Positions 1 to 52,967 are shown, counted from the first letter of the stretch. The stretch is 52,967 nt of DNA from a virus (IMGVR_UViG_3300043683_000021:1-52967), one strand, 5' to 3'. Notes: generated by a model not told the origin, from the letters alone. Made by a program: numbers and translations.

Positions 1-244
1 CACGGAGCTCGGTCGGCAAGAGCGCGAGACAGTTCGCCTCGTCCTCGGTGTCGAAGTAGACGGTGGTCGAGGGCGGCGTCACGACTCACGACGGATGCTT
101 GAGGGTGACGCCGATCATGCGATCCGCCGTCGCGGTGACAGGCACCGCTTGGGTGCCCAAGCGGAGCTTCATGTAGCGCCACGGAGCGAGGCACGCGGCC
201 TGCGCGGACGTCGGCGCGACTGAGAGCGAGGCGGCGACGGTGAG
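1..244. repeat. Terminal direct repeat, left copy (circular assembly overlap or terminal redundancy)
   Basis: Identical to 52724-52967 except T/C at 106 vs 52829 and at 118 vs 52841. ORFs 52296..52805 and 86..442 are contiguous across the junction. Confidence 0.97.
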
Positions 245-442
245 CGTGAGTTCGGCGCCCGCGCCATCGGTGAGCTTCTGCCAGCCGGAGCCCTGCGTGC
301 CCGAAACCAAGAACGTGATCGCCGTCGCGCTGTCGATCGCGGCGGGGAGGACGAGCCCCAGAAAGGCCGCGCCCTGCGTGTCGATCTCCTGCGACTGCGT
401 TGCGCCGGAGAGAATCGTGGCGGTGGCGTAGGATTGCTTCAC
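86..442 (-). CDS. Virion structural protein (head decoration/accessory, beta-rich)
   Basis: 118 aa between the capsid gene and the head-tail adaptor; overlaps its upstream neighbour by GTGA. Confidence 0.6.
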   Translation of the reverse strand: MKQSYATATILSGATQSQEIDTQGAAFLGLVLPAAIDSATAITFLVSGTQGSGWQKLTDGAGAELTLTVAASLSVAPTSAQAACLAPWRYMKLRLGTQAVPVTATADRMIGVTLKHPS

Positions 443-648
443 GGTTTGCTCCCGCGCTTCGGTGGCTTCGCTGCGGCGGTGTCGGGTGCGTCGAGTGCGG
501 GTGGTGGTGCGTCAGGTACGGCGTCGGGCTCTTTCCACGGCGTGTGCACGGCGGGATCGAAGTCCGAGACGTTGATCCCGATGCAGCCGAGGTGCGCCCC
601 TTCGGGATGCACGATGGCCATCGTTGGCAGTGTGCGAGCGTCATTCAT
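439..648 (-). CDS. Small protein downstream of the capsid gene
   Basis: ATG at 648 after GGGGA; 69 aa with INVSDFDPAVH core and a Pro/Lys tail, typical of small post-capsid genes. Confidence 0.6.
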   Translation of the reverse strand: MNDARTLPTMAIVHPEGAHLGCIGINVSDFDPAVHTPWKEPDAVPDAPPPALDAPDTAAAKPPKRGSKP

Positions 649-715
649 GCGAACGTCCCCGGTTGAAACGCAGAGTGCCGCACCCCGATGGACCGGAGTG
701 CGGCGACTCGATTCG

Positions 716-1894
716 TCAGCCTGCGATGCGTGACGCGAACTCCGGGCGGACAAGCGCGCCGCCGTAGAGGATGTCATAGCTGAACCGCGTGCGCTTGTGC
801 TCGCGCGAGATCTCGAGGCGGAGCGTGAGCCCCGACACGGGATCGACTGCGCTCTGGATGATGTTGCCGAGTCCCTCCGCGGAATCCGCGAGCGGACGTG
901 TCGCGAACGCCACCGCATCACGATGGAAGTGGAGATTCATCGTGTGCGACGCCTTGAGCGTCACGGCCGCCGACGTGGCGGGGGAGAGCTTGAGGGCGGG
1001 CGAGATCGAGAGCTGCACCGATCCTCCGGCGTTCGCGGTCGCATTCGCGAGCACCGCGTACGTCTGCGTGTCGCCCGCGATCGTGATGATGTCGCCCGCG
1101 TTGTACGTGCCCGTCGAGGTCGTGAGACCCGTCAGGTTCACGAAGCCGACCGCGGTGACGCCATTCTGTGCCGTGGTGCCGGCGTTGGTCTGGCCCGCGA
1201 CGTTCGACGCGGCGCACACCGGCGTGCCGCCCGGGACGCCGGCCGTCTGCGTGATCACGTTCTGGTCCATGTACCAATCGGCGCCCAGCTTGTGGCCGAT
1301 CGTGCCCTCGAGAATGCCCTGCGCGTCGCCGCGCTGCTCGGCCTGGATGAAGTTGTGGAGCGCGACGGCGTTTCCTTCGGCGAGCGGATCGAGCACGACG
1401 CGCCGGTCACGGGGGGGCGCGAGCTGCTTGTTGAGCGCGACGCGCGCATCCTTGAACGCGGAGAGGTCGCTGGCGAAGGGGGTCGTGCCGGCCGTGCCGC
1501 CCCAGCCGTAGACGCCCTTGAAGAGCCCCATGATGTACGCGTCGACGTTGTTCGCGGCGCCCTTGATCGCTTCCGACGCCTGCATCGGAATCGTCCCGTT
1601 CATCGCGATCAACATGTCCTTGTCGGTCAGGTAGAACGGAAACTCGTACCACTGATCGAGCGGGATGTTGACGGCGGTCGGCGTCGAGTCCTGCGTGGAG
1701 GGCGGCGTCGCGCCCGGCGCGACCGCGTTGCCGGCGATCGCCGACGGAATCGGCACGTCGATCGAGGAGCCTTTCAATCCGGCAATCGCGTCGTACTGGC
1801 GATTGACGAGCTGCGGCATGATGGCCATCTGGCGCAGCGCCAGGAGGCCCTGCGCGAGCAGCTTGGGCGCGACGGAAGCAAGGTTGTTCGACAC
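716..1894 (-). CDS. Major capsid protein, P22 coat (gp5)-like
   Basis: 392 aa; N-terminal LVNRQYD..KGSSIDVPIP, C-terminal FHRDAVAFATRPL and YDILYGGALVRPEFA; Gly/Thr-rich insertion domain; follows the scaffold gene. Confidence 0.9.
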   Translation of the reverse strand: MSNNLASVAPKLLAQGLLALRQMAIMPQLVNRQYDAIAGLKGSSIDVPIPSAIAGNAVAPGATPPSTQDSTPTAVNIPLDQWYEFPFYLTDKDMLIAMNGTIPMQASEAIKGAANNVDAYIMGLFKGVYGWGGTAGTTPFASDLSAFKDARVALNKQLAPPRDRRVVLDPLAEGNAVALHNFIQAEQRGDAQGILEGTIGHKLGADWYMDQNVITQTAGVPGGTPVCAASNVAGQTNAGTTAQNGVTAVGFVNLTGLTTSTGTYNAGDIITIAGDTQTYAVLANATANAGGSVQLSISPALKLSPATSAAVTLKASHTMNLHFHRDAVAFATRPLADSAEGLGNIIQSAVDPVSGLTLRLEISREHKRTRFSYDILYGGALVRPEFASRIAG

Positions 1895-1948
1895 AGGAGA
1901 ACCTCGTTAGGTAGTCCCGCGGCGAACGGACGCCGAGGGAACGGTGGG

Positions 1949-2719
1949 TTACGCGCCCGTTCCGGCGACGACCACAGTTCCCTTGGCGATGCCTTCGAGA
2001 TTGTTGCCGAAGGAGACGGGATCGCTTGCAACCACTCCCGGCTCGGACGATACGGCACTTCTCGAGTTGCCTCCGCCTACGGTTTGCTGCGGTCGATCGA
2101 AGAAGCGGGCATACTGCTTGTCCTTCGCGATCGTGCCGAAGTAGTCGTCGATATTGGCAAAGAGCCGATCGGGACTGGTGCTCGGTTCGAAGCCATCGCC
2201 GCCCGTCTTCCGCACATAGAACTCGCCGTCCTCGTCGTGCAGGCCGAACGCGGTCTCGAGCATCGTCACGATCGCCGGCTGGCGACCACCGGGCAGCGTT
2301 TCCAGGAGCTCGTCGCGCACCTTGTTGGCGCGCGCGGAGGCGAGAATCGACTTCTGCAGGATCTTGTTCTGGAGCTTGGACATCGCGCCGTCTTTCGCTG
2401 CGATCTGATCCTGCAGCGGCTTGAGCGCCCGAGCTTCCCAATCCTGCTTCGCAGCTGCGAGCTGCTGATCGCTCAGCTTTTCGCCACCGGCGCCTTTCGT
2501 GAGATCGATCTCCCACGCGGAGAGCGCCTGTGTTTTGAACTGCGGGTCGTTCAAGGCGCCAGTAAGCGCTGCGCGCTTCGCCTTTGCCTTCTCGTCCTTC
2601 ACGATCAGATCGACCTTGCTCTTCGGTACGTAGTTGGCCTCGACGTCCGTCTGCGCCACGTAGCCGTCCAGCTCGACCTCGATCTCGCTCCCTTCGTGCT
2701 GCACTTTGACTTTGCTCAT
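1949..2719 (-). CDS. Capsid scaffolding protein
   Basis: 256 aa from ATG 2719 (GGAGAAGG SD); coiled-coil, charged, Gly-rich C-terminus; directly upstream of the capsid gene. Confidence 0.75.
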   Translation of the reverse strand: MSKVKVQHEGSEIEVELDGYVAQTDVEANYVPKSKVDLIVKDEKAKAKRAALTGALNDPQFKTQALSAWEIDLTKGAGGEKLSDQQLAAAKQDWEARALKPLQDQIAAKDGAMSKLQNKILQKSILASARANKVRDELLETLPGGRQPAIVTMLETAFGLHDEDGEFYVRKTGGDGFEPSTSPDRLFANIDDYFGTIAKDKQYARFFDRPQQTVGGGNSRSAVSSEPGVVASDPVSFGNNLEGIAKGTVVVAGTGA

Positions 2720-2810
2720 CGTTCGGCTCTCCTTCTCCCGCTGTTGGCGCCGCGGTTGCGCACCGGCGAAGCCCTCGCCGTCAGGTGGTAACGCTGGGTG
2801 AATCAGGTAC

Positions 2811-2877
2811 AAACGAAAAAGCGGCCACGCCTCCCGAAGGAGATGTGGCCGCGATGAAGCGTGCCGCTGCTAATTGT
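2811..2877 (-). promoter_or_regulatory. Conserved late leader element, copy 1 (before scaffold/capsid)
   Basis: Minus strand: ACAATTAGCAGCGGCACGCTTCATC-GCGGCCACATCTCC-TTCG-GGAGGCGTGGCCGC-TTTTTCGTTT; hairpin followed by a U-tract. Confidence 0.85.
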
Positions 2878-2920
2878 GTCGGGGCGCTACTAATGCGCGC
2901 CCGTCCTACCGACGACTAAG

Positions 2921-3208
2921 CTATGGCTGCGTTACAGCTGGCGCAATATTAGGGCTCCATCTAAACACGACTCGCTCCTCGGCTTCCTCGTCCGTCCGGC
3001 AGTATGCACCTAGTTGGACAATCTCGCCGGGACGATGATCTACCACCGCTGTGCCGTCGTCGACTCTCACCATGTACGGAATGCGCAACGTCCGACACCA
3101 GTCGCTTAGCGTCTCGCACTCCCCGTCGCGAGGGCCGCCAAAGAGCACCGCGATCCTTCCGCCGTCGTTCGGGATGCCGCCGTTACTCTCGTAGCACAAC
3201 GCCATCAC
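2921..3208 (-). CDS. Hypothetical protein
   Basis: 95 aa with LFGGPRDG motif; 4-bp overlap with the upstream gene. Confidence 0.6.
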   Translation of the reverse strand: MMALCYESNGGIPNDGGRIAVLFGGPRDGECETLSDWCRTLRIPYMVRVDDGTAVVDHRPGEIVQLGAYCRTDEEAEERVVFRWSPNIAPAVTQP

Positions 3209-3393
3209 GACGACTCCGGCGGCAGCGTGGACAGCGTGCGATACAGGAGACCGAGAAGCTCGCCGCCGTCGGGGTCAGCCTTGATCGCAGAATCGACCTC
3301 CGCTTGCAACGCCGGAGAAGTGGCAATCTCGACTGCGAGCTTGTCGCCGATTCGCTGCATGATCTCCGCCGTCTCGCGCGCAGGATTCGCCAT
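3205..3393 (-). CDS. Hypothetical protein
   Basis: 62 aa helical ORF from ATG 3393, filling the gap after the glycosyltransferase. Confidence 0.55.
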   Translation of the reverse strand: MANPARETAEIMQRIGDKLAVEIATSPALQAEVDSAIKADPDGGELLGLLYRTLSTLPPESS

Positions 3394-3397
3394 GCGC

Positions 3398-4771
3398 TCA
3401 GTATACACCCTCCAACCCCCCGCGCAATTCCGAAACCGCCGCAGGCCAGTCGTTCGTGTGCCGTCGCCGCACCGTCGTGTGGTTTGGATACCAGGCGCTG
3501 CCATCGCGCCGAATGCCGGCGGCTTCCAATGCGGCGGGGCGATTGTGCCGGAACTCGTAATAGCTCGGCGGGAAGATGTACGTCGGCACGCCGAGCGACC
3601 CCGAGAGATGCGCGACCGACGTGTCCACGCTTACGACGAAATCGAGCTGCGCGATCTCCTCCGCCGATTGCAGCCAATCGCCCTGACCGATCCGCCGGGT
3701 GATCTCCGGATACTCGTCCTCCCGCTGGCCGCGCTGGATCGAGTGCCAGGTGATGCCGGGGAGATCGAGCAAGGGCAGAAATGCGCGGTGCGCCGCTGAG
3801 CGGTCACGGTCGAGACTCGCGACGTTGGAGCCCGCCCAGCAGATCCCGGCGTGGCCTTTCACGGGCCGGCGCGGGATCTTGAAGTCTGTCGGCGGCGGCA
3901 CTTTCGCCAGCGCGTCCGTCCCCATGAGCCACGGGAGCGACATCACGGGCGAGTGCGCATCGAAGCGGGGCAGGGGCTCGTTCGTGCCGTACGTCTCGAA
4001 GCCCAGGCGGAGCATGAGGGGGACGAGCGGCGGCTGCACCACGAGCACGAGCTTGTCCACCATCGTCGCCGCGATCGTCGCATAGCGCGACATCATGAGC
4101 ACGTCGCCCAACCCTTGCTCGCACTCGAGCAAGAGCGTCCCAGGAAACGGTTTGCCATTCCAGCGATGCGTCCCCAAGATCGCCTCGAGCTCGGGCGTCT
4201 GGTGGCGGAGGCCGATCCGCCAGCGATTCTCGAAGAGCGACCACCGCGAGTAATCGCCCCACCATGCGCCGCACGTCGCCTGGTCGTTTCGGTCGCTCGC
4301 ATTCTTCCCTGGCAGACTGAGCCCCTTCGCGAAGAGCGCCTCGGCCTGCGCAATGTCGCCGTGCATCATGAGCATGAAGCCGCGCCCGATCATGGCCGCG
4401 ACGTGCGTCGGGTCGAGCGTCAGCGCGATGCGCAGCTCCTTCGCGGCGAGCCGGAAGTCGCCGAGCCCGCGCGCCGCGCAGCCCAGGTGGTAATGCGCCT
4501 GCGCATTGTCGCGGTAGTATTTGCTCGAGACCGACCGGCGGATGTATTGAATCGCTTCGGTGAACCGCCACGACGCGAGCGCCTCGACGCCCCGGCAATA
4601 GATCATCGTCGGATCGTCGGGCGCCAAGCGGTACGCGTGCCGCCAATGCTGGACGGCGAGCTGCAGATTCCCCGCCTCAACCGCCTCGTTGGCGAGATCG
4701 AAGAGTCGGAACGCCTCTTTGTGCTTCGCCTGCGCGTACGTGATGCGCGACTCGACGCGGACGGCGGTCAT
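3398..4771 (-). CDS. TPR-repeat plus GT-B (GT9/heptosyltransferase-like) glycosyltransferase
   Basis: N-terminal TPRs (AHYHLGCAARGLG, ALTLDPTHVAA) followed by EQGLGDVLMMSRY, PVMSLP, GICWAGS and LDFVVSVDTSVAHLSGSLGVPT, the hallmark motifs of TPR-GT9 proteins. Confidence 0.9.
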   Translation of the reverse strand: MTAVRVESRITYAQAKHKEAFRLFDLANEAVEAGNLQLAVQHWRHAYRLAPDDPTMIYCRGVEALASWRFTEAIQYIRRSVSSKYYRDNAQAHYHLGCAARGLGDFRLAAKELRIALTLDPTHVAAMIGRGFMLMMHGDIAQAEALFAKGLSLPGKNASDRNDQATCGAWWGDYSRWSLFENRWRIGLRHQTPELEAILGTHRWNGKPFPGTLLLECEQGLGDVLMMSRYATIAATMVDKLVLVVQPPLVPLMLRLGFETYGTNEPLPRFDAHSPVMSLPWLMGTDALAKVPPPTDFKIPRRPVKGHAGICWAGSNVASLDRDRSAAHRAFLPLLDLPGITWHSIQRGQREDEYPEITRRIGQGDWLQSAEEIAQLDFVVSVDTSVAHLSGSLGVPTYIFPPSYYEFRHNRPAALEAAGIRRDGSAWYPNHTTVRRRHTNDWPAAVSELRGGLEGVY

Positions 4772-5283
4772 GCAGGCGCTTGCATCACTGCGAAATTCCG
4801 CCAGCGTGGCACGAGCGATTCCACCAACAGGCGCGTCGCATCATGCAACAGCATCTTGTCGCGGTTCATCGCGTACCAGTCGGCCACTTCCCAAACGCCT
4901 TTCTGCGCGCGCCCCGCACCCATCCAGTCCGCGACCATCTCGCGCACGAAATTCTCCGGCATTTCGAGTGCGACCAGATCGCCGGAGTCGCGCTTCAGGA
5001 GCCAGTGCTGCCAATGGTGCGGATTCAGGTGGACGTGATGCAGCCACGCGCGATCGAACGGTGCATTGGCGCCCGGATTGTAGCTCGCGCTCGCGCCACG
5101 CGGATCGCCGGCGACCTTCGGGCCGTAGAACATGCGCACGTAGGCGAACCATTCACTCGGCAGGAACTTCGACCAGTCGTGAATCAGTAGGCGCCAGAGC
5201 GGCGCGCCGGTGCGCAGTCCTGCGACGAGCACAAACCATTTGTGCCGCAGGACATAGCGGAGATAGCGGAGGTGCGCGTTCAT
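4768..5283 (-). CDS. HD-superfamily protein (DUF5662-like)
   Basis: RHKWFV...IHDWSKF...WLHHVHLNPHHWQHW...EMVADW pattern; start at ATG 5283. Confidence 0.8.
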   Translation of the reverse strand: MNAHLRYLRYVLRHKWFVLVAGLRTGAPLWRLLIHDWSKFLPSEWFAYVRMFYGPKVAGDPRGASASYNPGANAPFDRAWLHHVHLNPHHWQHWLLKRDSGDLVALEMPENFVREMVADWMGAGRAQKGVWEVADWYAMNRDKMLLHDATRLLVESLVPRWRNFAVMQAPA

Positions 5284-5639
5284 CTCCGATCGTTGTGATG
5301 CTTCACGGCCGCGTCGACCGCTTGTTCGAGTTGTACGAGGAAGTGCCCATCGCCGAGTACAATGCGGTGCGTCGGCTTGTTTCCGGCGCCGCATTCAATC
5401 ACGACGTTGTGAGTCGCAGCGAGCGCGGCAAGCGATTTCATCATCGCGTGCAGGCGGCCGTAATCGCTCGTCTCCGTAGCACCGGCGAGCTGCCAGCCCT
5501 CATCGAACGTCTCGCTCGGATCGCCCGTCACCTTCTGTCCGTGCTTGTCGACGATGACCGGCTGCTGCGCGGGATCGAGCCCTGCGAACGGGCCGGAGAC
5601 GGGCAGCTCGTTCGGATCGTACTTGTTGGAGTCTTTCAT
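5280..5639 (-). CDS. Hypothetical protein
   Basis: 119 aa from ATG 5639 with a strong AAGGAG SD. Confidence 0.7.
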   Translation of the reverse strand: MKDSNKYDPNELPVSGPFAGLDPAQQPVIVDKHGQKVTGDPSETFDEGWQLAGATETSDYGRLHAMMKSLAALAATHNVVIECGAGNKPTHRIVLGDGHFLVQLEQAVDAAVKHHNDRR

Positions 5640-5680
5640 GTTTCTCCTTCGGAAGAATTGGAACAGAAAAACGGCGGTCA

Positions 5681-5893
5681 TTATCCGTTGTCTTGGTAAT
5701 TCGGATTCATCGCCATGCTCTTCTTCGCGAAGAAGCACGCTTCCTCGAGCTTCGTGCGGGCGAGGGCAGCGGTCCGCGGATCGAAGTGACTCGGCTCGAT
5801 CTTCTGGAGGAGATCGCTGAACAGAATCGCGATGGCGTTCGCTTGCGCTTGTCCCTGCTCATTCAGCTTGTGAAATGCGAATGCGTCGTGCAT
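5681..5893 (-). CDS. Acb2/Tad1-like helical-hairpin protein (putative anti-defence nucleotide sponge)
   Basis: 70 aa: FAFHKLNEQGQAQA...PRTAALARTKLEEACFFAKKSMA resembles the FxYH...R(E/T)xxLAxTxLEEAxxW/F core of Acb2/Tad1 hairpins; GGAGG SD. Confidence 0.7.
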   Translation of the reverse strand: MHDAFAFHKLNEQGQAQANAIAILFSDLLQKIEPSHFDPRTAALARTKLEEACFFAKKSMAMNPNYQDNG

Positions 5894-5911
5894 GGAACCT
5901 CCGTGAGTGAG

Positions 5912-7075
5912 TTAGTGCGTGTGCGCGAGTCGTTGCCACGAGCGCGCCGTCGCGGCGCCGTGTGCGAGCAACGCGCGTTCGGCGGGCGAGAGTGGTTGTT
6001 CCGCGAAGTCCAGCAAGGCGCCGAGCTGCTCGCGCACCCGCTCTTCCGCGCGCGGTGTCGCGTACTTGGGGAGCGACACGGTCTTGGGCTCCGCGATCCG
6101 TCGGTTCGTGGGCAGGGGATCGTTGACGCGCGCGAACGGGCGGAGCGTCGGCGCGAGTGAGCACCAGCAGAAGGGATGCGGCCACTCGGGGACCATTGTC
6201 TTCGGAAACCAGCCCGGCCCGCCGCCGTAGAAATCGCTCGTCGCCAGCGCGTCACAGATGTCCGCTTTCGGATGCGCAGGCGAGAGTGTCCACACGTAGC
6301 CCTCGATCAGCGGATCCGCGAGCCCGTTCGTCTTCAGCGCGTTGCCGTACGCTGTGTGCAACTCGCTCGAGGCGATCCGGCGCGCGTTGTAGCGGATCTG
6401 CTTGGCCGCGCCGCGGAGATCCTCGGGGAGCTGCTTCCACGCCGTTCGCATCGCCTTCTGTGCCTCGGCCTCCGCCGTCTTGCCGAAGCGACTCGCGGGG
6501 AACGCCTGATAGAACGTCTCTGCGCCCTGCACGTACGGGCGGAGCTGCACCGCGAGATCGGCGGGGGAGATGCCTTGCAGGAGCGCCGTCCGGATGAGCG
6601 AGTCGAGTTCGGTCGCGGCGTTGTCGATGTAGTCGCGAAGCGTCGTGCGCCAGTCGGCGGCGTTCCCGTGGTAGACGGCGTAGAGATTGACGCGCGGAAT
6701 CCGAATCGCGCCGAACGCCGCGCCCTCGCTCCGGGCCGCGACGGCCGACGCCTCCCGGTAGATCGTGCTCACCTCGTCGAACGTGAGCGCGCGATTGACT
6801 TGGATCGCGCCGGCCATCGTCGCATCGAGCACAGTCGCTGCGCGGACGATGACCGCGTGACTCTCGCGGAGGGCACGCCGGCGCTCGGCGGGCGTGTCGG
6901 CGTGGAGTGCCAGCAGCTCCGCCAGCACGGTGCGCGCGAAAATGTCCAGGTCGTCCGCGAGCTGTGCGGCCAGCGTGTCGGAGAGCGTGCCCGCCAAGGC
7001 GCGTGCACGCTGCGCCGCGAAGAGGTAGGCCGATGCCGCGCCAGAGGCGCCGCCCTCGAGATTAGGCGACGTCAC
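5912..7075 (-). CDS. Minor head morphogenesis protein (SPP1 gp7/Mu gpF-like)
   Basis: YNARRIASSELHTAY, W...HPKADICD and PEWPHPFCWC motifs; downstream of portal. Confidence 0.85.
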   Translation of the reverse strand: MTSPNLEGGASGAASAYLFAAQRARALAGTLSDTLAAQLADDLDIFARTVLAELLALHADTPAERRRALRESHAVIVRAATVLDATMAGAIQVNRALTFDEVSTIYREASAVAARSEGAAFGAIRIPRVNLYAVYHGNAADWRTTLRDYIDNAATELDSLIRTALLQGISPADLAVQLRPYVQGAETFYQAFPASRFGKTAEAEAQKAMRTAWKQLPEDLRGAAKQIRYNARRIASSELHTAYGNALKTNGLADPLIEGYVWTLSPAHPKADICDALATSDFYGGGPGWFPKTMVPEWPHPFCWCSLAPTLRPFARVNDPLPTNRRIAEPKTVSLPKYATPRAEERVREQLGALLDFAEQPLSPAERALLAHGAATARSWQRLAHTH

Positions 7076-7183
7076 GCGGGATCAGGACGGAATAGTGCCA
7101 GAGCAGCCACGCGGTGTACGGCGTGTGCTGTCCGGCCTTGATCTTGAGCGTGAGGGGCCACCAGATGCTCATCGGCGCGCGCC

Positions 7184-7888
7184 CTAGTTGAACGACGGAC
7201 AATCGGACGACCACAGAATGTCGGTCCCCGAGCTGAAGGTCCCCGTCGCGGCGCCGCTCGTCGAATCCGCGACCGTCGTCCCCGCCCCTTCGTTCATCTT
7301 CCAGTAGCCGGCGAGCCCCGGTTCGGCGCCGGTGAGGCGGCGATTGTAGTTGTCGAGGATCGTCGCATTCGCGCGCGCGATATTCCAGACGCGGAGATCG
7401 GAGAGGCGTCCCGCGAAGGAGTCGCCCGCGCCGTCGCCGCCGATCTTCCGCAACGTCGAGCCGATGGTGCGCGCAAACGTGCTGTTCGCGGTGTTGTCGT
7501 GCTGGACGCCGTTGACGAGCCAGCGCTGGAAGCCGCCCGCGACCGAACGCACGTAGGCGATATGTGTCCACAGATTGAGCGTCGGCGCGAAGGTCGACTG
7601 ATTCGCGCCGAACATGCCGAGCACGCCGTTGGAGGCGTTCTGCATCATCGTGATGTCGAGGCCGCTCGACCCGGTGCAGAAGATGCCGCCCTGCGCGCCA
7701 CGACTCGCGAGCACCTTGATCCAGCACTCGATACAGAACTCGTTCGGCATTGCGCCGGCCGAGAGCACGCTTCCATTCGGAAGCGCGATCGACGGCGTCG
7801 TGTGCGTCGTGCCGTAGAGATCGACGGAGCCGGCCTTCTCCACCGGCGCGCTCGTCCCGCCGCCCATGAGCAGATTCATGTAGCTCAT
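7184..7888 (-). CDS. LamG/concanavalin-A-like jelly-roll protein
   Basis: FCIECWIK, WTHIAYV, FAGRLSDLRVWNIAR and GLAGYWKMNEGAG motifs; start at ATG 7888. Confidence 0.88.
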   Translation of the reverse strand: MSYMNLLMGGGTSAPVEKAGSVDLYGTTHTTPSIALPNGSVLSAGAMPNEFCIECWIKVLASRGAQGGIFCTGSSGLDITMMQNASNGVLGMFGANQSTFAPTLNLWTHIAYVRSVAGGFQRWLVNGVQHDNTANSTFARTIGSTLRKIGGDGAGDSFAGRLSDLRVWNIARANATILDNYNRRLTGAEPGLAGYWKMNEGAGTTVADSTSGAATGTFSSGTDILWSSDCPSFN

Positions 7889-8070
7889 GCGGTCATCTCC
7901 TGCGGATGGTCGAGCATCGCGCATCCTTCCGGCGCGCAGTCCTGCAGTTCGTCGTCGGGTTCGTCGGCGCGCGGCCGCTGGACCGTGCCCATGCCGAGCG
8001 ATGGAAAGCGCGCCGCGGGACAGTTCACCGCGTGCCAGTTGTCATCGCGTAAGCAATGCGCGCACATCAC
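7885..8070 (-). CDS. Small Cys/His-rich protein
   Basis: CAHC..WHAVNC and C..EGC...H; coupled to neighbours on both sides by 4-bp overlaps. Confidence 0.5.
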   Translation of the reverse strand: MMCAHCLRDDNWHAVNCPAARFPSLGMGTVQRPRADEPDDELQDCAPEGCAMLDHPQEMTA

Positions 8071-8159
8071 GCGTCTTTCCTCCACGCGACGAGACACACG
8101 AAGCCGACGAAGAGGAGGAAGGCGACGAAGAGGAGCAGCCCGGCGGTATCGTCATTCAT
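8067..8159 (-). CDS. 30-aa single-TM peptide (not in the ORF track)
   Basis: MNDDTAGLLLFVAFLLFVGFVCLVAWRKDA; ATGA overlap with the NTase stop and GTGA overlap with the next gene. Confidence 0.6.
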   Translation of the reverse strand: MNDDTAGLLLFVAFLLFVGFVCLVAWRKDA

Positions 8160-8575
8160 CGGCGCACCTTCACCCGGCGCGTATCGAGACGCAGCCGTGG
8201 CTTCCCCGCGAACGCCTTTGCGTACGACGCGGGGTAGACTTGGACGTCGCAGTTGAGCTGCAGGCGCGAGGAGGCGACCTTCGACTGCTTCACGCAGTCA
8301 TCCGACCACCGCCAGCGCACATCCGTCCACTTCCCGGTGCGTCCCTCATCGACCCACGCCTTGGGATCGCCGTAGCGCGTTGCGAAGTCCGCATCGCTCA
8401 GCGTGATTCGGAAATCCCAATCGCGCGGCTTCTCATTCGCGTCCATGAGCGCCGAGCCGACGAGATACACGGGCACGCCGTACAATCCGCGCAACCCGTT
8501 CGCCTCCATACGCAGCCGCTGCATCATGTAGCGATGGCTCTGGAAGCCGCCTTTTAGCTTGAGCTTCATCGTCAC
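8156..8575 (-). CDS. Minimal Pol-beta-superfamily nucleotidyltransferase
   Basis: VYLVGSAL....PRDWDFRI matches the hG[S]x(7-13)DhD signature; a third Asp is in CDVQV. Confidence 0.75.
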   Translation of the reverse strand: MTMKLKLKGGFQSHRYMMQRLRMEANGLRGLYGVPVYLVGSALMDANEKPRDWDFRITLSDADFATRYGDPKAWVDEGRTGKWTDVRWRWSDDCVKQSKVASSRLQLNCDVQVYPASYAKAFAGKPRLRLDTRRVKVRR

Positions 8576-10431
8576 ACCCCCGCGCGCGGGCCGAGCCGCG
8601 AGCTACCGTCGGGACGCGAGCCGATATCGGTCGACGCGTCAGTCCCGGTGAGATCGCCGCCGCCGTCCTGATTCGGACCGCCGGCGCCGGACGCGGTGAG
8701 CTTGGGGAACGTCTCGGCTTCCCGCGCCTTCGCTTCCGCCGCGCGTTCGGCCGCGAGCTGCATCGCCTTGAGCCCGGCCTTGGCTGCGACGGGCGTCAAG
8801 AGCGCTTCGGCTTCCTCGAGCGAGATCTTCCCGATGGCCGCGAGCTTCAACCCCGCGATATAGACCTGAAAGTCGGGCGGGAGCGTGATGGAATTCGTCT
8901 CCATCAAGTCCAAGAGCTCGCGCGCCTTCACGTCGGCGATCAGTTGATCGTCGTTCGCCGCCACGCCTTGCCAGCCGACAATCTGTTGCGCCGCGGCGAC
9001 CTTGCCCTCGATCCCCACGGGGACCGCGCGATCGGTGCCCAGGATGCGCTTCTGGAGCCGCTCGATGCCGACGTCGGGGTCACTCGGGAGGAAGTCCGAC
9101 GAGCGCGAGACGGAGAACGCCCACCAGTGGCGAGCCTCGGTCGGATGGAGGATCTGCGCAATGCGCCAGGCGCACGCGGCCTCGGCGTCGTCGATCGCCT
9201 GTTTGGTGAGATTGAGGAACGCGCCCGCGCCTTTCGCGACGTCTTGCCGGGCCTCGGTAGCCGTGCGCTGCTTCGCGCTCTCGCCGTACGACTGGTGGGC
9301 GGTGTTGAAGAACTCCTCGACCTTTTGCTTCAGCACCTCGCTCGACACCGTCGCTGACTCGACCCCCGGCGCGATGTACTCGTTCGGGTGTTTCTGCTCG
9401 TTCGTCTGATGAAGCGTATTCGAGCCGGCGGAGATGCTCGCGCAGTTGGTCTGATACTCATCCCGCGTGCCGCCCAGATTGAGCTTCGGGAAGTTGGCGG
9501 TCCGCAAGATCGCATCGCGCGCGGATTCCTGATTGAAGATCGCGAGCTGCTTCCGCGCCCAGAGGTAGCCCACGTCACGCTTCATCGGGAGCTTGACGCG
9601 GAAGATCGGCAACGCCGGGTCGCCACGTGGCGATTTGAAGGCGTAGCTGCCGTAGTCGAGATCCTGGACGCCCCGATTGCTCGCATCCAGTGCGATGACG
9701 GTGCCGGGCAAGGCAGGCTGGGACGCCCGCTTCTCGAGCTGGTAGCGCTGGTAGCCGTCGAGCCGGTAGTGCATGAACTGCCGGACGACGAGATCGGGAT
9801 CGTCGGTGAGCGACATGCGCGCGTCGACGTCCTCTTCCACCAGCACTTCCACGATCTGGCCGTCTTTGACGCGCCAGTTCGGGACCGCCAAGGGCGGGAT
9901 CGTCTTCACCATTGGCGCGCCGGTCGGGCTCGTGAAGCAGAGCAGCCAATCCTGGTGCACGACGCAGAGGTCGATCAGGAGCTGCTTGAACACCATGAGC
10001 CAGCCGTCGCCCTCGGGGTTCGCGTGGCGCCAGAGCTGGCCGAAGGTCGAGCTGGGGTCGTCGGCATCGCCCAGCCCGAAGCCGTCCTCGTCGACGGTGA
10101 CGCGCGTCGCCTCGTCCTCGACCGCGAAGAGCATCCCGGCTAACCCGTCGACGACCGTCGCGAAGTGGTTCGTGAAGTCGACCGTGCGCATCCGCTCTTC
10201 GAAGGCGCGGTCATGCTCGCCGGTCGCGCGCTGGACGAGATAGCGGGGGAGCTTGAGCGGGTCCATGATGTCGCCCGAATAGACATCGGTCGCGACGATC
10301 CATTTGGGCTTGCCCTTCGTGAACTCGGGATGCTCGCGCTCGAGCCACGTCCGCTGCGCGTCGGGGCCAGAGCCGCTCGCCGAGGCCGCCATCCCGCTAG
10401 TCGTCTGTGACGGGGCGATCGAAGTGGCCAC
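8572..10431 (-). CDS. Portal protein (DUF4055-like)
   Basis: About 619 aa from GTG 10431 (GGGAG SD) directly after terL; HPEF...W, YL.....E...FEER...F.N pattern; RTATEARQD motif. Confidence 0.85.
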   Translation of the reverse strand: MATSIAPSQTTSGMAASASGSGPDAQRTWLEREHPEFTKGKPKWIVATDVYSGDIMDPLKLPRYLVQRATGEHDRAFEERMRTVDFTNHFATVVDGLAGMLFAVEDEATRVTVDEDGFGLGDADDPSSTFGQLWRHANPEGDGWLMVFKQLLIDLCVVHQDWLLCFTSPTGAPMVKTIPPLAVPNWRVKDGQIVEVLVEEDVDARMSLTDDPDLVVRQFMHYRLDGYQRYQLEKRASQPALPGTVIALDASNRGVQDLDYGSYAFKSPRGDPALPIFRVKLPMKRDVGYLWARKQLAIFNQESARDAILRTANFPKLNLGGTRDEYQTNCASISAGSNTLHQTNEQKHPNEYIAPGVESATVSSEVLKQKVEEFFNTAHQSYGESAKQRTATEARQDVAKGAGAFLNLTKQAIDDAEAACAWRIAQILHPTEARHWWAFSVSRSSDFLPSDPDVGIERLQKRILGTDRAVPVGIEGKVAAAQQIVGWQGVAANDDQLIADVKARELLDLMETNSITLPPDFQVYIAGLKLAAIGKISLEEAEALLTPVAAKAGLKAMQLAAERAAEAKAREAETFPKLTASGAGGPNQDGGGDLTGTDASTDIGSRPDGSSRLGPRAGV

Positions 10432-10469
10432 GCGGCTCTCCCGAAGAACGATCCTGATAGCGGTGCATG

Positions 10470-10543
10470 AAAACAGAAACGCGGCCACAGTCCCCTCGAG
10501 AGAGGGAAGTGCGGCCGCGGTGAAGCGAACCATTCCGAATTGT
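10470..10543 (-). promoter_or_regulatory. Conserved late leader element, copy 2 (before portal)
   Basis: Minus strand: ACAATTCGGAATGGTTCGCTTCACC-GCGGCCGCACTTCCCTC-TCTC-GAGGGGACTGTGGCCGC-GTTTCTGTTTT. Confidence 0.85.
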
Positions 10544-10579
10544 TAGCGCCTTGAACCTATAAGCTCACGGCGCGGAAAT

Positions 10580-11956
10580 CTATAGCGGTAACAGCATCGC
10601 CGAGCCCTGCGCGTTCCGGGCGCCCGACTGCCGGCATTCGATCGCTAGCGCGAGCGCGTTCACGCAGTCGTCGTGCATCTCGTCCGGCGCCGAGTACTTC
10701 ACGCGTCGCGTCGCCGGGGAGTACTGATATTCGAACGCATCCAGCTCGCCACGGAGCACGGCCCCGAACAACGACACTTCGCGATGCTGCAGCGCGACCG
10801 TCAAGCGCTCCATCAGATGTTGCTTGCTCGTCGCAGTATATACGATGCCGCGAAGGTTGGGGCAACTTGTGGTCAACGTGCCGATCGCCTGTTGGCGCGC
10901 CGCTGCCTCGGCCTGCTGCTGCGCGTAGTACGCCTGCGTGCGTGCCGCGGCGGTGCTGCCGAGTGCGGGCTCTTCGCGCGGCCGCTCGAGCGGCTCGACG
11001 TCGCCCGACTGCAGCTCCTCCAAGATCGGATCGCCGACGCCGGTCGAGTCCATGAGGCCGTACGCGCTGCCGACGAGCTGCCGCGCCACCGCGATCGTCT
11101 CGCGCCACGGCTTCTGGAAGCGCACGAACCGGCACATGCGCCCGCCCGCGTCGAGCGCGATCAGCACCGTCCAATCGGTGTACTTGGCGACGTCGACGCC
11201 CCAATAGACCGGCGTCCCGCGCGTCGCGAACCCGTGCGGGAGCGGGACGAGCTCGGACTCGGGGATGTTGAAGCACTGCGCGATCGCTTGGAGCCCGAAC
11301 GGGTTCCCGGCGTCGGCGGCGGGGATCCCGCGATACTCCTGATTGAAGACTTCCTCGGGGAGATCGAGCCGCGCGTCCTCGATCTCTTTCGGATCGATGA
11401 ACGGGTTGTCGATCGTCCCGAAGCGCCATGACTTCCAGCGCGGGCGCTCGCCCTGGCCCCGCACGTAGAGGTTGTGGAAGTAGCCGCCGCCTTTGGGCGT
11501 GCCCAAGAACCACGCGTCGCCTTTCAAGTCGGAGAGCGTCGCGCGAATCGCTTCCTCCCACGACGCGCGGAGGGTACGCGCTTTCCCGGCCTCGTCGATG
11601 ATCACGCGCCCGTATTTCCGCGAGCGGCCCGCGTCGGGGTCGATCATCGTCCAGCACTCGATCACGCCACCGCCCAGGAGCTCGAGCCGATGTTCGCGCT
11701 CGTCGCGGTGCGTGATCACTTCACGGAGAATTTCTTTGAGGTTCCGCCACGCTTCGGAGAGGTACTTATTCGACGGCGCGAACCAGCCAACCGGCCGGCC
11801 GTCGAGCGCGCTCTCCGTCGCTAAGTCTTTCCCGAGTGCCGTCTTCCCGAAGCGGCGACCGCATTCCAGCACGTTGAAGCGCGCCGACTCCTGGACGACT
11901 TGCACCTGTCCGGGATGACGGGCGGGCAGGCGCACCGCATGTTCGACGACCGTCAC
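10580..11956 (-). CDS. terL: Terminase large subunit
   Basis: Walker A CGRRFGKT, Walker B VIIDEAG, motif III GTPKG, nuclease motifs GVDVAK..D and HDDCVNALALA. Confidence 0.95.
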   Translation of the reverse strand: MTVVEHAVRLPARHPGQVQVVQESARFNVLECGRRFGKTALGKDLATESALDGRPVGWFAPSNKYLSEAWRNLKEILREVITHRDEREHRLELLGGGVIECWTMIDPDAGRSRKYGRVIIDEAGKARTLRASWEEAIRATLSDLKGDAWFLGTPKGGGYFHNLYVRGQGERPRWKSWRFGTIDNPFIDPKEIEDARLDLPEEVFNQEYRGIPAADAGNPFGLQAIAQCFNIPESELVPLPHGFATRGTPVYWGVDVAKYTDWTVLIALDAGGRMCRFVRFQKPWRETIAVARQLVGSAYGLMDSTGVGDPILEELQSGDVEPLERPREEPALGSTAAARTQAYYAQQQAEAAARQQAIGTLTTSCPNLRGIVYTATSKQHLMERLTVALQHREVSLFGAVLRGELDAFEYQYSPATRRVKYSAPDEMHDDCVNALALAIECRQSGARNAQGSAMLLPL

Positions 11957-12528
11957 GGTTCATCGTCGTCATCGTGCACGGGCGGGACGAATGGCTCGCG
12001 TACGACGCGGACGATGTGCTCGATCGGCTTTCCGTCCTTGCCTGAGATTTCCCCGCGTTCGGTGACGAGTCCGACGTGCGGCATGAGCATGCGGAGCGCG
12101 GCGTTCTTGTCCCACAGCTTGAAGTCGACCGAAAGCTCCTTACCGCTCTTCTTCCGCTTGATCGCAGCCACCGCGCGCGCAGCCGATGACGGTGCGCCGG
12201 CGGTCAAGCGCATCTGCCCCTGGAAGTTGGCCGCGTAGTCCCGAGTATCCGAGAACGCGAGCACGGCCAGCTCCGCCAACACGCGATCGGCGGTAATGCC
12301 GGTGCGCGCGCTCCGCTCGGCCTTGAGCTGTGCAACGTAGGCCGCGATGTTCGGCTGCGTGAGCAGATGCGACGCTTGGAACTTCGCGGTCTTCGGCGAG
12401 TAGCCGGCGCGGATCGCGGCGCGCGCACCGCAGAGGTCCACGATGAACTCTTCGCAGAACCGTTCCTGCTGCTGCGTCAGGGGCTTCTCCGCTGCTTCGG
12501 TTGTCGCGTCGCCCGTCTCGTCAGCCAT
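11953..12528 (-). CDS. terS: Terminase small subunit
   Basis: LTQQQERFCEEFIVDLCGARAAIRAGYSPKTA...ITADRVLAELA...KLWDKNAALRML is the Terminase_2-type pattern. Confidence 0.95.
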   Translation of the reverse strand: MADETGDATTEAAEKPLTQQQERFCEEFIVDLCGARAAIRAGYSPKTAKFQASHLLTQPNIAAYVAQLKAERSARTGITADRVLAELAVLAFSDTRDYAANFQGQMRLTAGAPSSAARAVAAIKRKKSGKELSVDFKLWDKNAALRMLMPHVGLVTERGEISGKDGKPIEHIVRVVREPFVPPVHDDDDEP

Positions 12529-12536
12529 CGCCAGTT

Positions 12537-12603
12537 ATGAAAAAGCGGCCCCTCGGGAGTGATTCCGAAGGGCCGCGGTGAAGCGCGCCAAAGCTTGAGT
12601 TGT
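12537..12603 (-). promoter_or_regulatory. Conserved late leader element, copy 3 (before terS)
   Basis: Minus strand: ACAACTCAAGCTTTGGCGCGCTTCACC-GCGGCCCTTCGG..CCGAGGGGCCGC-TTTTTCAT, ending 9 nt before the terS ATG. Confidence 0.85.
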
Positions 12604-12606
12604 CTA

Positions 12607-12705
12607 TGCAGGAGCTTCGCGAACGACGGGCGGTTGCATTCAGTCCGTGCCCCGGAGCGCAACCACCCCGGACGTGCCTGACGCCCGCCGCCGCGAAGTC
12701 CTACA
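12607..12705 (-). ncRNA. Putative ~100-nt structured RNA (long irregular hairpin)
   Basis: Nested pairings on the - strand: TGTAGGA/TCCTGCA, CTTCGCG/CGCGAAG, GCGGCGGGCG/CGCCCGTCGT, TCAG/CTGA, CCGGGGTG/CGCTCCGG; the G-U pairs favour the - strand. Confidence 0.55.
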
Positions 12706-12724
12706 TCCTACTGACGATCCAAGC

Positions 12725-13096
12725 CTACGCTGCCACTCCGCGCGGGCGCACCGGGAAGGCGGGCATCCCGAAATAGATCATCGTTTCCACGACGTTCCGG
12801 TGTTGCTTGATCGCCTGAATATCGTGGATGTCCACTTCCGCGAGGAACAGGAGCCCCGCCTGCCAGGTGAAGAGGGCGTAGAGGAGCACGCCGCATTTAC
12901 ACCGGAACGTGTCCTGCACGATCGCAATGGCGCCATCTTTAATGTTGTGGCCGCGCGGACACTGAATCTCCGTGACCGCGAGGAAGCCTTTGGTGCGCAC
13001 GCCGTGCACGAAGCGCCCGCTCTCACGCACGAGCGGTGTTGCGCGCGTGTCTAAGACGCGCGGACCATCCTCCGGACAATCGCGAGACGCCAGCAT
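12725..13096 (-). CDS. Zn-finger protein, candidate late regulator
   Basis: IQCPRGH...FRCKCG putative Zn ligands; last gene before terS and has its own promoter. Confidence 0.55.
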   Translation of the reverse strand: MLASRDCPEDGPRVLDTRATPLVRESGRFVHGVRTKGFLAVTEIQCPRGHNIKDGAIAIVQDTFRCKCGVLLYALFTWQAGLLFLAEVDIHDIQAIKQHRNVVETMIYFGMPAFPVRPRGVAA

Positions 13097-13133
13097 TCAC
13101 CAGTGGTCAACGTGAAGCGGTACACACGAAGAG

Positions 13134-13162
13134 ACGTTAATACCGCCGCGCTCGTCACGCAA
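13134..13162 (-). promoter_or_regulatory. Sigma70-like promoter (candidate late promoter)
   Basis: TTGCGT-N17-TAACGT on the - strand in the gap between the early operon and the Zn-finger gene. Confidence 0.55.
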
Positions 13163-13176
13163 TTAAGGGCAGAGTG

Positions 13177-14145
13177 CTACGAAGTGGGCTTTCCCGGCGG
13201 TAGCAATGCGGCGATCCGCGCGGAGAGCTTCCGAAGCTGCGCAGCTTCCTCGTCTTGCGATTCGTTGTGCTCGTCCGAGTGCAGCATGACCAACGCCGCG
13301 AACTCGAGGAGCTCGAGGTCCTCTTGCGTGAAGCCAAAACGAGTGTCGTACAGCGCCAGCGCCGCAATCGCATGACTGCCGCTCGCGATGCCAGGCGTCT
13401 TCGCACCGCGCATCGTGTCTGTCATAAGCGTCCACGCGAGCGACGTCTTTTCGAATTCGTTGCGCTGGATCGCTTCCCATGCGGTCGCTGATGGCGCCGG
13501 CGCAATCTCGCCTCGCTCCTCCGCGCGCTCCCGCTCGAAGCCTTCGACGGCTTCCCGCATCGACTCAGGCATTGGTCACCTTCTTCTTTGCCGTGTCTCG
13601 CGTGAAATACACATCGTGCACCGCGCCGTAAATGCCGACCTCCTGCGTCTGTAACGCGCGCTTCGCTGCTGTGAGGGACCGAAACAGGCGCGCTTTCGCC
13701 GGATCACGGCGCCACCTGCCTTCGTCATCGAGAAACATGGTCACGCGATTCTTTCGTTTTCCGACTGAGAAGCCGAGATGGAGTGAGTCAGCCATACTCT
13801 CCCTCGAAAAGAGTGTCCCGAAAGCTACCTGGCCGGGGCGGGCTTGTCTCGCATCGAACGGCGGCGGGGCGGGGCGGATTAGCGCGGTCACTCGTCCGCG
13901 CATTCGACGCAGAGCCTCGCATCGGTGGTGCTGCGCGCGATCATGCCGCCCGCGAGGTACGCGCCACACGTTGCGCAGTACTCACGTTGCGACGCCTTTG
14001 TATGTTCGTGCTCCTGCTCGGCCAGCAAGCCCGCGCGATCCTCCCGCGGTAGTGAATACCACCACGCCAGAAGGTCGGGCGTCTCTTCATCGTCCAACTC
14101 TTCGCGCCACACCTTCCGCGCCAGCTCCTCCACCGTGATGCTCAC
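13177..14145 (-). CDS. Three small hypothetical genes (13888..14145 with CxxC..CxxC, 13565..13891, 13177..13572)
   Basis: Chain of overlapping start/stop codons. Confidence 0.55.
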
Positions 14146-14639
14146 GTCGCCGCCTTCGCGTTCATCTCGACGAGCCGCGCGAAGAGATGGTGTGGGCTAT
14201 TCGTGAGGATGTAGGGGATGTCCGCGGCGATACAGCGCTGCTGAAACTCGTGCTGCTCGTCGCTCTGCACGCCGCCCGTGCTGCGCTTGCACTCGACGAA
14301 CACCAGTCCGTGCGCCGGAGGCTCCGCCGCCTTGAGGCCGGTGAGATCCGGGAACCCCGCATCCTGCGTGCGCTCGGCGTTGTATTGGCCGACGCGCGAG
14401 ACCGTGTACCCGCACAACTCCAGCACTTCGATGCACTCCGTCTGCACTTCACTCTCGAGCTTGTCCTGACCGTCGCTGCGAACCAACTCTTTGAGCGCAG
14501 CGGTCGGCGGTGGTGGTGGCGGCGTGAAGCCCCGCTCCCGGCATCGCGGGCAGATGCCGGATTCGTGGTTCGTCCAGCTCCCGCATCTTGGTGAGGCGCA
14601 GCGGCGGGCGTGGAGGGTGCTGGCGTCGACAGTGGTCAT
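14142..14639 (-). CDS. VRR-NUC domain nuclease with N-terminal Zn finger (probable resolvase)
   Basis: LESEVQ...AGFPDL...LVFVECKRSTGGVQSDEQHEF is the PD-(D/E)xK VRR-NUC signature. Confidence 0.85.
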   Translation of the reverse strand: MTTVDASTLHARRCASPRCGSWTNHESGICPRCRERGFTPPPPPPTAALKELVRSDGQDKLESEVQTECIEVLELCGYTVSRVGQYNAERTQDAGFPDLTGLKAAEPPAHGLVFVECKRSTGGVQSDEQHEFQQRCIAADIPYILTNSPHHLFARLVEMNAKAAT

Positions 14640-16442
14640 TTCGCGCGCACTCTGGCTTCAAGTCCGTTGAGATCCTTTTGCAGCTCCCGCATGCGCTTTC
14701 GGACGCGTCGCATCGTGACGATCACGTAGGCGCTCGACACGATCGTGAGCGCGTTCACCGACCACATGACGAGCAAAATCCAGTTGATCGTGTGCGGCGT
14801 CACAGTGTGGCTCATGATGACGACCCCGCGCTCTTCTGCATGAGTCGCGCGAACGCGTACGCTGAGACGACCGGCCAGTGCCACCAGTGCAGCACGAGCA
14901 GAAAAAGCGCCATCTCAATCACAATGCCGACCACCGCAGCAACGATCGCGAGCACTACGGCGAGAACGGCGGGTGTCGATGGGCGCGGCGAGTAGCGGAT
15001 TTCCATCAGTCCGCCCGCTCCGCGCGCAGCCGCACGACTTGCTGCTCGACCGCGCGATCCGTCTGCGTGTCGTCGTGGCGGCAGAGGCGGTTGATCGCTT
15101 CGACGTATTGCGCCTCGCTCCCGCGGAATCGGATCGCTTCGAGCGACGGCATCTCGTTGCCGCGATCCCACTCGGCGCACGCGCGGAAGCAGAGCTCGAG
15201 GAACTCGGCGCGATCGAGGCCGGCGGCGGTGCGCGGAGGGTCGGGGGTCAAATCCATGTGCGTCATCGTTTCTCCACTCTCAGCACGCCCGGCGCGCTGT
15301 GTATGTGGCAGTTCCCATCGTTGTCCGTGTCGCGTTCGCAGCAGCACCGTCCGATCACGTCGAGAATGCGATTGTAGGTGAGCCGCTGGCTGAAGATCGG
15401 CTGATGCTCCGCGAGTGCTCGCGTGAGTGCACGGCGAAGAGCGACCACCTCGTACTCGGCGAGATGAAGGGTCACGCGCGGATCGTCGCTCATGTCGCGC
15501 CTCCCGCCTTGCGCCGCATGGCTTCGATGATGTGCTGTGCCGCGTGATTGACGTGTATCGCGACTATCTCGCGCGGCAGTGGCGTGAGCAACGAATGCCC
15601 AGCCGCCTCCAAGCGCGCGACTTCGGCGAGGACGGCGCGGATGACGTCACCGTACTTGACGGCCGTATCCAGCAACGATGCTTCCTGCGGTTGACGATAC
15701 ACGTTGTCAGCTTGTGCGTTGATCTGTGAACGCAGAAGGTCGCGCGGCCCGTCGCTGGCACTGATAGCCTTCGTGTATTTGATCTGCTTCCACTCAGGGC
15801 AGACGCGCGAGTGCGGATCCCCAGCGCGAGCGCCGCAAGCGCAGCGCGGCTCTTCGCTAGAGAGGCCGAGCGCGCGCCGCCACGCTACTTCTTCCGCAGC
15901 GCTAAGCGGCTTCACGCGGGGCGGTGCATCGCTCGCCACGCGCTCCGCCGGGATGTCCTCCAACGCGACCGGCGTCGTCGGTGGACCTTCCTTCGCGAGC
16001 GGCTCGGGAATGTCGAGCAACGGCAACCCTTCCTTTGGAAGCGGCGTCGGGGTGCAGGCGAGACAGAGCTTCCGCCGTCCAACCCAGTGATACGCGAACT
16101 GGCGCTTGCACTCCTCGCACATCCCAGCGGCTTCGGTCGCGTTCATGTCGCCTCCTCGTCCCAACCGCACTTGAGGCAGTTCGCGATGTAGCGTGACGTG
16201 ATCAGCGTCGGCAGAATGCGCCATCCGACCTTCACCGAGCCCGTGGGATAGCTGTAGTTCAGCGAGGCGCCGCAATTCGGGCACGGCTTGCCGACGTACG
16301 CGCCCGGCGTGGTATCCTCGGCTTGCATGGCGCTCCTCGGTGGGCCTTCACGGGCGAGAGGCGCGCGCAGATGCTTCGGCATGGACTCGGCGCACGGTCC
16401 ATTGTGCTTGAATCCGCCGCATTTGCATCGCTCGTTGTCCAT
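14636..16442 (-). CDS. Coupled small hypothetical genes (16143..16442, 15490..16146, 15263..15493, 15006..15266, and TM proteins 14812..15006 and 14636..14815)
   Basis: ATGA/TGATG overlaps; several carry CxxC motifs and two have a hydrophobic TM segment. Confidence 0.6.
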
Positions 16443-16447
16443 CGCCC

Positions 16448-17017
16448 TCACTCCCCGATCGAATCGGCGAGCGCGAACGACGACCGCTTGGCGAGGGCGA
16501 GCGGCGTCATGTCTCGAGCGGCCAAGCCTGCGGCGTAGCTCGACTCCGCGATCTCGATCGCGAACGACGCGACGGCCCGCGCGATCGCGGCCGAGAGATC
16601 GGCTTCGCGCTTGCCCTGCCACTTCTCGCCACCATCCAGCGCGTCCGCGCCACGCACACGATCGGCCCGCGACGCCGAATCGCTCGAGACGGCGAACCGA
16701 TGGATCGTCGCGTGAATCGCGTTCTTGACCGTCGCCTCGAGATCGTCGTGCGTGACGAGCGGCAGCTCCTTCTGCTCCCGGAAGAGCGGCAAGATGATCT
16801 CGCGAATCGCGCCCACGTCGCCGTCGATCGTGCGCGCCTCCGCGAAGTAGCCCTCCTCCTTCGTCTTCTTCGAGAGCTTCTCGAGATCCTCGGCGCGATG
16901 CTCGAGCGCCGTCGTGGTAAGCGAGAAATCCCGCGCGGTGCGGAGCTTCACGGGCGTGGGCGCGCCGGCGGCGGTGGCACGGGCGGGCGAGTCGGCAAGA
17001 CCAAGGGCGGCGTTCAT
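16448..17017 (-). CDS. Hypothetical helical protein
   Basis: 189 aa from ATG 17017 with GGAG SD; codon usage matches the genome. Confidence 0.7.
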   Translation of the reverse strand: MNAALGLADSPARATAAGAPTPVKLRTARDFSLTTTALEHRAEDLEKLSKKTKEEGYFAEARTIDGDVGAIREIILPLFREQKELPLVTHDDLEATVKNAIHATIHRFAVSSDSASRADRVRGADALDGGEKWQGKREADLSAAIARAVASFAIEIAESSYAAGLAARDMTPLALAKRSSFALADSIGE

Positions 17018-17129
17018 GAGAATCTCCGGCTGGGGTTGGGGATTGTTGTGCGAGAGGAGGCGCTGTTGCACGTGAAACAATTAGGAGCGAAACGAGACGA
17101 AAGACCTCTGAATCCGTCCGGTCCTTCGG

Positions 17130-17259
17130 CCACCACAACCCCCCTTTCAGGGGGTTGTGTGGTGTGCAGAAATGGACAAAATGCATTTTGCACCGTGTCC
17201 GCACCGTGTCCCACGCGTGGTAGTACCGTGTCCGGTGAGTTAATCACTCGGGACACGGG
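17130..17259. repeat. Putative replication origin (iterons and palindromes)
   Basis: ACCGTGTCC at 17192, 17203 and 17225, inverted GGACACGG at 17251, palindrome CAAAATGCATTTTG, hairpin CACAACCCCC..GGGGGTTGTG; at the 3' end of the primase-helicase gene. Confidence 0.6.
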
Positions 17260-19054
17260 GTTCGGACGCGCTCGCCGGATCACCACCGGAAGGCATCGTG
17301 ACATAGGTTGGAGCGGTCGCGCTCGCGACGTACTGACAGCGACCTTCGCCGCCTTCGTCACGGATGAAGCGCTGCTCCTCGAGGTGGCGAATGGCGTCAT
17401 CGATCACGGAGGCCCGTCCGCCGATCGATTCGCGAATAGCCCTGAGGCTCGTTCTCGGACTGACGCGCACAAAGTCCAGGATCCGCTGGATCAGTGATGC
17501 ACCGTCCGCATTCGCCAACACAAACTCTCCGCCCCCGAAGCGCATCTCGAAATCGCTCACGGGGAACCGGCCCTGCAACTTCACCGTCCGAAGCGAGTCG
17601 CGTTGATCCTCTGGCCGAGTCATCTCCGCCAGGACGTCGACGCCACCGCCGATCGCGCTCGAGCCGCGGAATCCGCCGCCCTTGTTGTTGTGGTGCGCGA
17701 TGAACAGCCCGAACTCGTTCTGGTGCGCAGCGTTACTCAGTCCCTGGACCAAGGGCTGCATTTGCGCCGCTGAATTCTCATCTTGCACGACGCCCATCCC
17801 GTAGGCGACGAGGGTATCGACGACGACGAGAACAGGTTCGACACGCGCCGCGACTTCGAGGATGTGCCCGATCCGCTCGTCTGTGGTGCCGTTCACGTGG
17901 TCGATGAGGTGCACGCGCCGGTGGTCAGCTCCAAAGTGTTGGAGTCTGCGCGCCAGGTCGCCCAGGGACTCCTCGAGTCCCGCGATCAGCACATTCCCAC
18001 ACAGACACGCGGCGCCAAGGAAACGACCGCCGGTCGACACCTGCATGGCGAGAAAGCCGATCAGTGTCGACTTGCCCGCCTTGAGCGAGGCGGAGAAGAG
18101 CGTACTGCGCCCAGTCCAGACGAGGCGTGGTACAACGGCCTCGGGGGGCCGCATCAATTCCGGATCCGCGAGCACTTCGTCGAGCCGCCACGACCGACGT
18201 GACGCGCGGCGCTCGCGTTGAATCACCAGCTCGAGCTCGGCATCGGTGCCGCCGGCGTCGAACCAGTCCGTGACATCCTGCTTCTCTTGGAGGCGGGGCA
18301 GCTGCACGACGTGCGCGGTCGCCCCATAGGCGGCGAGCGAGTTCGCAATGAGCTTCGCGTGATTCCGGCCGGCGTCATCGTTGTCCGGCATGATCACGAC
18401 GTCTGGCGCGCGCGTGAGCGCCTCCGCCATGGAGTCGCGCCACTTTCCCGCGCCCATCGGGGACGTGGTGGCGACGTGTCCGCGGTTGATTAGTGTCTGC
18501 GCATCTTTCTCTCCTTCGACGATGTAAATGCGTTTCCCGAGCGCGACCGCTTCGATCACCGCGGGCAGATTGAAGAGCACGGGCTCGACGTCGCCCAGCC
18601 CCGCGATCCAGGTGCCGTCCGCCGCGTAGCGAAATTGGCGGAAGGTCTTCGGCACGTACCGCCGGGTCTGGAAGAGCGGCTCGCCGTGCGCGTCGGTGTA
18701 GGTGTATTGATCGACGAGCGTGAGGCCGTTGCCGCGCCCGTGTCCGTTGCCCCCGTTCGACGGCGCCCGATCAGCGCGCGGTGCGAAGAGCTGCGATGGC
18801 TGCATACCCGCGCTCCGCACGATCGCATCGAACGTGCAGCCCGCGTGGCACTTTGTGAGCACCTTGCCGTCCCGGCCCACCGAGACGGAAAGCGAGGCGG
18901 TGCGATCGTCGTGCGCCGGACAGCGGGCAATCCAGTAGCTCCCCTTGGGCTGCACGCCCGCGAGGCGACCGAGGAGATCGCCAAGCGGGCCGTGCGGAAG
19001 CGAGGAGCCGTGTCCGATGCTGTCAGCCACGCGCTTCCTCGCTGCGTTCATCAT
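17240..19054 (-). CDS. Primase-helicase (Zn-binding, TOPRIM, RecA-like AAA_25, wHTH)
   Basis: CPAHDDRTASLS..CHAGC; IVEGEKDA and PDNDDAG (TOPRIM); ASLKAGKST Walker A; VVVDTL Walker B; AHHNNK..RGSSAI. Confidence 0.92.
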   Translation of the reverse strand: MMNAARKRVADSIGHGSSLPHGPLGDLLGRLAGVQPKGSYWIARCPAHDDRTASLSVSVGRDGKVLTKCHAGCTFDAIVRSAGMQPSQLFAPRADRAPSNGGNGHGRGNGLTLVDQYTYTDAHGEPLFQTRRYVPKTFRQFRYAADGTWIAGLGDVEPVLFNLPAVIEAVALGKRIYIVEGEKDAQTLINRGHVATTSPMGAGKWRDSMAEALTRAPDVVIMPDNDDAGRNHAKLIANSLAAYGATAHVVQLPRLQEKQDVTDWFDAGGTDAELELVIQRERRASRRSWRLDEVLADPELMRPPEAVVPRLVWTGRSTLFSASLKAGKSTLIGFLAMQVSTGGRFLGAACLCGNVLIAGLEESLGDLARRLQHFGADHRRVHLIDHVNGTTDERIGHILEVAARVEPVLVVVDTLVAYGMGVVQDENSAAQMQPLVQGLSNAAHQNEFGLFIAHHNNKGGGFRGSSAIGGGVDVLAEMTRPEDQRDSLRTVKLQGRFPVSDFEMRFGGGEFVLANADGASLIQRILDFVRVSPRTSLRAIRESIGGRASVIDDAIRHLEEQRFIRDEGGEGRCQYVASATAPTYVTMPSGGDPASASEPRVPSD

Positions 19055-20464
19055 TCCACAGGGAGGCCAGCTCCTCTTGCGACAGGCACGGGTAGAGTTC
19101 GCGCTGGCGGTCCGTCATCTCCGACCACGATGGCCCGAAGACGGCGGGCGGCGTCTCCGGCTTACGGGGCTTTGCTTTCTTCTGTGAGCGAGCGGCGCGA
19201 CGAAGAGATGCGCTCATCGTGGTTCCTCCCCGTGCTCGAACCGCGCGGCCCGACCGCTCGCATGCCAAGAGTCGAAATACTTCCGAGCGTTCGCATCCGT
19301 CTCTGGGTTTGAGAATTCCCAGCAGTCGCAGTGCCCCGCCACGAACCAATCGAGAAGCCAAAGCGACCGCTGCGCCTGGAAGTCCGGGCGTCCGGTGTCC
19401 CTCAGTGGTACGCCGAACCTCCAGACGTCGTGCTCGCCAAGCTCCCCGCTGACGAGATAGACGGGTTGTCCGGTGTGCACTGATAGCTCATGGCAGAGTT
19501 GCGCCTCGTGCTCCGTCGGAGAGGCGCCTTTGACTTCCAGGTACGCCGTCTCTTGGATCCAAAAATCGGGTAGGTACATACCAGAGGGGAGGCGATACCC
19601 TTCCGGCTCGTAAATCCACGTCGGCAGTTCCTTCACTGCGCTGAGCGCGACGGCCCATCGCGCCTCCAATCGAGAGCGGAATCGGTAGCCGCGATACCGC
19701 GTCTCGATGGCGCGGATAGTGTGCTCGCTCATGCGGCGATACTCCGCATCTCGAGCTCGCCCCGCAGTCGCGCGTTCTCCTCGAGCAGCGCGTGATACGC
19801 GTCCACGATCGCGCGCGCGTGCTCCGTGTCCGGTTGCGGCACGGGCCCGAATCCGCCGGCGTGCTTCGTCAGGGCGGCGATGTGATCAGAGAGCGCGTGC
19901 GCGCGGGCGATGACGTTCATCATCTAGCCGCCTTGCGATCAAGGGCTTCGAGCAGCTCCACGCGATTGACTATGAATGCTGCAAGACTGATCAGGCGCTC
20001 GCGGGAAGCGCACTGGATGTCATCGAGCGTGAACATGTCCCACGCGCACGGATTGCTCGTCTCGCACTCGGCGGCGATGTCGAGAAGCACCGCATCTCGC
20101 GGGCTGTCGCCGTTTGCAATGACTGCGCGAACGGAGGCGCGCATGATCTTGGGCGCGTGCCAGGAGGGGTCGTGAATGGTGCAGCCAGCGGGATAGTTCC
20201 TTACGAACCATGCTGCGAATTCCCGTTCGGCCTTCCTCTCATTATTCATGCTCACGCATCCCTCCGAATTGCTTCGAGCACGAGCCGCCCTTCGCGAATC
20301 TTCTGCGCGAAGTTGCGGAGCTGTCCGGGCGTGAACTCGCGCGGGCCGCGATCGGCGCACTTCTCGAAATAGCGCTCCACGAGAGAAAGCTCAGTCGCGG
20401 ACTCGCGCAGCTCGTCGGCAGCGCCGCGCACGAGCTTGAGGGGCGGGCGGATGGAGGTGGTCAT
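19023..20464 (-). CDS. Small hypothetical genes flanking the nuclease (20252..20464, 19920..20255, 19729..19923, 19023..19217)
   Basis: Translationally coupled chain. Confidence 0.55.
19214..19732 (-). CDS. PD-(D/E)xK nuclease-family protein
   Basis: IRAIETRYRGYRFRSRLEARWA...YEPEGY...YLPDFWI...YLEVKG. Confidence 0.85.
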   Translation of the reverse strand: MSEHTIRAIETRYRGYRFRSRLEARWAVALSAVKELPTWIYEPEGYRLPSGMYLPDFWIQETAYLEVKGASPTEHEAQLCHELSVHTGQPVYLVSGELGEHDVWRFGVPLRDTGRPDFQAQRSLWLLDWFVAGHCDCWEFSNPETDANARKYFDSWHASGRAARFEHGEEPR

Positions 20465-21288
20465 GCGAACACCAGCGGCATTTCGGTATGGCGCACGCCA
20501 TCGAGCAACGCCTTCTCTCCGCCGCGCTTGTCAGGGAAGCCGCCGAGCTGCTTCAGGAAGAACGCGACGCCCGCGCGCGCACAGTCGTCGCGGAGGATGC
20601 GCGCCCAGTTCAGATCGAAGGGACGCGGACTAGGTCCGCTCTCTCCGCCCGCGATCACCCAGTCGATGCGCCCCATCCGCCGTCCCGGCACGAACGCAAC
20701 CGGCGGATGATTCGGCCACTCGAGCACGTCCACCCCGATGAAGTCCGGGTCCATCCACGCGAGCTGACGATCGGCAAGTCGCTCATATGGATTCACCCGC
20801 GTGAGGTGCAGCGGGGCGAGCAATGGCTCTGCCGAGATGAATCGGACCGCGGCGGGGAACTGACAGAGGAGCGCGGCGCGGTAGTCGTATCGCTGCGACT
20901 CGACACTCACACCAAGCCAGACATTCGGATAGCCGGAGTGGCCCCAGTCGCGCGGCAGATGTTCGGCGATGCGCTCGGGGCGCTTCGTGAGAATCTGATA
21001 GGTGTGGTGCGGCGTCCGGCGGATGATGTCCCATGCCTCATCGCGCCACTGATCGGCGTCGGCGTGAAACCAGTCCGACCACGAGCACGTGAAGATCGTG
21101 CGCGGCTCTTTCCATTTCAGCGGGTCCGCGAACTTTGTCTTCGATCGACGCACCACCTCGGGATCGTGACCGTACTGCCGCTGCTCCTTGAACATGTAGC
21201 AATGCGCGCAGCCGGGGCTCACGCGCGTGCAACCCATCCACGGATTCCAGGTGGCTTGCGTCCATTCGATCGCGGAGGTTTCAGCCAT
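20461..21288 (-). CDS. DUF5131 (phage Gp37/Gp68) radical-SAM-like protein
   Basis: TSAIEWTQATWNPWMGCTRVSPGCAHCY, QILTKRPER, FISAEPLL, DWVIAGGESG and FFLKQLGG motifs. Confidence 0.93.
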   Translation of the reverse strand: MAETSAIEWTQATWNPWMGCTRVSPGCAHCYMFKEQRQYGHDPEVVRRSKTKFADPLKWKEPRTIFTCSWSDWFHADADQWRDEAWDIIRRTPHHTYQILTKRPERIAEHLPRDWGHSGYPNVWLGVSVESQRYDYRAALLCQFPAAVRFISAEPLLAPLHLTRVNPYERLADRQLAWMDPDFIGVDVLEWPNHPPVAFVPGRRMGRIDWVIAGGESGPSPRPFDLNWARILRDDCARAGVAFFLKQLGGFPDKRGGEKALLDGVRHTEMPLVFA

Positions 21289-22655
21289 TCGCCACCACCT
21301 CCGCGCCGTTCTCAACGACCTGGCGAAGCCGCGCGATCTGCGCATCGCGCGCGGCGAGTTGCTCGTTCAGCGCGCGCCCCTCCGCACTGCGCTCCGCGAG
21401 CTGCCGGCGAATCGCGCGGAACTCTGAGACGAGGCGTGACACATCGGTATTGAGCAGCTTGAGGGTATCGATGGACATGCCTCTGCCGGAGTGCAGCAGG
21501 GCGCGCACGCGCGATTCGATCGCCGCGAGCTCCTCTTCGGTGTGTGGCTCGCTCATGCGACCCCCGCGCGCTTCATGGCGCGAGCGAGGAGGCCCAAGCG
21601 CTTTCCGTATTCCACGCTGGCGGCCTCGTAGCGCTCAGCGAAGAACTTGATGTGGCGTCGAACGATCGGCTTGTGCAGCTGCTCGCGATTCGAGCGGACA
21701 TACTCCACTAGTTGATCGGCGTAGTGCCGCTGCGTCGCCAGTGCGAGCTGCGCGCGAATCTTGGCGTTCAGCACTGGCTTCGGCATCTTCGCGCTCATAG
21801 CGCATCCCCCAGTGTCGGTCGAATCAAATCCTCGAGTTCGCGAACCTGTTTGATCGCGACCTTGAGAAACGTCCGCCCGCTCGAGAGATCGCCATTCCCG
21901 CGCAGCTTGCGCTCGGCGGCGAGGAGGCTCTTCTCGATGGCGATGCAGCGGTCGTAGATCGCGAGAAACGGCTCCGTCCGAAAGTCGGCGTCGCTCACCG
22001 GGCCCCTCCCGCATCGTTGTAGCCGGGGATCGGGTCCGGCGTCTGGATTCGCTCCAGTTGGGAGATGCGGAGCCCGCACGCGCGCAGCTGCTTGGCGACG
22101 TCCGCCTGCAGGACGGTCCCCGCGATCGCAGCGTCGCGATTCATCGAGTTCCACGTCGTCTGCAACTCTGCGAACTGCGCGCGCTCATTCGTGAGCTCGA
22201 GCGCCAGCGTCTCCGGCGTCATGGCGGTGGCGGTCATGCGGACACCGGGGCGTCGTCTTCGTCATCGATGCGGGCGACGAGCCTGCGAAGACCCGCGACC
22301 TGAGAGTCGAGACTAGAGAGAGTCGTCTCGGCGCTCTCAAGCTCAGTCTTCGCTTTCTCGATCTGACTGCGCGTGTCCGTGACCTCGTTCCCGAGATCGT
22401 CGATGCGGGAGATGAGATCGGCGTAGGATTGCGCCTTCATGCTGCACCTCGCATCAGCCGCAGCTCGTCGCGTTCACCCGGGCCGACCGGCCACTGGCCA
22501 CGCGCGAGTAGATGCGCTTTCGCGAGCGCGATCGTCCGGCATCGCTCGGCGCGCGTGAATCGGCGCCACGGCACGCCGGGATAGAGCAGTCGCTCGGCTT
22601 GGGCGATGAGATCGACGCGGCGCGGACGGTTGGGGGAGCGACGGCGGCGGGTCAT
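21281..22655 (-). CDS. Six small coupled genes, mostly coiled-coil (22437..22655, 22234..22440, 21995..22237, 21795..21998, 21553..21798, 21281..21556)
   Basis: Each overlaps the next by ATGA or GTGA. Confidence 0.6.
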
Positions 22656-23014
22656 CGGACCACCGGCCGCTTCGTCGGCTTCCACCACAGCAACACCTTC
22701 GGCCGCTCCATCGGCACCATCGTGACGGCGTCGAACACGTCCATCCCCATCGATGCGGCGACGCCGAGTTCGATGCGCGCGCCTTTCGACTTCTCCCATC
22801 CGGGGAGGAGCGCGATCGCGTTGCACCGGACGAGCTGCGCGAGACCGTTGCCGAGATATTCCTCGTACGGGCGCGTGGTGTCGCCGCCGAATGTCTCAGC
22901 TGGATTCTCGACCTCGCGACCCGTGGCGCGGAATCGCGCGGCGGCGGCGTGAAATGCCGGGTAGTTGTACTCGGGGAGACCCGTCATTGGGCCGGCGATG
23001 TAGACGCGGCTCAT
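22652..23014 (-). CDS. DUF4406 family protein (nucleoside deoxyribosyltransferase-like fold)
   Basis: RVYIAGPMTGLPEYNYPAF...NPAE...CNAIALLPGWEKSKGARIE. Confidence 0.92.
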   Translation of the reverse strand: MSRVYIAGPMTGLPEYNYPAFHAAAARFRATGREVENPAETFGGDTTRPYEEYLGNGLAQLVRCNAIALLPGWEKSKGARIELGVAASMGMDVFDAVTMVPMERPKVLLWWKPTKRPVVR

Positions 23015-23352
23015 GCTTCCCACCCGATCCACGCGCCGTTGCTGCGCGCGATGTCGCGGTACATCTCCACACTCGTTCCGAGGCTTTCCGCCGCGCGCTT
23101 CCGCATCTCGCGGTGCATCGCCTGGCTCCCCGCCGCGCAGCGGAGCTTGAGCCGGTGCGCCGCGAGCATCGCGTACGCTTCCGGCGAGTGACGATGGCGG
23201 CGATTCGGGCGGAGACGACCACCGAAGGCATCGCGCGTGCGAGGCGGTTTCGGGCGCGGCCCCGGCTTGCGCGCGGGCACTTCAGCGCCGCCCGGTGCAG
23301 CGCCGATCGCGGCGATGGCAGCAAGGATGCCGAGATTCCCGAGGCGGCTCAT
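23011..23352 (-). CDS. Basic hypothetical protein
   Basis: 113 aa from ATG 23352; ATGA overlap with the DUF4406 gene. Confidence 0.5.
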   Translation of the reverse strand: MSRLGNLGILAAIAAIGAAPGGAEVPARKPGPRPKPPRTRDAFGGRLRPNRRHRHSPEAYAMLAAHRLKLRCAAGSQAMHREMRKRAAESLGTSVEMYRDIARSNGAWIGWEA

Positions 23353-23731
23353 CGCGACACCTCGAAGAGCGAGGGTTGCGCGGGCAGGATCCCGCCGGCG
23401 ACATACGCGTCGCGCTCCGCCTGCGTCCACCACCCGGAGGTGTGTCCGACCGGCGGCAATTCGGCGAGGAGATAGCGCCCCGTGATCCCGGCGATGCGGC
23501 GCGTGCCGCCGCCGATCATTGACATCGATTCGGCGCGCTTCACTGGGCACCCGCCAGCCCAAAACGAGCCCCGACGATGGCGCACGCGGGCCGATCGCCA
23601 GCGGTTTCGAGGTACGTTTTAGGGACGCTTTCGGGAGCGCGTAGAGCGGCCTCAGCGGCCGATTTCTCGCCGTTTCCTACTACTTTATCCGCGTTTTGAC
23701 GGAAAGAGGCCCTATCGCGGACAGCCCGGTG

Positions 23732-23767
23732 TGAAGCGGTCGTCAGTTCAATCCTGACCGCTGGCTC
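23732..23767 (+). other. attP core: 3' half of a tRNA (probably tRNA-Thr)
   Basis: TGAAG-CGGTC-GTCAG-TTCAATC-CTGAC-CGCTGGC-T-C reads as anticodon-stem 3' strand, variable loop, T-arm, acceptor 3' strand and discriminator U. No D-arm or 5' half upstream; 110 bp from the integrase stop. Confidence 0.85.
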
Positions 23768-23793
23768 TATGTTAAAAGCGCCTGTTGGACCAT

Positions 23794-23817
23794 AACGCCT
23801 CCGTGACCGGGGGCGTT
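23794..23817 (+). terminator. Hairpin downstream of the tRNA fragment
   Basis: AACGCCTCCG-TGAC-CGGGGGCGTT; placed to end the reconstituted host tRNA after integration; weak U-tract. Confidence 0.5.
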
Positions 23818-23877
23818 CGTGCGTGAGGTTCATTTTAGGTACGGTTTCGGGTGAGTGTTGGGGCTGGTTCGAGGGCC

Positions 23878-25092
23878 TCATCGCTTGGTCTCCAGCACGC
23901 TCGCGGCGCGCTCCATCCGCTCCTTCCGCTTCTTCAAATAGGCCCGCGCCTGCTTCATGTCGCGGTCCCCGATCCACTGCATCCCGAGCCGATCGTCGCC
24001 GGTCCGATCCGCGACATCGCCGGCGACCATCTTCCGGAAGCCGTGCACGGCGCGGTACGGGAGGTGCTCGACGTTCGCGTCTTTCTCCGCCTGAGTGAGC
24101 GCGATCCAGAGCGACTGATAGCTCCACGGGAGGTTCCGCCCCTGGCGGTTGTGGCCGAATGCGGGGAGTACCCATGGTGAGCGTGAGAGCTGCTCGGCCC
24201 GGATCCGCTGCGTGTGATTCATCCGCGTCCACTCGCGGCCGGTCGGGAGCTCGGCCCAGAGGCGCGCGGTGCGAAAGGCGCTGATCGCTTCCCACGTCAT
24301 CGGGTGCACCAGCTCCTCGCCGTTCTTCTGATACGCGGCGGGCCAGATGATGAGCCCTTCCTCGAAATCGATGTCCTCCCAGCGGAGGTGCAGCACGGCG
24401 TTGGCGCGCTGGCCGTGATGGCCCGCCAGCATGAGTGCGACCCACGGCCGCCACGTCCGGTTGGACTGGGGATTCATCTTCGTGAGCAACGCCGTGAACT
24501 CGGCCTCGGTGTACTCGGCGGGCTCATTGACCTTCGCATCCTTCGGGCGCTTCCACCGATGGAGCGCGAGCTCGTTCGTGCGGACGAGCTTCCGCTGCTG
24601 GCCCCAGTTGTAGACCACACGCACGACGTTCAAGACTTGGCGAATCTGGTTGATCGCCATATCCGCGGCGCGTCCGGCTTCGATGAATTGATCGAGGTGG
24701 AGGAGCGTCGTCTCGTCGACCGGCGTCTCGGGCGTGCGGAACGCCATCCATTTCTGGAAGCGGGCGCGGTAGGCGATCTTCGACGTCGGACGGAGATCCG
24801 TGAAGGCGGGCGCATTCGCGTACGCGTCCCACAGCTGCTGATGCGTCACAGGCGTGTGCGCGACGGGCTTCTTCTTCGCTTCCTCGAGGCGCGCGCGCTC
24901 GTGCTGGTACGACTGCGCCCACAGCACCGCGGCGCGCCGTCCCTCGCGATCGTCGGTGAAGATGCGCTTGTGCTTCCCGCCGGCGGAATCACGGTGGGCA
25001 ACCTCGACGCGCTTCCGCTTGAGGTCGACGACGGCCTTCACCTTGTCGCCGCGGGAGCCGCCCTCGTAGAGGACTTTCCGGCGCGGGCTCAC
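23878..25092 (-). CDS. int: Tyrosine recombinase (integrase)
   Basis: GQRANAVLHLRWEDIDF (R), QKNG (K), HGFR (HxxR) and ARAY (Y); start at GTG 25092; adjacent to attP. Confidence 0.92.
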   Translation of the reverse strand: MSPRRKVLYEGGSRGDKVKAVVDLKRKRVEVAHRDSAGGKHKRIFTDDREGRRAAVLWAQSYQHERARLEEAKKKPVAHTPVTHQQLWDAYANAPAFTDLRPTSKIAYRARFQKWMAFRTPETPVDETTLLHLDQFIEAGRAADMAINQIRQVLNVVRVVYNWGQQRKLVRTNELALHRWKRPKDAKVNEPAEYTEAEFTALLTKMNPQSNRTWRPWVALMLAGHHGQRANAVLHLRWEDIDFEEGLIIWPAAYQKNGEELVHPMTWEAISAFRTARLWAELPTGREWTRMNHTQRIRAEQLSRSPWVLPAFGHNRQGRNLPWSYQSLWIALTQAEKDANVEHLPYRAVHGFRKMVAGDVADRTGDDRLGMQWIGDRDMKQARAYLKKRKERMERAASVLETKR

Positions 25093-25457
25093 GCGGCACC
25101 CGCCCGCGCATCCGCGCGCGCCGAAGCTTCCGCATCGGCTTGCACCTGTGCCAGATCGATGCGACGCGGGAGAACAACTTCGCGATACTGCCGCTCGCGT
25201 GAGTTCGTCGGCGCGCGCCGCGCATTCCCGTCGCGCTCCCATGCCTCGTATTTCCCGCGGAGCCACGCGCGCCCTTTGCCCGTGTAGAGCATGGCCTCGG
25301 CTTCTGAGCGCCACGTCAGATACGGGAGCGCGGCCACACGGACGGCTTCGCACAGCTCCTCGAGTGTCGCGAGTGAGACCTGTGTCACACCCCGGCGCTC
25401 GAGCACCTTGGCATCGCTCCGCGCGTCCGCGAGCACCTGTTCGAGCGATTGGCTCAT
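25089..25457 (-). CDS. Putative excisionase/HTH protein
   Basis: WRSEAEAMLYTGKGRAWLR resembles a MerR/Xis-type HTH; overlaps the int start. Confidence 0.55.
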   Translation of the reverse strand: MSQSLEQVLADARSDAKVLERRGVTQVSLATLEELCEAVRVAALPYLTWRSEAEAMLYTGKGRAWLRGKYEAWERDGNARRAPTNSRERQYREVVLPRRIDLAQVQADAEASARADARAGAA

Positions 25458-27089
25458 CGCGCGAGCTCTACTGCGAATTGCACGAATGGCTCGAACGATC
25501 CCTCGCACGGCTGTCCTGACGACCAGTAGTGCCCGCCCTTGCGGGGGACTCGTGCGAGTTCGCGCATCTCATGCTCGTTCTGAGTGAACGCGCCGACCTT
25601 GCCACAGGTCGAGCAGCGATAGAGATGCACGATCATTCGTCCACCTCGACCCATTCGGGCTCGGTGAGAATGCGCCGATGCACGAACACGTCCTGGGATT
25701 CCAGGGTGAGTAGCGTGCCATCATCGCCGTACGAGATCGCGAAGTTGTCGGTATCGGCTACCCGCTCCCAGCGCGCCACATCTTGTTGCTGCTCGATCGG
25801 AATAGGGCGCACGTCGCGTCGGTCCCCGCCCCAACTCGCCGTCCACATTTCAGCGACCGAGTGAAACTTCACGGCGTCGTTGAGGTTATCGACGATGGTC
25901 GTAGACTCGCCCATGTAGCGCGGATTTTCCGAATGGAGTCGGAACACCCAAAGCCGCTTCTTCACGGCGCCACCGCCTTGGGCTTCTCGATGAACGGATC
26001 CATGAACAGCGAGAGCTCGTTGCGCGCCTTCTCGTGGCGATGATGCGCGCGTACGGCGCCCTGCGTGTCGCGTCCGGGATTGAGCGCGACGTCGCGGGCG
26101 GACTCGACGAGTTCCCGGACGTGTTTCCAGAATGCGCGCTGCTGGTCGAAGCTGAGGAGCGGGGGAGTCATGCTTTCTCCGCCTCGCAGTAGTGCGGGTG
26201 CTTCGAGGCCATGTGACGCGCGAGATTCTCGAACGTGCGACTGCACGCGGGACAGACTCCGTTCTTCACGCGGTTCTTGATCTTGGTGACTTGGCCGCGC
26301 GCAGCGGCGACCTGGCGCGCTTTCGCCTCGACCCGACGAGTGAGGTGCTCCGCGTGCGCACGCGACTGCTCGAGCTTGTGCTTCTCGCGCGCGAGTTCGT
26401 CACGCAGCTTGGATGCCTCGCTCGTACGTCCGGGCACGAAGGTGTGGCCGAGCGGGCAATGCATCGACCAGTTACCGCCGCGATCGATCCAGAACTCGTA
26501 CAGACTCTTGCCGACAACGAATTCCGTACCGCACCAGCATTTCACGGGAGCGGACGCCTGTTCGACGAACACCTGTGTAATCGGATTGAAGCTCATGCGA
26601 CCTCCGTTGTCGCCACGAGGTTGCGGCTCTTATGGACTTCGCGGTCGTACGTCGCGCGGAGCGTGGCCGCGTCTTTCCCGGTCGCGCAGCGTGAGCAGAC
26701 ACCCATCCGCGAATAGCGATCGACGCGCGACCAGGTGCAGCCGCCCGGGCACCGCTTCTCGTCGGAGCACGCACAGCCCACGCAGCGGGCGATGGCTTCG
26801 CGGCTCATGCGCGCACCCCCTGCAGCTGTATAGCTAGCCGTAGCGCGTCTGCGGCCAGCGTCACCAGCGCGTCGTGACGCTCCTCCGGTGATGTGTCGGT
26901 TGCGATCACCTTGAGGGTCGGCACCTCGCGTGCGTGCCACCAATCCGCGATCAGATGAGACACCGACTCGCCGTTTCGCTCAGGACCAGCGACAGCGAGC
27001 TTATCGAAGACGGCGCGAACGATGTCCGTCGCCTCATCGGTCGCGTACACATGCTGCAAGCGCGTCTTGAATCCGGATGCGCGTGCCAT
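25454..27089 (-). CDS. Small early genes (26805..27089, Cys-rich 26593..26808, Zn-finger coiled-coil 26168..26596, 25962..26171, 25633..25965, 25454..25636)
   Basis: Coupled chain; 26168..26596 has CWCG, CPLGH and CPACSRTFENLARHMASKH. Confidence 0.6.
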
Positions 27090-28597
27090 CAGAACGGAAG
27101 CTTGGAATCGTCCACCTTCTGATCCCCGACGAACGTCGCCTTCCCGGACCGCGTGACCCCTTTCGCCGCGTCAATCATCGATTCGAGTGTGCGGACCGTC
27201 GCGCGGAGCTGATGGACCGACAGCCCGCTCGCTAGCTGCGCTTTCTGGCCTGTGATGAATCGATCGTTCATGCAGGGATGCTTGAGCAGCTCGAGCGCCT
27301 TCGACTTGAGTTGCCCGGGCGTGAGCCCTTCGGTGCCATCGGGGGCCTGGTCGACATCCTCGACAGCAGCAGCGGGAGCAGCAGCCGGCGCCGGCGTGGC
27401 GATGCACTTCGGATTCTCTCCGCCAGGCGAATCCTGGACGGCGCCGGCGTCGACGGCTGATTCTCCCTCCGCTCCGCTCTCCTGCGTAGCCTCTTGCGAG
27501 GCGTCCTGCTTCGCGATCTCCTCGTCCTTCTGGCGCGCGTCGAGCACCGTCGCGAGCGCGAGCTGGAAGTCGGGCTCGGTATCGTTGTCCACGGTCCAGA
27601 GCAACGCCGTGCGCATCTGGACGGGGGTGAGTGAGTCGAGCCGCTCGCCCTTCGAATTGCCGCGCGGGATGATGAACGCTTCCGCATCGGCAAGCGACAT
27701 CGTGCGCTCGCGGAGCATCTTGTCGTCGCCCTTCTCGAGACGGAGCGGCTGGCCGTCGGCGGGGCTGCCGAGATCCTCAGGGGCCGGAAGCGCGCGCGTC
27801 TCCGCCGCCGGCGCCAGCTCGAGCTCCTCTTCCTGCCGGAACGCGTTGAACGCCTTCTCGAGCGCGGGCGTCGTCGCGAGGAGCTTCCGCGCCTGGCGGA
27901 TGCAACACTTGATCGCCCACCACGGCGGGCAGGGCGTCTCGTTGCCCTGATAGTCCTTGCCCCACTTCTTCGAATGCGCGTAGCGGATCGCGTTGATCTC
28001 CTCGATGCGCATGAAGTGGAACTTTGAGCGGTTGTTCGCGAGCTGGAACACCACGTAGGCGCCGATCATTGCCCCGCGATCGCCGCCCTTCCAATGCGGG
28101 ATGTGGTGGATGCGCGGCTCGGTACCGCCGAAGATCTGGAAGTCTCCGCGCTCCGCTTCCTTCTCGTACACGCACCAGCCATCGACCGCACGGACGACCC
28201 GGGACGCGATGAGGATCTGCGCCATGCCCTTGTAGTCCATGATCGGCGTGCAGTGCTTCTCCCACGTCGGCTTCTGGCGGGTGCCGACGTTGACGTTGAA
28301 CGGGACCATGTGCGCCGTGTCGCCGATCTCGAGGTTCCATCCGACGATCGTCGCCGCGGCGTCGAGGAGCGTCGACCGCGTGCACATGAGCAGATCGGGC
28401 ATCTTGCGCATCGCGCGCATGGCGAGCGCGACGATGCGCTCGTAGTCGTCGCCCGGCGCGAGGAGCGGCGCGATGCGGGCTTTCGCCTCGGGATGGTGAA
28501 AGAGTGCTTCGAACTGCTCGACCGTACCGGGTTCCTTGGCAGCCAGCGGCGCAACTTCATTCGGCGTGTGCACGCGGAGGGCAGCGGATCCACTCAT
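27089..28597 (-). CDS. recT: RecT-family single-strand annealing protein with a long C-terminal extension
   Basis: PDLLMCTRSTLLDA, AHMVPF, IMDYKGM, IGAYVV and KCCIRQARKLL motifs; acidic SSB-like end DDSKLPF; start at ATG 28597. Confidence 0.85.
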   Translation of the reverse strand: MSGSAALRVHTPNEVAPLAAKEPGTVEQFEALFHHPEAKARIAPLLAPGDDYERIVALAMRAMRKMPDLLMCTRSTLLDAAATIVGWNLEIGDTAHMVPFNVNVGTRQKPTWEKHCTPIMDYKGMAQILIASRVVRAVDGWCVYEKEAERGDFQIFGGTEPRIHHIPHWKGGDRGAMIGAYVVFQLANNRSKFHFMRIEEINAIRYAHSKKWGKDYQGNETPCPPWWAIKCCIRQARKLLATTPALEKAFNAFRQEEELELAPAAETRALPAPEDLGSPADGQPLRLEKGDDKMLRERTMSLADAEAFIIPRGNSKGERLDSLTPVQMRTALLWTVDNDTEPDFQLALATVLDARQKDEEIAKQDASQEATQESGAEGESAVDAGAVQDSPGGENPKCIATPAPAAAPAAAVEDVDQAPDGTEGLTPGQLKSKALELLKHPCMNDRFITGQKAQLASGLSVHQLRATVRTLESMIDAAKGVTRSGKATFVGDQKVDDSKLPF

Positions 28598-29922
28598 GAC
28601 AGCATCCTCCGCATCGCGCGGAAGCCTTTGCGGCTCGAATGGGCGAACACGAAGACATGCTTGAGCGCCTCGTCCGTGCACGGTCCGGCGCACGCGAGGC
28701 GGTCGTTGCGCTCGATCAGAAACGCGGTCGCGAGATCTGGGACCGCCTTCCCGCAGACCACGCACTGCGGATTCTTCTGAAACGCGAGCTGAAACCGCTC
28801 GGTGTCCGCTCGCTTCATCATCGCTTTCGTGAATTCGTGCATCATTGCCCGCCTCATGTCACGTCGATAATTTTTGAGGGCGGCGCCGGGGGAATCCGGC
28901 AACGCCACGGTAGCGACGGTCGGTCCCCTCGAAGGGCCGGCCGTTTTCCGTTCTATGCTGTTCGCTACGCCGACAGGTTGCCGCTCCGGAATCCTCGGAG
29001 ATTCCGCCGCAGCTCCTCGGCGCTCGTCATCGGGCGTGCGAGATGGGCGGGCCGCGTCGTCGGCGCCATGCGCTGCCGGAGCTCGTCCCGCTTGGCCCGC
29101 TGATCGGCGCGTCGCATGCGCACCGACAGGATGAGCGCGACGATCGCGATCACAAGACAACTGATCGGTAGGGCATCGTGGAGAGAGATCATCGCACACA
29201 CTCCTGTTCGAGTTCGCGCGCGGTCAGGGGATGGCTCGTCAAGCGTCGCTCGGCGATCGCGCGGAGACCGAGAGCGACTTCGTGCTTGACGGATTCGATG
29301 GTTTGCCGCTGGTGCGCGCCCTGGAGCGAGCCCGCGAGATGGATCAGCTGCGACGCGGACGCGAAATGCACATCGGCGGGGCGCGTGTCGGGCACGAGTG
29401 CGGGCTTCGGCGTGATGCGGCCAGCGAGGGCGCGTCTCATGCGGTCACCCTGAGCTTTACGGCCTGCTGAATCGCCAACGCGGCAATCCGAGATAGCGAG
29501 TAGAGCCGATCAACATCGTCGTGCGATTCCGCGAGCGTGAGTTTCCACGAACGCTTGGTTATCCCGTTGTACGAGACGATGTTGACCGACACTAGCTCGT
29601 GTGTGAGCACTTCATCGGCTGACAGGCGCGCGAGGTCGATCTCCACATCAGCGAATGCGTCGGCGTGGGCAGGCTTCACCATCACCCGTGCGCGCGCGTC
29701 AGTACGATTTTGCGGCTCGCTGCTGGCTTCCATCGCCGCGATGCCATCCCGGAGTCCCGTGCACTTTTCGCACGGACACACATCGGGAGTCGGTTCGCCG
29801 GACCGAAGAGCGGAGATCTCCATCGCGTGATACATGGCCTTCGCGTTCGCGAGGATGTTCGCGCGATCTTCTGCTTCGGCGGTCTCGCCCATCGTCTCGA
29901 TGTAGCCGTGATCCTTCTTCAC
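28594..29922 (-). CDS. Early hypothetical genes (29437..29922, 29189..29440, TM protein 28965..29201, CxxC protein 28594..~28908)
   Basis: Coupled ORFs downstream of the cII-position gene. Confidence 0.55.
28916..28952 (+). terminator. Intrinsic terminator antisense to the early operon
   Basis: ACGGTCGGTCC/GGGCCGGCCGT 11-bp stem (G-U pairs on +) followed by TTTCCGTT. Confidence 0.55.
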
Positions 29923-30374
29923 GCGGCCCGTCGCGCTGGCTCGGGGATCGTCATCACGCCTTCGGCGGGCGTTCGCTCGAGTTGCGCACGGCGCGCGTAG
30001 ATGTAGGCGGTGAGGATGGCGGGTAGTTCGAGCAGCACCTCCTCCTCGGCGCCGGCGAGGCAGGCCTCATCGATCGTGCGCAGCAGCCGCGCCCACGGAC
30101 GATCGCAGCGCGTGTCATCGCGGCGCAGTTCGTTCCATGCCCGCGTGGGGAGCCGCTCGAAGTTGCCGGAGATTTTAATGAGCGCATCCCGAAACGCGCC
30201 GTCGTACTCGATGCGGAGGCGATCGCGAAATTGCAGCGTGCGCCCAAGCGTTTGCGCGGTAGTGGTAATGCTCAGACGTGCTTCGCTGCGACCATGCTGC
30301 TGCGGAACAACGTCGGCGGCAGGGGGAGGCGCGGCGCCTCGAACGCGCGCAGAGATAGGCATCGGACAGCTCAC
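29919..30374 (-). CDS. Regulatory protein in the cII position
   Basis: Helical ORF immediately downstream of cro; positional call only. Confidence 0.45.
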   Translation of the reverse strand: MSCPMPISARVRGAAPPPAADVVPQQHGRSEARLSITTTAQTLGRTLQFRDRLRIEYDGAFRDALIKISGNFERLPTRAWNELRRDDTRCDRPWARLLRTIDEACLAGAEEEVLLELPAILTAYIYARRAQLERTPAEGVMTIPEPARRAA

Positions 30375-30439
30375 GGTAGTGATCCTGCATTCCGCTCGAG
30401 CACGGGTGCCCGGACGGTCGTACGTGGGGCTAGGTGGTG

Positions 30440-30679
30440 CTAGGCAGCAGTGGAGACGGAATCGGCGGCTTTCATTGGCTGTGGTCCGAAGGCTTCTTCG
30501 GGGGTGGTAATGGGTCGCATGCGACGGGCAAGCTCCTTTTCGATGACCGGATCACGGCGAACACCGGAGAGCGTCTCCGACACATGCGACTCGGGTCGCC
30601 CCGTCCGCTTCGCCGTGCGCTTGCCGTCGCCATGCTTGAGCCGCGCCTTGCGCTCCCAACGAGTTAGCGGCATCGTCAC
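30440..30679 (-). CDS. Cro-like HTH protein
   Basis: KRTAKRTGRPESHVSETLSG HTH; small, basic and divergent from the repressor. Confidence 0.75.
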   Translation of the reverse strand: MTMPLTRWERKARLKHGDGKRTAKRTGRPESHVSETLSGVRRDPVIEKELARRMRPITTPEEAFGPQPMKAADSVSTAA

Positions 30680-30717
30680 TCCGTGGAGGCCAGAAGTAAT
30701 TATTACCCACGGACGGT

Positions 30718-30745
30718 ATTCTACACGTTAAAAGTCAGAAGTCAA
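30718..30745 (-). promoter_or_regulatory. Early lytic promoter (PR-like)
   Basis: TTGACT-N16-TAGAAT on the - strand in the AT-rich cI/cro gap. Confidence 0.75.
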
Positions 30746-30758
30746 TAGCCAACGTCAT

Positions 30759-31229
30759 TTGACCTTATCCAATGTCGCATTGTCTCGTTTAAAGCTGCCC
30801 CCTTCCGTTGATTTGAACGCCTTTGGGCAACGCGCGAAACACGCGCGGGCCCTGTCTGATGTGGTCCGGGCCCAGCACGGGCTCCCGCGCGCCAGCGCCG
30901 TGCAGCTCGCGATTGAGATGGCGGAGATCGTGGGCGAGACGATTAATGACCGCGATACCGGGCGGTACTTGCGCGGCGAGTCCGTGCCGGGATCTCTGGT
31001 GCGCCAATGGGGATTCGCGATGGTGCTCGGCGTGGATCCCGGCTGGCTCTACTTCGGGGCGGAGTCACAGGCGCCCGCACCGACACTCGACGCGCCCTCG
31101 CCGATGGGCATCGCGACTCAACCCGTGACGCGCGCTGCCGAGCATCCGCCAACGGGTGTTGCGCGGCTCGGCGGGAAAGAGGTGCCCGAGCGCGGCCCTC
31201 CGAAACGCCGGAAGCGCTCGAACGGATAA
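30759..31229 (+). CDS. CI-like HTH repressor without a peptidase domain
   Basis: FGQR...QLAIEMAE...GRYLRGESVP...FAMVLGVDPGWLYFG is the Xre/Cro-C1 pattern. Confidence 0.8.
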   Translation: MTLSNVALSRLKLPPSVDLNAFGQRAKHARALSDVVRAQHGLPRASAVQLAIEMAEIVGETINDRDTGRYLRGESVPGSLVRQWGFAMVLGVDPGWLYFGAESQAPAPTLDAPSPMGIATQPVTRAAEHPPTGVARLGGKEVPERGPPKRRKRSNG

Positions 31230-31267
31230 CGCGACTACGCTGTTAGGCTAGATCAGAGGAGATCGAG

Positions 31268-31654
31268 CTAGATCAGGCGAAGCGCCGGATAGTCCGTGGG
31301 CTCGGGTCGTTGCTCGTTGCGCTGTTGCGCCTCGAGCTGCGGCGGCTTCGGGATGTGGTCATTCAGCCAGGTCCACGCGGCGTCTTCGGATTTCTCGTCG
31401 GCGTACTGCTCCGCGATGAATTCGCACTTCGCGACGGTGCCGTCGTTGTCGTACACGAGGAGCAGGCGTTGCCCGGGGAAGATAGAATCGGCCCAGCGAA
31501 CCTCGCGCGCATAAGTGGCAGGGCCGACAAACGGAACGAAACCAGAACGCATTGGCACAGTTGATCCCAGCTCGGAGAGGAGCGTGAGTGTAGGGAATTG
31601 GACCACGTTATCGCAACTGCCTGTTTTCGGCCCCAGCGTGACATTTTCGGACAT
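31268..31654 (-). CDS. Hypothetical protein
   Basis: ORF from MSENVTLG (or MRSGF); ends ALRLI; convergent on the repressor. Confidence 0.5.
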   Translation of the reverse strand: MSENVTLGPKTGSCDNVVQFPTLTLLSELGSTVPMRSGFVPFVGPATYAREVRWADSIFPGQRLLLVYDNDGTVAKCEFIAEQYADEKSEDAAWTWLNDHIPKPPQLEAQQRNEQRPEPTDYPALRLI

Positions 31655-31716
31655 GGCGCCTCTGGTGTTGTACTTATAAGTAACCTCATGCGAGTAAAGA
31701 CGCCGCTGGGATACAT

Positions 31717-31788
31717 GGACTGTGCCTCGGGTGGTACGTCGGACGGTGCCTCGGACTGTGCACCGAACTGTGAACAGACCCGTGCAAA
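31717..31788. repeat. Six degenerate 12-bp tandem repeats
   Basis: GGACTGTGCCTC GGGTGGTACGTC GGACGGTGCCTC GGACTGTGCACC GAACTGTGAACA GACCCGTGCAAA. Confidence 0.75.
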
Positions 31789-31798
31789 GGAGTAGCGC

Positions 31799-31981
31799 GT
31801 GACGGATCCCGGCCACCGCGTTCCGAATCCGCTCGACGTGACGCCCGCGGGCGTGTGCGCGATCTGCGGCGAGGAGCAGCTCCGCACCGTTGAACTACAG
31901 ACGGCGAGCGGTGACGGCATCCGCCTCGCGGTCACGCATTGGCTCGAGTGCAGCTGTGGGCGGAGACCGGCGACTACATGA
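31799..31981 (+). CDS. Small Zn-ribbon protein
   Basis: CAICG...ECSCGRR; AAGGAG SD. Confidence 0.65.
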   Translation: MTDPGHRVPNPLDVTPAGVCAICGEEQLRTVELQTASGDGIRLAVTHWLECSCGRRPATT

Positions 31982-31991
31982 CACGGCTGTC

Positions 31992-33209
31992 ATGTTGAAC
32001 GACGATCGCGAGTCGAAACTGCCAACGCACCTCCCCGGCTTGGACGGGGTGCGCGGCGTCGCCATCCTCGCGGTCCTCGCGCTCCACGCGCTGGACGGCG
32101 CGCCGCACGCGGGGCTCGTCGATGGGTTGGTGGGGCGCGTCGGGAGTGCGGGCTGGATGGGCGTGGATCTGTTCTTCGTCCTCTCGGGGTTCCTCATCAC
32201 GGGAATTCTGCTCGAGCAACGGGGGAAGGCCGGCTATTTCCGGACGTTCTACGCGCGCCGCGTGCTCCGCATCGTTCCGGTCTACGTCGCCTTCCTCGGC
32301 TTCAGCCTCTACGTGGCGCCGGTGGTCGGGGCGTCGACCGAGGCCGCGGCGGTCGCGCTCCGCCACTGGCAGGCGTGGTACTGGACGTATCTCGCGAACG
32401 TGATGCTGTTGCTCCACCCAGCGGCGCACACGGCCTACGCACCAACGCATCTGTGGTCACTCGCGATCGAGGAACAGTTCTATCTCTGCTGGCCGCTCGC
32501 GGTCTGGCTCTTGTCGCCTCGCGCGATCGCCAAGGTAGCGCTCGCGTGCATCGTGGGGGCGGAGCTCGCGCGCATCGCCGTCGTCATGTTCGGCGCGCGG
32601 GGGGAGGTGAACTATCTGCTCTTGCCGACGCGAATGGACACGCTGGCCGTGGGCGCCTTCCTCGCGTGCGCGGTGCGCGATCCGCGAATCCTCGAGACTG
32701 TCCGAAAATGTCAGGTCCCCGTCGCACTCGGCGCCGTGATGCTGCTCGGGGTCACGGTGTACCTGACGCACGGCATCGACCCGTACCAGCCGCTCCCGCA
32801 GTTGTACGCGCTGCCCGCCGTCGCCGCGCTGTCCGGGGTGCTGGTGCTGGCCGCGACTCAGCCGGGAACGGTGTTCGCGTGGGCGCCGCTCCGGTTCCTG
32901 GGGCGCGTGAGCTACGGCATGTATCTCTGGCATGTGCTGGTACTCTCAACCCTGCTCGCGCATACCCGATGGCTCGCGCCGCGCCTCGTGGGCGGCTCCT
33001 ATCTCGTCTCGGATCTCGCGTCCGTCGCGGTGCTGCTCACGGCGACGGTGGCGGTCGCGCTCGTGAGCTGGCATCTGATCGAACAGCCGTTCCTCCGGCT
33101 CAAGCGGTACGTCCCGTACGGCGGGGCTCAGCACGCGCGCGTCGTGTCCAGTATCGGGGTCAATACGGGCGCTAGCATCGCGTCCCACGCGGAGTCGAAC
33201 GCGCGTTGA
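31992..33209 (+). CDS. Acyltransferase-3 (OafA/YrhL family) membrane O-acyltransferase, lysogenic-conversion moron
   Basis: LDGVRGVAIL, GVDLFFVLSGFLIT, FYARRVLRI, HLWSLAIEEQFYL, SYGMYLWH and HLIEQP motifs. Confidence 0.95.
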   Translation: MLNDDRESKLPTHLPGLDGVRGVAILAVLALHALDGAPHAGLVDGLVGRVGSAGWMGVDLFFVLSGFLITGILLEQRGKAGYFRTFYARRVLRIVPVYVAFLGFSLYVAPVVGASTEAAAVALRHWQAWYWTYLANVMLLLHPAAHTAYAPTHLWSLAIEEQFYLCWPLAVWLLSPRAIAKVALACIVGAELARIAVVMFGARGEVNYLLLPTRMDTLAVGAFLACAVRDPRILETVRKCQVPVALGAVMLLGVTVYLTHGIDPYQPLPQLYALPAVAALSGVLVLAATQPGTVFAWAPLRFLGRVSYGMYLWHVLVLSTLLAHTRWLAPRLVGGSYLVSDLASVAVLLTATVAVALVSWHLIEQPFLRLKRYVPYGGAQHARVVSSIGVNTGASIASHAESNAR

Positions 33210-34180
33210 GCGCGCGCGCGTCGGTTCGTGGCGCGGTGGAGCGTCGCTTCCGCCGTGGCGACATTCGCCTCCGCCTCGGCCTCCGCCTGTACCGCCTCCG
33301 CCAGCACGCGCGCCGCGTCGGCCGCCTCGGCGGCTCCCTCGGCGGCGCTCACTGGTCCTCCTCGTCGAGCCAGCGGCACTCGGCGGCATCGGACGCCGCT
33401 CGCGCTTCGATCTCTGGCACGGGGCCTGAGCGCTCGAAATCGGGCGCGAACTCGGGCGGCGTGGGCGTCTGCGCGAGCCGCGCGTAGTACTCGCGGGAGA
33501 TCGCCATCGCTTCCGGCGTCGGCGTCGCGAAGGGGAGATACTTGTTGGGGTCACGGCGATAGTCCGCCAGCGCTTGGGCGTTGCGGTCGGCGCTGCTGAG
33601 GCGCGTATCGCAGTTCTCGCGGACGCAGAATGTGCCATCGGCGTGGATGTGGCTCACGCGCTCACCTTCGTCGCCGGGGCATCGCTCGCGAACGCGTTGA
33701 ACTCGTTCTGGCAGTCGCCCGTGTGGACCAGCCGGTCCCCGATCGTGACGACGGCGTGCAGGTCCGTGATGCTGTGGAGGCACCAGCTGCACTCCGTCTC
33801 GCCGTTCCGGAAGAGCTGCGCCGCTTCCAAGTACTGCTCACGCTTGACGTCGGTCATGAGGGCGAGCCGCTGCGCCGTCTGCATGCGCGCCAGCTCTTGC
33901 GTGCCCGTCGTCGCGTGGAACATCACGCCGTGGTGGAAGCTGGCGCCGTCGATCAGGGCGAGCTTGCGCTGAATCTCGCGGCGGAGAAGCTCGAGGTCGG
34001 AGGCGGGGGCGCTCACTTGGCACCCCGCCGGGCGGCGGCAACCGCGGCGGCTTCCCGCCGATCCAGGACATACGCACCACCCATCGCGAGTTGATACCGG
34101 ATGGCGGCAATCGCACGGCGTGCGCCCACCAGAGCGGCGAGAGCGCGAACCTGCATGGGATAGCGGCGACAAGCAAGCAT
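33128..34180 (-). CDS. Leftward accessory operon of four small genes (34013..34180, 33654..34016, 33349..33657, 33128..33352)
   Basis: GTGA-coupled chain behind a TTGACA promoter. Confidence 0.55.
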
Positions 34181-34207
34181 GGGAGGCTCCGGTGGCAAAG
34201 GGTTCGC

Positions 34208-34297
34208 TATTACCAACTCTGGTAATATATACCCAGCTTTGGGAATGTCAATAGCGGTATTACCATATTTGACAATTGCCACCGGACGGTATAGGTT
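34208..34297. promoter_or_regulatory. Second divergent promoter/operator region
   Basis: Palindrome TATTACCA-ACTC-TGGTAATA (34208-34227); leftward TTGACA-N16-TATATT; rightward TTGACA-N17-TAGGTT. Confidence 0.75.
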
Positions 34298-34305
34298 CGT
34301 ATCCT

Positions 34306-34545
34306 ATGCCGATGCTTCGACTCCGGGTAAATGAACTCCTCGCCAAGCGGGGATTGACTGCCTACGCCCTCAGCAAGGCGTCTGACGGGCGTATCTCAAT
34401 GACAACGGCCTACCGCCTCCGGGACACCGACGGCGAGCTAGACACCTTCAATTCCGAAATGCTCGAGGCGCTTTGCGACGTGCTCGGCGTCGAGATTAAG
34501 GAGCTGATCGAGCGCGTACCCGAGAAGCGAGGGAAGGGGAGATAG
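34306..34545 (+). CDS. Cro/C1-type HTH regulator (HTH_26-like)
   Basis: LRVNELLAKRGLTAYALSKAS..ISMTTAYRL...LEALCDVLGVEIKELIE. Confidence 0.88.
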   Translation: MPMLRLRVNELLAKRGLTAYALSKASDGRISMTTAYRLRDTDGELDTFNSEMLEALCDVLGVEIKELIERVPEKRGKGR

Positions 34546-34571
34546 TCGCCGCGACCATCGGATTCTATGAC

Positions 34572-34606
34572 AAACGGCGCCCCTGCATCGGGCGCCGTTT
34601 TTCTTT
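34572..34606 (+). terminator. Intrinsic terminator
   Basis: AAACGGCGCCC-N7-GGGCGCCGTTT followed by TTCTTT. Confidence 0.85.
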
Positions 34607-34626
34607 GCAATCGCGAAAGATTTCTC

Positions 34627-34655
34627 TTGCGTTCTGTCCTACAGTGTGGTATAGT
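34627..34655 (+). promoter_or_regulatory. Promoter of the TA operon
   Basis: TTGCGT-N17-TATAGT with an extended -10 TG; ATG follows 5 nt later. Confidence 0.8.
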
Positions 34656-34660
34656 TCTCC

Positions 34661-34987
34661 ATGCAATTACTCTTTCGTGAAGTGAAACCCTTTACCCTCA
34701 GCGCGGAAGGCGTGCTCTCAGATGATGAGCTGTTCGCGGTTGAGGACGAACTACTGAAGAATCCGGAAGCGGGCGATCTGATTCCGGGCACGGGCGGCGT
34801 TCGCAAGATTCGCGCAGCGATCGGTGGACGTGGAAAGCGTGGCGGGGCGCGGGTGCTGTACTACTACGTCTCGCGTCGCGCGGTGATCTATCTCATTTAC
34901 GTGTACGCGAAGAATCAGGCGTCAGATCTGACCGCCGACGGAAAGAAAGCGATGCGGAAATGGACGGCGATCTTCGATCAGGAGTAG
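34661..34987 (+). CDS. higB: RelE/HigB-family toxin
   Basis: LLKNPEAGDLIPGTGGVRKIR...GRGKRGGARVLYYY...IYLIYVYAKNQ is the HigB2/RelE signature. Confidence 0.92.
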   Translation: MQLLFREVKPFTLSAEGVLSDDELFAVEDELLKNPEAGDLIPGTGGVRKIRAAIGGRGKRGGARVLYYYVSRRAVIYLIYVYAKNQASDLTADGKKAMRKWTAIFDQE

Positions 34988-35057
34988 GGTCGGGTCGTCT
35001 CGGCGCCGAGCAATGCTGCTCGGTCGCTTACTGGGTATCAACATCACTGGTGGTGTT

Positions 35058-35492
35058 ATGAAGCGAACGGCGAAGGAAGCGGAAGCCATGATCCTTGCGG
35101 GACTCAAGGAAGCGGTGGCGATCCATCGCGGCGAGGCGAAGCCTGTCCGTGAGCGCACGCGTACGACCACGGCGCGGGATGCGCACGTCACGCCGCCGCC
35201 GCCGTTCGACGCCAAGCGCGTTGTGGCTGTGCGGACGTCGCTCGACGTGTCGCAGCCTGTGTTTGCGAAGGTGCTCAACGTGAGCCCCAAGCTCGTCCAG
35301 GCATGGGAGCAGGGTGCGCGGCGACCGAACGGCGCCTCGCAGCGACTGCTACAGGTCGCCGAGGAAAAGGGACAGTACCTCGTCAAGACGGCAGCACGGC
35401 TCCAACAGGTACACTCTGGCGGGATCGTACGGAGCGGTCACGAGCACGGGAAGCTCCTGCGTCCCGCAGCTGCGAAGCGCAAGCGCGCGTAG
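35058..35492 (+). CDS. higA: HigA-type HTH antitoxin
   Basis: ILAGLKEAVA...VRTSLDVSQPVFAKVLNVSPKLVQAWEQGARRPNG; downstream of the toxin. Confidence 0.9.
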   Translation: MKRTAKEAEAMILAGLKEAVAIHRGEAKPVRERTRTTTARDAHVTPPPPFDAKRVVAVRTSLDVSQPVFAKVLNVSPKLVQAWEQGARRPNGASQRLLQVAEEKGQYLVKTAARLQQVHSGGIVRSGHEHGKLLRPAAAKRKRA

Positions 35493-35507
35493 ACCGCGCG
35501 CACGTCG

Positions 35508-35762
35508 ATGAGTCAGTTACAGCCGCACCCCGACGATTGCCCGGACTGCGGGCGTCCGTGCTACGCGAGTAGTATCGAGAGCGTCGATCCCGAAAAGCGG
35601 TGGTTTCGCGCGGGCTATCACTGCTCGTGCGGGCGCCGTTGGGGATGCGGTTGGTCATTTTCCACGCTGATCAACGATCCCGATCCAACGCCTTTGCCCG
35701 GCGTCTACACGCCGCCGCGCCGCGCCGTCGTGTCGATGGACCCGGACGACGCGACAGGCTAG
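35508..35762 (+). CDS. Small Zn-ribbon protein
   Basis: CPDCG...YHCSCGRRW. Confidence 0.6.
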   Translation: MSQLQPHPDDCPDCGRPCYASSIESVDPEKRWFRAGYHCSCGRRWGCGWSFSTLINDPDPTPLPGVYTPPRRAVVSMDPDDATG

Positions 35763-36225
35763 GTGTCGAGCCCCTCAATCCGCACTAGCTCCGTGCGCTG
35801 GCAATTCACGGCGCGATAGATCGGACGTAGCACCGCCAACTCGTCGCCGTCGTTCCACTCTGGCGCGTACGGGCTCGACACGATCAGCTGCGCCACGTTC
35901 ATCGCGCGATCATTGTCGGACTGGCGGATCTCGACGATGGAGCAGTTCTCTGGTAGGTCGAGCACCATGCGCAAGAGCGAGAGGTTCAGCTCGATGCGCC
36001 CGCCGCGCGGGGCCTTCACTCGTTCCTCCGGCACCACGCGCGGTGCAGTTTGCCGCGCAACGACTCGAGTAGCTCGGTGTCCGGCAGTGACTTCGCCCAT
36101 TGTTTCGTGCGCCGCAGGATATTCTCGCGGTCACGCAGAAATGCGCCGAACGCGGAGAGCTCTGCCCACGTCGGCTCGTCGACGGGCGGCTCGTCGTCGG
36201 CGCCCTTCCGTCGCCAGCCCATCAT
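35759..36225 (-). CDS. Two small genes at the end of the late operon (36016..36225 and 35759..~36019)
   Basis: Coupled to the spanin-like gene. Confidence 0.5.
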
Positions 36226-36932
36226 TTGATGAGGCGGCCGAGGACGTAGAAAAACGCGGCGATGCCGCCCTTCTCGACGAGCGCGATGCGCTTCGTACTC
36301 GCGAGCCGCTCCTCCGTGTTCCGATTGAGCCGGGCGAGCGCCGCTGCCATCGAATCCGCATGCGCTCGTGCGGAGTCCGACGCCGCCAACGCCGCGCCGC
36401 AGTCGTGATTTACGCGTTCACACGCTTCGCCCAGAGAGTCGTAATCCAGCTTGCTCACGACGTCCATCGGGACGAGCGGCTGCGAGTCGCTGTAGGTCAC
36501 GCCATCCTGCGCCGCCGCAGGGACCATCGGCACCTGGACGGTGATCGTCTTCACGTCGTGGATGAGCTGCCGCACGCGCACCGTGTCGTGCTTCACGACG
36601 CCGGTGAGCGCCACGTACCGCGCGCGCCACGCGACGCCGAGCTTGTGCTCATTCGTGGCCTTTGTCTTCTCGAGATGCGCGGTCGCCTCGAGTGTCGCCA
36701 TGTGCTCGAGATGCCAGATGTACGCGCGCCAGCCGCCGACGAGGACGGCGATCACCACGCACACGAGCAGCACGCGATGCCGCTGGACGGTCTGCTTCAA
36801 CCGCAGCTCCGCCGCCTCGAGCGACTTGAGGCTGACTTCCATCATGGCCGCGATCGTGTTCGGATCGGCGGGGGCGGTCGAGTACGGGCTCGGCTGCGTC
36901 GGATTCGGCGTCGGCGGCACGGGCGGCGTCAT
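36222..36932 (-). CDS. Spanin-like membrane/coiled-coil protein
   Basis: TM segment VLLVCVVIAVLVGGW, periplasmic coiled coil with two Cys, C-terminal hydrophobic helix; within the lysis cassette. Confidence 0.55.
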   Translation of the reverse strand: MTPPVPPTPNPTQPSPYSTAPADPNTIAAMMEVSLKSLEAAELRLKQTVQRHRVLLVCVVIAVLVGGWRAYIWHLEHMATLEATAHLEKTKATNEHKLGVAWRARYVALTGVVKHDTVRVRQLIHDVKTITVQVPMVPAAAQDGVTYSDSQPLVPMDVVSKLDYDSLGEACERVNHDCGAALAASDSARAHADSMAAALARLNRNTEERLASTKRIALVEKGGIAAFFYVLGRLIK

Positions 36933-37330
36933 GGCGTCCCCTGCTGGATTTGGAGCAGATGACACGGGAACGCGAACGGCTCCATTGGATGCGGATCGGA
37001 CGGCGGCGTGGGCCCCTGCAGAAGCAGATGGAGCAGCTCGTGCCGCACGACCCAGCCGGTATCCGGCAGCCCCTGCGTGATGAACATCGTGTCGCCGGGA
37101 ACCCAGCGAGCGAACACGCGATGCCCGCCGATCGAGACGAGCGACTCGGGGATCACCACGAGCTGCGCGAGCGCATGGCCGGGAATCGGCAGCCGCCCGC
37201 TGCAGCTTTGCACGCGCTCCCATGCGGATTCGTAGCGCACGCTGTCGAGCGGGGCGCGGCGATCGGCGGCCGCGGGCGCGCTGGCGCCACAGAGGAGGAG
37301 CGCCGCGACGAGCAGCGAAGCGCCCTTCAC
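36929..37330 (-). CDS. Exported HExxH zinc-metallopeptidase-like protein
   Basis: Signal peptide MKGASLLVAALLLCGASAPAAA; VVRHELLHLL and a downstream DPH. Confidence 0.7.
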   Translation of the reverse strand: MKGASLLVAALLLCGASAPAAADRRAPLDSVRYESAWERVQSCSGRLPIPGHALAQLVVIPESLVSIGGHRVFARWVPGDTMFITQGLPDTGWVVRHELLHLLLQGPTPPSDPHPMEPFAFPCHLLQIQQGTP

Positions 37331-37875
37331 GCGTGCACCGTCAATGCGTATGGTATCGTGCGCCGCGCATACTTCGTCATCTCGGCTTTGACGAGCGCGT
37401 AGAACTCCGGCCACTGAGACGGCGGGATCGTCTGGCACCCCTCGCTCGAGGTCGAGCCCTCGCCGCCGTGGTGGATGTTGATGCCGAGGTAGCCCGTGTC
37501 TTCTTTCCCACCGTCACGCGTAACAGTCACCGGCGCGGCTTGCACGAGCGCGGGATACTGGCGCGGGCCCACGGGGTGACTCAGCCCGTGAATGCCGAGC
37601 TTGTAGAGCCAGACGCCGGGCTTGAGCGTGGCGATGCCGGGGAGCTGGCGCGACGGATCGGTGTTCGCGTTGAAGGTCGCGTAGCGCGTCGGCGTGACGA
37701 GGAGCATCGCATCGTCATACACGCCGAGATCGTTGACGCCGGGCGTGCCCATCGTGTCCGCGTAGTACCCGCGGCGACCGATCAGTGCGAAATTCTCGAC
37801 GCCCACCGCGGTGAGCAGCTCGAGCGCGGCGATGCGCCCCATCTCGGGGCGCGCGTGCGGGAGGAGATCGCTCAT
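37327..37875 (-). CDS. Putative endolysin with an L,D-transpeptidase (YkuD)-like catalytic motif
   Basis: GINIHHGG...SSEGCQ (H...SxGC); NDLGVYDD and NTDP motifs; directly after the holin. Confidence 0.7.
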   Translation of the reverse strand: MSDLLPHARPEMGRIAALELLTAVGVENFALIGRRGYYADTMGTPGVNDLGVYDDAMLLVTPTRYATFNANTDPSRQLPGIATLKPGVWLYKLGIHGLSHPVGPRQYPALVQAAPVTVTRDGGKEDTGYLGINIHHGGEGSTSSEGCQTIPPSQWPEFYALVKAEMTKYARRTIPYALTVHA

Positions 37876-38198
37876 TGCGGCGGCTCCGGCGTCGCGACGA
37901 TGATCGGCGGGCGCGGGAGGAGGAGCTCCGGCTTCTGTGTGCTCTTCGTGCGGACGATGAGCGGGAGAATGCCGCCGGTGACGAGAATGGACACGATGCG
38001 CCAGTCCGGCACGAGCCCGGCGGCGGTGCACGCGATGAGGTAGCGGTGCAGCGAGTACCACATCAGGAACGCGATGATGCGCACGCTCGAGGTGGTGTGG
38101 CGATGCGGATCGGTGACGGCGCCGAGCAGCCAGCTCACGCAGAACTTGAACAGGCTACGCGGGCGGCGCGGCGGGCGCTCGAGGAGGAGGTCAGCCAC
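37872..38198 (-). CDS. Putative holin
   Basis: 108 aa with 2-3 hydrophobic segments and an SSVR motif before the TM; upstream of the lysin. Confidence 0.6.
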   Translation of the reverse strand: MADLLLERPPRRPRSLFKFCVSWLLGAVTDPHRHTTSSVRIIAFLMWYSLHRYLIACTAAGLVPDWRIVSILVTGGILPLIVRTKSTQKPELLLPRPPIIVATPEPPQ

Positions 38199-38523
38199 TG
38201 ACCACCCCCGATTCGCCGCTGAGTCGCGGAAGCTGTCCGGTCACGAACGTCTCGAGCGCGGCGCCTTTCTTCTCGATGTTGCCGATGCGGATGGAGGTCG
38301 CCTTTGCGACGTTGTTCAAGTCCGTCTCGAGCTTCTCGATGCGTTGCTCGAGCTTCCCGCGCTCTTTCGCTTCGTTGGTGAGCGCGAGATCACGCGACTC
38401 TTCGAGCTGTTCGCGCTTGCCCTCCGCCTTCAGTTCGCGCTTCCGTCGGCGGATGTACGCGGGCACGAACGCGACGAGCGCGCCACCGAGAAAGAGCAGG
38501 ACTTGGAAGAGATGCTCGTTCAT
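38191..38523 (-). CDS. N-terminal TM plus coiled-coil protein (holin/antiholin-like)
   Basis: LFQVLLFLGGALVAFVPAYI followed by RRRKR and a coiled coil; start at ATG 38523. Confidence 0.65.
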   Translation of the reverse strand: MNEHLFQVLLFLGGALVAFVPAYIRRRKRELKAEGKREQLEESRDLALTNEAKERGKLEQRIEKLETDLNNVAKATSIRIGNIEKKGAALETFVTGQLPRLSGESGVVSG

Positions 38524-38535
38524 GCGGGACTCCGG

Positions 38536-38604
38536 AAAACGAAAAGCGGCCACATCTCCGCGAAGGGAGGTGTGGCCGCGATAAGGCGTGCCCGAGTGAA
38601 TTAA
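38536..38604 (-). promoter_or_regulatory. Conserved late leader element, copy 4 (before the lysis cassette)
   Basis: Minus strand: TTAATTCACTCGGGCACGCCTTATC-GCGGCCACACCTCCC-TTCG-CGGAGATGTGGCCGC-TTTTCGTTTT. Confidence 0.85.
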
Positions 38605-38671
38605 TCGTCTGAGCGCTGCTGCCTAAATATTACGATTCAGGGCGGTTCGCGCCACGACTATTTCCGACCGG

Positions 38672-39850
38672 TCAGTCCGACACCCATGCGCGCGCGAGCG
38701 CGGCGACCCCGGTACCCGTGCCCGAGGGATTCGGATAGCCGACTTCCATCACGACTTGCGAGCATCGCACGTTGCCGCTAGTAACGTCCGTCATGACGCC
38801 TGCTTCTGCCGACTGGACGCCGACATGCGTCCATGCGGCCAGCGTGTTCGGATCAATCGTCGAACTGACGAAAAAATACTGGTAACCGGCACTTCCGGGC
38901 GTGATGAACTTGCCAGTCAAAGAGCTGGGACCAGAGTACAGGATGGCCGCCACGTCGCGCGCTGCACCCGGTTCATCGCGTACGCTCGCCACAGCCTGCA
39001 CAACACTGATGAGTGTCGCCGCGCCGACGAGATTTTGCATCGAAAAGGTCTGCAGGATGCCGCTCCCCCCTGCCAAGAGGTAACTCGTGTCGCCGTCGTT
39101 TGGCGTCTCGTTCACCGCCGTGTAGGGCTGACCACCCGTGCCTCCCACTTGCGTCGGCCAGCCCGTTCCAAATGTGCCCGCACCGTTTGGATAGAGCGCA
39201 TCGACACGTAGATCGCTCTTAGCCCCTTCATTGCTGACGTACAGGTTGTCGTAGCGGTAGTCTGGCGTCCCGCCTGCGGAGCCATTGCCGACACGGACGC
39301 CACTAAGAGTATTGTTTGATTGCCACCGGAACGACACCTGATCCCTCGACGCCCAGAGCACGGGGCCTGAGCCTGAACCATCATCGACGTAAACTTGCAT
39401 TTCATCGGGGTGCAGAGCGGTCGTCGGCCCCAGCCCTGCATACGCCTGAACCGAGTACCACGCGCCCGCCGTCATCGTGAGTGTTGAGGTGGCGAGGGGC
39501 GTCGCTGTCGCTTCGATCTGCTGCAACGTGACGTGTCCGGTCGCATCCACGGCAACACTGCACTGACCGTTGCCGAACGTATCGAGGAACATGAGAATAT
39601 TCGCGGAGCCGGTGGCTGGCGTACCGACGAACTGAAACGAGATGCCCGCCCATAGTGAACTCGGCGGGCCGGGGAACGGGAACACCTTGTAGACGGCGCC
39701 GAGTCCGTTGAGCACGCGGAGTCCTTGCGTCCCATCGCGCGCCGCCGTTGCCGTCAGCGTCGCCACGGTCCCGCCACCGTTCACCGTGTCCCAATATTGC
39801 CCGAGCTGTGCGGTCGAGAGATAGTCGAAGCTGTGCACGAAGACCGTCAT
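38672..39850 (-). CDS. Minor tail/receptor-binding protein (jelly-roll)
   Basis: 392 aa, Gly/Thr-rich; YRYDNLYV, VNETPNDGDTSY and DPNTLAAWT motifs; last tail gene. Confidence 0.7.
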   Translation of the reverse strand: MTVFVHSFDYLSTAQLGQYWDTVNGGGTVATLTATAARDGTQGLRVLNGLGAVYKVFPFPGPPSSLWAGISFQFVGTPATGSANILMFLDTFGNGQCSVAVDATGHVTLQQIEATATPLATSTLTMTAGAWYSVQAYAGLGPTTALHPDEMQVYVDDGSGSGPVLWASRDQVSFRWQSNNTLSGVRVGNGSAGGTPDYRYDNLYVSNEGAKSDLRVDALYPNGAGTFGTGWPTQVGGTGGQPYTAVNETPNDGDTSYLLAGGSGILQTFSMQNLVGAATLISVVQAVASVRDEPGAARDVAAILYSGPSSLTGKFITPGSAGYQYFFVSSTIDPNTLAAWTHVGVQSAEAGVMTDVTSGNVRCSQVVMEVGYPNPSGTGTGVAALARAWVSD

Positions 39851-42678
39851 GACTTCACCCCTCGCACCGCGATGACGATCTTCGTTGGCGCGCCAGTGAA
39901 TGACACGAGCTTCGCGCGGAAGAGCGTGTCCGCCACCCACGTTTTCGTCCAGCCGGTCAGACTCGTGGCCGAATTCTTCGATTGCGAGGAGAGCATGAGC
40001 TGCTCACTCGCGGTGATCGACGCGAGCGAGTCCGTCGCATAATCGGTCGCCAGAATATCGACGACGGCGGTACAGCTCACCGCCGCGCCGGTCGCGTCGT
40101 ACGCTTCGATCTCCCAGCGATCGAACACGAGCCCGTAGGGCACGCGGGACGTCTGGCCGTAGGTATCCGCGACGACGCTCGTCGTGTTCTTCCCGTCGCC
40201 GAACTCCCCGAACAGCGCGCACGGCGTGCCCGCTGCGACGTTGCTGCCGATCGTGAGATAGGCTTTCTCGCTCTCATTCCCATCGGCATCGTAGGCGAAC
40301 GCCGTCACGTAATCGACGCCGCCGGCGGCCAAGGGCGAGGCCGCGGGCACGTACGTGAAGGGCGCCGAACTGTCGGCGGTCCCTGCACGCGTCGTCGTGT
40401 CGTCCGGTGGCCCGCTGGTCGAGTCGGCGAATTTCACGCTTGCCACATTCGACCCGACAATCGCCGTCACCGCGAGCACGCCGCCCGTGGTGATCGTGTA
40501 CGTGAGCTGGGGCGCGGGCGGCTTCTGCAGCACATCGAAGGTGACCGTGCCCGTTTCGGTGGCGAGCGTGCCATCCGGCCTCGCATACGTCACGCGCCAG
40601 TGAATGAGGCTCGCGTACTGCGCATCCAAGGTGACCGACGTGTGATACGGATAGCTCGCGGGCGCCCATGCGCTCAAGGTCGACTGGCCGCTCTGCGTCT
40701 GGAACTCGACCAGCGTGAGGCGCGTGTCGGGATCGTCCACCACGAGCGAGACGTACCCCGTCGTCGCGTCACGATCCTCTGACACGGTCACGACCGGCAC
40801 GGCGTTCGGCATGCCGTGCGAGGGATCGTTGTACGTGACGCCGCTCGGCGCGTACGCGGGCGCCGCTGGGATCGCGAACACGTCCTGCACGCACTCGATC
40901 GTGAGCTTACTGTCGTTCCGTCCGCCGCGCGTGATCTTGGCCACGCGCATCACCATCTCGGACACGCCCGCGCGCGCCCACGAGTAGCGGAAGGGCGAGC
41001 CTTCGTGCAGATCGAAGCCCGAGCGATTGACGACCAGCGTCGCCTTGGCGAGCGGCGTCGAGAGGGCGCGGAGATCCCGCTGTGCGAGCCGCAACGCCAA
41101 GTCCTCGCGCGTCACGCCCTTGTATTCGATCGTCGTCGAGACCACGCGGCCCACAGCCAGGACGCTTGCGGTGTTCTTCGCGCTGACCTGATTCTTTTTG
41201 TACAGCCGCGAGCGATCGGTGAAGGTGACCTTGACCTCGTTCACCGTCTCTTGCGCGGCGCCCTGCGTGAAATCGGAATCAAGGATGTTCGACTCGTTAT
41301 AGAGCGGGAGCGTCGCCGGATCGTAGTCGCCCCGGATGAGCTGGATGCCGAGCTTGCCGCTCGCCGGATCGATGAACGGCACCGCGTCGATCGTGCGGTA
41401 CACCTCATCGATGTACTCTTGGGCCGACGCCTGGTTGTCCAGCACGTAGCTCAGGAAGAGTTGATCGGTGCCCGAGTTGATGCAGCAATAGACGCTGGCC
41501 GCTTGCCACGACGCGGCGAGATCAAGCTCGCTGTCGTTCAGGCCGATGCCCCAGAGGCGATCGGTCATGAGCTCGTAGATGATTGCGATCGGATTCGCAT
41601 CGCCCTCGTTCTGCGAGAGCGCATCGTCCAGATAGAACTCGCTGGGGAAGCCGCGCGGACTCCGCTGCAGCTCGAAGCCCAATGGGCGAGGCGTCGAGTT
41701 CTGCCCGAGGATGGTATTCTCGTAGGTGATGTAGCAGAGATTCGGGTACGCCGGCACCGTGCCCAGGGTCGAGCCCGGCGTGCCTACGGCGAGCGGTTGG
41801 CCCTCGATCGCGCTCCCCGCGAACGTGATCGAGAAGGTGCCCAAGGGCGACGGCGTGCCGAGCGCATTGTATCCCAGCACGCCGACGTAGAGCGTCTGTC
41901 CGCTCGTGAGCGACGAATAGTTGAACGACCACGGCTTGCCGGCGACGAGCGTGCCGCCGGTCACCGCCGCGAAGTCGGGCCGCGTCGTCGTGCTCGTCGC
42001 GTAGCGGATACTCCGGATGTCGCGCTGAAAGAAGAAGAACACCGTGACCAGGCCCGCCGCGTCCACCGTGTAGGAGACGCCCGGCATCGCGGGCAGCGGG
42101 AAATTGGCCCAGAACAGATTCTGCGATTGGTTCCGCGTGCCGGCGTAGAAGTGCATCTTGCCCGTCACGCCGCCGCCGGTGTCTTTGTCGCCGTAGAGGC
42201 GGGGCGCCCGGACCGTCAAGATGGCGTCGCCTTCGTTGAGCGGGTCACTCGCGAGCGCCGTCGGCACATCGAACGGGAAGGTGATGCCCGCGACCGGCGC
42301 CGTGGCATAGGTGACCGTCTGTCCGGTTTGGACGGTGCCGGTGATACTCGCGACATAGGTGACGTCGGGAATCTCGGAGAAGCGGTGCCCGGTGTCGGAG
42401 ATGATGTCCCAGAGCTTCGTCACCTCGCCGATGCAGAGCGCGACGATCATTGACGCGGAGTAATTGTTGATGCCGGTGTCCACCTCGTGCGGGCGGTAAT
42501 TCAGGAACGCGATCACGTTTCCGCTCAAGAGGCCACGACCAAACAGCACCGGAATCGGCGTGGCCGCGTCGGTCGTCGGGATCGAGACGGGCGACGCGCT
42601 CGGCCCTTTCGGTCGGAAGAGGAGCGCCGAGACGATCGAGAGGACGATCTGAATCGCGAGCAGGATGAGGAAGTGCAT
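39847..42678 (-). CDS. Tail tip/central hub protein (GTA-like phage-tail_3) with Ig/FN3-like modules
   Basis: PIPVLFG..GNVI, PAYPNLCY, ANPIAIIYELMTD..WGIG and ETVNEVKVTFTDR motifs; start at ATG 42678. Confidence 0.85.
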   Translation of the reverse strand: MHFLILLAIQIVLSIVSALLFRPKGPSASPVSIPTTDAATPIPVLFGRGLLSGNVIAFLNYRPHEVDTGINNYSASMIVALCIGEVTKLWDIISDTGHRFSEIPDVTYVASITGTVQTGQTVTYATAPVAGITFPFDVPTALASDPLNEGDAILTVRAPRLYGDKDTGGGVTGKMHFYAGTRNQSQNLFWANFPLPAMPGVSYTVDAAGLVTVFFFFQRDIRSIRYATSTTTRPDFAAVTGGTLVAGKPWSFNYSSLTSGQTLYVGVLGYNALGTPSPLGTFSITFAGSAIEGQPLAVGTPGSTLGTVPAYPNLCYITYENTILGQNSTPRPLGFELQRSPRGFPSEFYLDDALSQNEGDANPIAIIYELMTDRLWGIGLNDSELDLAASWQAASVYCCINSGTDQLFLSYVLDNQASAQEYIDEVYRTIDAVPFIDPASGKLGIQLIRGDYDPATLPLYNESNILDSDFTQGAAQETVNEVKVTFTDRSRLYKKNQVSAKNTASVLAVGRVVSTTIEYKGVTREDLALRLAQRDLRALSTPLAKATLVVNRSGFDLHEGSPFRYSWARAGVSEMVMRVAKITRGGRNDSKLTIECVQDVFAIPAAPAYAPSGVTYNDPSHGMPNAVPVVTVSEDRDATTGYVSLVVDDPDTRLTLVEFQTQSGQSTLSAWAPASYPYHTSVTLDAQYASLIHWRVTYARPDGTLATETGTVTFDVLQKPPAPQLTYTITTGGVLAVTAIVGSNVASVKFADSTSGPPDDTTTRAGTADSSAPFTYVPAASPLAAGGVDYVTAFAYDADGNESEKAYLTIGSNVAAGTPCALFGEFGDGKNTTSVVADTYGQTSRVPYGLVFDRWEIEAYDATGAAVSCTAVVDILATDYATDSLASITASEQLMLSSQSKNSATSLTGWTKTWVADTLFRAKLVSFTGAPTKIVIAVRGVKS

Positions 42679-42704
42679 CGCTAGGCCGCCATCCGAAGAG
42701 GCAT

Positions 42705-43553
42705 CTAGTTGAGCCCCTGCGTAAACGGATTCTTGGTCGGCATGTAGGGAAAGCCCAGGAAGTTCTGGAGGTTCACGAACTTCCTGGCGCACGTGCCGAT
42801 CGATCCATCGCAGCCCGCAGTGAGCGTGAGCGTCGCGCCGACCGTGAGCGCGGCGGGGAGTGCGGTCATCGAGACCACGAGCGCCACGCCCGACGCGGCG
42901 GTGTGCGAGATGATGAAGTTCGGCTCGTTCGAGCCCGTGAGGCGGAAGTAGCCGGCGGCGAAGTAGCCCGCTGTCCCGTACGGGTTGGTGGAGGCGTCGA
43001 CCGTGAACGACGGGCCATCCGGGGAGCCGCCGACCGCGCCCTGCGCAAACACCGCGAGCACTGTCGCGTCCCACGTGAAATCCTGCGCGATGATTCCACA
43101 GTAGGCATCGTAGACGACGTGATTGCACGTCGGCAGGAACGTGAGCCGTGGCACCGGCTGCTGCAGCAGGCTCGCGGCCATCGAAAACGTCACCTCGACC
43201 GTCGTGCCGCGCCACCGGACGCTGGAAATGCGCCCGCGCGCGACGAGTGCCTTGTCGGTGGCGCCCGGCTGATAGCGAAAGATTGTGAGCGTGGCGAGCC
43301 GATAATTCGGCGAGCCCGTGAGCATGCCCGAGACGACCGGCAGTGTGTGGTCCAGCGTGACCGTCACCGTCGACTGCGCTTCCTCGTGACTGTCGGTTGT
43401 CGCGCTCCGCGAAATCACCGCCGGCTCATAGGCGAGGGTGTTCACCGTCACCGCTGAGCGCCCATCGGTGTAGCGCCAGAACGAGGTGCCGAGCTGGAAC
43501 ACGTAGAGCTCGACGGGCTTGCCGCCTAGCTTCTCGAGCGAGAGGAAACTCAT
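42705..43553 (-). CDS. BR0599/DUF2163 tail hub protein
   Basis: PVELYVF, CNHVVYDAYCG and AGCDGSIGTCARKFVNLQNFLGFPYMP. Confidence 0.92.
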   Translation of the reverse strand: MSFLSLEKLGGKPVELYVFQLGTSFWRYTDGRSAVTVNTLAYEPAVISRSATTDSHEEAQSTVTVTLDHTLPVVSGMLTGSPNYRLATLTIFRYQPGATDKALVARGRISSVRWRGTTVEVTFSMAASLLQQPVPRLTFLPTCNHVVYDAYCGIIAQDFTWDATVLAVFAQGAVGGSPDGPSFTVDASTNPYGTAGYFAAGYFRLTGSNEPNFIISHTAASGVALVVSMTALPAALTVGATLTLTAGCDGSIGTCARKFVNLQNFLGFPYMPTKNPFTQGLN

Positions 43554-43575
43554 AGGTCAGTCCTCACGGCTGTTC

Positions 43576-44226
43576 TCACGGTTGCTCTCCGGTGATGGTC
43601 GCGAAGGAGACGGCGATGTCGACGAGTTCGCGCGTGTACCACGTCTGCGCGAGCGTATCGGTATCGAGTCGCGCGAGACGGAGGAGACTCAGGCCCTGCG
43701 TCCCGACCTCGAGCGTCGCGAGGATGTCGGCGGGCGACCCGCTGCCGCCGCGGCCCGTCAAGGTCCAGGTAATCGTTTCGGTGCCGTCACCGTTGTCGAC
43801 GGCGCCTGTCACGGTTGCCGCCGCTGCCATCGCGCCGCCCCTGGTGAAGGCGTAGAGGTGATTGGCGGAGGGATCGGCGGCGAGCATCGCGGCGTAACCG
43901 GCGGAGCGAATGATCCAGGTCGCGCCGGCATTGCTCAGCACTTCAAAGTCCAGCTGGAACGTCGGGCACCAAAACGCGCCATAGCGCCCGAGCCGTGCCG
44001 TGAGCCACGCCCAGACCGCGGCGTGATCCGCGCGCGAGAAGCAGCGATAGACCGCCTTCTGCGCGTGGACCGGATAGAGCGCGGGCGCGGTGACGGCGAA
44101 CGCCCCTGAGGGTACATCCATCCGCTCGCGTGGAGTCGTCCACTGGCCGCTCCGTGACAGGATGCCGTCTGGCACCCAGGAGAGCACGTCCGAGCCCTGA
44201 AAGGCGAATGGCGCGACGCCCTGCAC
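43576..44226 (-). CDS. Distal tail protein, C-terminal module
   Basis: WLTARLGRYGAFWCPTF and LARLDTD motifs; GTG start directly after the in-frame TAA of the upstream gene, with a GGAG SD. Confidence 0.75.
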   Translation of the reverse strand: MQGVAPFAFQGSDVLSWVPDGILSRSGQWTTPRERMDVPSGAFAVTAPALYPVHAQKAVYRCFSRADHAAVWAWLTARLGRYGAFWCPTFQLDFEVLSNAGATWIIRSAGYAAMLAADPSANHLYAFTRGGAMAAAATVTGAVDNGDGTETITWTLTGRGGSGSPADILATLEVGTQGLSLLRLARLDTDTLAQTWYTRELVDIAVSFATITGEQP

Positions 44227-45102
44227 TTAGGACTCCACCGGCACGGTCGTCGACGCTGCGCCCGAGGTCGCCGTGACATCGGTATTGGTGAAGAGAAACG
44301 CGTCGACCTTCCGGATGATGCACGTCTGCCCGTAGAGGCCAACCTTCTGCACGGTGGCGATCGTCGCATCCGCGGTCGTCCACGTCACGGGCGCCTCAGG
44401 GATCTCGATCCCGTCGGCGTCGAGGACTTCCGCATGCGCGACGATATACGCGCCCTGATTGAAGTAGTCGTTGTCGAAGAAGTCGAAGACGATGACGACG
44501 GTGACCGCGACGCTCGTCGTCGGCCCCGTCGTCGGGAGCGGCGCGGCCTCCCACTCGGCATCGATCTGCACATCGGCCAGCACGCCGCCGATGTACGTGC
44601 GCTGCATCGGCAGGGTGAGTATGGCGGGCGCGATCGGCAGCACCTCGACGTCGGTGTTCCCGGTCCACGCGAGCGTCGCCGCGTCGCCCGTGATGTCGAG
44701 CGCATCGTCCGCGACGCCCGCGATCGTTCGCACCTCAAACACGCCCGACGTGCGCTTCCAGATGAGCGCGTAGTCGCCCACCGCGAAGCCGCGATCGGTC
44801 GTGTCGCAGGCGATGCTCGTCCCGCCGATCGCGACATCCGCAGTCAGGAGTGACGCGTCGGGCCAGCGCGGCATGTTGACGCGGCCCGTGGGCGCTTGCG
44901 CCAGAAGCACTGCCAAGCCCCCCACGTCGGCGGCGGTCAGGAGGCGCGCGGTGTATTTGATCGTCTCGGCGGGCGCGTCGCGCTGCGAGATACGCATCTC
45001 CGCACCGTTCTCGCCGGGTAGGATGTCCGTGAGCCACGCACTCGACATCTCGATGCCAGTGGTCCAATCCGGCGGGAGGAGAAACGCGGTCGGCGGCGTC
45101 AT
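44227..45102 (-). CDS. Distal tail protein, N-terminal module plus C-terminal Ig-like (Big_2) domain
   Basis: PPDWTTGIEMSSAWLTDIL...GAEMRIS; ends with VTWTTADATIATV...VTATSGAASTTVPV. Confidence 0.8.
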   Translation of the reverse strand: MTPPTAFLLPPDWTTGIEMSSAWLTDILPGENGAEMRISQRDAPAETIKYTARLLTAADVGGLAVLLAQAPTGRVNMPRWPDASLLTADVAIGGTSIACDTTDRGFAVGDYALIWKRTSGVFEVRTIAGVADDALDITGDAATLAWTGNTDVEVLPIAPAILTLPMQRTYIGGVLADVQIDAEWEAAPLPTTGPTTSVAVTVVIVFDFFDNDYFNQGAYIVAHAEVLDADGIEIPEAPVTWTTADATIATVQKVGLYGQTCIIRKVDAFLFTNTDVTATSGAASTTVPVES

Positions 45103-48100
45103 CCGTTGCGATGCGTCGTCGCCGGCAGCCGGAGCGATTGCTTGACGGCTTTCGGATTCTGTTGCATATGCTCGACAACGACCTTGGCTCCCGCCGGCGA
45201 GCTCATTTCATCGAGGATGAGGCCATGGGCGAGCGACAGTTTGATGTGGTGATGGCCGCCACCGCCCGCGCCGCCACTCTCGACCACGCCGCCGCGCGCG
45301 AAGCCGACGTGCCCGCCCTCGGCGAAGCCCGGGACGCGTACCGCGCCGCCGTACGCGTGCGCCTGCATGCGCCCCGTGTTGATCGCGTCGAAGAAGTTCA
45401 CGCCCAGCCGGTCGACGGCGCTCGCGCGAACGACGTACTCGCCGTGGGACAGCATCGCGGGGATCGAGTCGGACGTGCTCGTCCCGGGCCCTCGGACGTG
45501 GCCGCCGTCGGCGAACATGCTCCCGAGGCCCATTGGGATGCCGATCGAGCCGAGCGAGGAGCCGCCACCGCCGGCGCCCAGGATCATGTTCAGGAATCCC
45601 GAGACCTTCGACGCGATCGCTGCCTCGAGGATCTTCGCGATGATGTCCTGCAGCGACTTGAGCACCGTCTGCGCGAGTCCGCGGAACGCATCGCCGACGT
45701 TGTGTACGTGCTGCGCCATGTCGACGAGGCCGTGCGCGATGTCGCCGGAGACGCTTCGCGTGATGGCTTCGCGGAGATGGAGCGAGGTGTCGGCAGCGCG
45801 TGCGATCTCTTTCGTCACCGTGCCGTACTGCTTCGCCAGCGCGTCGACCTTGGCCAGATTGTCGGGCGAGGGCGCGATCTGCGCGAGCGTCTGCGCGGCG
45901 CTCATGGCCGCGAGGATGGCGTCGCGCTCTTGCTGGTACGCCGCGATGATGCGCTGGCGCCCTTCGGGCTCCGAGAGCGCGCCGTTCTCGACCGCCGCCT
46001 GGGTGCCTCTGACCGTGCCTTCGGTCGCGCTCGAGACGCCCCGCGCCTCGGTCGCCGCGCGATCGGCCCGCATACGCGCCAGCTCCGCGTCGTGGAGATA
46101 GTCGATATTCGCGAGCGTCGCCTGATCGTTCTCGGCGCGCGCGCGATCAGCTTCCGCCTTGTGCTTCTGGTTGAACTCGATCTCGAACGCTTCTTCGGTC
46201 TGGCCCCGCTCCTTCATCGCCTGGACCGTGAGCGCCGTCCGCTGCCGCTCGTATTGCTGCTCGAGCTGCAGCCGCTTGGCCGCGTTCTTCTCGACGACCT
46301 GGGTCTCTTGCTCCTCGAGCTTCTCGATATCGGCGCCCAACTTCGCTTGCTGTTTCGGGTCCGTCGTCTTCGCCAAGAGCTGCTGCTTCTCGGCGATCTG
46401 CACATCCAGCGCGGAGAGCTCGACGGCGTTCAACTTGGCGAAGTAGTCGGCGTAGCTGATTTCGTTCCGCTGGAGCTGCCCCTGCAATGCGCGCTCGATC
46501 GTCGCCGCCTGCGCATTCATGCGCTCGATCGCGGCGTTCGCTTCCGCGGCGTCGAGGCCCTTGACCGGCTTGTCCTCGTCGTCCGTGTGCTTGGGCTTGA
46601 CCTCCGCGAGCGCATCCTGCTCGGCTCGGATCTTCGCGGAGACGGCGTGGTCGACCGCCGTCCCGTACGCGCGCGCGTCGGCCACGGCCGCCTTCATCTG
46701 CGTCCGCACCTCGCTCAACCGCGCGTTCACCTGGGCGAGGTGCGCATCGGCGATGGCGGCGCCGCCCTCCGTCGTCGGTCGCCCCTGTGCGGCAATCGCG
46801 TCCTGCTGCTCGTTCTTGAGCGAGGACTCCTGCCCTTTGAGCGAGTCGACCGATGCGTGCGCTGCGTCGCGTTGTGCTTCGAGCTGGCGAAGCTGGGACT
46901 CGTACAATGCGTTGACCGCCTCGCCCTGCTGCCGGATCCCGTCCGTCTCCTGGCTGATCGCCTCGCGATACGCGGGCGAGATTTTCACCAGCTCGTCGGT
47001 GACCGTTTTGAGTTCAGCCTTCGCACGGGTGAGCGCCTCGCCCTTGAGCCGCCCGCTCTCGAGCTCCTTGGACAGCGCCTCGTAGTGACCCACGAGTGTG
47101 GCGGTCGCGCTCGCGTGATCGATGGTGGCTTGCCGCGCCGCGATCGCCGCGGCGGTGGCGCGCTCCTGCGTGATACGGTGATACTCGACGGCGGCCGTGA
47201 GGGCGACGAGCGTCGCGATGACCAGCGTGATCGGGTTGAACGCCGCGAAGAAGGCGGCGATCGAGGCGGCGCCGAGATTGATCGAGCTATAGTTGAGGAG
47301 TGCGACGATGGCGCCTACGCCCGCGACGACCACGCCAATGTGGTCCGCGATGAAGCCAATGATGTCCCCGATCGCGCGGAGCGTCGCCTGCAGCGCGACA
47401 GAGCTCGCCGCCCACACCGCGATCTTCACCGCGATCTCCGTGACGCCGGCAATGATCCGCCCCGTGCTCGTCACGATGTCGAGGAACCCCCGCCCCAGCT
47501 GCTCCGCCTTCACTTTGTTGTTCTCGAACCAGACGCCCATGCGCTCCAATCCGTCGATGATCTTGCCGACGAGATCCACCACGAGCTGCGCGCCGCCGCC
47601 CAAGCCTTCGCGGAGGAGATGCGCGGCACCTTCGACGTTCGACGTGAGCTTCCCCGTGTCGAAGTCGAAGACGCGGGCGAGCTGGCCTTTGATCCCCGTC
47701 TCGAGCGTCGTGAACGCGCCCGACGTCGCCGCGCCCGAGAACTGCTGAAAGAACTCCGTGACGTTGGACATGACGCCGCGCCATGTCCCTTGCACGCGCG
47801 TCCCCAGTGTCTCGTACTGGCCGAAGGTCTCGAGGAGCTTCTCAACCAGGATGCCTTTCTCTTTCCACTCGTGGAGATCGGCCTGCGTGATCCCGAGCTC
47901 CTGAGAGAGCCGGTTCGTGATGCGCGTGTGGCCCTCGAGCAGCTGGACGAGCGTAACCGAGAGCTGCGAGTACGGGATATTGAGCGCGCCCGCGGCCAGC
48001 GCGGCATCGGTCGTGAGCTGGCGGACCTGATCGAGCGTAGCGCCCGCGTGGATGCCCGCGGCGATCGCGCTCTGATACGTCGTCACCAGCTGCTGGACGG

Positions 48101-49481
48101 TCGTCGACGTGCGCGCGGAGTCGGCGTAGAGCTTCTGGATCTGATCGTCCGCGATCGCCGTCGCCGCGCCGAACTTCTCCTGCCCCTCGAGCGCGCGGCC
48201 TTGCGCGTCGGTCAGCTCGCCCACGGCGTTGACGCTGGCCGCGATCCCGAGCTTGGCACTTTCGATCGTCGCGTTGAAGTCGACGCCCGCGTGAATGAAC
48301 TCCTTCGCCTTGGCGTACGCCTCGAGCGCGGCGATCACGGCGATCAGCTGCGTCCACATGCCGCCGAGCGCGCTGCCCGCGCCCGTCGCTTCCTGCTCGA
48401 TCGCACCCATCGATGCGGCGCGGGCCTCCTGTTGCGCCCGGATGTTGATTGCCATCTCGCCTTCCGCGAGTCCGGCCGCGCGCGCCGCGGCCAGTCGCTC
48501 GCGCGCGGCGGCGGCAATCGACAGCGAGCCCGCGACGACGGCGCCCGACGTCTCTGCTTCGGCGACGTTCGCGGTCGCGGCGGCGCGCGAGGCGGCAACA
48601 GCTTCCATCGTCGCGGCGGCTTGCGCTTTGGTGACGGCGATCGCCTCGAGCTTCGCGCTGTTCAGGATGTTCTGCGCGGCTGCCTGCTCCTCGTCCGCCA
48701 CGGTGATGAGCCCCGCGCCGGATTCGTCGACGACACCAACTGCACTGGCCTTGATGCCGAGCTTGGAGAGGAGCGCAGCGCCGGTGACGGCGTCGGCCAT
48801 TGCCTTGGCCGCGAGCGCCGCTTCGGTCTCGGCGCCCGCGAGCTGCTCGGCGGCGACGGTACCCTGTCGCATCTCAGCGGTCGCGGCCACCTGGGCGGCC
48901 GCTGAGCGCTCCTGCGCGGTGGCGACCGCCGCTTCCGTGTCCGCGAGCGCTCGACGCGCGGCCAGGAGCTCCCCGCTCGCCGCCGCTGCGGCGGCATCCG
49001 CCTCCGCGATCGCCGCCGCTGATGCGGCCGCTGTCCCTTCGATCTCCGTGACCGCGCTCGTCGCGGCGAGCATCGCCTCGTCGGCAGTCACCAGGACCGA
49101 CGCGGCCTCCGCCTGCGACGTGAGCGCCACCGACAAGGCTTCGTGCGCTGCGACGGCGGCTTCTGTTTGCGCGGCCGACTCTGCTGCCGCGCCGGAGGTC
49201 GCGCCGGCGGCGTAGATCTCGGGCGACTGGAGCGCGAGCGGAACCGGCGGCTCGACCTGTCCGAAGCCGGCGAGGATCGCGGCGTGCGCATCCTGCGCGG
49301 CCGTGACCGCCGCCTGATCGAGGGTGACGCTCGCTCCCATCGCCTTGGCGGACGCCGCCGCTTCGTCGAAGGCGACGGCGGTCTCCTTCGCGACAGCGCC
49401 GAGCGCGTTCAGCGCCTCGGCCGCGTCCGCGTTGCCGGTGACATTGAAATTGATCCCGACGTTGAGCTTCTCGTCAGCCAT
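45099..49481 (-). CDS. Tape measure protein
   Basis: 1460 aa, Ala-rich and helical; C-terminal FADGGHVRGPGTSTSDSIPAMLSHGEYVVRASAV motif. Confidence 0.93.
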   Translation of the reverse strand: MADEKLNVGINFNVTGNADAAEALNALGAVAKETAVAFDEAAASAKAMGASVTLDQAAVTAAQDAHAAILAGFGQVEPPVPLALQSPEIYAAGATSGAAAESAAQTEAAVAAHEALSVALTSQAEAASVLVTADEAMLAATSAVTEIEGTAAASAAAIAEADAAAAAASGELLAARRALADTEAAVATAQERSAAAQVAATAEMRQGTVAAEQLAGAETEAALAAKAMADAVTGAALLSKLGIKASAVGVVDESGAGLITVADEEQAAAQNILNSAKLEAIAVTKAQAAATMEAVAASRAAATANVAEAETSGAVVAGSLSIAAAARERLAAARAAGLAEGEMAINIRAQQEARAASMGAIEQEATGAGSALGGMWTQLIAVIAALEAYAKAKEFIHAGVDFNATIESAKLGIAASVNAVGELTDAQGRALEGQEKFGAATAIADDQIQKLYADSARTSTTVQQLVTTYQSAIAAGIHAGATLDQVRQLTTDAALAAGALNIPYSQLSVTLVQLLEGHTRITNRLSQELGITQADLHEWKEKGILVEKLLETFGQYETLGTRVQGTWRGVMSNVTEFFQQFSGAATSGAFTTLETGIKGQLARVFDFDTGKLTSNVEGAAHLLREGLGGGAQLVVDLVGKIIDGLERMGVWFENNKVKAEQLGRGFLDIVTSTGRIIAGVTEIAVKIAVWAASSVALQATLRAIGDIIGFIADHIGVVVAGVGAIVALLNYSSINLGAASIAAFFAAFNPITLVIATLVALTAAVEYHRITQERATAAAIAARQATIDHASATATLVGHYEALSKELESGRLKGEALTRAKAELKTVTDELVKISPAYREAISQETDGIRQQGEAVNALYESQLRQLEAQRDAAHASVDSLKGQESSLKNEQQDAIAAQGRPTTEGGAAIADAHLAQVNARLSEVRTQMKAAVADARAYGTAVDHAVSAKIRAEQDALAEVKPKHTDDEDKPVKGLDAAEANAAIERMNAQAATIERALQGQLQRNEISYADYFAKLNAVELSALDVQIAEKQQLLAKTTDPKQQAKLGADIEKLEEQETQVVEKNAAKRLQLEQQYERQRTALTVQAMKERGQTEEAFEIEFNQKHKAEADRARAENDQATLANIDYLHDAELARMRADRAATEARGVSSATEGTVRGTQAAVENGALSEPEGRQRIIAAYQQERDAILAAMSAAQTLAQIAPSPDNLAKVDALAKQYGTVTKEIARAADTSLHLREAITRSVSGDIAHGLVDMAQHVHNVGDAFRGLAQTVLKSLQDIIAKILEAAIASKVSGFLNMILGAGGGGSSLGSIGIPMGLGSMFADGGHVRGPGTSTSDSIPAMLSHGEYVVRASAVDRLGVNFFDAINTGRMQAHAYGGAVRVPGFAEGGHVGFARGGVVESGGAGGGGHHHIKLSLAHGLILDEMSSPAGAKVVVEHMQQNPKAVKQSLRLPATTHRNG

Positions 49482-49505
49482 CGGCGCGCTCTCCGGTCAG
49501 AGGTT

Positions 49506-49834
49506 CTACGGATCGCGGAGTAGAATCTCCGGCTTCTCTGGCGGGTCGACCTTCTCCTCGTAGTACGGCGCGTGGATCGCCCACTCGTGCCGTGCGAGTT
49601 CGTACTCGCGGCGCGTGTCGTCCCGAATCAGCGCGACGAGCGCGATGAAGCTCTCCCGGACGGGCCATTGGAGAACGGCCTCTATCCGGTCGCTGTCGTA
49701 GCCAGCGAGTCGGCGGATGACGGCGCCCCATCGGCCAAGCTCGTAGGCGCCGCGTTCGGGCTGGGCTCCGACGGTGCCGTCGTCCGCGTGGAAGCACTCG
49801 GGGAAGTCCCGAGGGAGCTGAGCCCTCTCATAAA
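49506..49834 (-). CDS. Tail assembly chaperone -1 frameshift extension (gpGT-like; not in the ORF track)
   Basis: Open -1 frame YERAQLPRDFPECF...RWGAVIRRLAGYD...WPVRESF...ILLRDP* starting at slippery GGT TTT TTT ATG; no start codon of its own. Confidence 0.85.
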
Positions 49835-50263
49835 AAAACCGGCGATGAAGACGGCGATGAGCTGCTGCAGCCTGGCCGTCATCTCTTCATCGTCGAGATC
49901 CGCGAGGCGGAGGGCGAGGACGCGCGCGTCCTGCTCCGTCCACTTCTCGCCGGTGCGGACGAGCGCGCCCGCGACGAAGTCGAAGGTGCGGCCGCTGCGG
50001 TAGAGCGCCAGGAGGAGCTGCTTCACGTTCTGCTCCCACGCCGTATCGCGCACGATCAAGCGACGCGGATCTTCGAGCCCGGCCTCCATGAAGATCGTCT
50101 CGAGGTAGAGCTTCTGCGCCCAGCGCATTTTTTTGATGTCGGATGCGACGTACGTCACGCCATCGATCTGGACAGTGACATTCTTGAGCAAATCCTCCAC
50201 GCCCTTGATCGGCGCGGAAGGCGCCTCTGTGGCTTCTGCAGACGGTGCGGTTGCTGCGGTCAT
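49682..50263 (-). CDS. Tail assembly chaperone (gpG-like)
   Basis: 193 aa between major tail and tape measure; AGFF slippery site followed by a low-complexity Ser/Thr/Pro tail. Confidence 0.85.
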   Translation of the reverse strand: MTAATAPSAEATEAPSAPIKGVEDLLKNVTVQIDGVTYVASDIKKMRWAQKLYLETIFMEAGLEDPRRLIVRDTAWEQNVKQLLLALYRSGRTFDFVAGALVRTGEKWTEQDARVLALRLADLDDEEMTARLQQLIAVFIAGFFMRGLSSLGTSPSASTRTTAPSEPSPNAAPTSLADGAPSSADSLATTATG

Positions 50264-50370
50264 CTGGTCAGTCCCCGGTTGTGGAACCCCGCGAACGACG
50301 CGCCGCCGGGAACTACTCGACGCGCCGAACGCGAGAAACACTCACTGCTCCGTCACGCGAAGTCGTTCAG

Positions 50371-51168
50371 TTACGCGCGGCGGGTCTGGCGGTAGTACGG
50401 GATCGTTGGATCGAAGGCGAGGTTGCTCTGGACATCGCCCGTGAGCTTCCACTTCCCGAAATCGTTGCCGATGTAGTCCAGATCGGTGCCGCCCGTGAGG
50501 AGCACGCGGGGCACTTCGACATCCCAGCTCGGCCCCGTCATCGGGTCGGCGTAGAAGAACAGCTTGCCGCGGATCATGGACACCGACGCGCCGAGCACCT
50601 GGCGCATGTTCGCGCTCGCGGCGATCGCGGCCGCGCTGTACGCGACGGTGACGGCCGCCGTGTTCACGACGGCGGAGCCCTCGGGGAAGTAGATCAGCCC
50701 CGAGTGCGCGTCCTTGAGCACGTAGTCGACGTTGTTGACGAGGGTGGTCGTCGACTGCGTGACGATGAGTGCCGAGATCTCGCGGTTGAGCGTGCGGAAC
50801 CCGCGGCCGAGCTTCTGCGTGGGCGCGGTCGCGAGCACTTCGGTCGTGACGGTGGCGGACGCCTGCGTGAGAGACGTCGGCGGAGCCGCCTGACTCACGA
50901 GCGCGATCTGCTCGTCTCCGAACTCGAAGCCTTCGATCGTGAGCGTCAGATCGACCTGCGAGACCGCCGTATTGTAGACCGCGGCCGTGCTGTCGAGCGA
51001 CGTGTACACCTTCTTCACCGTCGGTTTCACGGCGATGCTGAACTTGTCGCAGTTGCCGAGCGCCATCATCGAGCCGGACGGGACACCGTTTACTTCGCGG
51101 TCGAACCAGATCGCGCCCTTGCCGATCAGCGTGAGGTTGGGCGATGGAGCGTAGAGAGACGGGGGCAT
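50371..51168 (-). CDS. Major tail (tube) protein
   Basis: LIGKGAIWF...LGNC, DYVLKDAHSGLIYF and GKLFFYADPMTGP motifs. Confidence 0.85.
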   Translation of the reverse strand: MPPSLYAPSPNLTLIGKGAIWFDREVNGVPSGSMMALGNCDKFSIAVKPTVKKVYTSLDSTAAVYNTAVSQVDLTLTIEGFEFGDEQIALVSQAAPPTSLTQASATVTTEVLATAPTQKLGRGFRTLNREISALIVTQSTTTLVNNVDYVLKDAHSGLIYFPEGSAVVNTAAVTVAYSAAAIAASANMRQVLGASVSMIRGKLFFYADPMTGPSWDVEVPRVLLTGGTDLDYIGNDFGKWKLTGDVQSNLAFDPTIPYYRQTRRA

Positions 51169-51192
51169 ACGCGTAATCCTCCAGAGGAGCGG

Positions 51193-51756
51193 TTAGGGTG
51201 CGAGGTCGCGCACCAGACAGACGGTGAGCACGATTCCCATGACCGAGGAATTGCCGATGCTCACGAGGAGGCGACGCTCGGTGATCTGGCGCGTGCCGAG
51301 GAACAGCGTGGTGTTGAGCGTGCGTGACGCTTGCGAGGCCTGCTCGAGCAGACCGATCGACTTCCGGATCGCGGCGAGCGTGTAGCCGGACTGCGCAATG
51401 CCTTTCACCAGGTCTTCGCCGCGGAGCATGTAGGTGACGCCGATGATGAGCGGGCTGCCCGCGATCCCCGACTGCGCGCGCTGAAGGCTGTCCGCCGACT
51501 CGCCGCGCTGTCCGCCGAGCGAGTAGAGCGAGGCTTCCGCGTTGGTGGCACTGACGGCGATCGCCGGCACCACGTCGGGCTCCGTGCCCTTGATGATCCA
51601 GAGGCTCTCAACCTCGTTGTAGACGGCCTTGAGCTGCGGCGGCTCGGGATCGGCCCCGCGGCGCGCGACGGATGGCAGAAGCGCGTTCACGCTCGCCGCC
51701 GGATCGATGTCGCCATTGAGCCAGCGCGAGAAGAGGACGACGGTATCGTCAATCAC
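51193..51756 (-). CDS. Tail terminator/completion protein
   Basis: 187 aa from GTG 51756; positional call, just before the major tail gene. Confidence 0.6.
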   Translation of the reverse strand: MIDDTVVLFSRWLNGDIDPAASVNALLPSVARRGADPEPPQLKAVYNEVESLWIIKGTEPDVVPAIAVSATNAEASLYSLGGQRGESADSLQRAQSGIAGSPLIIGVTYMLRGEDLVKGIAQSGYTLAAIRKSIGLLEQASQASRTLNTTLFLGTRQITERRLLVSIGNSSVMGIVLTVCLVRDLAP

Positions 51757-52292
51757 TGGAGCACTCCGCCGAGCCCGTGCTGCACATAGTCGAGCATCGT
51801 GCTCCGAATGAGATCGGCCCACGACGCGGGGAGCGACGCGGGCACGAAGGGCCGCGCGGGCACGTCGCGCGCGGGATCGATCGCATGGCCGAAGATCTTC
51901 GACATCGTCCATCCGCCATGCACGTACTTGGGATAGGGCGCGCCGCTGCGGTTCGCCGCGGTGCCGTAGAAGAGTCCCAACGGCGAGACCTCGCGCAGCT
52001 GGTCCGCGTCCCCGCGCACCGTGAGCGAGTGAAGCAGGCGGTCCGAATCGCGGAGCACGCCCATCGCGCCGCGACCGCGCTTCGCCTTGAGCGCGAGTGT
52101 CGTTTCGGAGAGCGGCGCCCACGGCCCGCCGTTGATGTTCGCGCCCTCGGTCTCCCAGATGGACGTGAACCACCCCGCGACGATCGGCGAGGCGACCGCG
52201 TCCCAATACGGCGTGAAGTTGAGCAGCCGCTCGGCCATGCCGTTTGTCCGATCCGCGAGCGCTGACGCGTCCAAGGCGATATTGATTTGCAT
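51753..52292 (-). CDS. Virion morphogenesis (tail completion) protein
   Basis: PWAPLSETT...LRDSDRLLHSL...YVHGG...VPARPF. Confidence 0.85.
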   Translation of the reverse strand: MQINIALDASALADRTNGMAERLLNFTPYWDAVASPIVAGWFTSIWETEGANINGGPWAPLSETTLALKAKRGRGAMGVLRDSDRLLHSLTVRGDADQLREVSPLGLFYGTAANRSGAPYPKYVHGGWTMSKIFGHAIDPARDVPARPFVPASLPASWADLIRSTMLDYVQHGLGGVLQ

Positions 52293-52295
52293 CGC

Positions 52296-52805
52296 CTAGA
52301 TCGCCCCGTCGGTCTCGCGCGTGTCGTACGGCTTGAGATAGCGATCCCACGCCGGCGGCAACGAGTCGTAGCCGATGAAGGTCTTCTGCCCGCTCGAGGC
52401 CGTGCCACTCCCGCCGCTCAGTTGCTTCACCTGGACGTCTCGGCGGTTCTGCTGGTAGCGCCAGCGATAGACCTCGGCCACCGTCCGGCGCATGGCCGTG
52501 ACGAAGAGCGGATCCTCGCACTGCGTCGGATCGACCGTGTAGCCCGCGAGGAACACCCCGAGCCCGTTCCCCAAATCGGTGTAGACGCTCGTCGAGCGGA
52601 ACGCGACCGGCAACGTCGCCGCGATCGGGAAGTTCGTGTAGCTCGTCGTGTTGACGCGCCGCGTGAACGTGTTGAGCACGTCCGCCTCGCACTGTGCCGC
52701 CAGAAACACGAGATCCTCCGAGACACGGAGCTCGGTCGGCAAGAGCGCGAGACAGTTCGCCTCGTCCTCGGTGTCGAAGTAGACGGTGGTCGAGGGCGGC
52801 GTCAC
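52296..52805 (-). CDS. Head-tail adaptor protein
   Basis: 169 aa ending LPPAWDRYLKPY; position after the head genes. Confidence 0.65.
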   Translation of the reverse strand: MTPPSTTVYFDTEDEANCLALLPTELRVSEDLVFLAAQCEADVLNTFTRRVNTTSYTNFPIAATLPVAFRSTSVYTDLGNGLGVFLAGYTVDPTQCEDPLFVTAMRRTVAEVYRWRYQQNRRDVQVKQLSGGSGTASSGQKTFIGYDSLPPAWDRYLKPYDTRETDGAI

Positions 52806-52967
52806 GACTCACGACGGATGCTTGAGGGCGACGCCGATCACGCGATCCGCCGTCGCGGTGACAGGCACCGCTTGGGTGCCCAAGCGGAGCTTCATGTAGC
52901 GCCACGGAGCGAGGCACGCGGCCTGCGCGGACGTCGGCGCGACTGAGAGCGAGGCGGCGACGGTGAG
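52724..52967. repeat. Terminal direct repeat, right copy
   Basis: 244-bp match to 1-244 with two mismatches. Confidence 0.97.

Follow-up and report, generated by a model that had tools for sequence, protein, structure and literature searches.

Four hairpin elements ahead of the late modules of a phage genome: candidate gated terminators with counterparts in distant relatives

The locus and its four elements

The window, by which we mean the whole stretch of 52,967 nucleotides of DNA that was analysed, from an uncultured soil phage, carries four copies of a hairpin element, E1 to E4, all on the - strand (Table 1). They point in the direction of the genes and stand ahead of terS, the portal gene, the scaffold and capsid genes and a holin-like gene, as an earlier note on this DNA had located them. 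The Cys/His gene lies 120 nt upstream of E1, and the terS ATG (12528) 16 nt downstream. E2 has the terL stop codon (10580) on one side and portal on the other; E3 is immediately 5' of the scaffold-like ORF and the P22-type coat gene; E4 is found 3' of the last tail-region ORF (38672-39940) and 12 nt 5' of the GGAG and ATG of the holin-like gene.

Table 1. Elements, flanking genes and the putative early promoter, in the order of the proposed transcription path
Feature	Coordinates	Strand	Description
Sigma-70-like promoter	30718..30745	-	TTGACT-16-TAGAAT, 10/12; heads early operon; presumed active
P0026	12725..13096	-	gene of 123-aa Cys/His protein; last gene before E1; candidate trans-acting factor
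E1	12535..12603	-	box ACAACTC 12603-12597; motif GGCGCGCTTCACC; 12-bp hairpin 12576-12545; UUUUU, U-tract from 12544
terS	11953..12528	-	first gene past E1; Terminase_2, E 3e-34
E2	10466..10543	-	box ACAATTC 10543-10537; motif GGTTCGCTTCACC; 17-bp hairpin 10519-10480; interrupted U-tract GUUUCUGUUUU
portal	8572..10470	-	first gene past E2; start uncertain (database call, 606 aa, at 10392; in-frame ATG at 10470)
E3	2808..2877	-	box ACAATTA 2877-2871; motif GGCACGCTTCATC 2865-2853; hairpin 2852-2821, UUCG loop; UUUUU
Scaffold-like ORF	1949..2812	-	first gene past E3; homologues precede coat gene in L176, L139 and others
E4	38530..38604	-	variant box TTAATTC 38604-38598; motif GGCACGCCTTATC; hairpin 38579-38546; UUUU
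Holin-like ORF	38191..38523	-	first gene past E4; 110 aa; hydrophobic N-terminal segment, then charged stretch

The copies share one anatomy: an AT-rich box (G/C)ACAAY, 6-8 nt, then a 13-nt motif GGYNCGCYTYAYC that abuts the stem base GCGGCC. This base, paired with GGCCGC and claimed to be invariant, is indeed present in 4/4 copies. The TTCG loops reported for two copies correspond to UUCG in E3 and CUUCGC in E4. A mismatch had been assigned to stem position 9-10 in three copies; three do contain one, at position 9 in E3 and 10 in E4, but in E2 it falls at position 11. Each copy is built like an intrinsic terminator, its GC-rich stem of 12-17 bp leading directly into a U-tract on the transcribed strand, and judging by sequence the hairpins would be expected to terminate transcription.

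The recurrence of the elements is non-random. The 15-mer CGCYTYAYCGCGGCC has four exact matches in the window against 0.02 expected, and none of 100 shuffles reaches four; allowing two mismatches gives eight where 4.03 are expected, so that nothing beyond the exact copies is remarkable. Stretches of 81-86 nt containing E1-E4 fold at -29.7 to -35.7 kcal/mol (z -2.8 to -3.8). A covariance model built from the four copies recovers those four alone at 65-88 bits when searched against the window. These hairpins read in antisense come next (7-26.5 bits), then a + strand site (13 bits); the next match on the gene strand scores 11.5 bits (677-704), and no fifth copy was found by this search. Besides E1-E4 the gene strand has a single strong terminator-like site, at 34572-34600, and this one is bidirectional. 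The suggestion that the element belongs to no characterised family agrees with Rfam, which returned 0 matches at the gathering score for the whole window and 0 at E up to 5 for four 3-kb loci centred on the copies.

The upper stem had been described as varying while keeping its pairing. This holds by eye, because the upper stem of E1 is unrelated in sequence and yet pairs, but not statistically, four copies being too few to show it. Much of the upper stem is common to E2, E3 and E4, and on a MAFFT alignment of the four copies 1 of 14 pairs is changed on both sides, as is likewise seen in 253 of 500 shuffles.

Transcription context

The early operon is co-directional from the promoter at 30745 down to 12725 and continues into E1. 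Good gene-strand promoters number two, at 34251 and 30745; in the late region, a promoter scan detected no sigma-70-like promoter in 1-20000 and none in 38000-52967. No shared -35/-10 was seen when the flanks were read by eye, and E1, E3 and E4 have no -10-like hexamer between hairpin and start codon. In these three copies, and also in several relatives, the start codon follows the U-tract by 0-27 nt; the downstream genes must therefore be transcribed through the hairpin. A comparison of 50 window proteins with Pfam revealed no Q, N, NusG or sigma protein, consistent with the earlier note's view that the phage has no recognisable Q gene, and no CAT/PRD antiterminator family. The only N_peptide match, 19.3 bits against a cut-off of 27.9, is in a head morphogenesis protein, leaving no N-like protein in this set.

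Counterparts in distant relatives

Hairpin elements occupy the same four junctions, before terS, portal, scaffold/capsid and lysis, in distant relatives whose portal proteins are 33-63% identical to that of the window. Counterparts precede terS or the gene before terL in G001, G002/G003, G004 and L139, and are immediately 5' of portal in L163 and G005. Those ahead of scaffold/coat are assigned by homology in L176 and L139 and by gene order in G001/G003 and G005, while G001 and G005 carry elements 3' of the tail genes and 5' of small membrane-protein ORFs. Element orientation equals gene orientation in every genome examined, and most copies have U-tracts. Poor ones in G001 copy 3 and L139 copy 1 leave room for the conserved function to be something other than termination.

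What is conserved is chiefly the box. The sequence (G/C)ACAAY is found in several lineages 13-27 nt 5' of the hairpin, and ACAAY is present 13-30 nt 5' of 8/15 strong gene-strand hairpins in the relatives, against 0/6 on the opposite strand and 0/9 terminator candidates in 152 kb of a putative host MAG; the 76 sites along the gene strand of the analysed stretch set the background at about 2.6% per 18-nt window. The hairpin-adjacent CGCTTCA-type motif is mostly lineage-specific. Conservation of the 5' sequence in relatives, on which the earlier note had made its inference depend, is thus lost in part: its AAYT part is kept across lineages within the box, whereas CGCTTCA is not kept in L163 or most others. 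L163, the closest fetchable relative (portal 63% identical), retains the box and hairpin and nothing more. The exception is the G001 copy before lysis, which reads CGCCTTGCC followed directly by GCGGCC. Copies within one genome have their own motif in common: with its stem base, GGCCTGTC(A) abutting (G)CCGGC in G001 and G003 and CGACSACAC abutting GGCCGCTT in L139, and in G005 the motif ACAAYNCANTGACCG.

RNAfold predicts that GGYNCGC pairs with GCGGCC in all four window copies, forming a helix of 6 bp with one bulge and a YUYAYC hexaloop. Analogous 5-bp helices are predicted for G001 copy 1, G001 copy 3 and L176. An uninterrupted helix of at least 5 bp is available to 3/12 independent motif types (Fisher p 0.019); with one bulge allowed, single copies give p 0.004-0.05 and several 1.0. 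The upstream region plus 5' arm of the window copies is no more stable than shuffles (fraction at least as stable 0.18-0.61). On these predictions, the antiterminator helix does not appear to be general.

A Cys/His protein encoded beside the first element

In the P0026 family C46, P47, C66 and C68 are invariant, and G49 and H50 nearly so. The family is a rare orphan, with 34 cluster representatives among 1.84 billion proteins. Among the fetched loci its members occur only in the phages L163, G005, G001, G002/G003, G004 and L139, and all of these carry elements, which bears out the expectation that homologues of this gene and elements would co-occur. In 5/6 lineages the homologue is encoded upstream of the packaging genes, as in the window. 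On the portal tree the co-occurrence takes four label changes, of which starred branches force at least three, and a count as low arises in 2 of 500 shuffles, the base being few lineages that possibly share ancestry. No homologue was detected in the 4.4 kb upstream of portal in the L125/126/176 lineage, though an E3-type element is present.

Searches with P0026 gave no family, solved-structure or fold match that hints at nucleic-acid binding. Together with 32 relatives it yielded no Q-family match in Pfam, just six weak, unrelated single-member matches; neither Ogr/Delta nor any other Pfam family is matched by P0026, no PDB sequence is either, and the best Foldseek E-value is 0.29.

Proposed mechanism and alternatives

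We tentatively interpret E1-E4 as factor-dependent, locally antiterminated terminators that may gate each late module, and the recurrence at the same junctions in distant relatives points to what may be an undescribed late-gene switch. The element would be a strong intrinsic terminator with a recognition region fused to its 5' shoulder. With the four copies along it, a single long co-directional path of transcription would fall into gated blocks, in the order early operon, E1, terS-terL, E2, portal and head accessory genes, E3, scaffold-coat-tail, E4 and lysis. RNA polymerase would get past a copy only with the help of a phage factor acting there; as the factor would be needed at each copy, antitermination would be local and not processive. 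The terminator 5' arm begins with the six bases GCGGCC, to which nascent GGYNCGC could pair, and a protein holding this weak helix, or just the motif and stem base, would block formation of the terminator, in the manner of RAT/LicT-type antiterminators. The prime candidate is the orphan Cys/His protein P0026, encoded immediately upstream of E1. Regulated read-through, recognition on the RNA and the role of P0026 are each inferred. Several observations speak against this reading: the hairpin-adjacent motif changes between lineages, the antiterminator helix is confined to some of them and is no more stable than shuffles in the window copies, U-tracts are poor in some relatives, the L125/126/176 lineage has an element but no detected homologue of P0026, P0026 itself has no informative match, and the co-occurrence covers few lineages. 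A terminator ahead of scaffold and coat, the most abundant products, also sits awkwardly with pure attenuation. The earlier note had proposed switches recognised by a protein or by RNA polymerase, an interpretation that is partly supported. Among its variants, a translational operator is unlikely, with the start codons and the GGAG of E4 not covered by the hairpins, and a put-like RNA fits a single hairpin poorly.

Unlikely, though the strongest rival to this reading, is that E1-E4 are ordinary terminators or attenuators, partial and constitutive, which set the ratios of module transcripts and provide each upstream mRNA with a stable 3' hairpin. The shared motif and stem base would then reflect the duplication of a single terminator and not a recognition site of their own, and any antitermination would be processive and motif-independent. 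The terminator anatomy of all four copies suits such a scheme, as do the visible common descent of the upper stems of E2, E3 and E4, the lack of demonstrable covariation and the statistical weakness of the antiterminator pairing. Against it, the flanks are unalike outside the box and a 19-nt block, and the upper stem of E1 is unrelated, so this block has stayed the same as the surrounding sequence changed. Other lineages repeat the pattern with motifs of their own, and the box is common to lineages with 33-63% portal identity. Furthermore, with four strong terminators one after another and no late promoter detected, the lysis genes would probably remain almost untranscribed.

Improbable, in our estimate, is a late promoter combined with a terminator in each element, the box and motif serving as sites of the promoter or of an activator, which would be the Cys/His protein. 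Transcription would start inside the 5' arm, so that the element's own transcripts lack the full hairpin while those from upstream are stopped. This would account for four copies at module starts, including the one before the abundant scaffold and coat, and for a small Cys-containing protein encoded beside the first copy. The box is also the most AT-rich spot of the element and -10-like at 4/6 positions (GACAAT versus TATAAT). Yet it has no T at position 1 and often none at position 6, there is no common -35, and the spacing of box and motif varies. The early promoters of this phage are of canonical TTGACA/TATAGT types, and nothing similar is present in or past the elements; the empty scan of the late region, the absence of a -10-like hexamer in the 0-27 nt between hairpin and start codon (E1, E3, E4) and the lack of any Pfam match for P0026, Ogr/Delta included, likewise count against an activated promoter.

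Smaller still is the chance that the elements are sources of small RNAs, released from the 3' ends of the genes before them through termination and cleavage at the AU-rich box, with the shared motif as a common seed, as in 3'-UTR-derived small RNAs such as CpxQ. The order here (stop codon, AU-rich box, conserved single-stranded block, terminator hairpin, U-tail) fits this type, the stop codon being 0-20 nt 5' of the box in most copies. A target complementary to the motif is absent from the window, however, the closest + strand match having two mismatches. Several boxes read ACAAC and lack the U that is expected at an RNase E-type site, and the same module junctions in relatives are left unexplained.

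Very improbable, finally, is action on the DNA itself, with the repeats serving as operators for a dimeric DNA-binding protein or as hot spots of recombination by which modules are shuffled, a role proposed for the promoter-stem-loop repeats of T4. In favour, the motif and stem base make up an inverted repeat on the DNA, GGYNCGC-N6-GCGGCC being imperfectly dyadic. The copies also mark module borders, and the packaging module differs between close relatives (the 537-aa terL of L126 gives no tblastn match to that of the window). Against it, strict gene-strand orientation in all genomes examined and U-tracts on most copies are traits of signals that act in the transcript.

If gated terminators of the kind proposed are at work, the packaging, head, tail and lysis modules would be controlled separately and not by one processive event of the Q or N type. 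Doubtful at its full breadth is the extension to an uncultured soil siphophage clade, probably on Gemmatimonadota, in which an orphan zinc-type protein of ~120 aa and without a known fold would read the ACAAY box and a lineage-specific motif on nascent RNA at four terminators, switching each off singly as a new kind of late-gene control.

Comparison with known systems

In RAT-terminator pairs, a conserved segment of ~25-30 nt 5' of the terminator overlaps its 5' arm, and the weak alternative hairpin needs a protein (BglG/SacY/LicT). The elements resemble them in this overlap and in that several copies have the segment in common and terminators that diverge above the base. They differ in having no sequence likeness and no CAT/PRD protein, in belonging to a phage late operon and in that the alternative helix is predicted in some lineages only.

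Lambda nut consists of a linear box shared among phages (boxA), a spacer of ~8 nt and a phage-specific hairpin of 5-6 bp with a 5-6-nt loop (boxB). Both systems have a bipartite cis site of box and small hairpin (here a predicted one), more than one copy per genome and, as proposed for the elements, control by read-through, but nut is not fused to the terminator to be overcome, N acts processively from one site per operon, and ACAAY is unlike the boxA consensus. P2 Ogr and Mu C serve four late promoters, with the -10 downstream of the activator dyad. A small zinc-type protein and four cis sites at late-module starts are common to both arrangements; their sites are promoters, whereas here there is no -10, nor room for one.

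With lambdoid Q and PR'-tR', and with BrrG of BaGTA (10.1101/2024.11.20.624540), the gene of a small Cys-containing protein is likewise the last early gene and adjoins a terminator ahead of late genes that need read-through. The present system differs in having no promoter beside the terminator, four sites and not one, and a protein with no Q-family or fold match.

Attenuators in phage late operons are also GC-rich hairpins with U-tracts between late genes; the elements differ from these by a conserved 5' tag, an invariant stem base, and a position and box kept across distant relatives.

The four elements and their genomic setting

Nearly all genes of the window, a linear IMG/VR virus record of 52,967 bp with 65.7% G+C and a CheckV completeness of 67%, are carried by the − strand. 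Direct inspection confirms four copies of the element on this strand, E1 to E4, as the earlier note had claimed (table). From 5′ to 3′, each consists of an AT-rich box, 6-8 variable bases, the motif GGYNCGCYTYAYC, a hairpin and a U-tract. The − strand boxes are ACAACTC, ACAATTC and ACAATTA, with TTAATTC in E4, and the first six hairpin pairs are GCGGCC/GGCCGC in every copy. The 15-mer CGCYTYAYCGCGGCC occurs four times in the window versus 0.02 expected (a count reached by 0 of 100 shuffles), and the copies fold with energies of −29.7 to −35.7 kcal/mol (z −2.8 to −3.8). The covariance model built from the four copies (R1) scores them at 65-88 bits, the best other gene-strand match reaching 11.5 bits; with filters off, it detects no fifth copy in the window. 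Rfam returns no matches at the gathering score or at E values up to 5.

The upper stem was described previously as varying while keeping its pairing. This description holds for E1, whose upper stem is unrelated in sequence and still paired, while that of E2, E3 and E4 is partly common; covariation is not formally demonstrable with four copies (double change in 1 of 14 pairs, equalled by 253 of 500 shuffles). Among the differences listed between the contigs of two soil DNA runs and positions 2700-13200, none falls at E1-E3; one of these runs is probably the source. An 11-codon mini-ORF with its ATG at 12639 and its TAG at 12606-12604 abuts the first base of the E1 box, and most relatives similarly have a stop codon 0-20 nt 5′ of the box.

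Features of the window and positions of elements in relatives
Feature	Position	Strand	Basis or context
E1	12537-12603	−	flanked by 123-aa Cys/His gene and terS
E2	10470-10543	−	flanked by terL and portal
E3	2811-2877	−	immediately 5′ of scaffold-like ORF, then coat
E4	38536-38604	−	3′ of tail-region ORFs; 12 nt 5′ of GGAG + ATG of 110-aa protein
Cys/His protein P0026	12725-13096	−	last gene before E1
11-codon mini-ORF	12604-12639	−	side observation
terS	11953-12528		protein family scan
terL	10580-11956		protein family scan
Portal	8572-10533		protein family scan
Head morphogenesis protein	5912-7075	−	protein family scan
P22-type coat	716-1894		protein family scan
Primase/helicase	17240-19054		protein family scan
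RecT	27089-28765		protein family scan
Integrase	23878-25353		protein family scan
LamG-like protein	7184-7924	−	cargo gene
DUF5662 protein	4768-5394	−	cargo gene
TPR protein	3398-4771	−	cargo gene
Bidirectional terminator	34572-34600		immunity region
HTH_26 gene	34276-34545		directly upstream of RelE-like ORF
RelE-like toxin ORF	34620-34987	+	Pfam RelE, E 1.6e-8
Acyl_transf_3 gene	31890-33209	+	opposite strand, amid early genes
Relatives, before terS or the gene preceding terL	G001 (L143:3862), G002/G003 (L149:4682), G004 (L154:1636), L139 phage (8079)
Relatives, immediately before portal	L163 (3938), G005 (L128:9840)		L163 portal 63% identical
Relatives, before scaffold/coat, by homology	L176 (2837), L139 (14885)		scaffold-like and coat 45% and 69% (L176), 32% and 54% (L139)
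Relatives, before scaffold/coat, by gene order only	G001/G003 (L143:10087), G005 (L128:12937)
Relatives, after large tail proteins	G001 (L215:10889), G005 (L218:5347)		before small ORFs with hydrophobic N-termini

The 110-aa protein encoded after E4 also has a hydrophobic N-terminal segment. A scan for sigma-70-like promoters yields only two good ones on the gene strand (34251 and 30745), and no site in the intervals 1-20000 and 38000-52967. The one at 30745 stands at the start of an operon of co-directional genes, which extends to the Cys/His gene and then into E1. In E1, E3 and E4 the next start codon follows the hairpin within 0-27 nt. No downstream promoter fits into this space, and the next genes must therefore be transcribed through the hairpin. 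These distances and the promoter scan count against one rival reading, that the elements are promoter-terminator composites. Beyond E1-E4, the window has a single strong terminator, the bidirectional one in the immunity region.

Gene order across the window ends (coat gene at one, head-tail genes at 51753-52805 at the other) agrees with the order in relatives, where homologues of 52296-52805 come after the coat gene. From this agreement, we infer that the record may be a permuted whole genome, with position 1 joining 52967, despite being labelled linear and 67% complete.

Elements in related phages

A blastn search of 8000-13200 against GenBank phages gives only two 72-nt terL matches, and portal tblastn finds no match among cultured phages, to which terL is at most 37% identical. 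The gapped element pattern has no exact match in IMG/VR; the bare 15-mer is present in 120 stretches, none of which has the hairpin and U-tract. The closest portal homologues, P0002 (77%) and P0003 (74%), come from metagenomes, and their contigs are left out of the loci compared here, namely 38 from IMG/VR, 43 from metagenomes (many being the same contigs) and one Gemmatimonadales-labelled MAG contig. Elements were sought in these loci by R1 and by a scan for strong hairpins with U-tracts, and genes were placed by tblastn with window proteins.

All elements found in relatives (table) lie on the gene strand, and two copies have poor U-tracts (G001 copy 3 and L139 copy 1). The G005 element at L218:5347 is followed by a homologue of window 37327-38061 (44% identical). 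One further candidate, L149:1169-1244, was rejected: R1 matches it with an E value of 0.02, but it is without a U-tract and lies inside a 441-aa ORF. Footprinting with G001, G003 and G004 is uninformative because their flanking coding DNA is as similar as the elements themselves (0.9-0.97 identical). In L163, the closest relative among the loci compared, an E1-type element is missing, and the Cys/His gene and terS overlap; just upstream of the Cys/His gene, L163:1470-1550 contains a perfect 29-nt direct repeat in two copies 4 nt apart.

ACAAY is found 13-30 nt 5′ of the hairpin in 8 of 15 strong gene-strand hairpins of relatives, at none of their six strong opposite-strand hairpins, and at none of nine terminator candidates in the MAG that holds L163 (152 kb). 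The background is 76 sites on the gene strand of the window, or ~2.6% per 18-nt interval. As G001, G003 and G004 are closely related, the eight cases do not count as independent; the box occurs in at least four lineages (G005, the G001 group, L163 and L169).

The hairpin-adjacent motif differs among lineages and is common to the copies within one genome. G001 and G003 have GGCCTGTC(A) followed by the stem base (G)CCGGC, the motif and stem base of G005 are ACAAYNCANTGACCG, and L139 has CGACSACAC followed by GGCCGCTT. One copy breaks this pattern: the lysis-proximal element of G001 (L215:10863-10937) reads CGCCTTGCC followed by GCGGCC and is almost identical to E4 in motif and stem base, while the other two G001 copies use GGCCTGTC and the G001 portal is 35% identical to that of the window (best tblastn segment). 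G001 may contain two motif classes, or may have exchanged its lysis module together with the element. The conserved 5′ sequence of the earlier note thus needs revision after comparison among relatives: CGCTTCA is not family-wide, whereas the box and the architecture are.

In the putative host, the MAG holding L163 (20 contigs, L220-L239, 152 kb), strong intrinsic terminators are rare, with nine loose candidates and about one that is convincing, so the four terminators of the phage stand out. R1 has no matches there at E values up to 1, a result that is uninformative at this genome size.

The Cys/His protein

P0026, the 123-aa Cys/His protein and candidate trans-acting factor, is 35% identical to a homologue encoded at the equivalent position in L163 and has a remote homologue in G001 (hhalign E 1.6e-4). 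Searching 1.84 billion representatives with a profile recovers a family of 34 proteins, in which C46, P47, C66 and C68 are kept and G49 and H50 nearly always so. P0026 matches nothing in Pfam, PHROGs or PDB sequences. A two-sequence model is poor (pLDDT 46); the 33-sequence AlphaFold model is usable (pLDDT 79) and has no match among PDB or BFVD structures (best E 0.29 and 0.25), and the ESM Atlas offers no usable lead (all hits below 0.9, TM below 0.5).

A profile search of all fetched loci places the family only in L163, G005, G001, G002/G003, G004 and the L139 phage. Every fetched lineage with the family also carries elements, which bears out the co-occurrence anticipated for homologues of 12725..13096 among loci obtained solely through portal. 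In the L125/126/176 lineage, which carries an E3-type element, no P0026 homologue was detected in the 4.4 kb available upstream of portal. On a quick portal tree, with its backbone unresolved and its search unfinished, the lineages with the family are not one clade; the family label changes four times, at least three changes being forced by starred branches, and as few are seen in 2 of 500 shuffles.

Proposed mechanism and alternatives

On the sequence evidence, we class the elements as candidate terminator-based late control. A phage factor would read the tag at the shoulder of the terminator and decide read-through locally. More specifically, the factor could stabilise an antiterminator hairpin, as GGYNCGC is complementary to GCGGCC, the six bases that open the 5′ arm of the terminator. 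The two would pair over 6 bp around a YUYAYC loop, with a single bulged base, in a helix mutually exclusive with the terminator. RNAfold predicts this helix in all four window copies when the 3′ arm is omitted. Such pairing would account for both the invariance of the stem base and the freedom of the upper stem. L176 and two G001 copies (1 and 3) have similar helices of 5 bp, which are absent from L139, L169 and three of the four G005 copies. Helix energies in the window copies are no better than those of shuffles, p values per copy range from 0.004 to 1 with one bulge allowed, and, under a more stringent statistic, a helix of at least 5 bp is found in 3 of the 12 motif types (Fisher p 0.019). 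Because support for the helix is weak, we hold the general proposal, a factor that reads the tag and governs local read-through, above the stabilised antiterminator.

If the elements were plain attenuators, the box conserved in the clade would still be a signal to be explained. They might otherwise mark small RNAs derived from 3′ ends; neither an antisense copy of the motif nor a target for it occurs in the window at up to one mismatch. They might also be DNA-level repeats, a reading against which the gene-strand orientation of all elements in relatives counts. The translational operator, an option in the earlier note, is discarded, as start codons and the GGAG of E4 lie outside the hairpins. 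A sigma-54 reading of GGCACG...GC was likewise rejected, the GG-to-GC spacing being 11 in the window copies and not the canonical 10, and the box does not fit consensus elemental pause, IHF, CtrA or GANTC sites by eye.

Relation to known systems

How late genes are controlled is understood for a few model phages, through Q, N, Ogr/C, RinA and phage sigma factors; for most environmental phages, we know of no late-gene regulator that can be named. The candidate offered here has several components: a cis element whose four positions are conserved, a box shared across lineages, motifs specific to each lineage, and an orphan protein that co-occurs with the element. Should local antitermination prove true, packaging, head assembly and lysis could be timed separately from one transcript, and terminator/antiterminator pairs from the system would become available as orthogonal genetic parts.

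The RAT/LicT type is closest by logic and the nut site by layout, but the element system differs from both in its protein. Q is closest by gene position; from Q, as from Ogr/C, the system differs in both protein and promoter. Searches of the literature on phage late-gene antitermination and terminators, ribonucleic antiterminators, terminase-adjacent stem-loops and Gemmatimonadetes phages returned no description of the element. The BaGTA preprint (10.1101/2024.11.20.624540) and the RinA paper (PMC3152322) each describe another regulator placed before late or packaging genes.

Other features of the window

The bidirectional terminator, flanked by the HTH gene on one side and the RelE-like gene on the other, comprises an A-tract, an 11-bp stem and a T-tract, without box or motif. 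Canonical promoters occur in the immunity region at 34200-34310 and 30700-30750 (TTGACA-16-TATATT; TTGACT-16-TAGAAT), and an operator-like word, ACGGACGGTAT / ACCGGACGGTAT, is repeated at both sites. The ATG of the RelE-like ORF is only 5 nt 3′ of a TATAGT hexamer, which suggests that the toxin mRNA is leaderless.

Next to the head morphogenesis gene, the interval between portal and E3 carries unusual cargo genes at 3398-7924 (−). The head morphogenesis protein matches, over its residues 59-136, the Pfam 'Transcriptional antitermination N peptide' at 19.3 bits, below the cut-off of 27.9, probably as a composition effect. The Acyl_transf_3 gene is likely a moron, perhaps with a role in surface-polysaccharide acylation.
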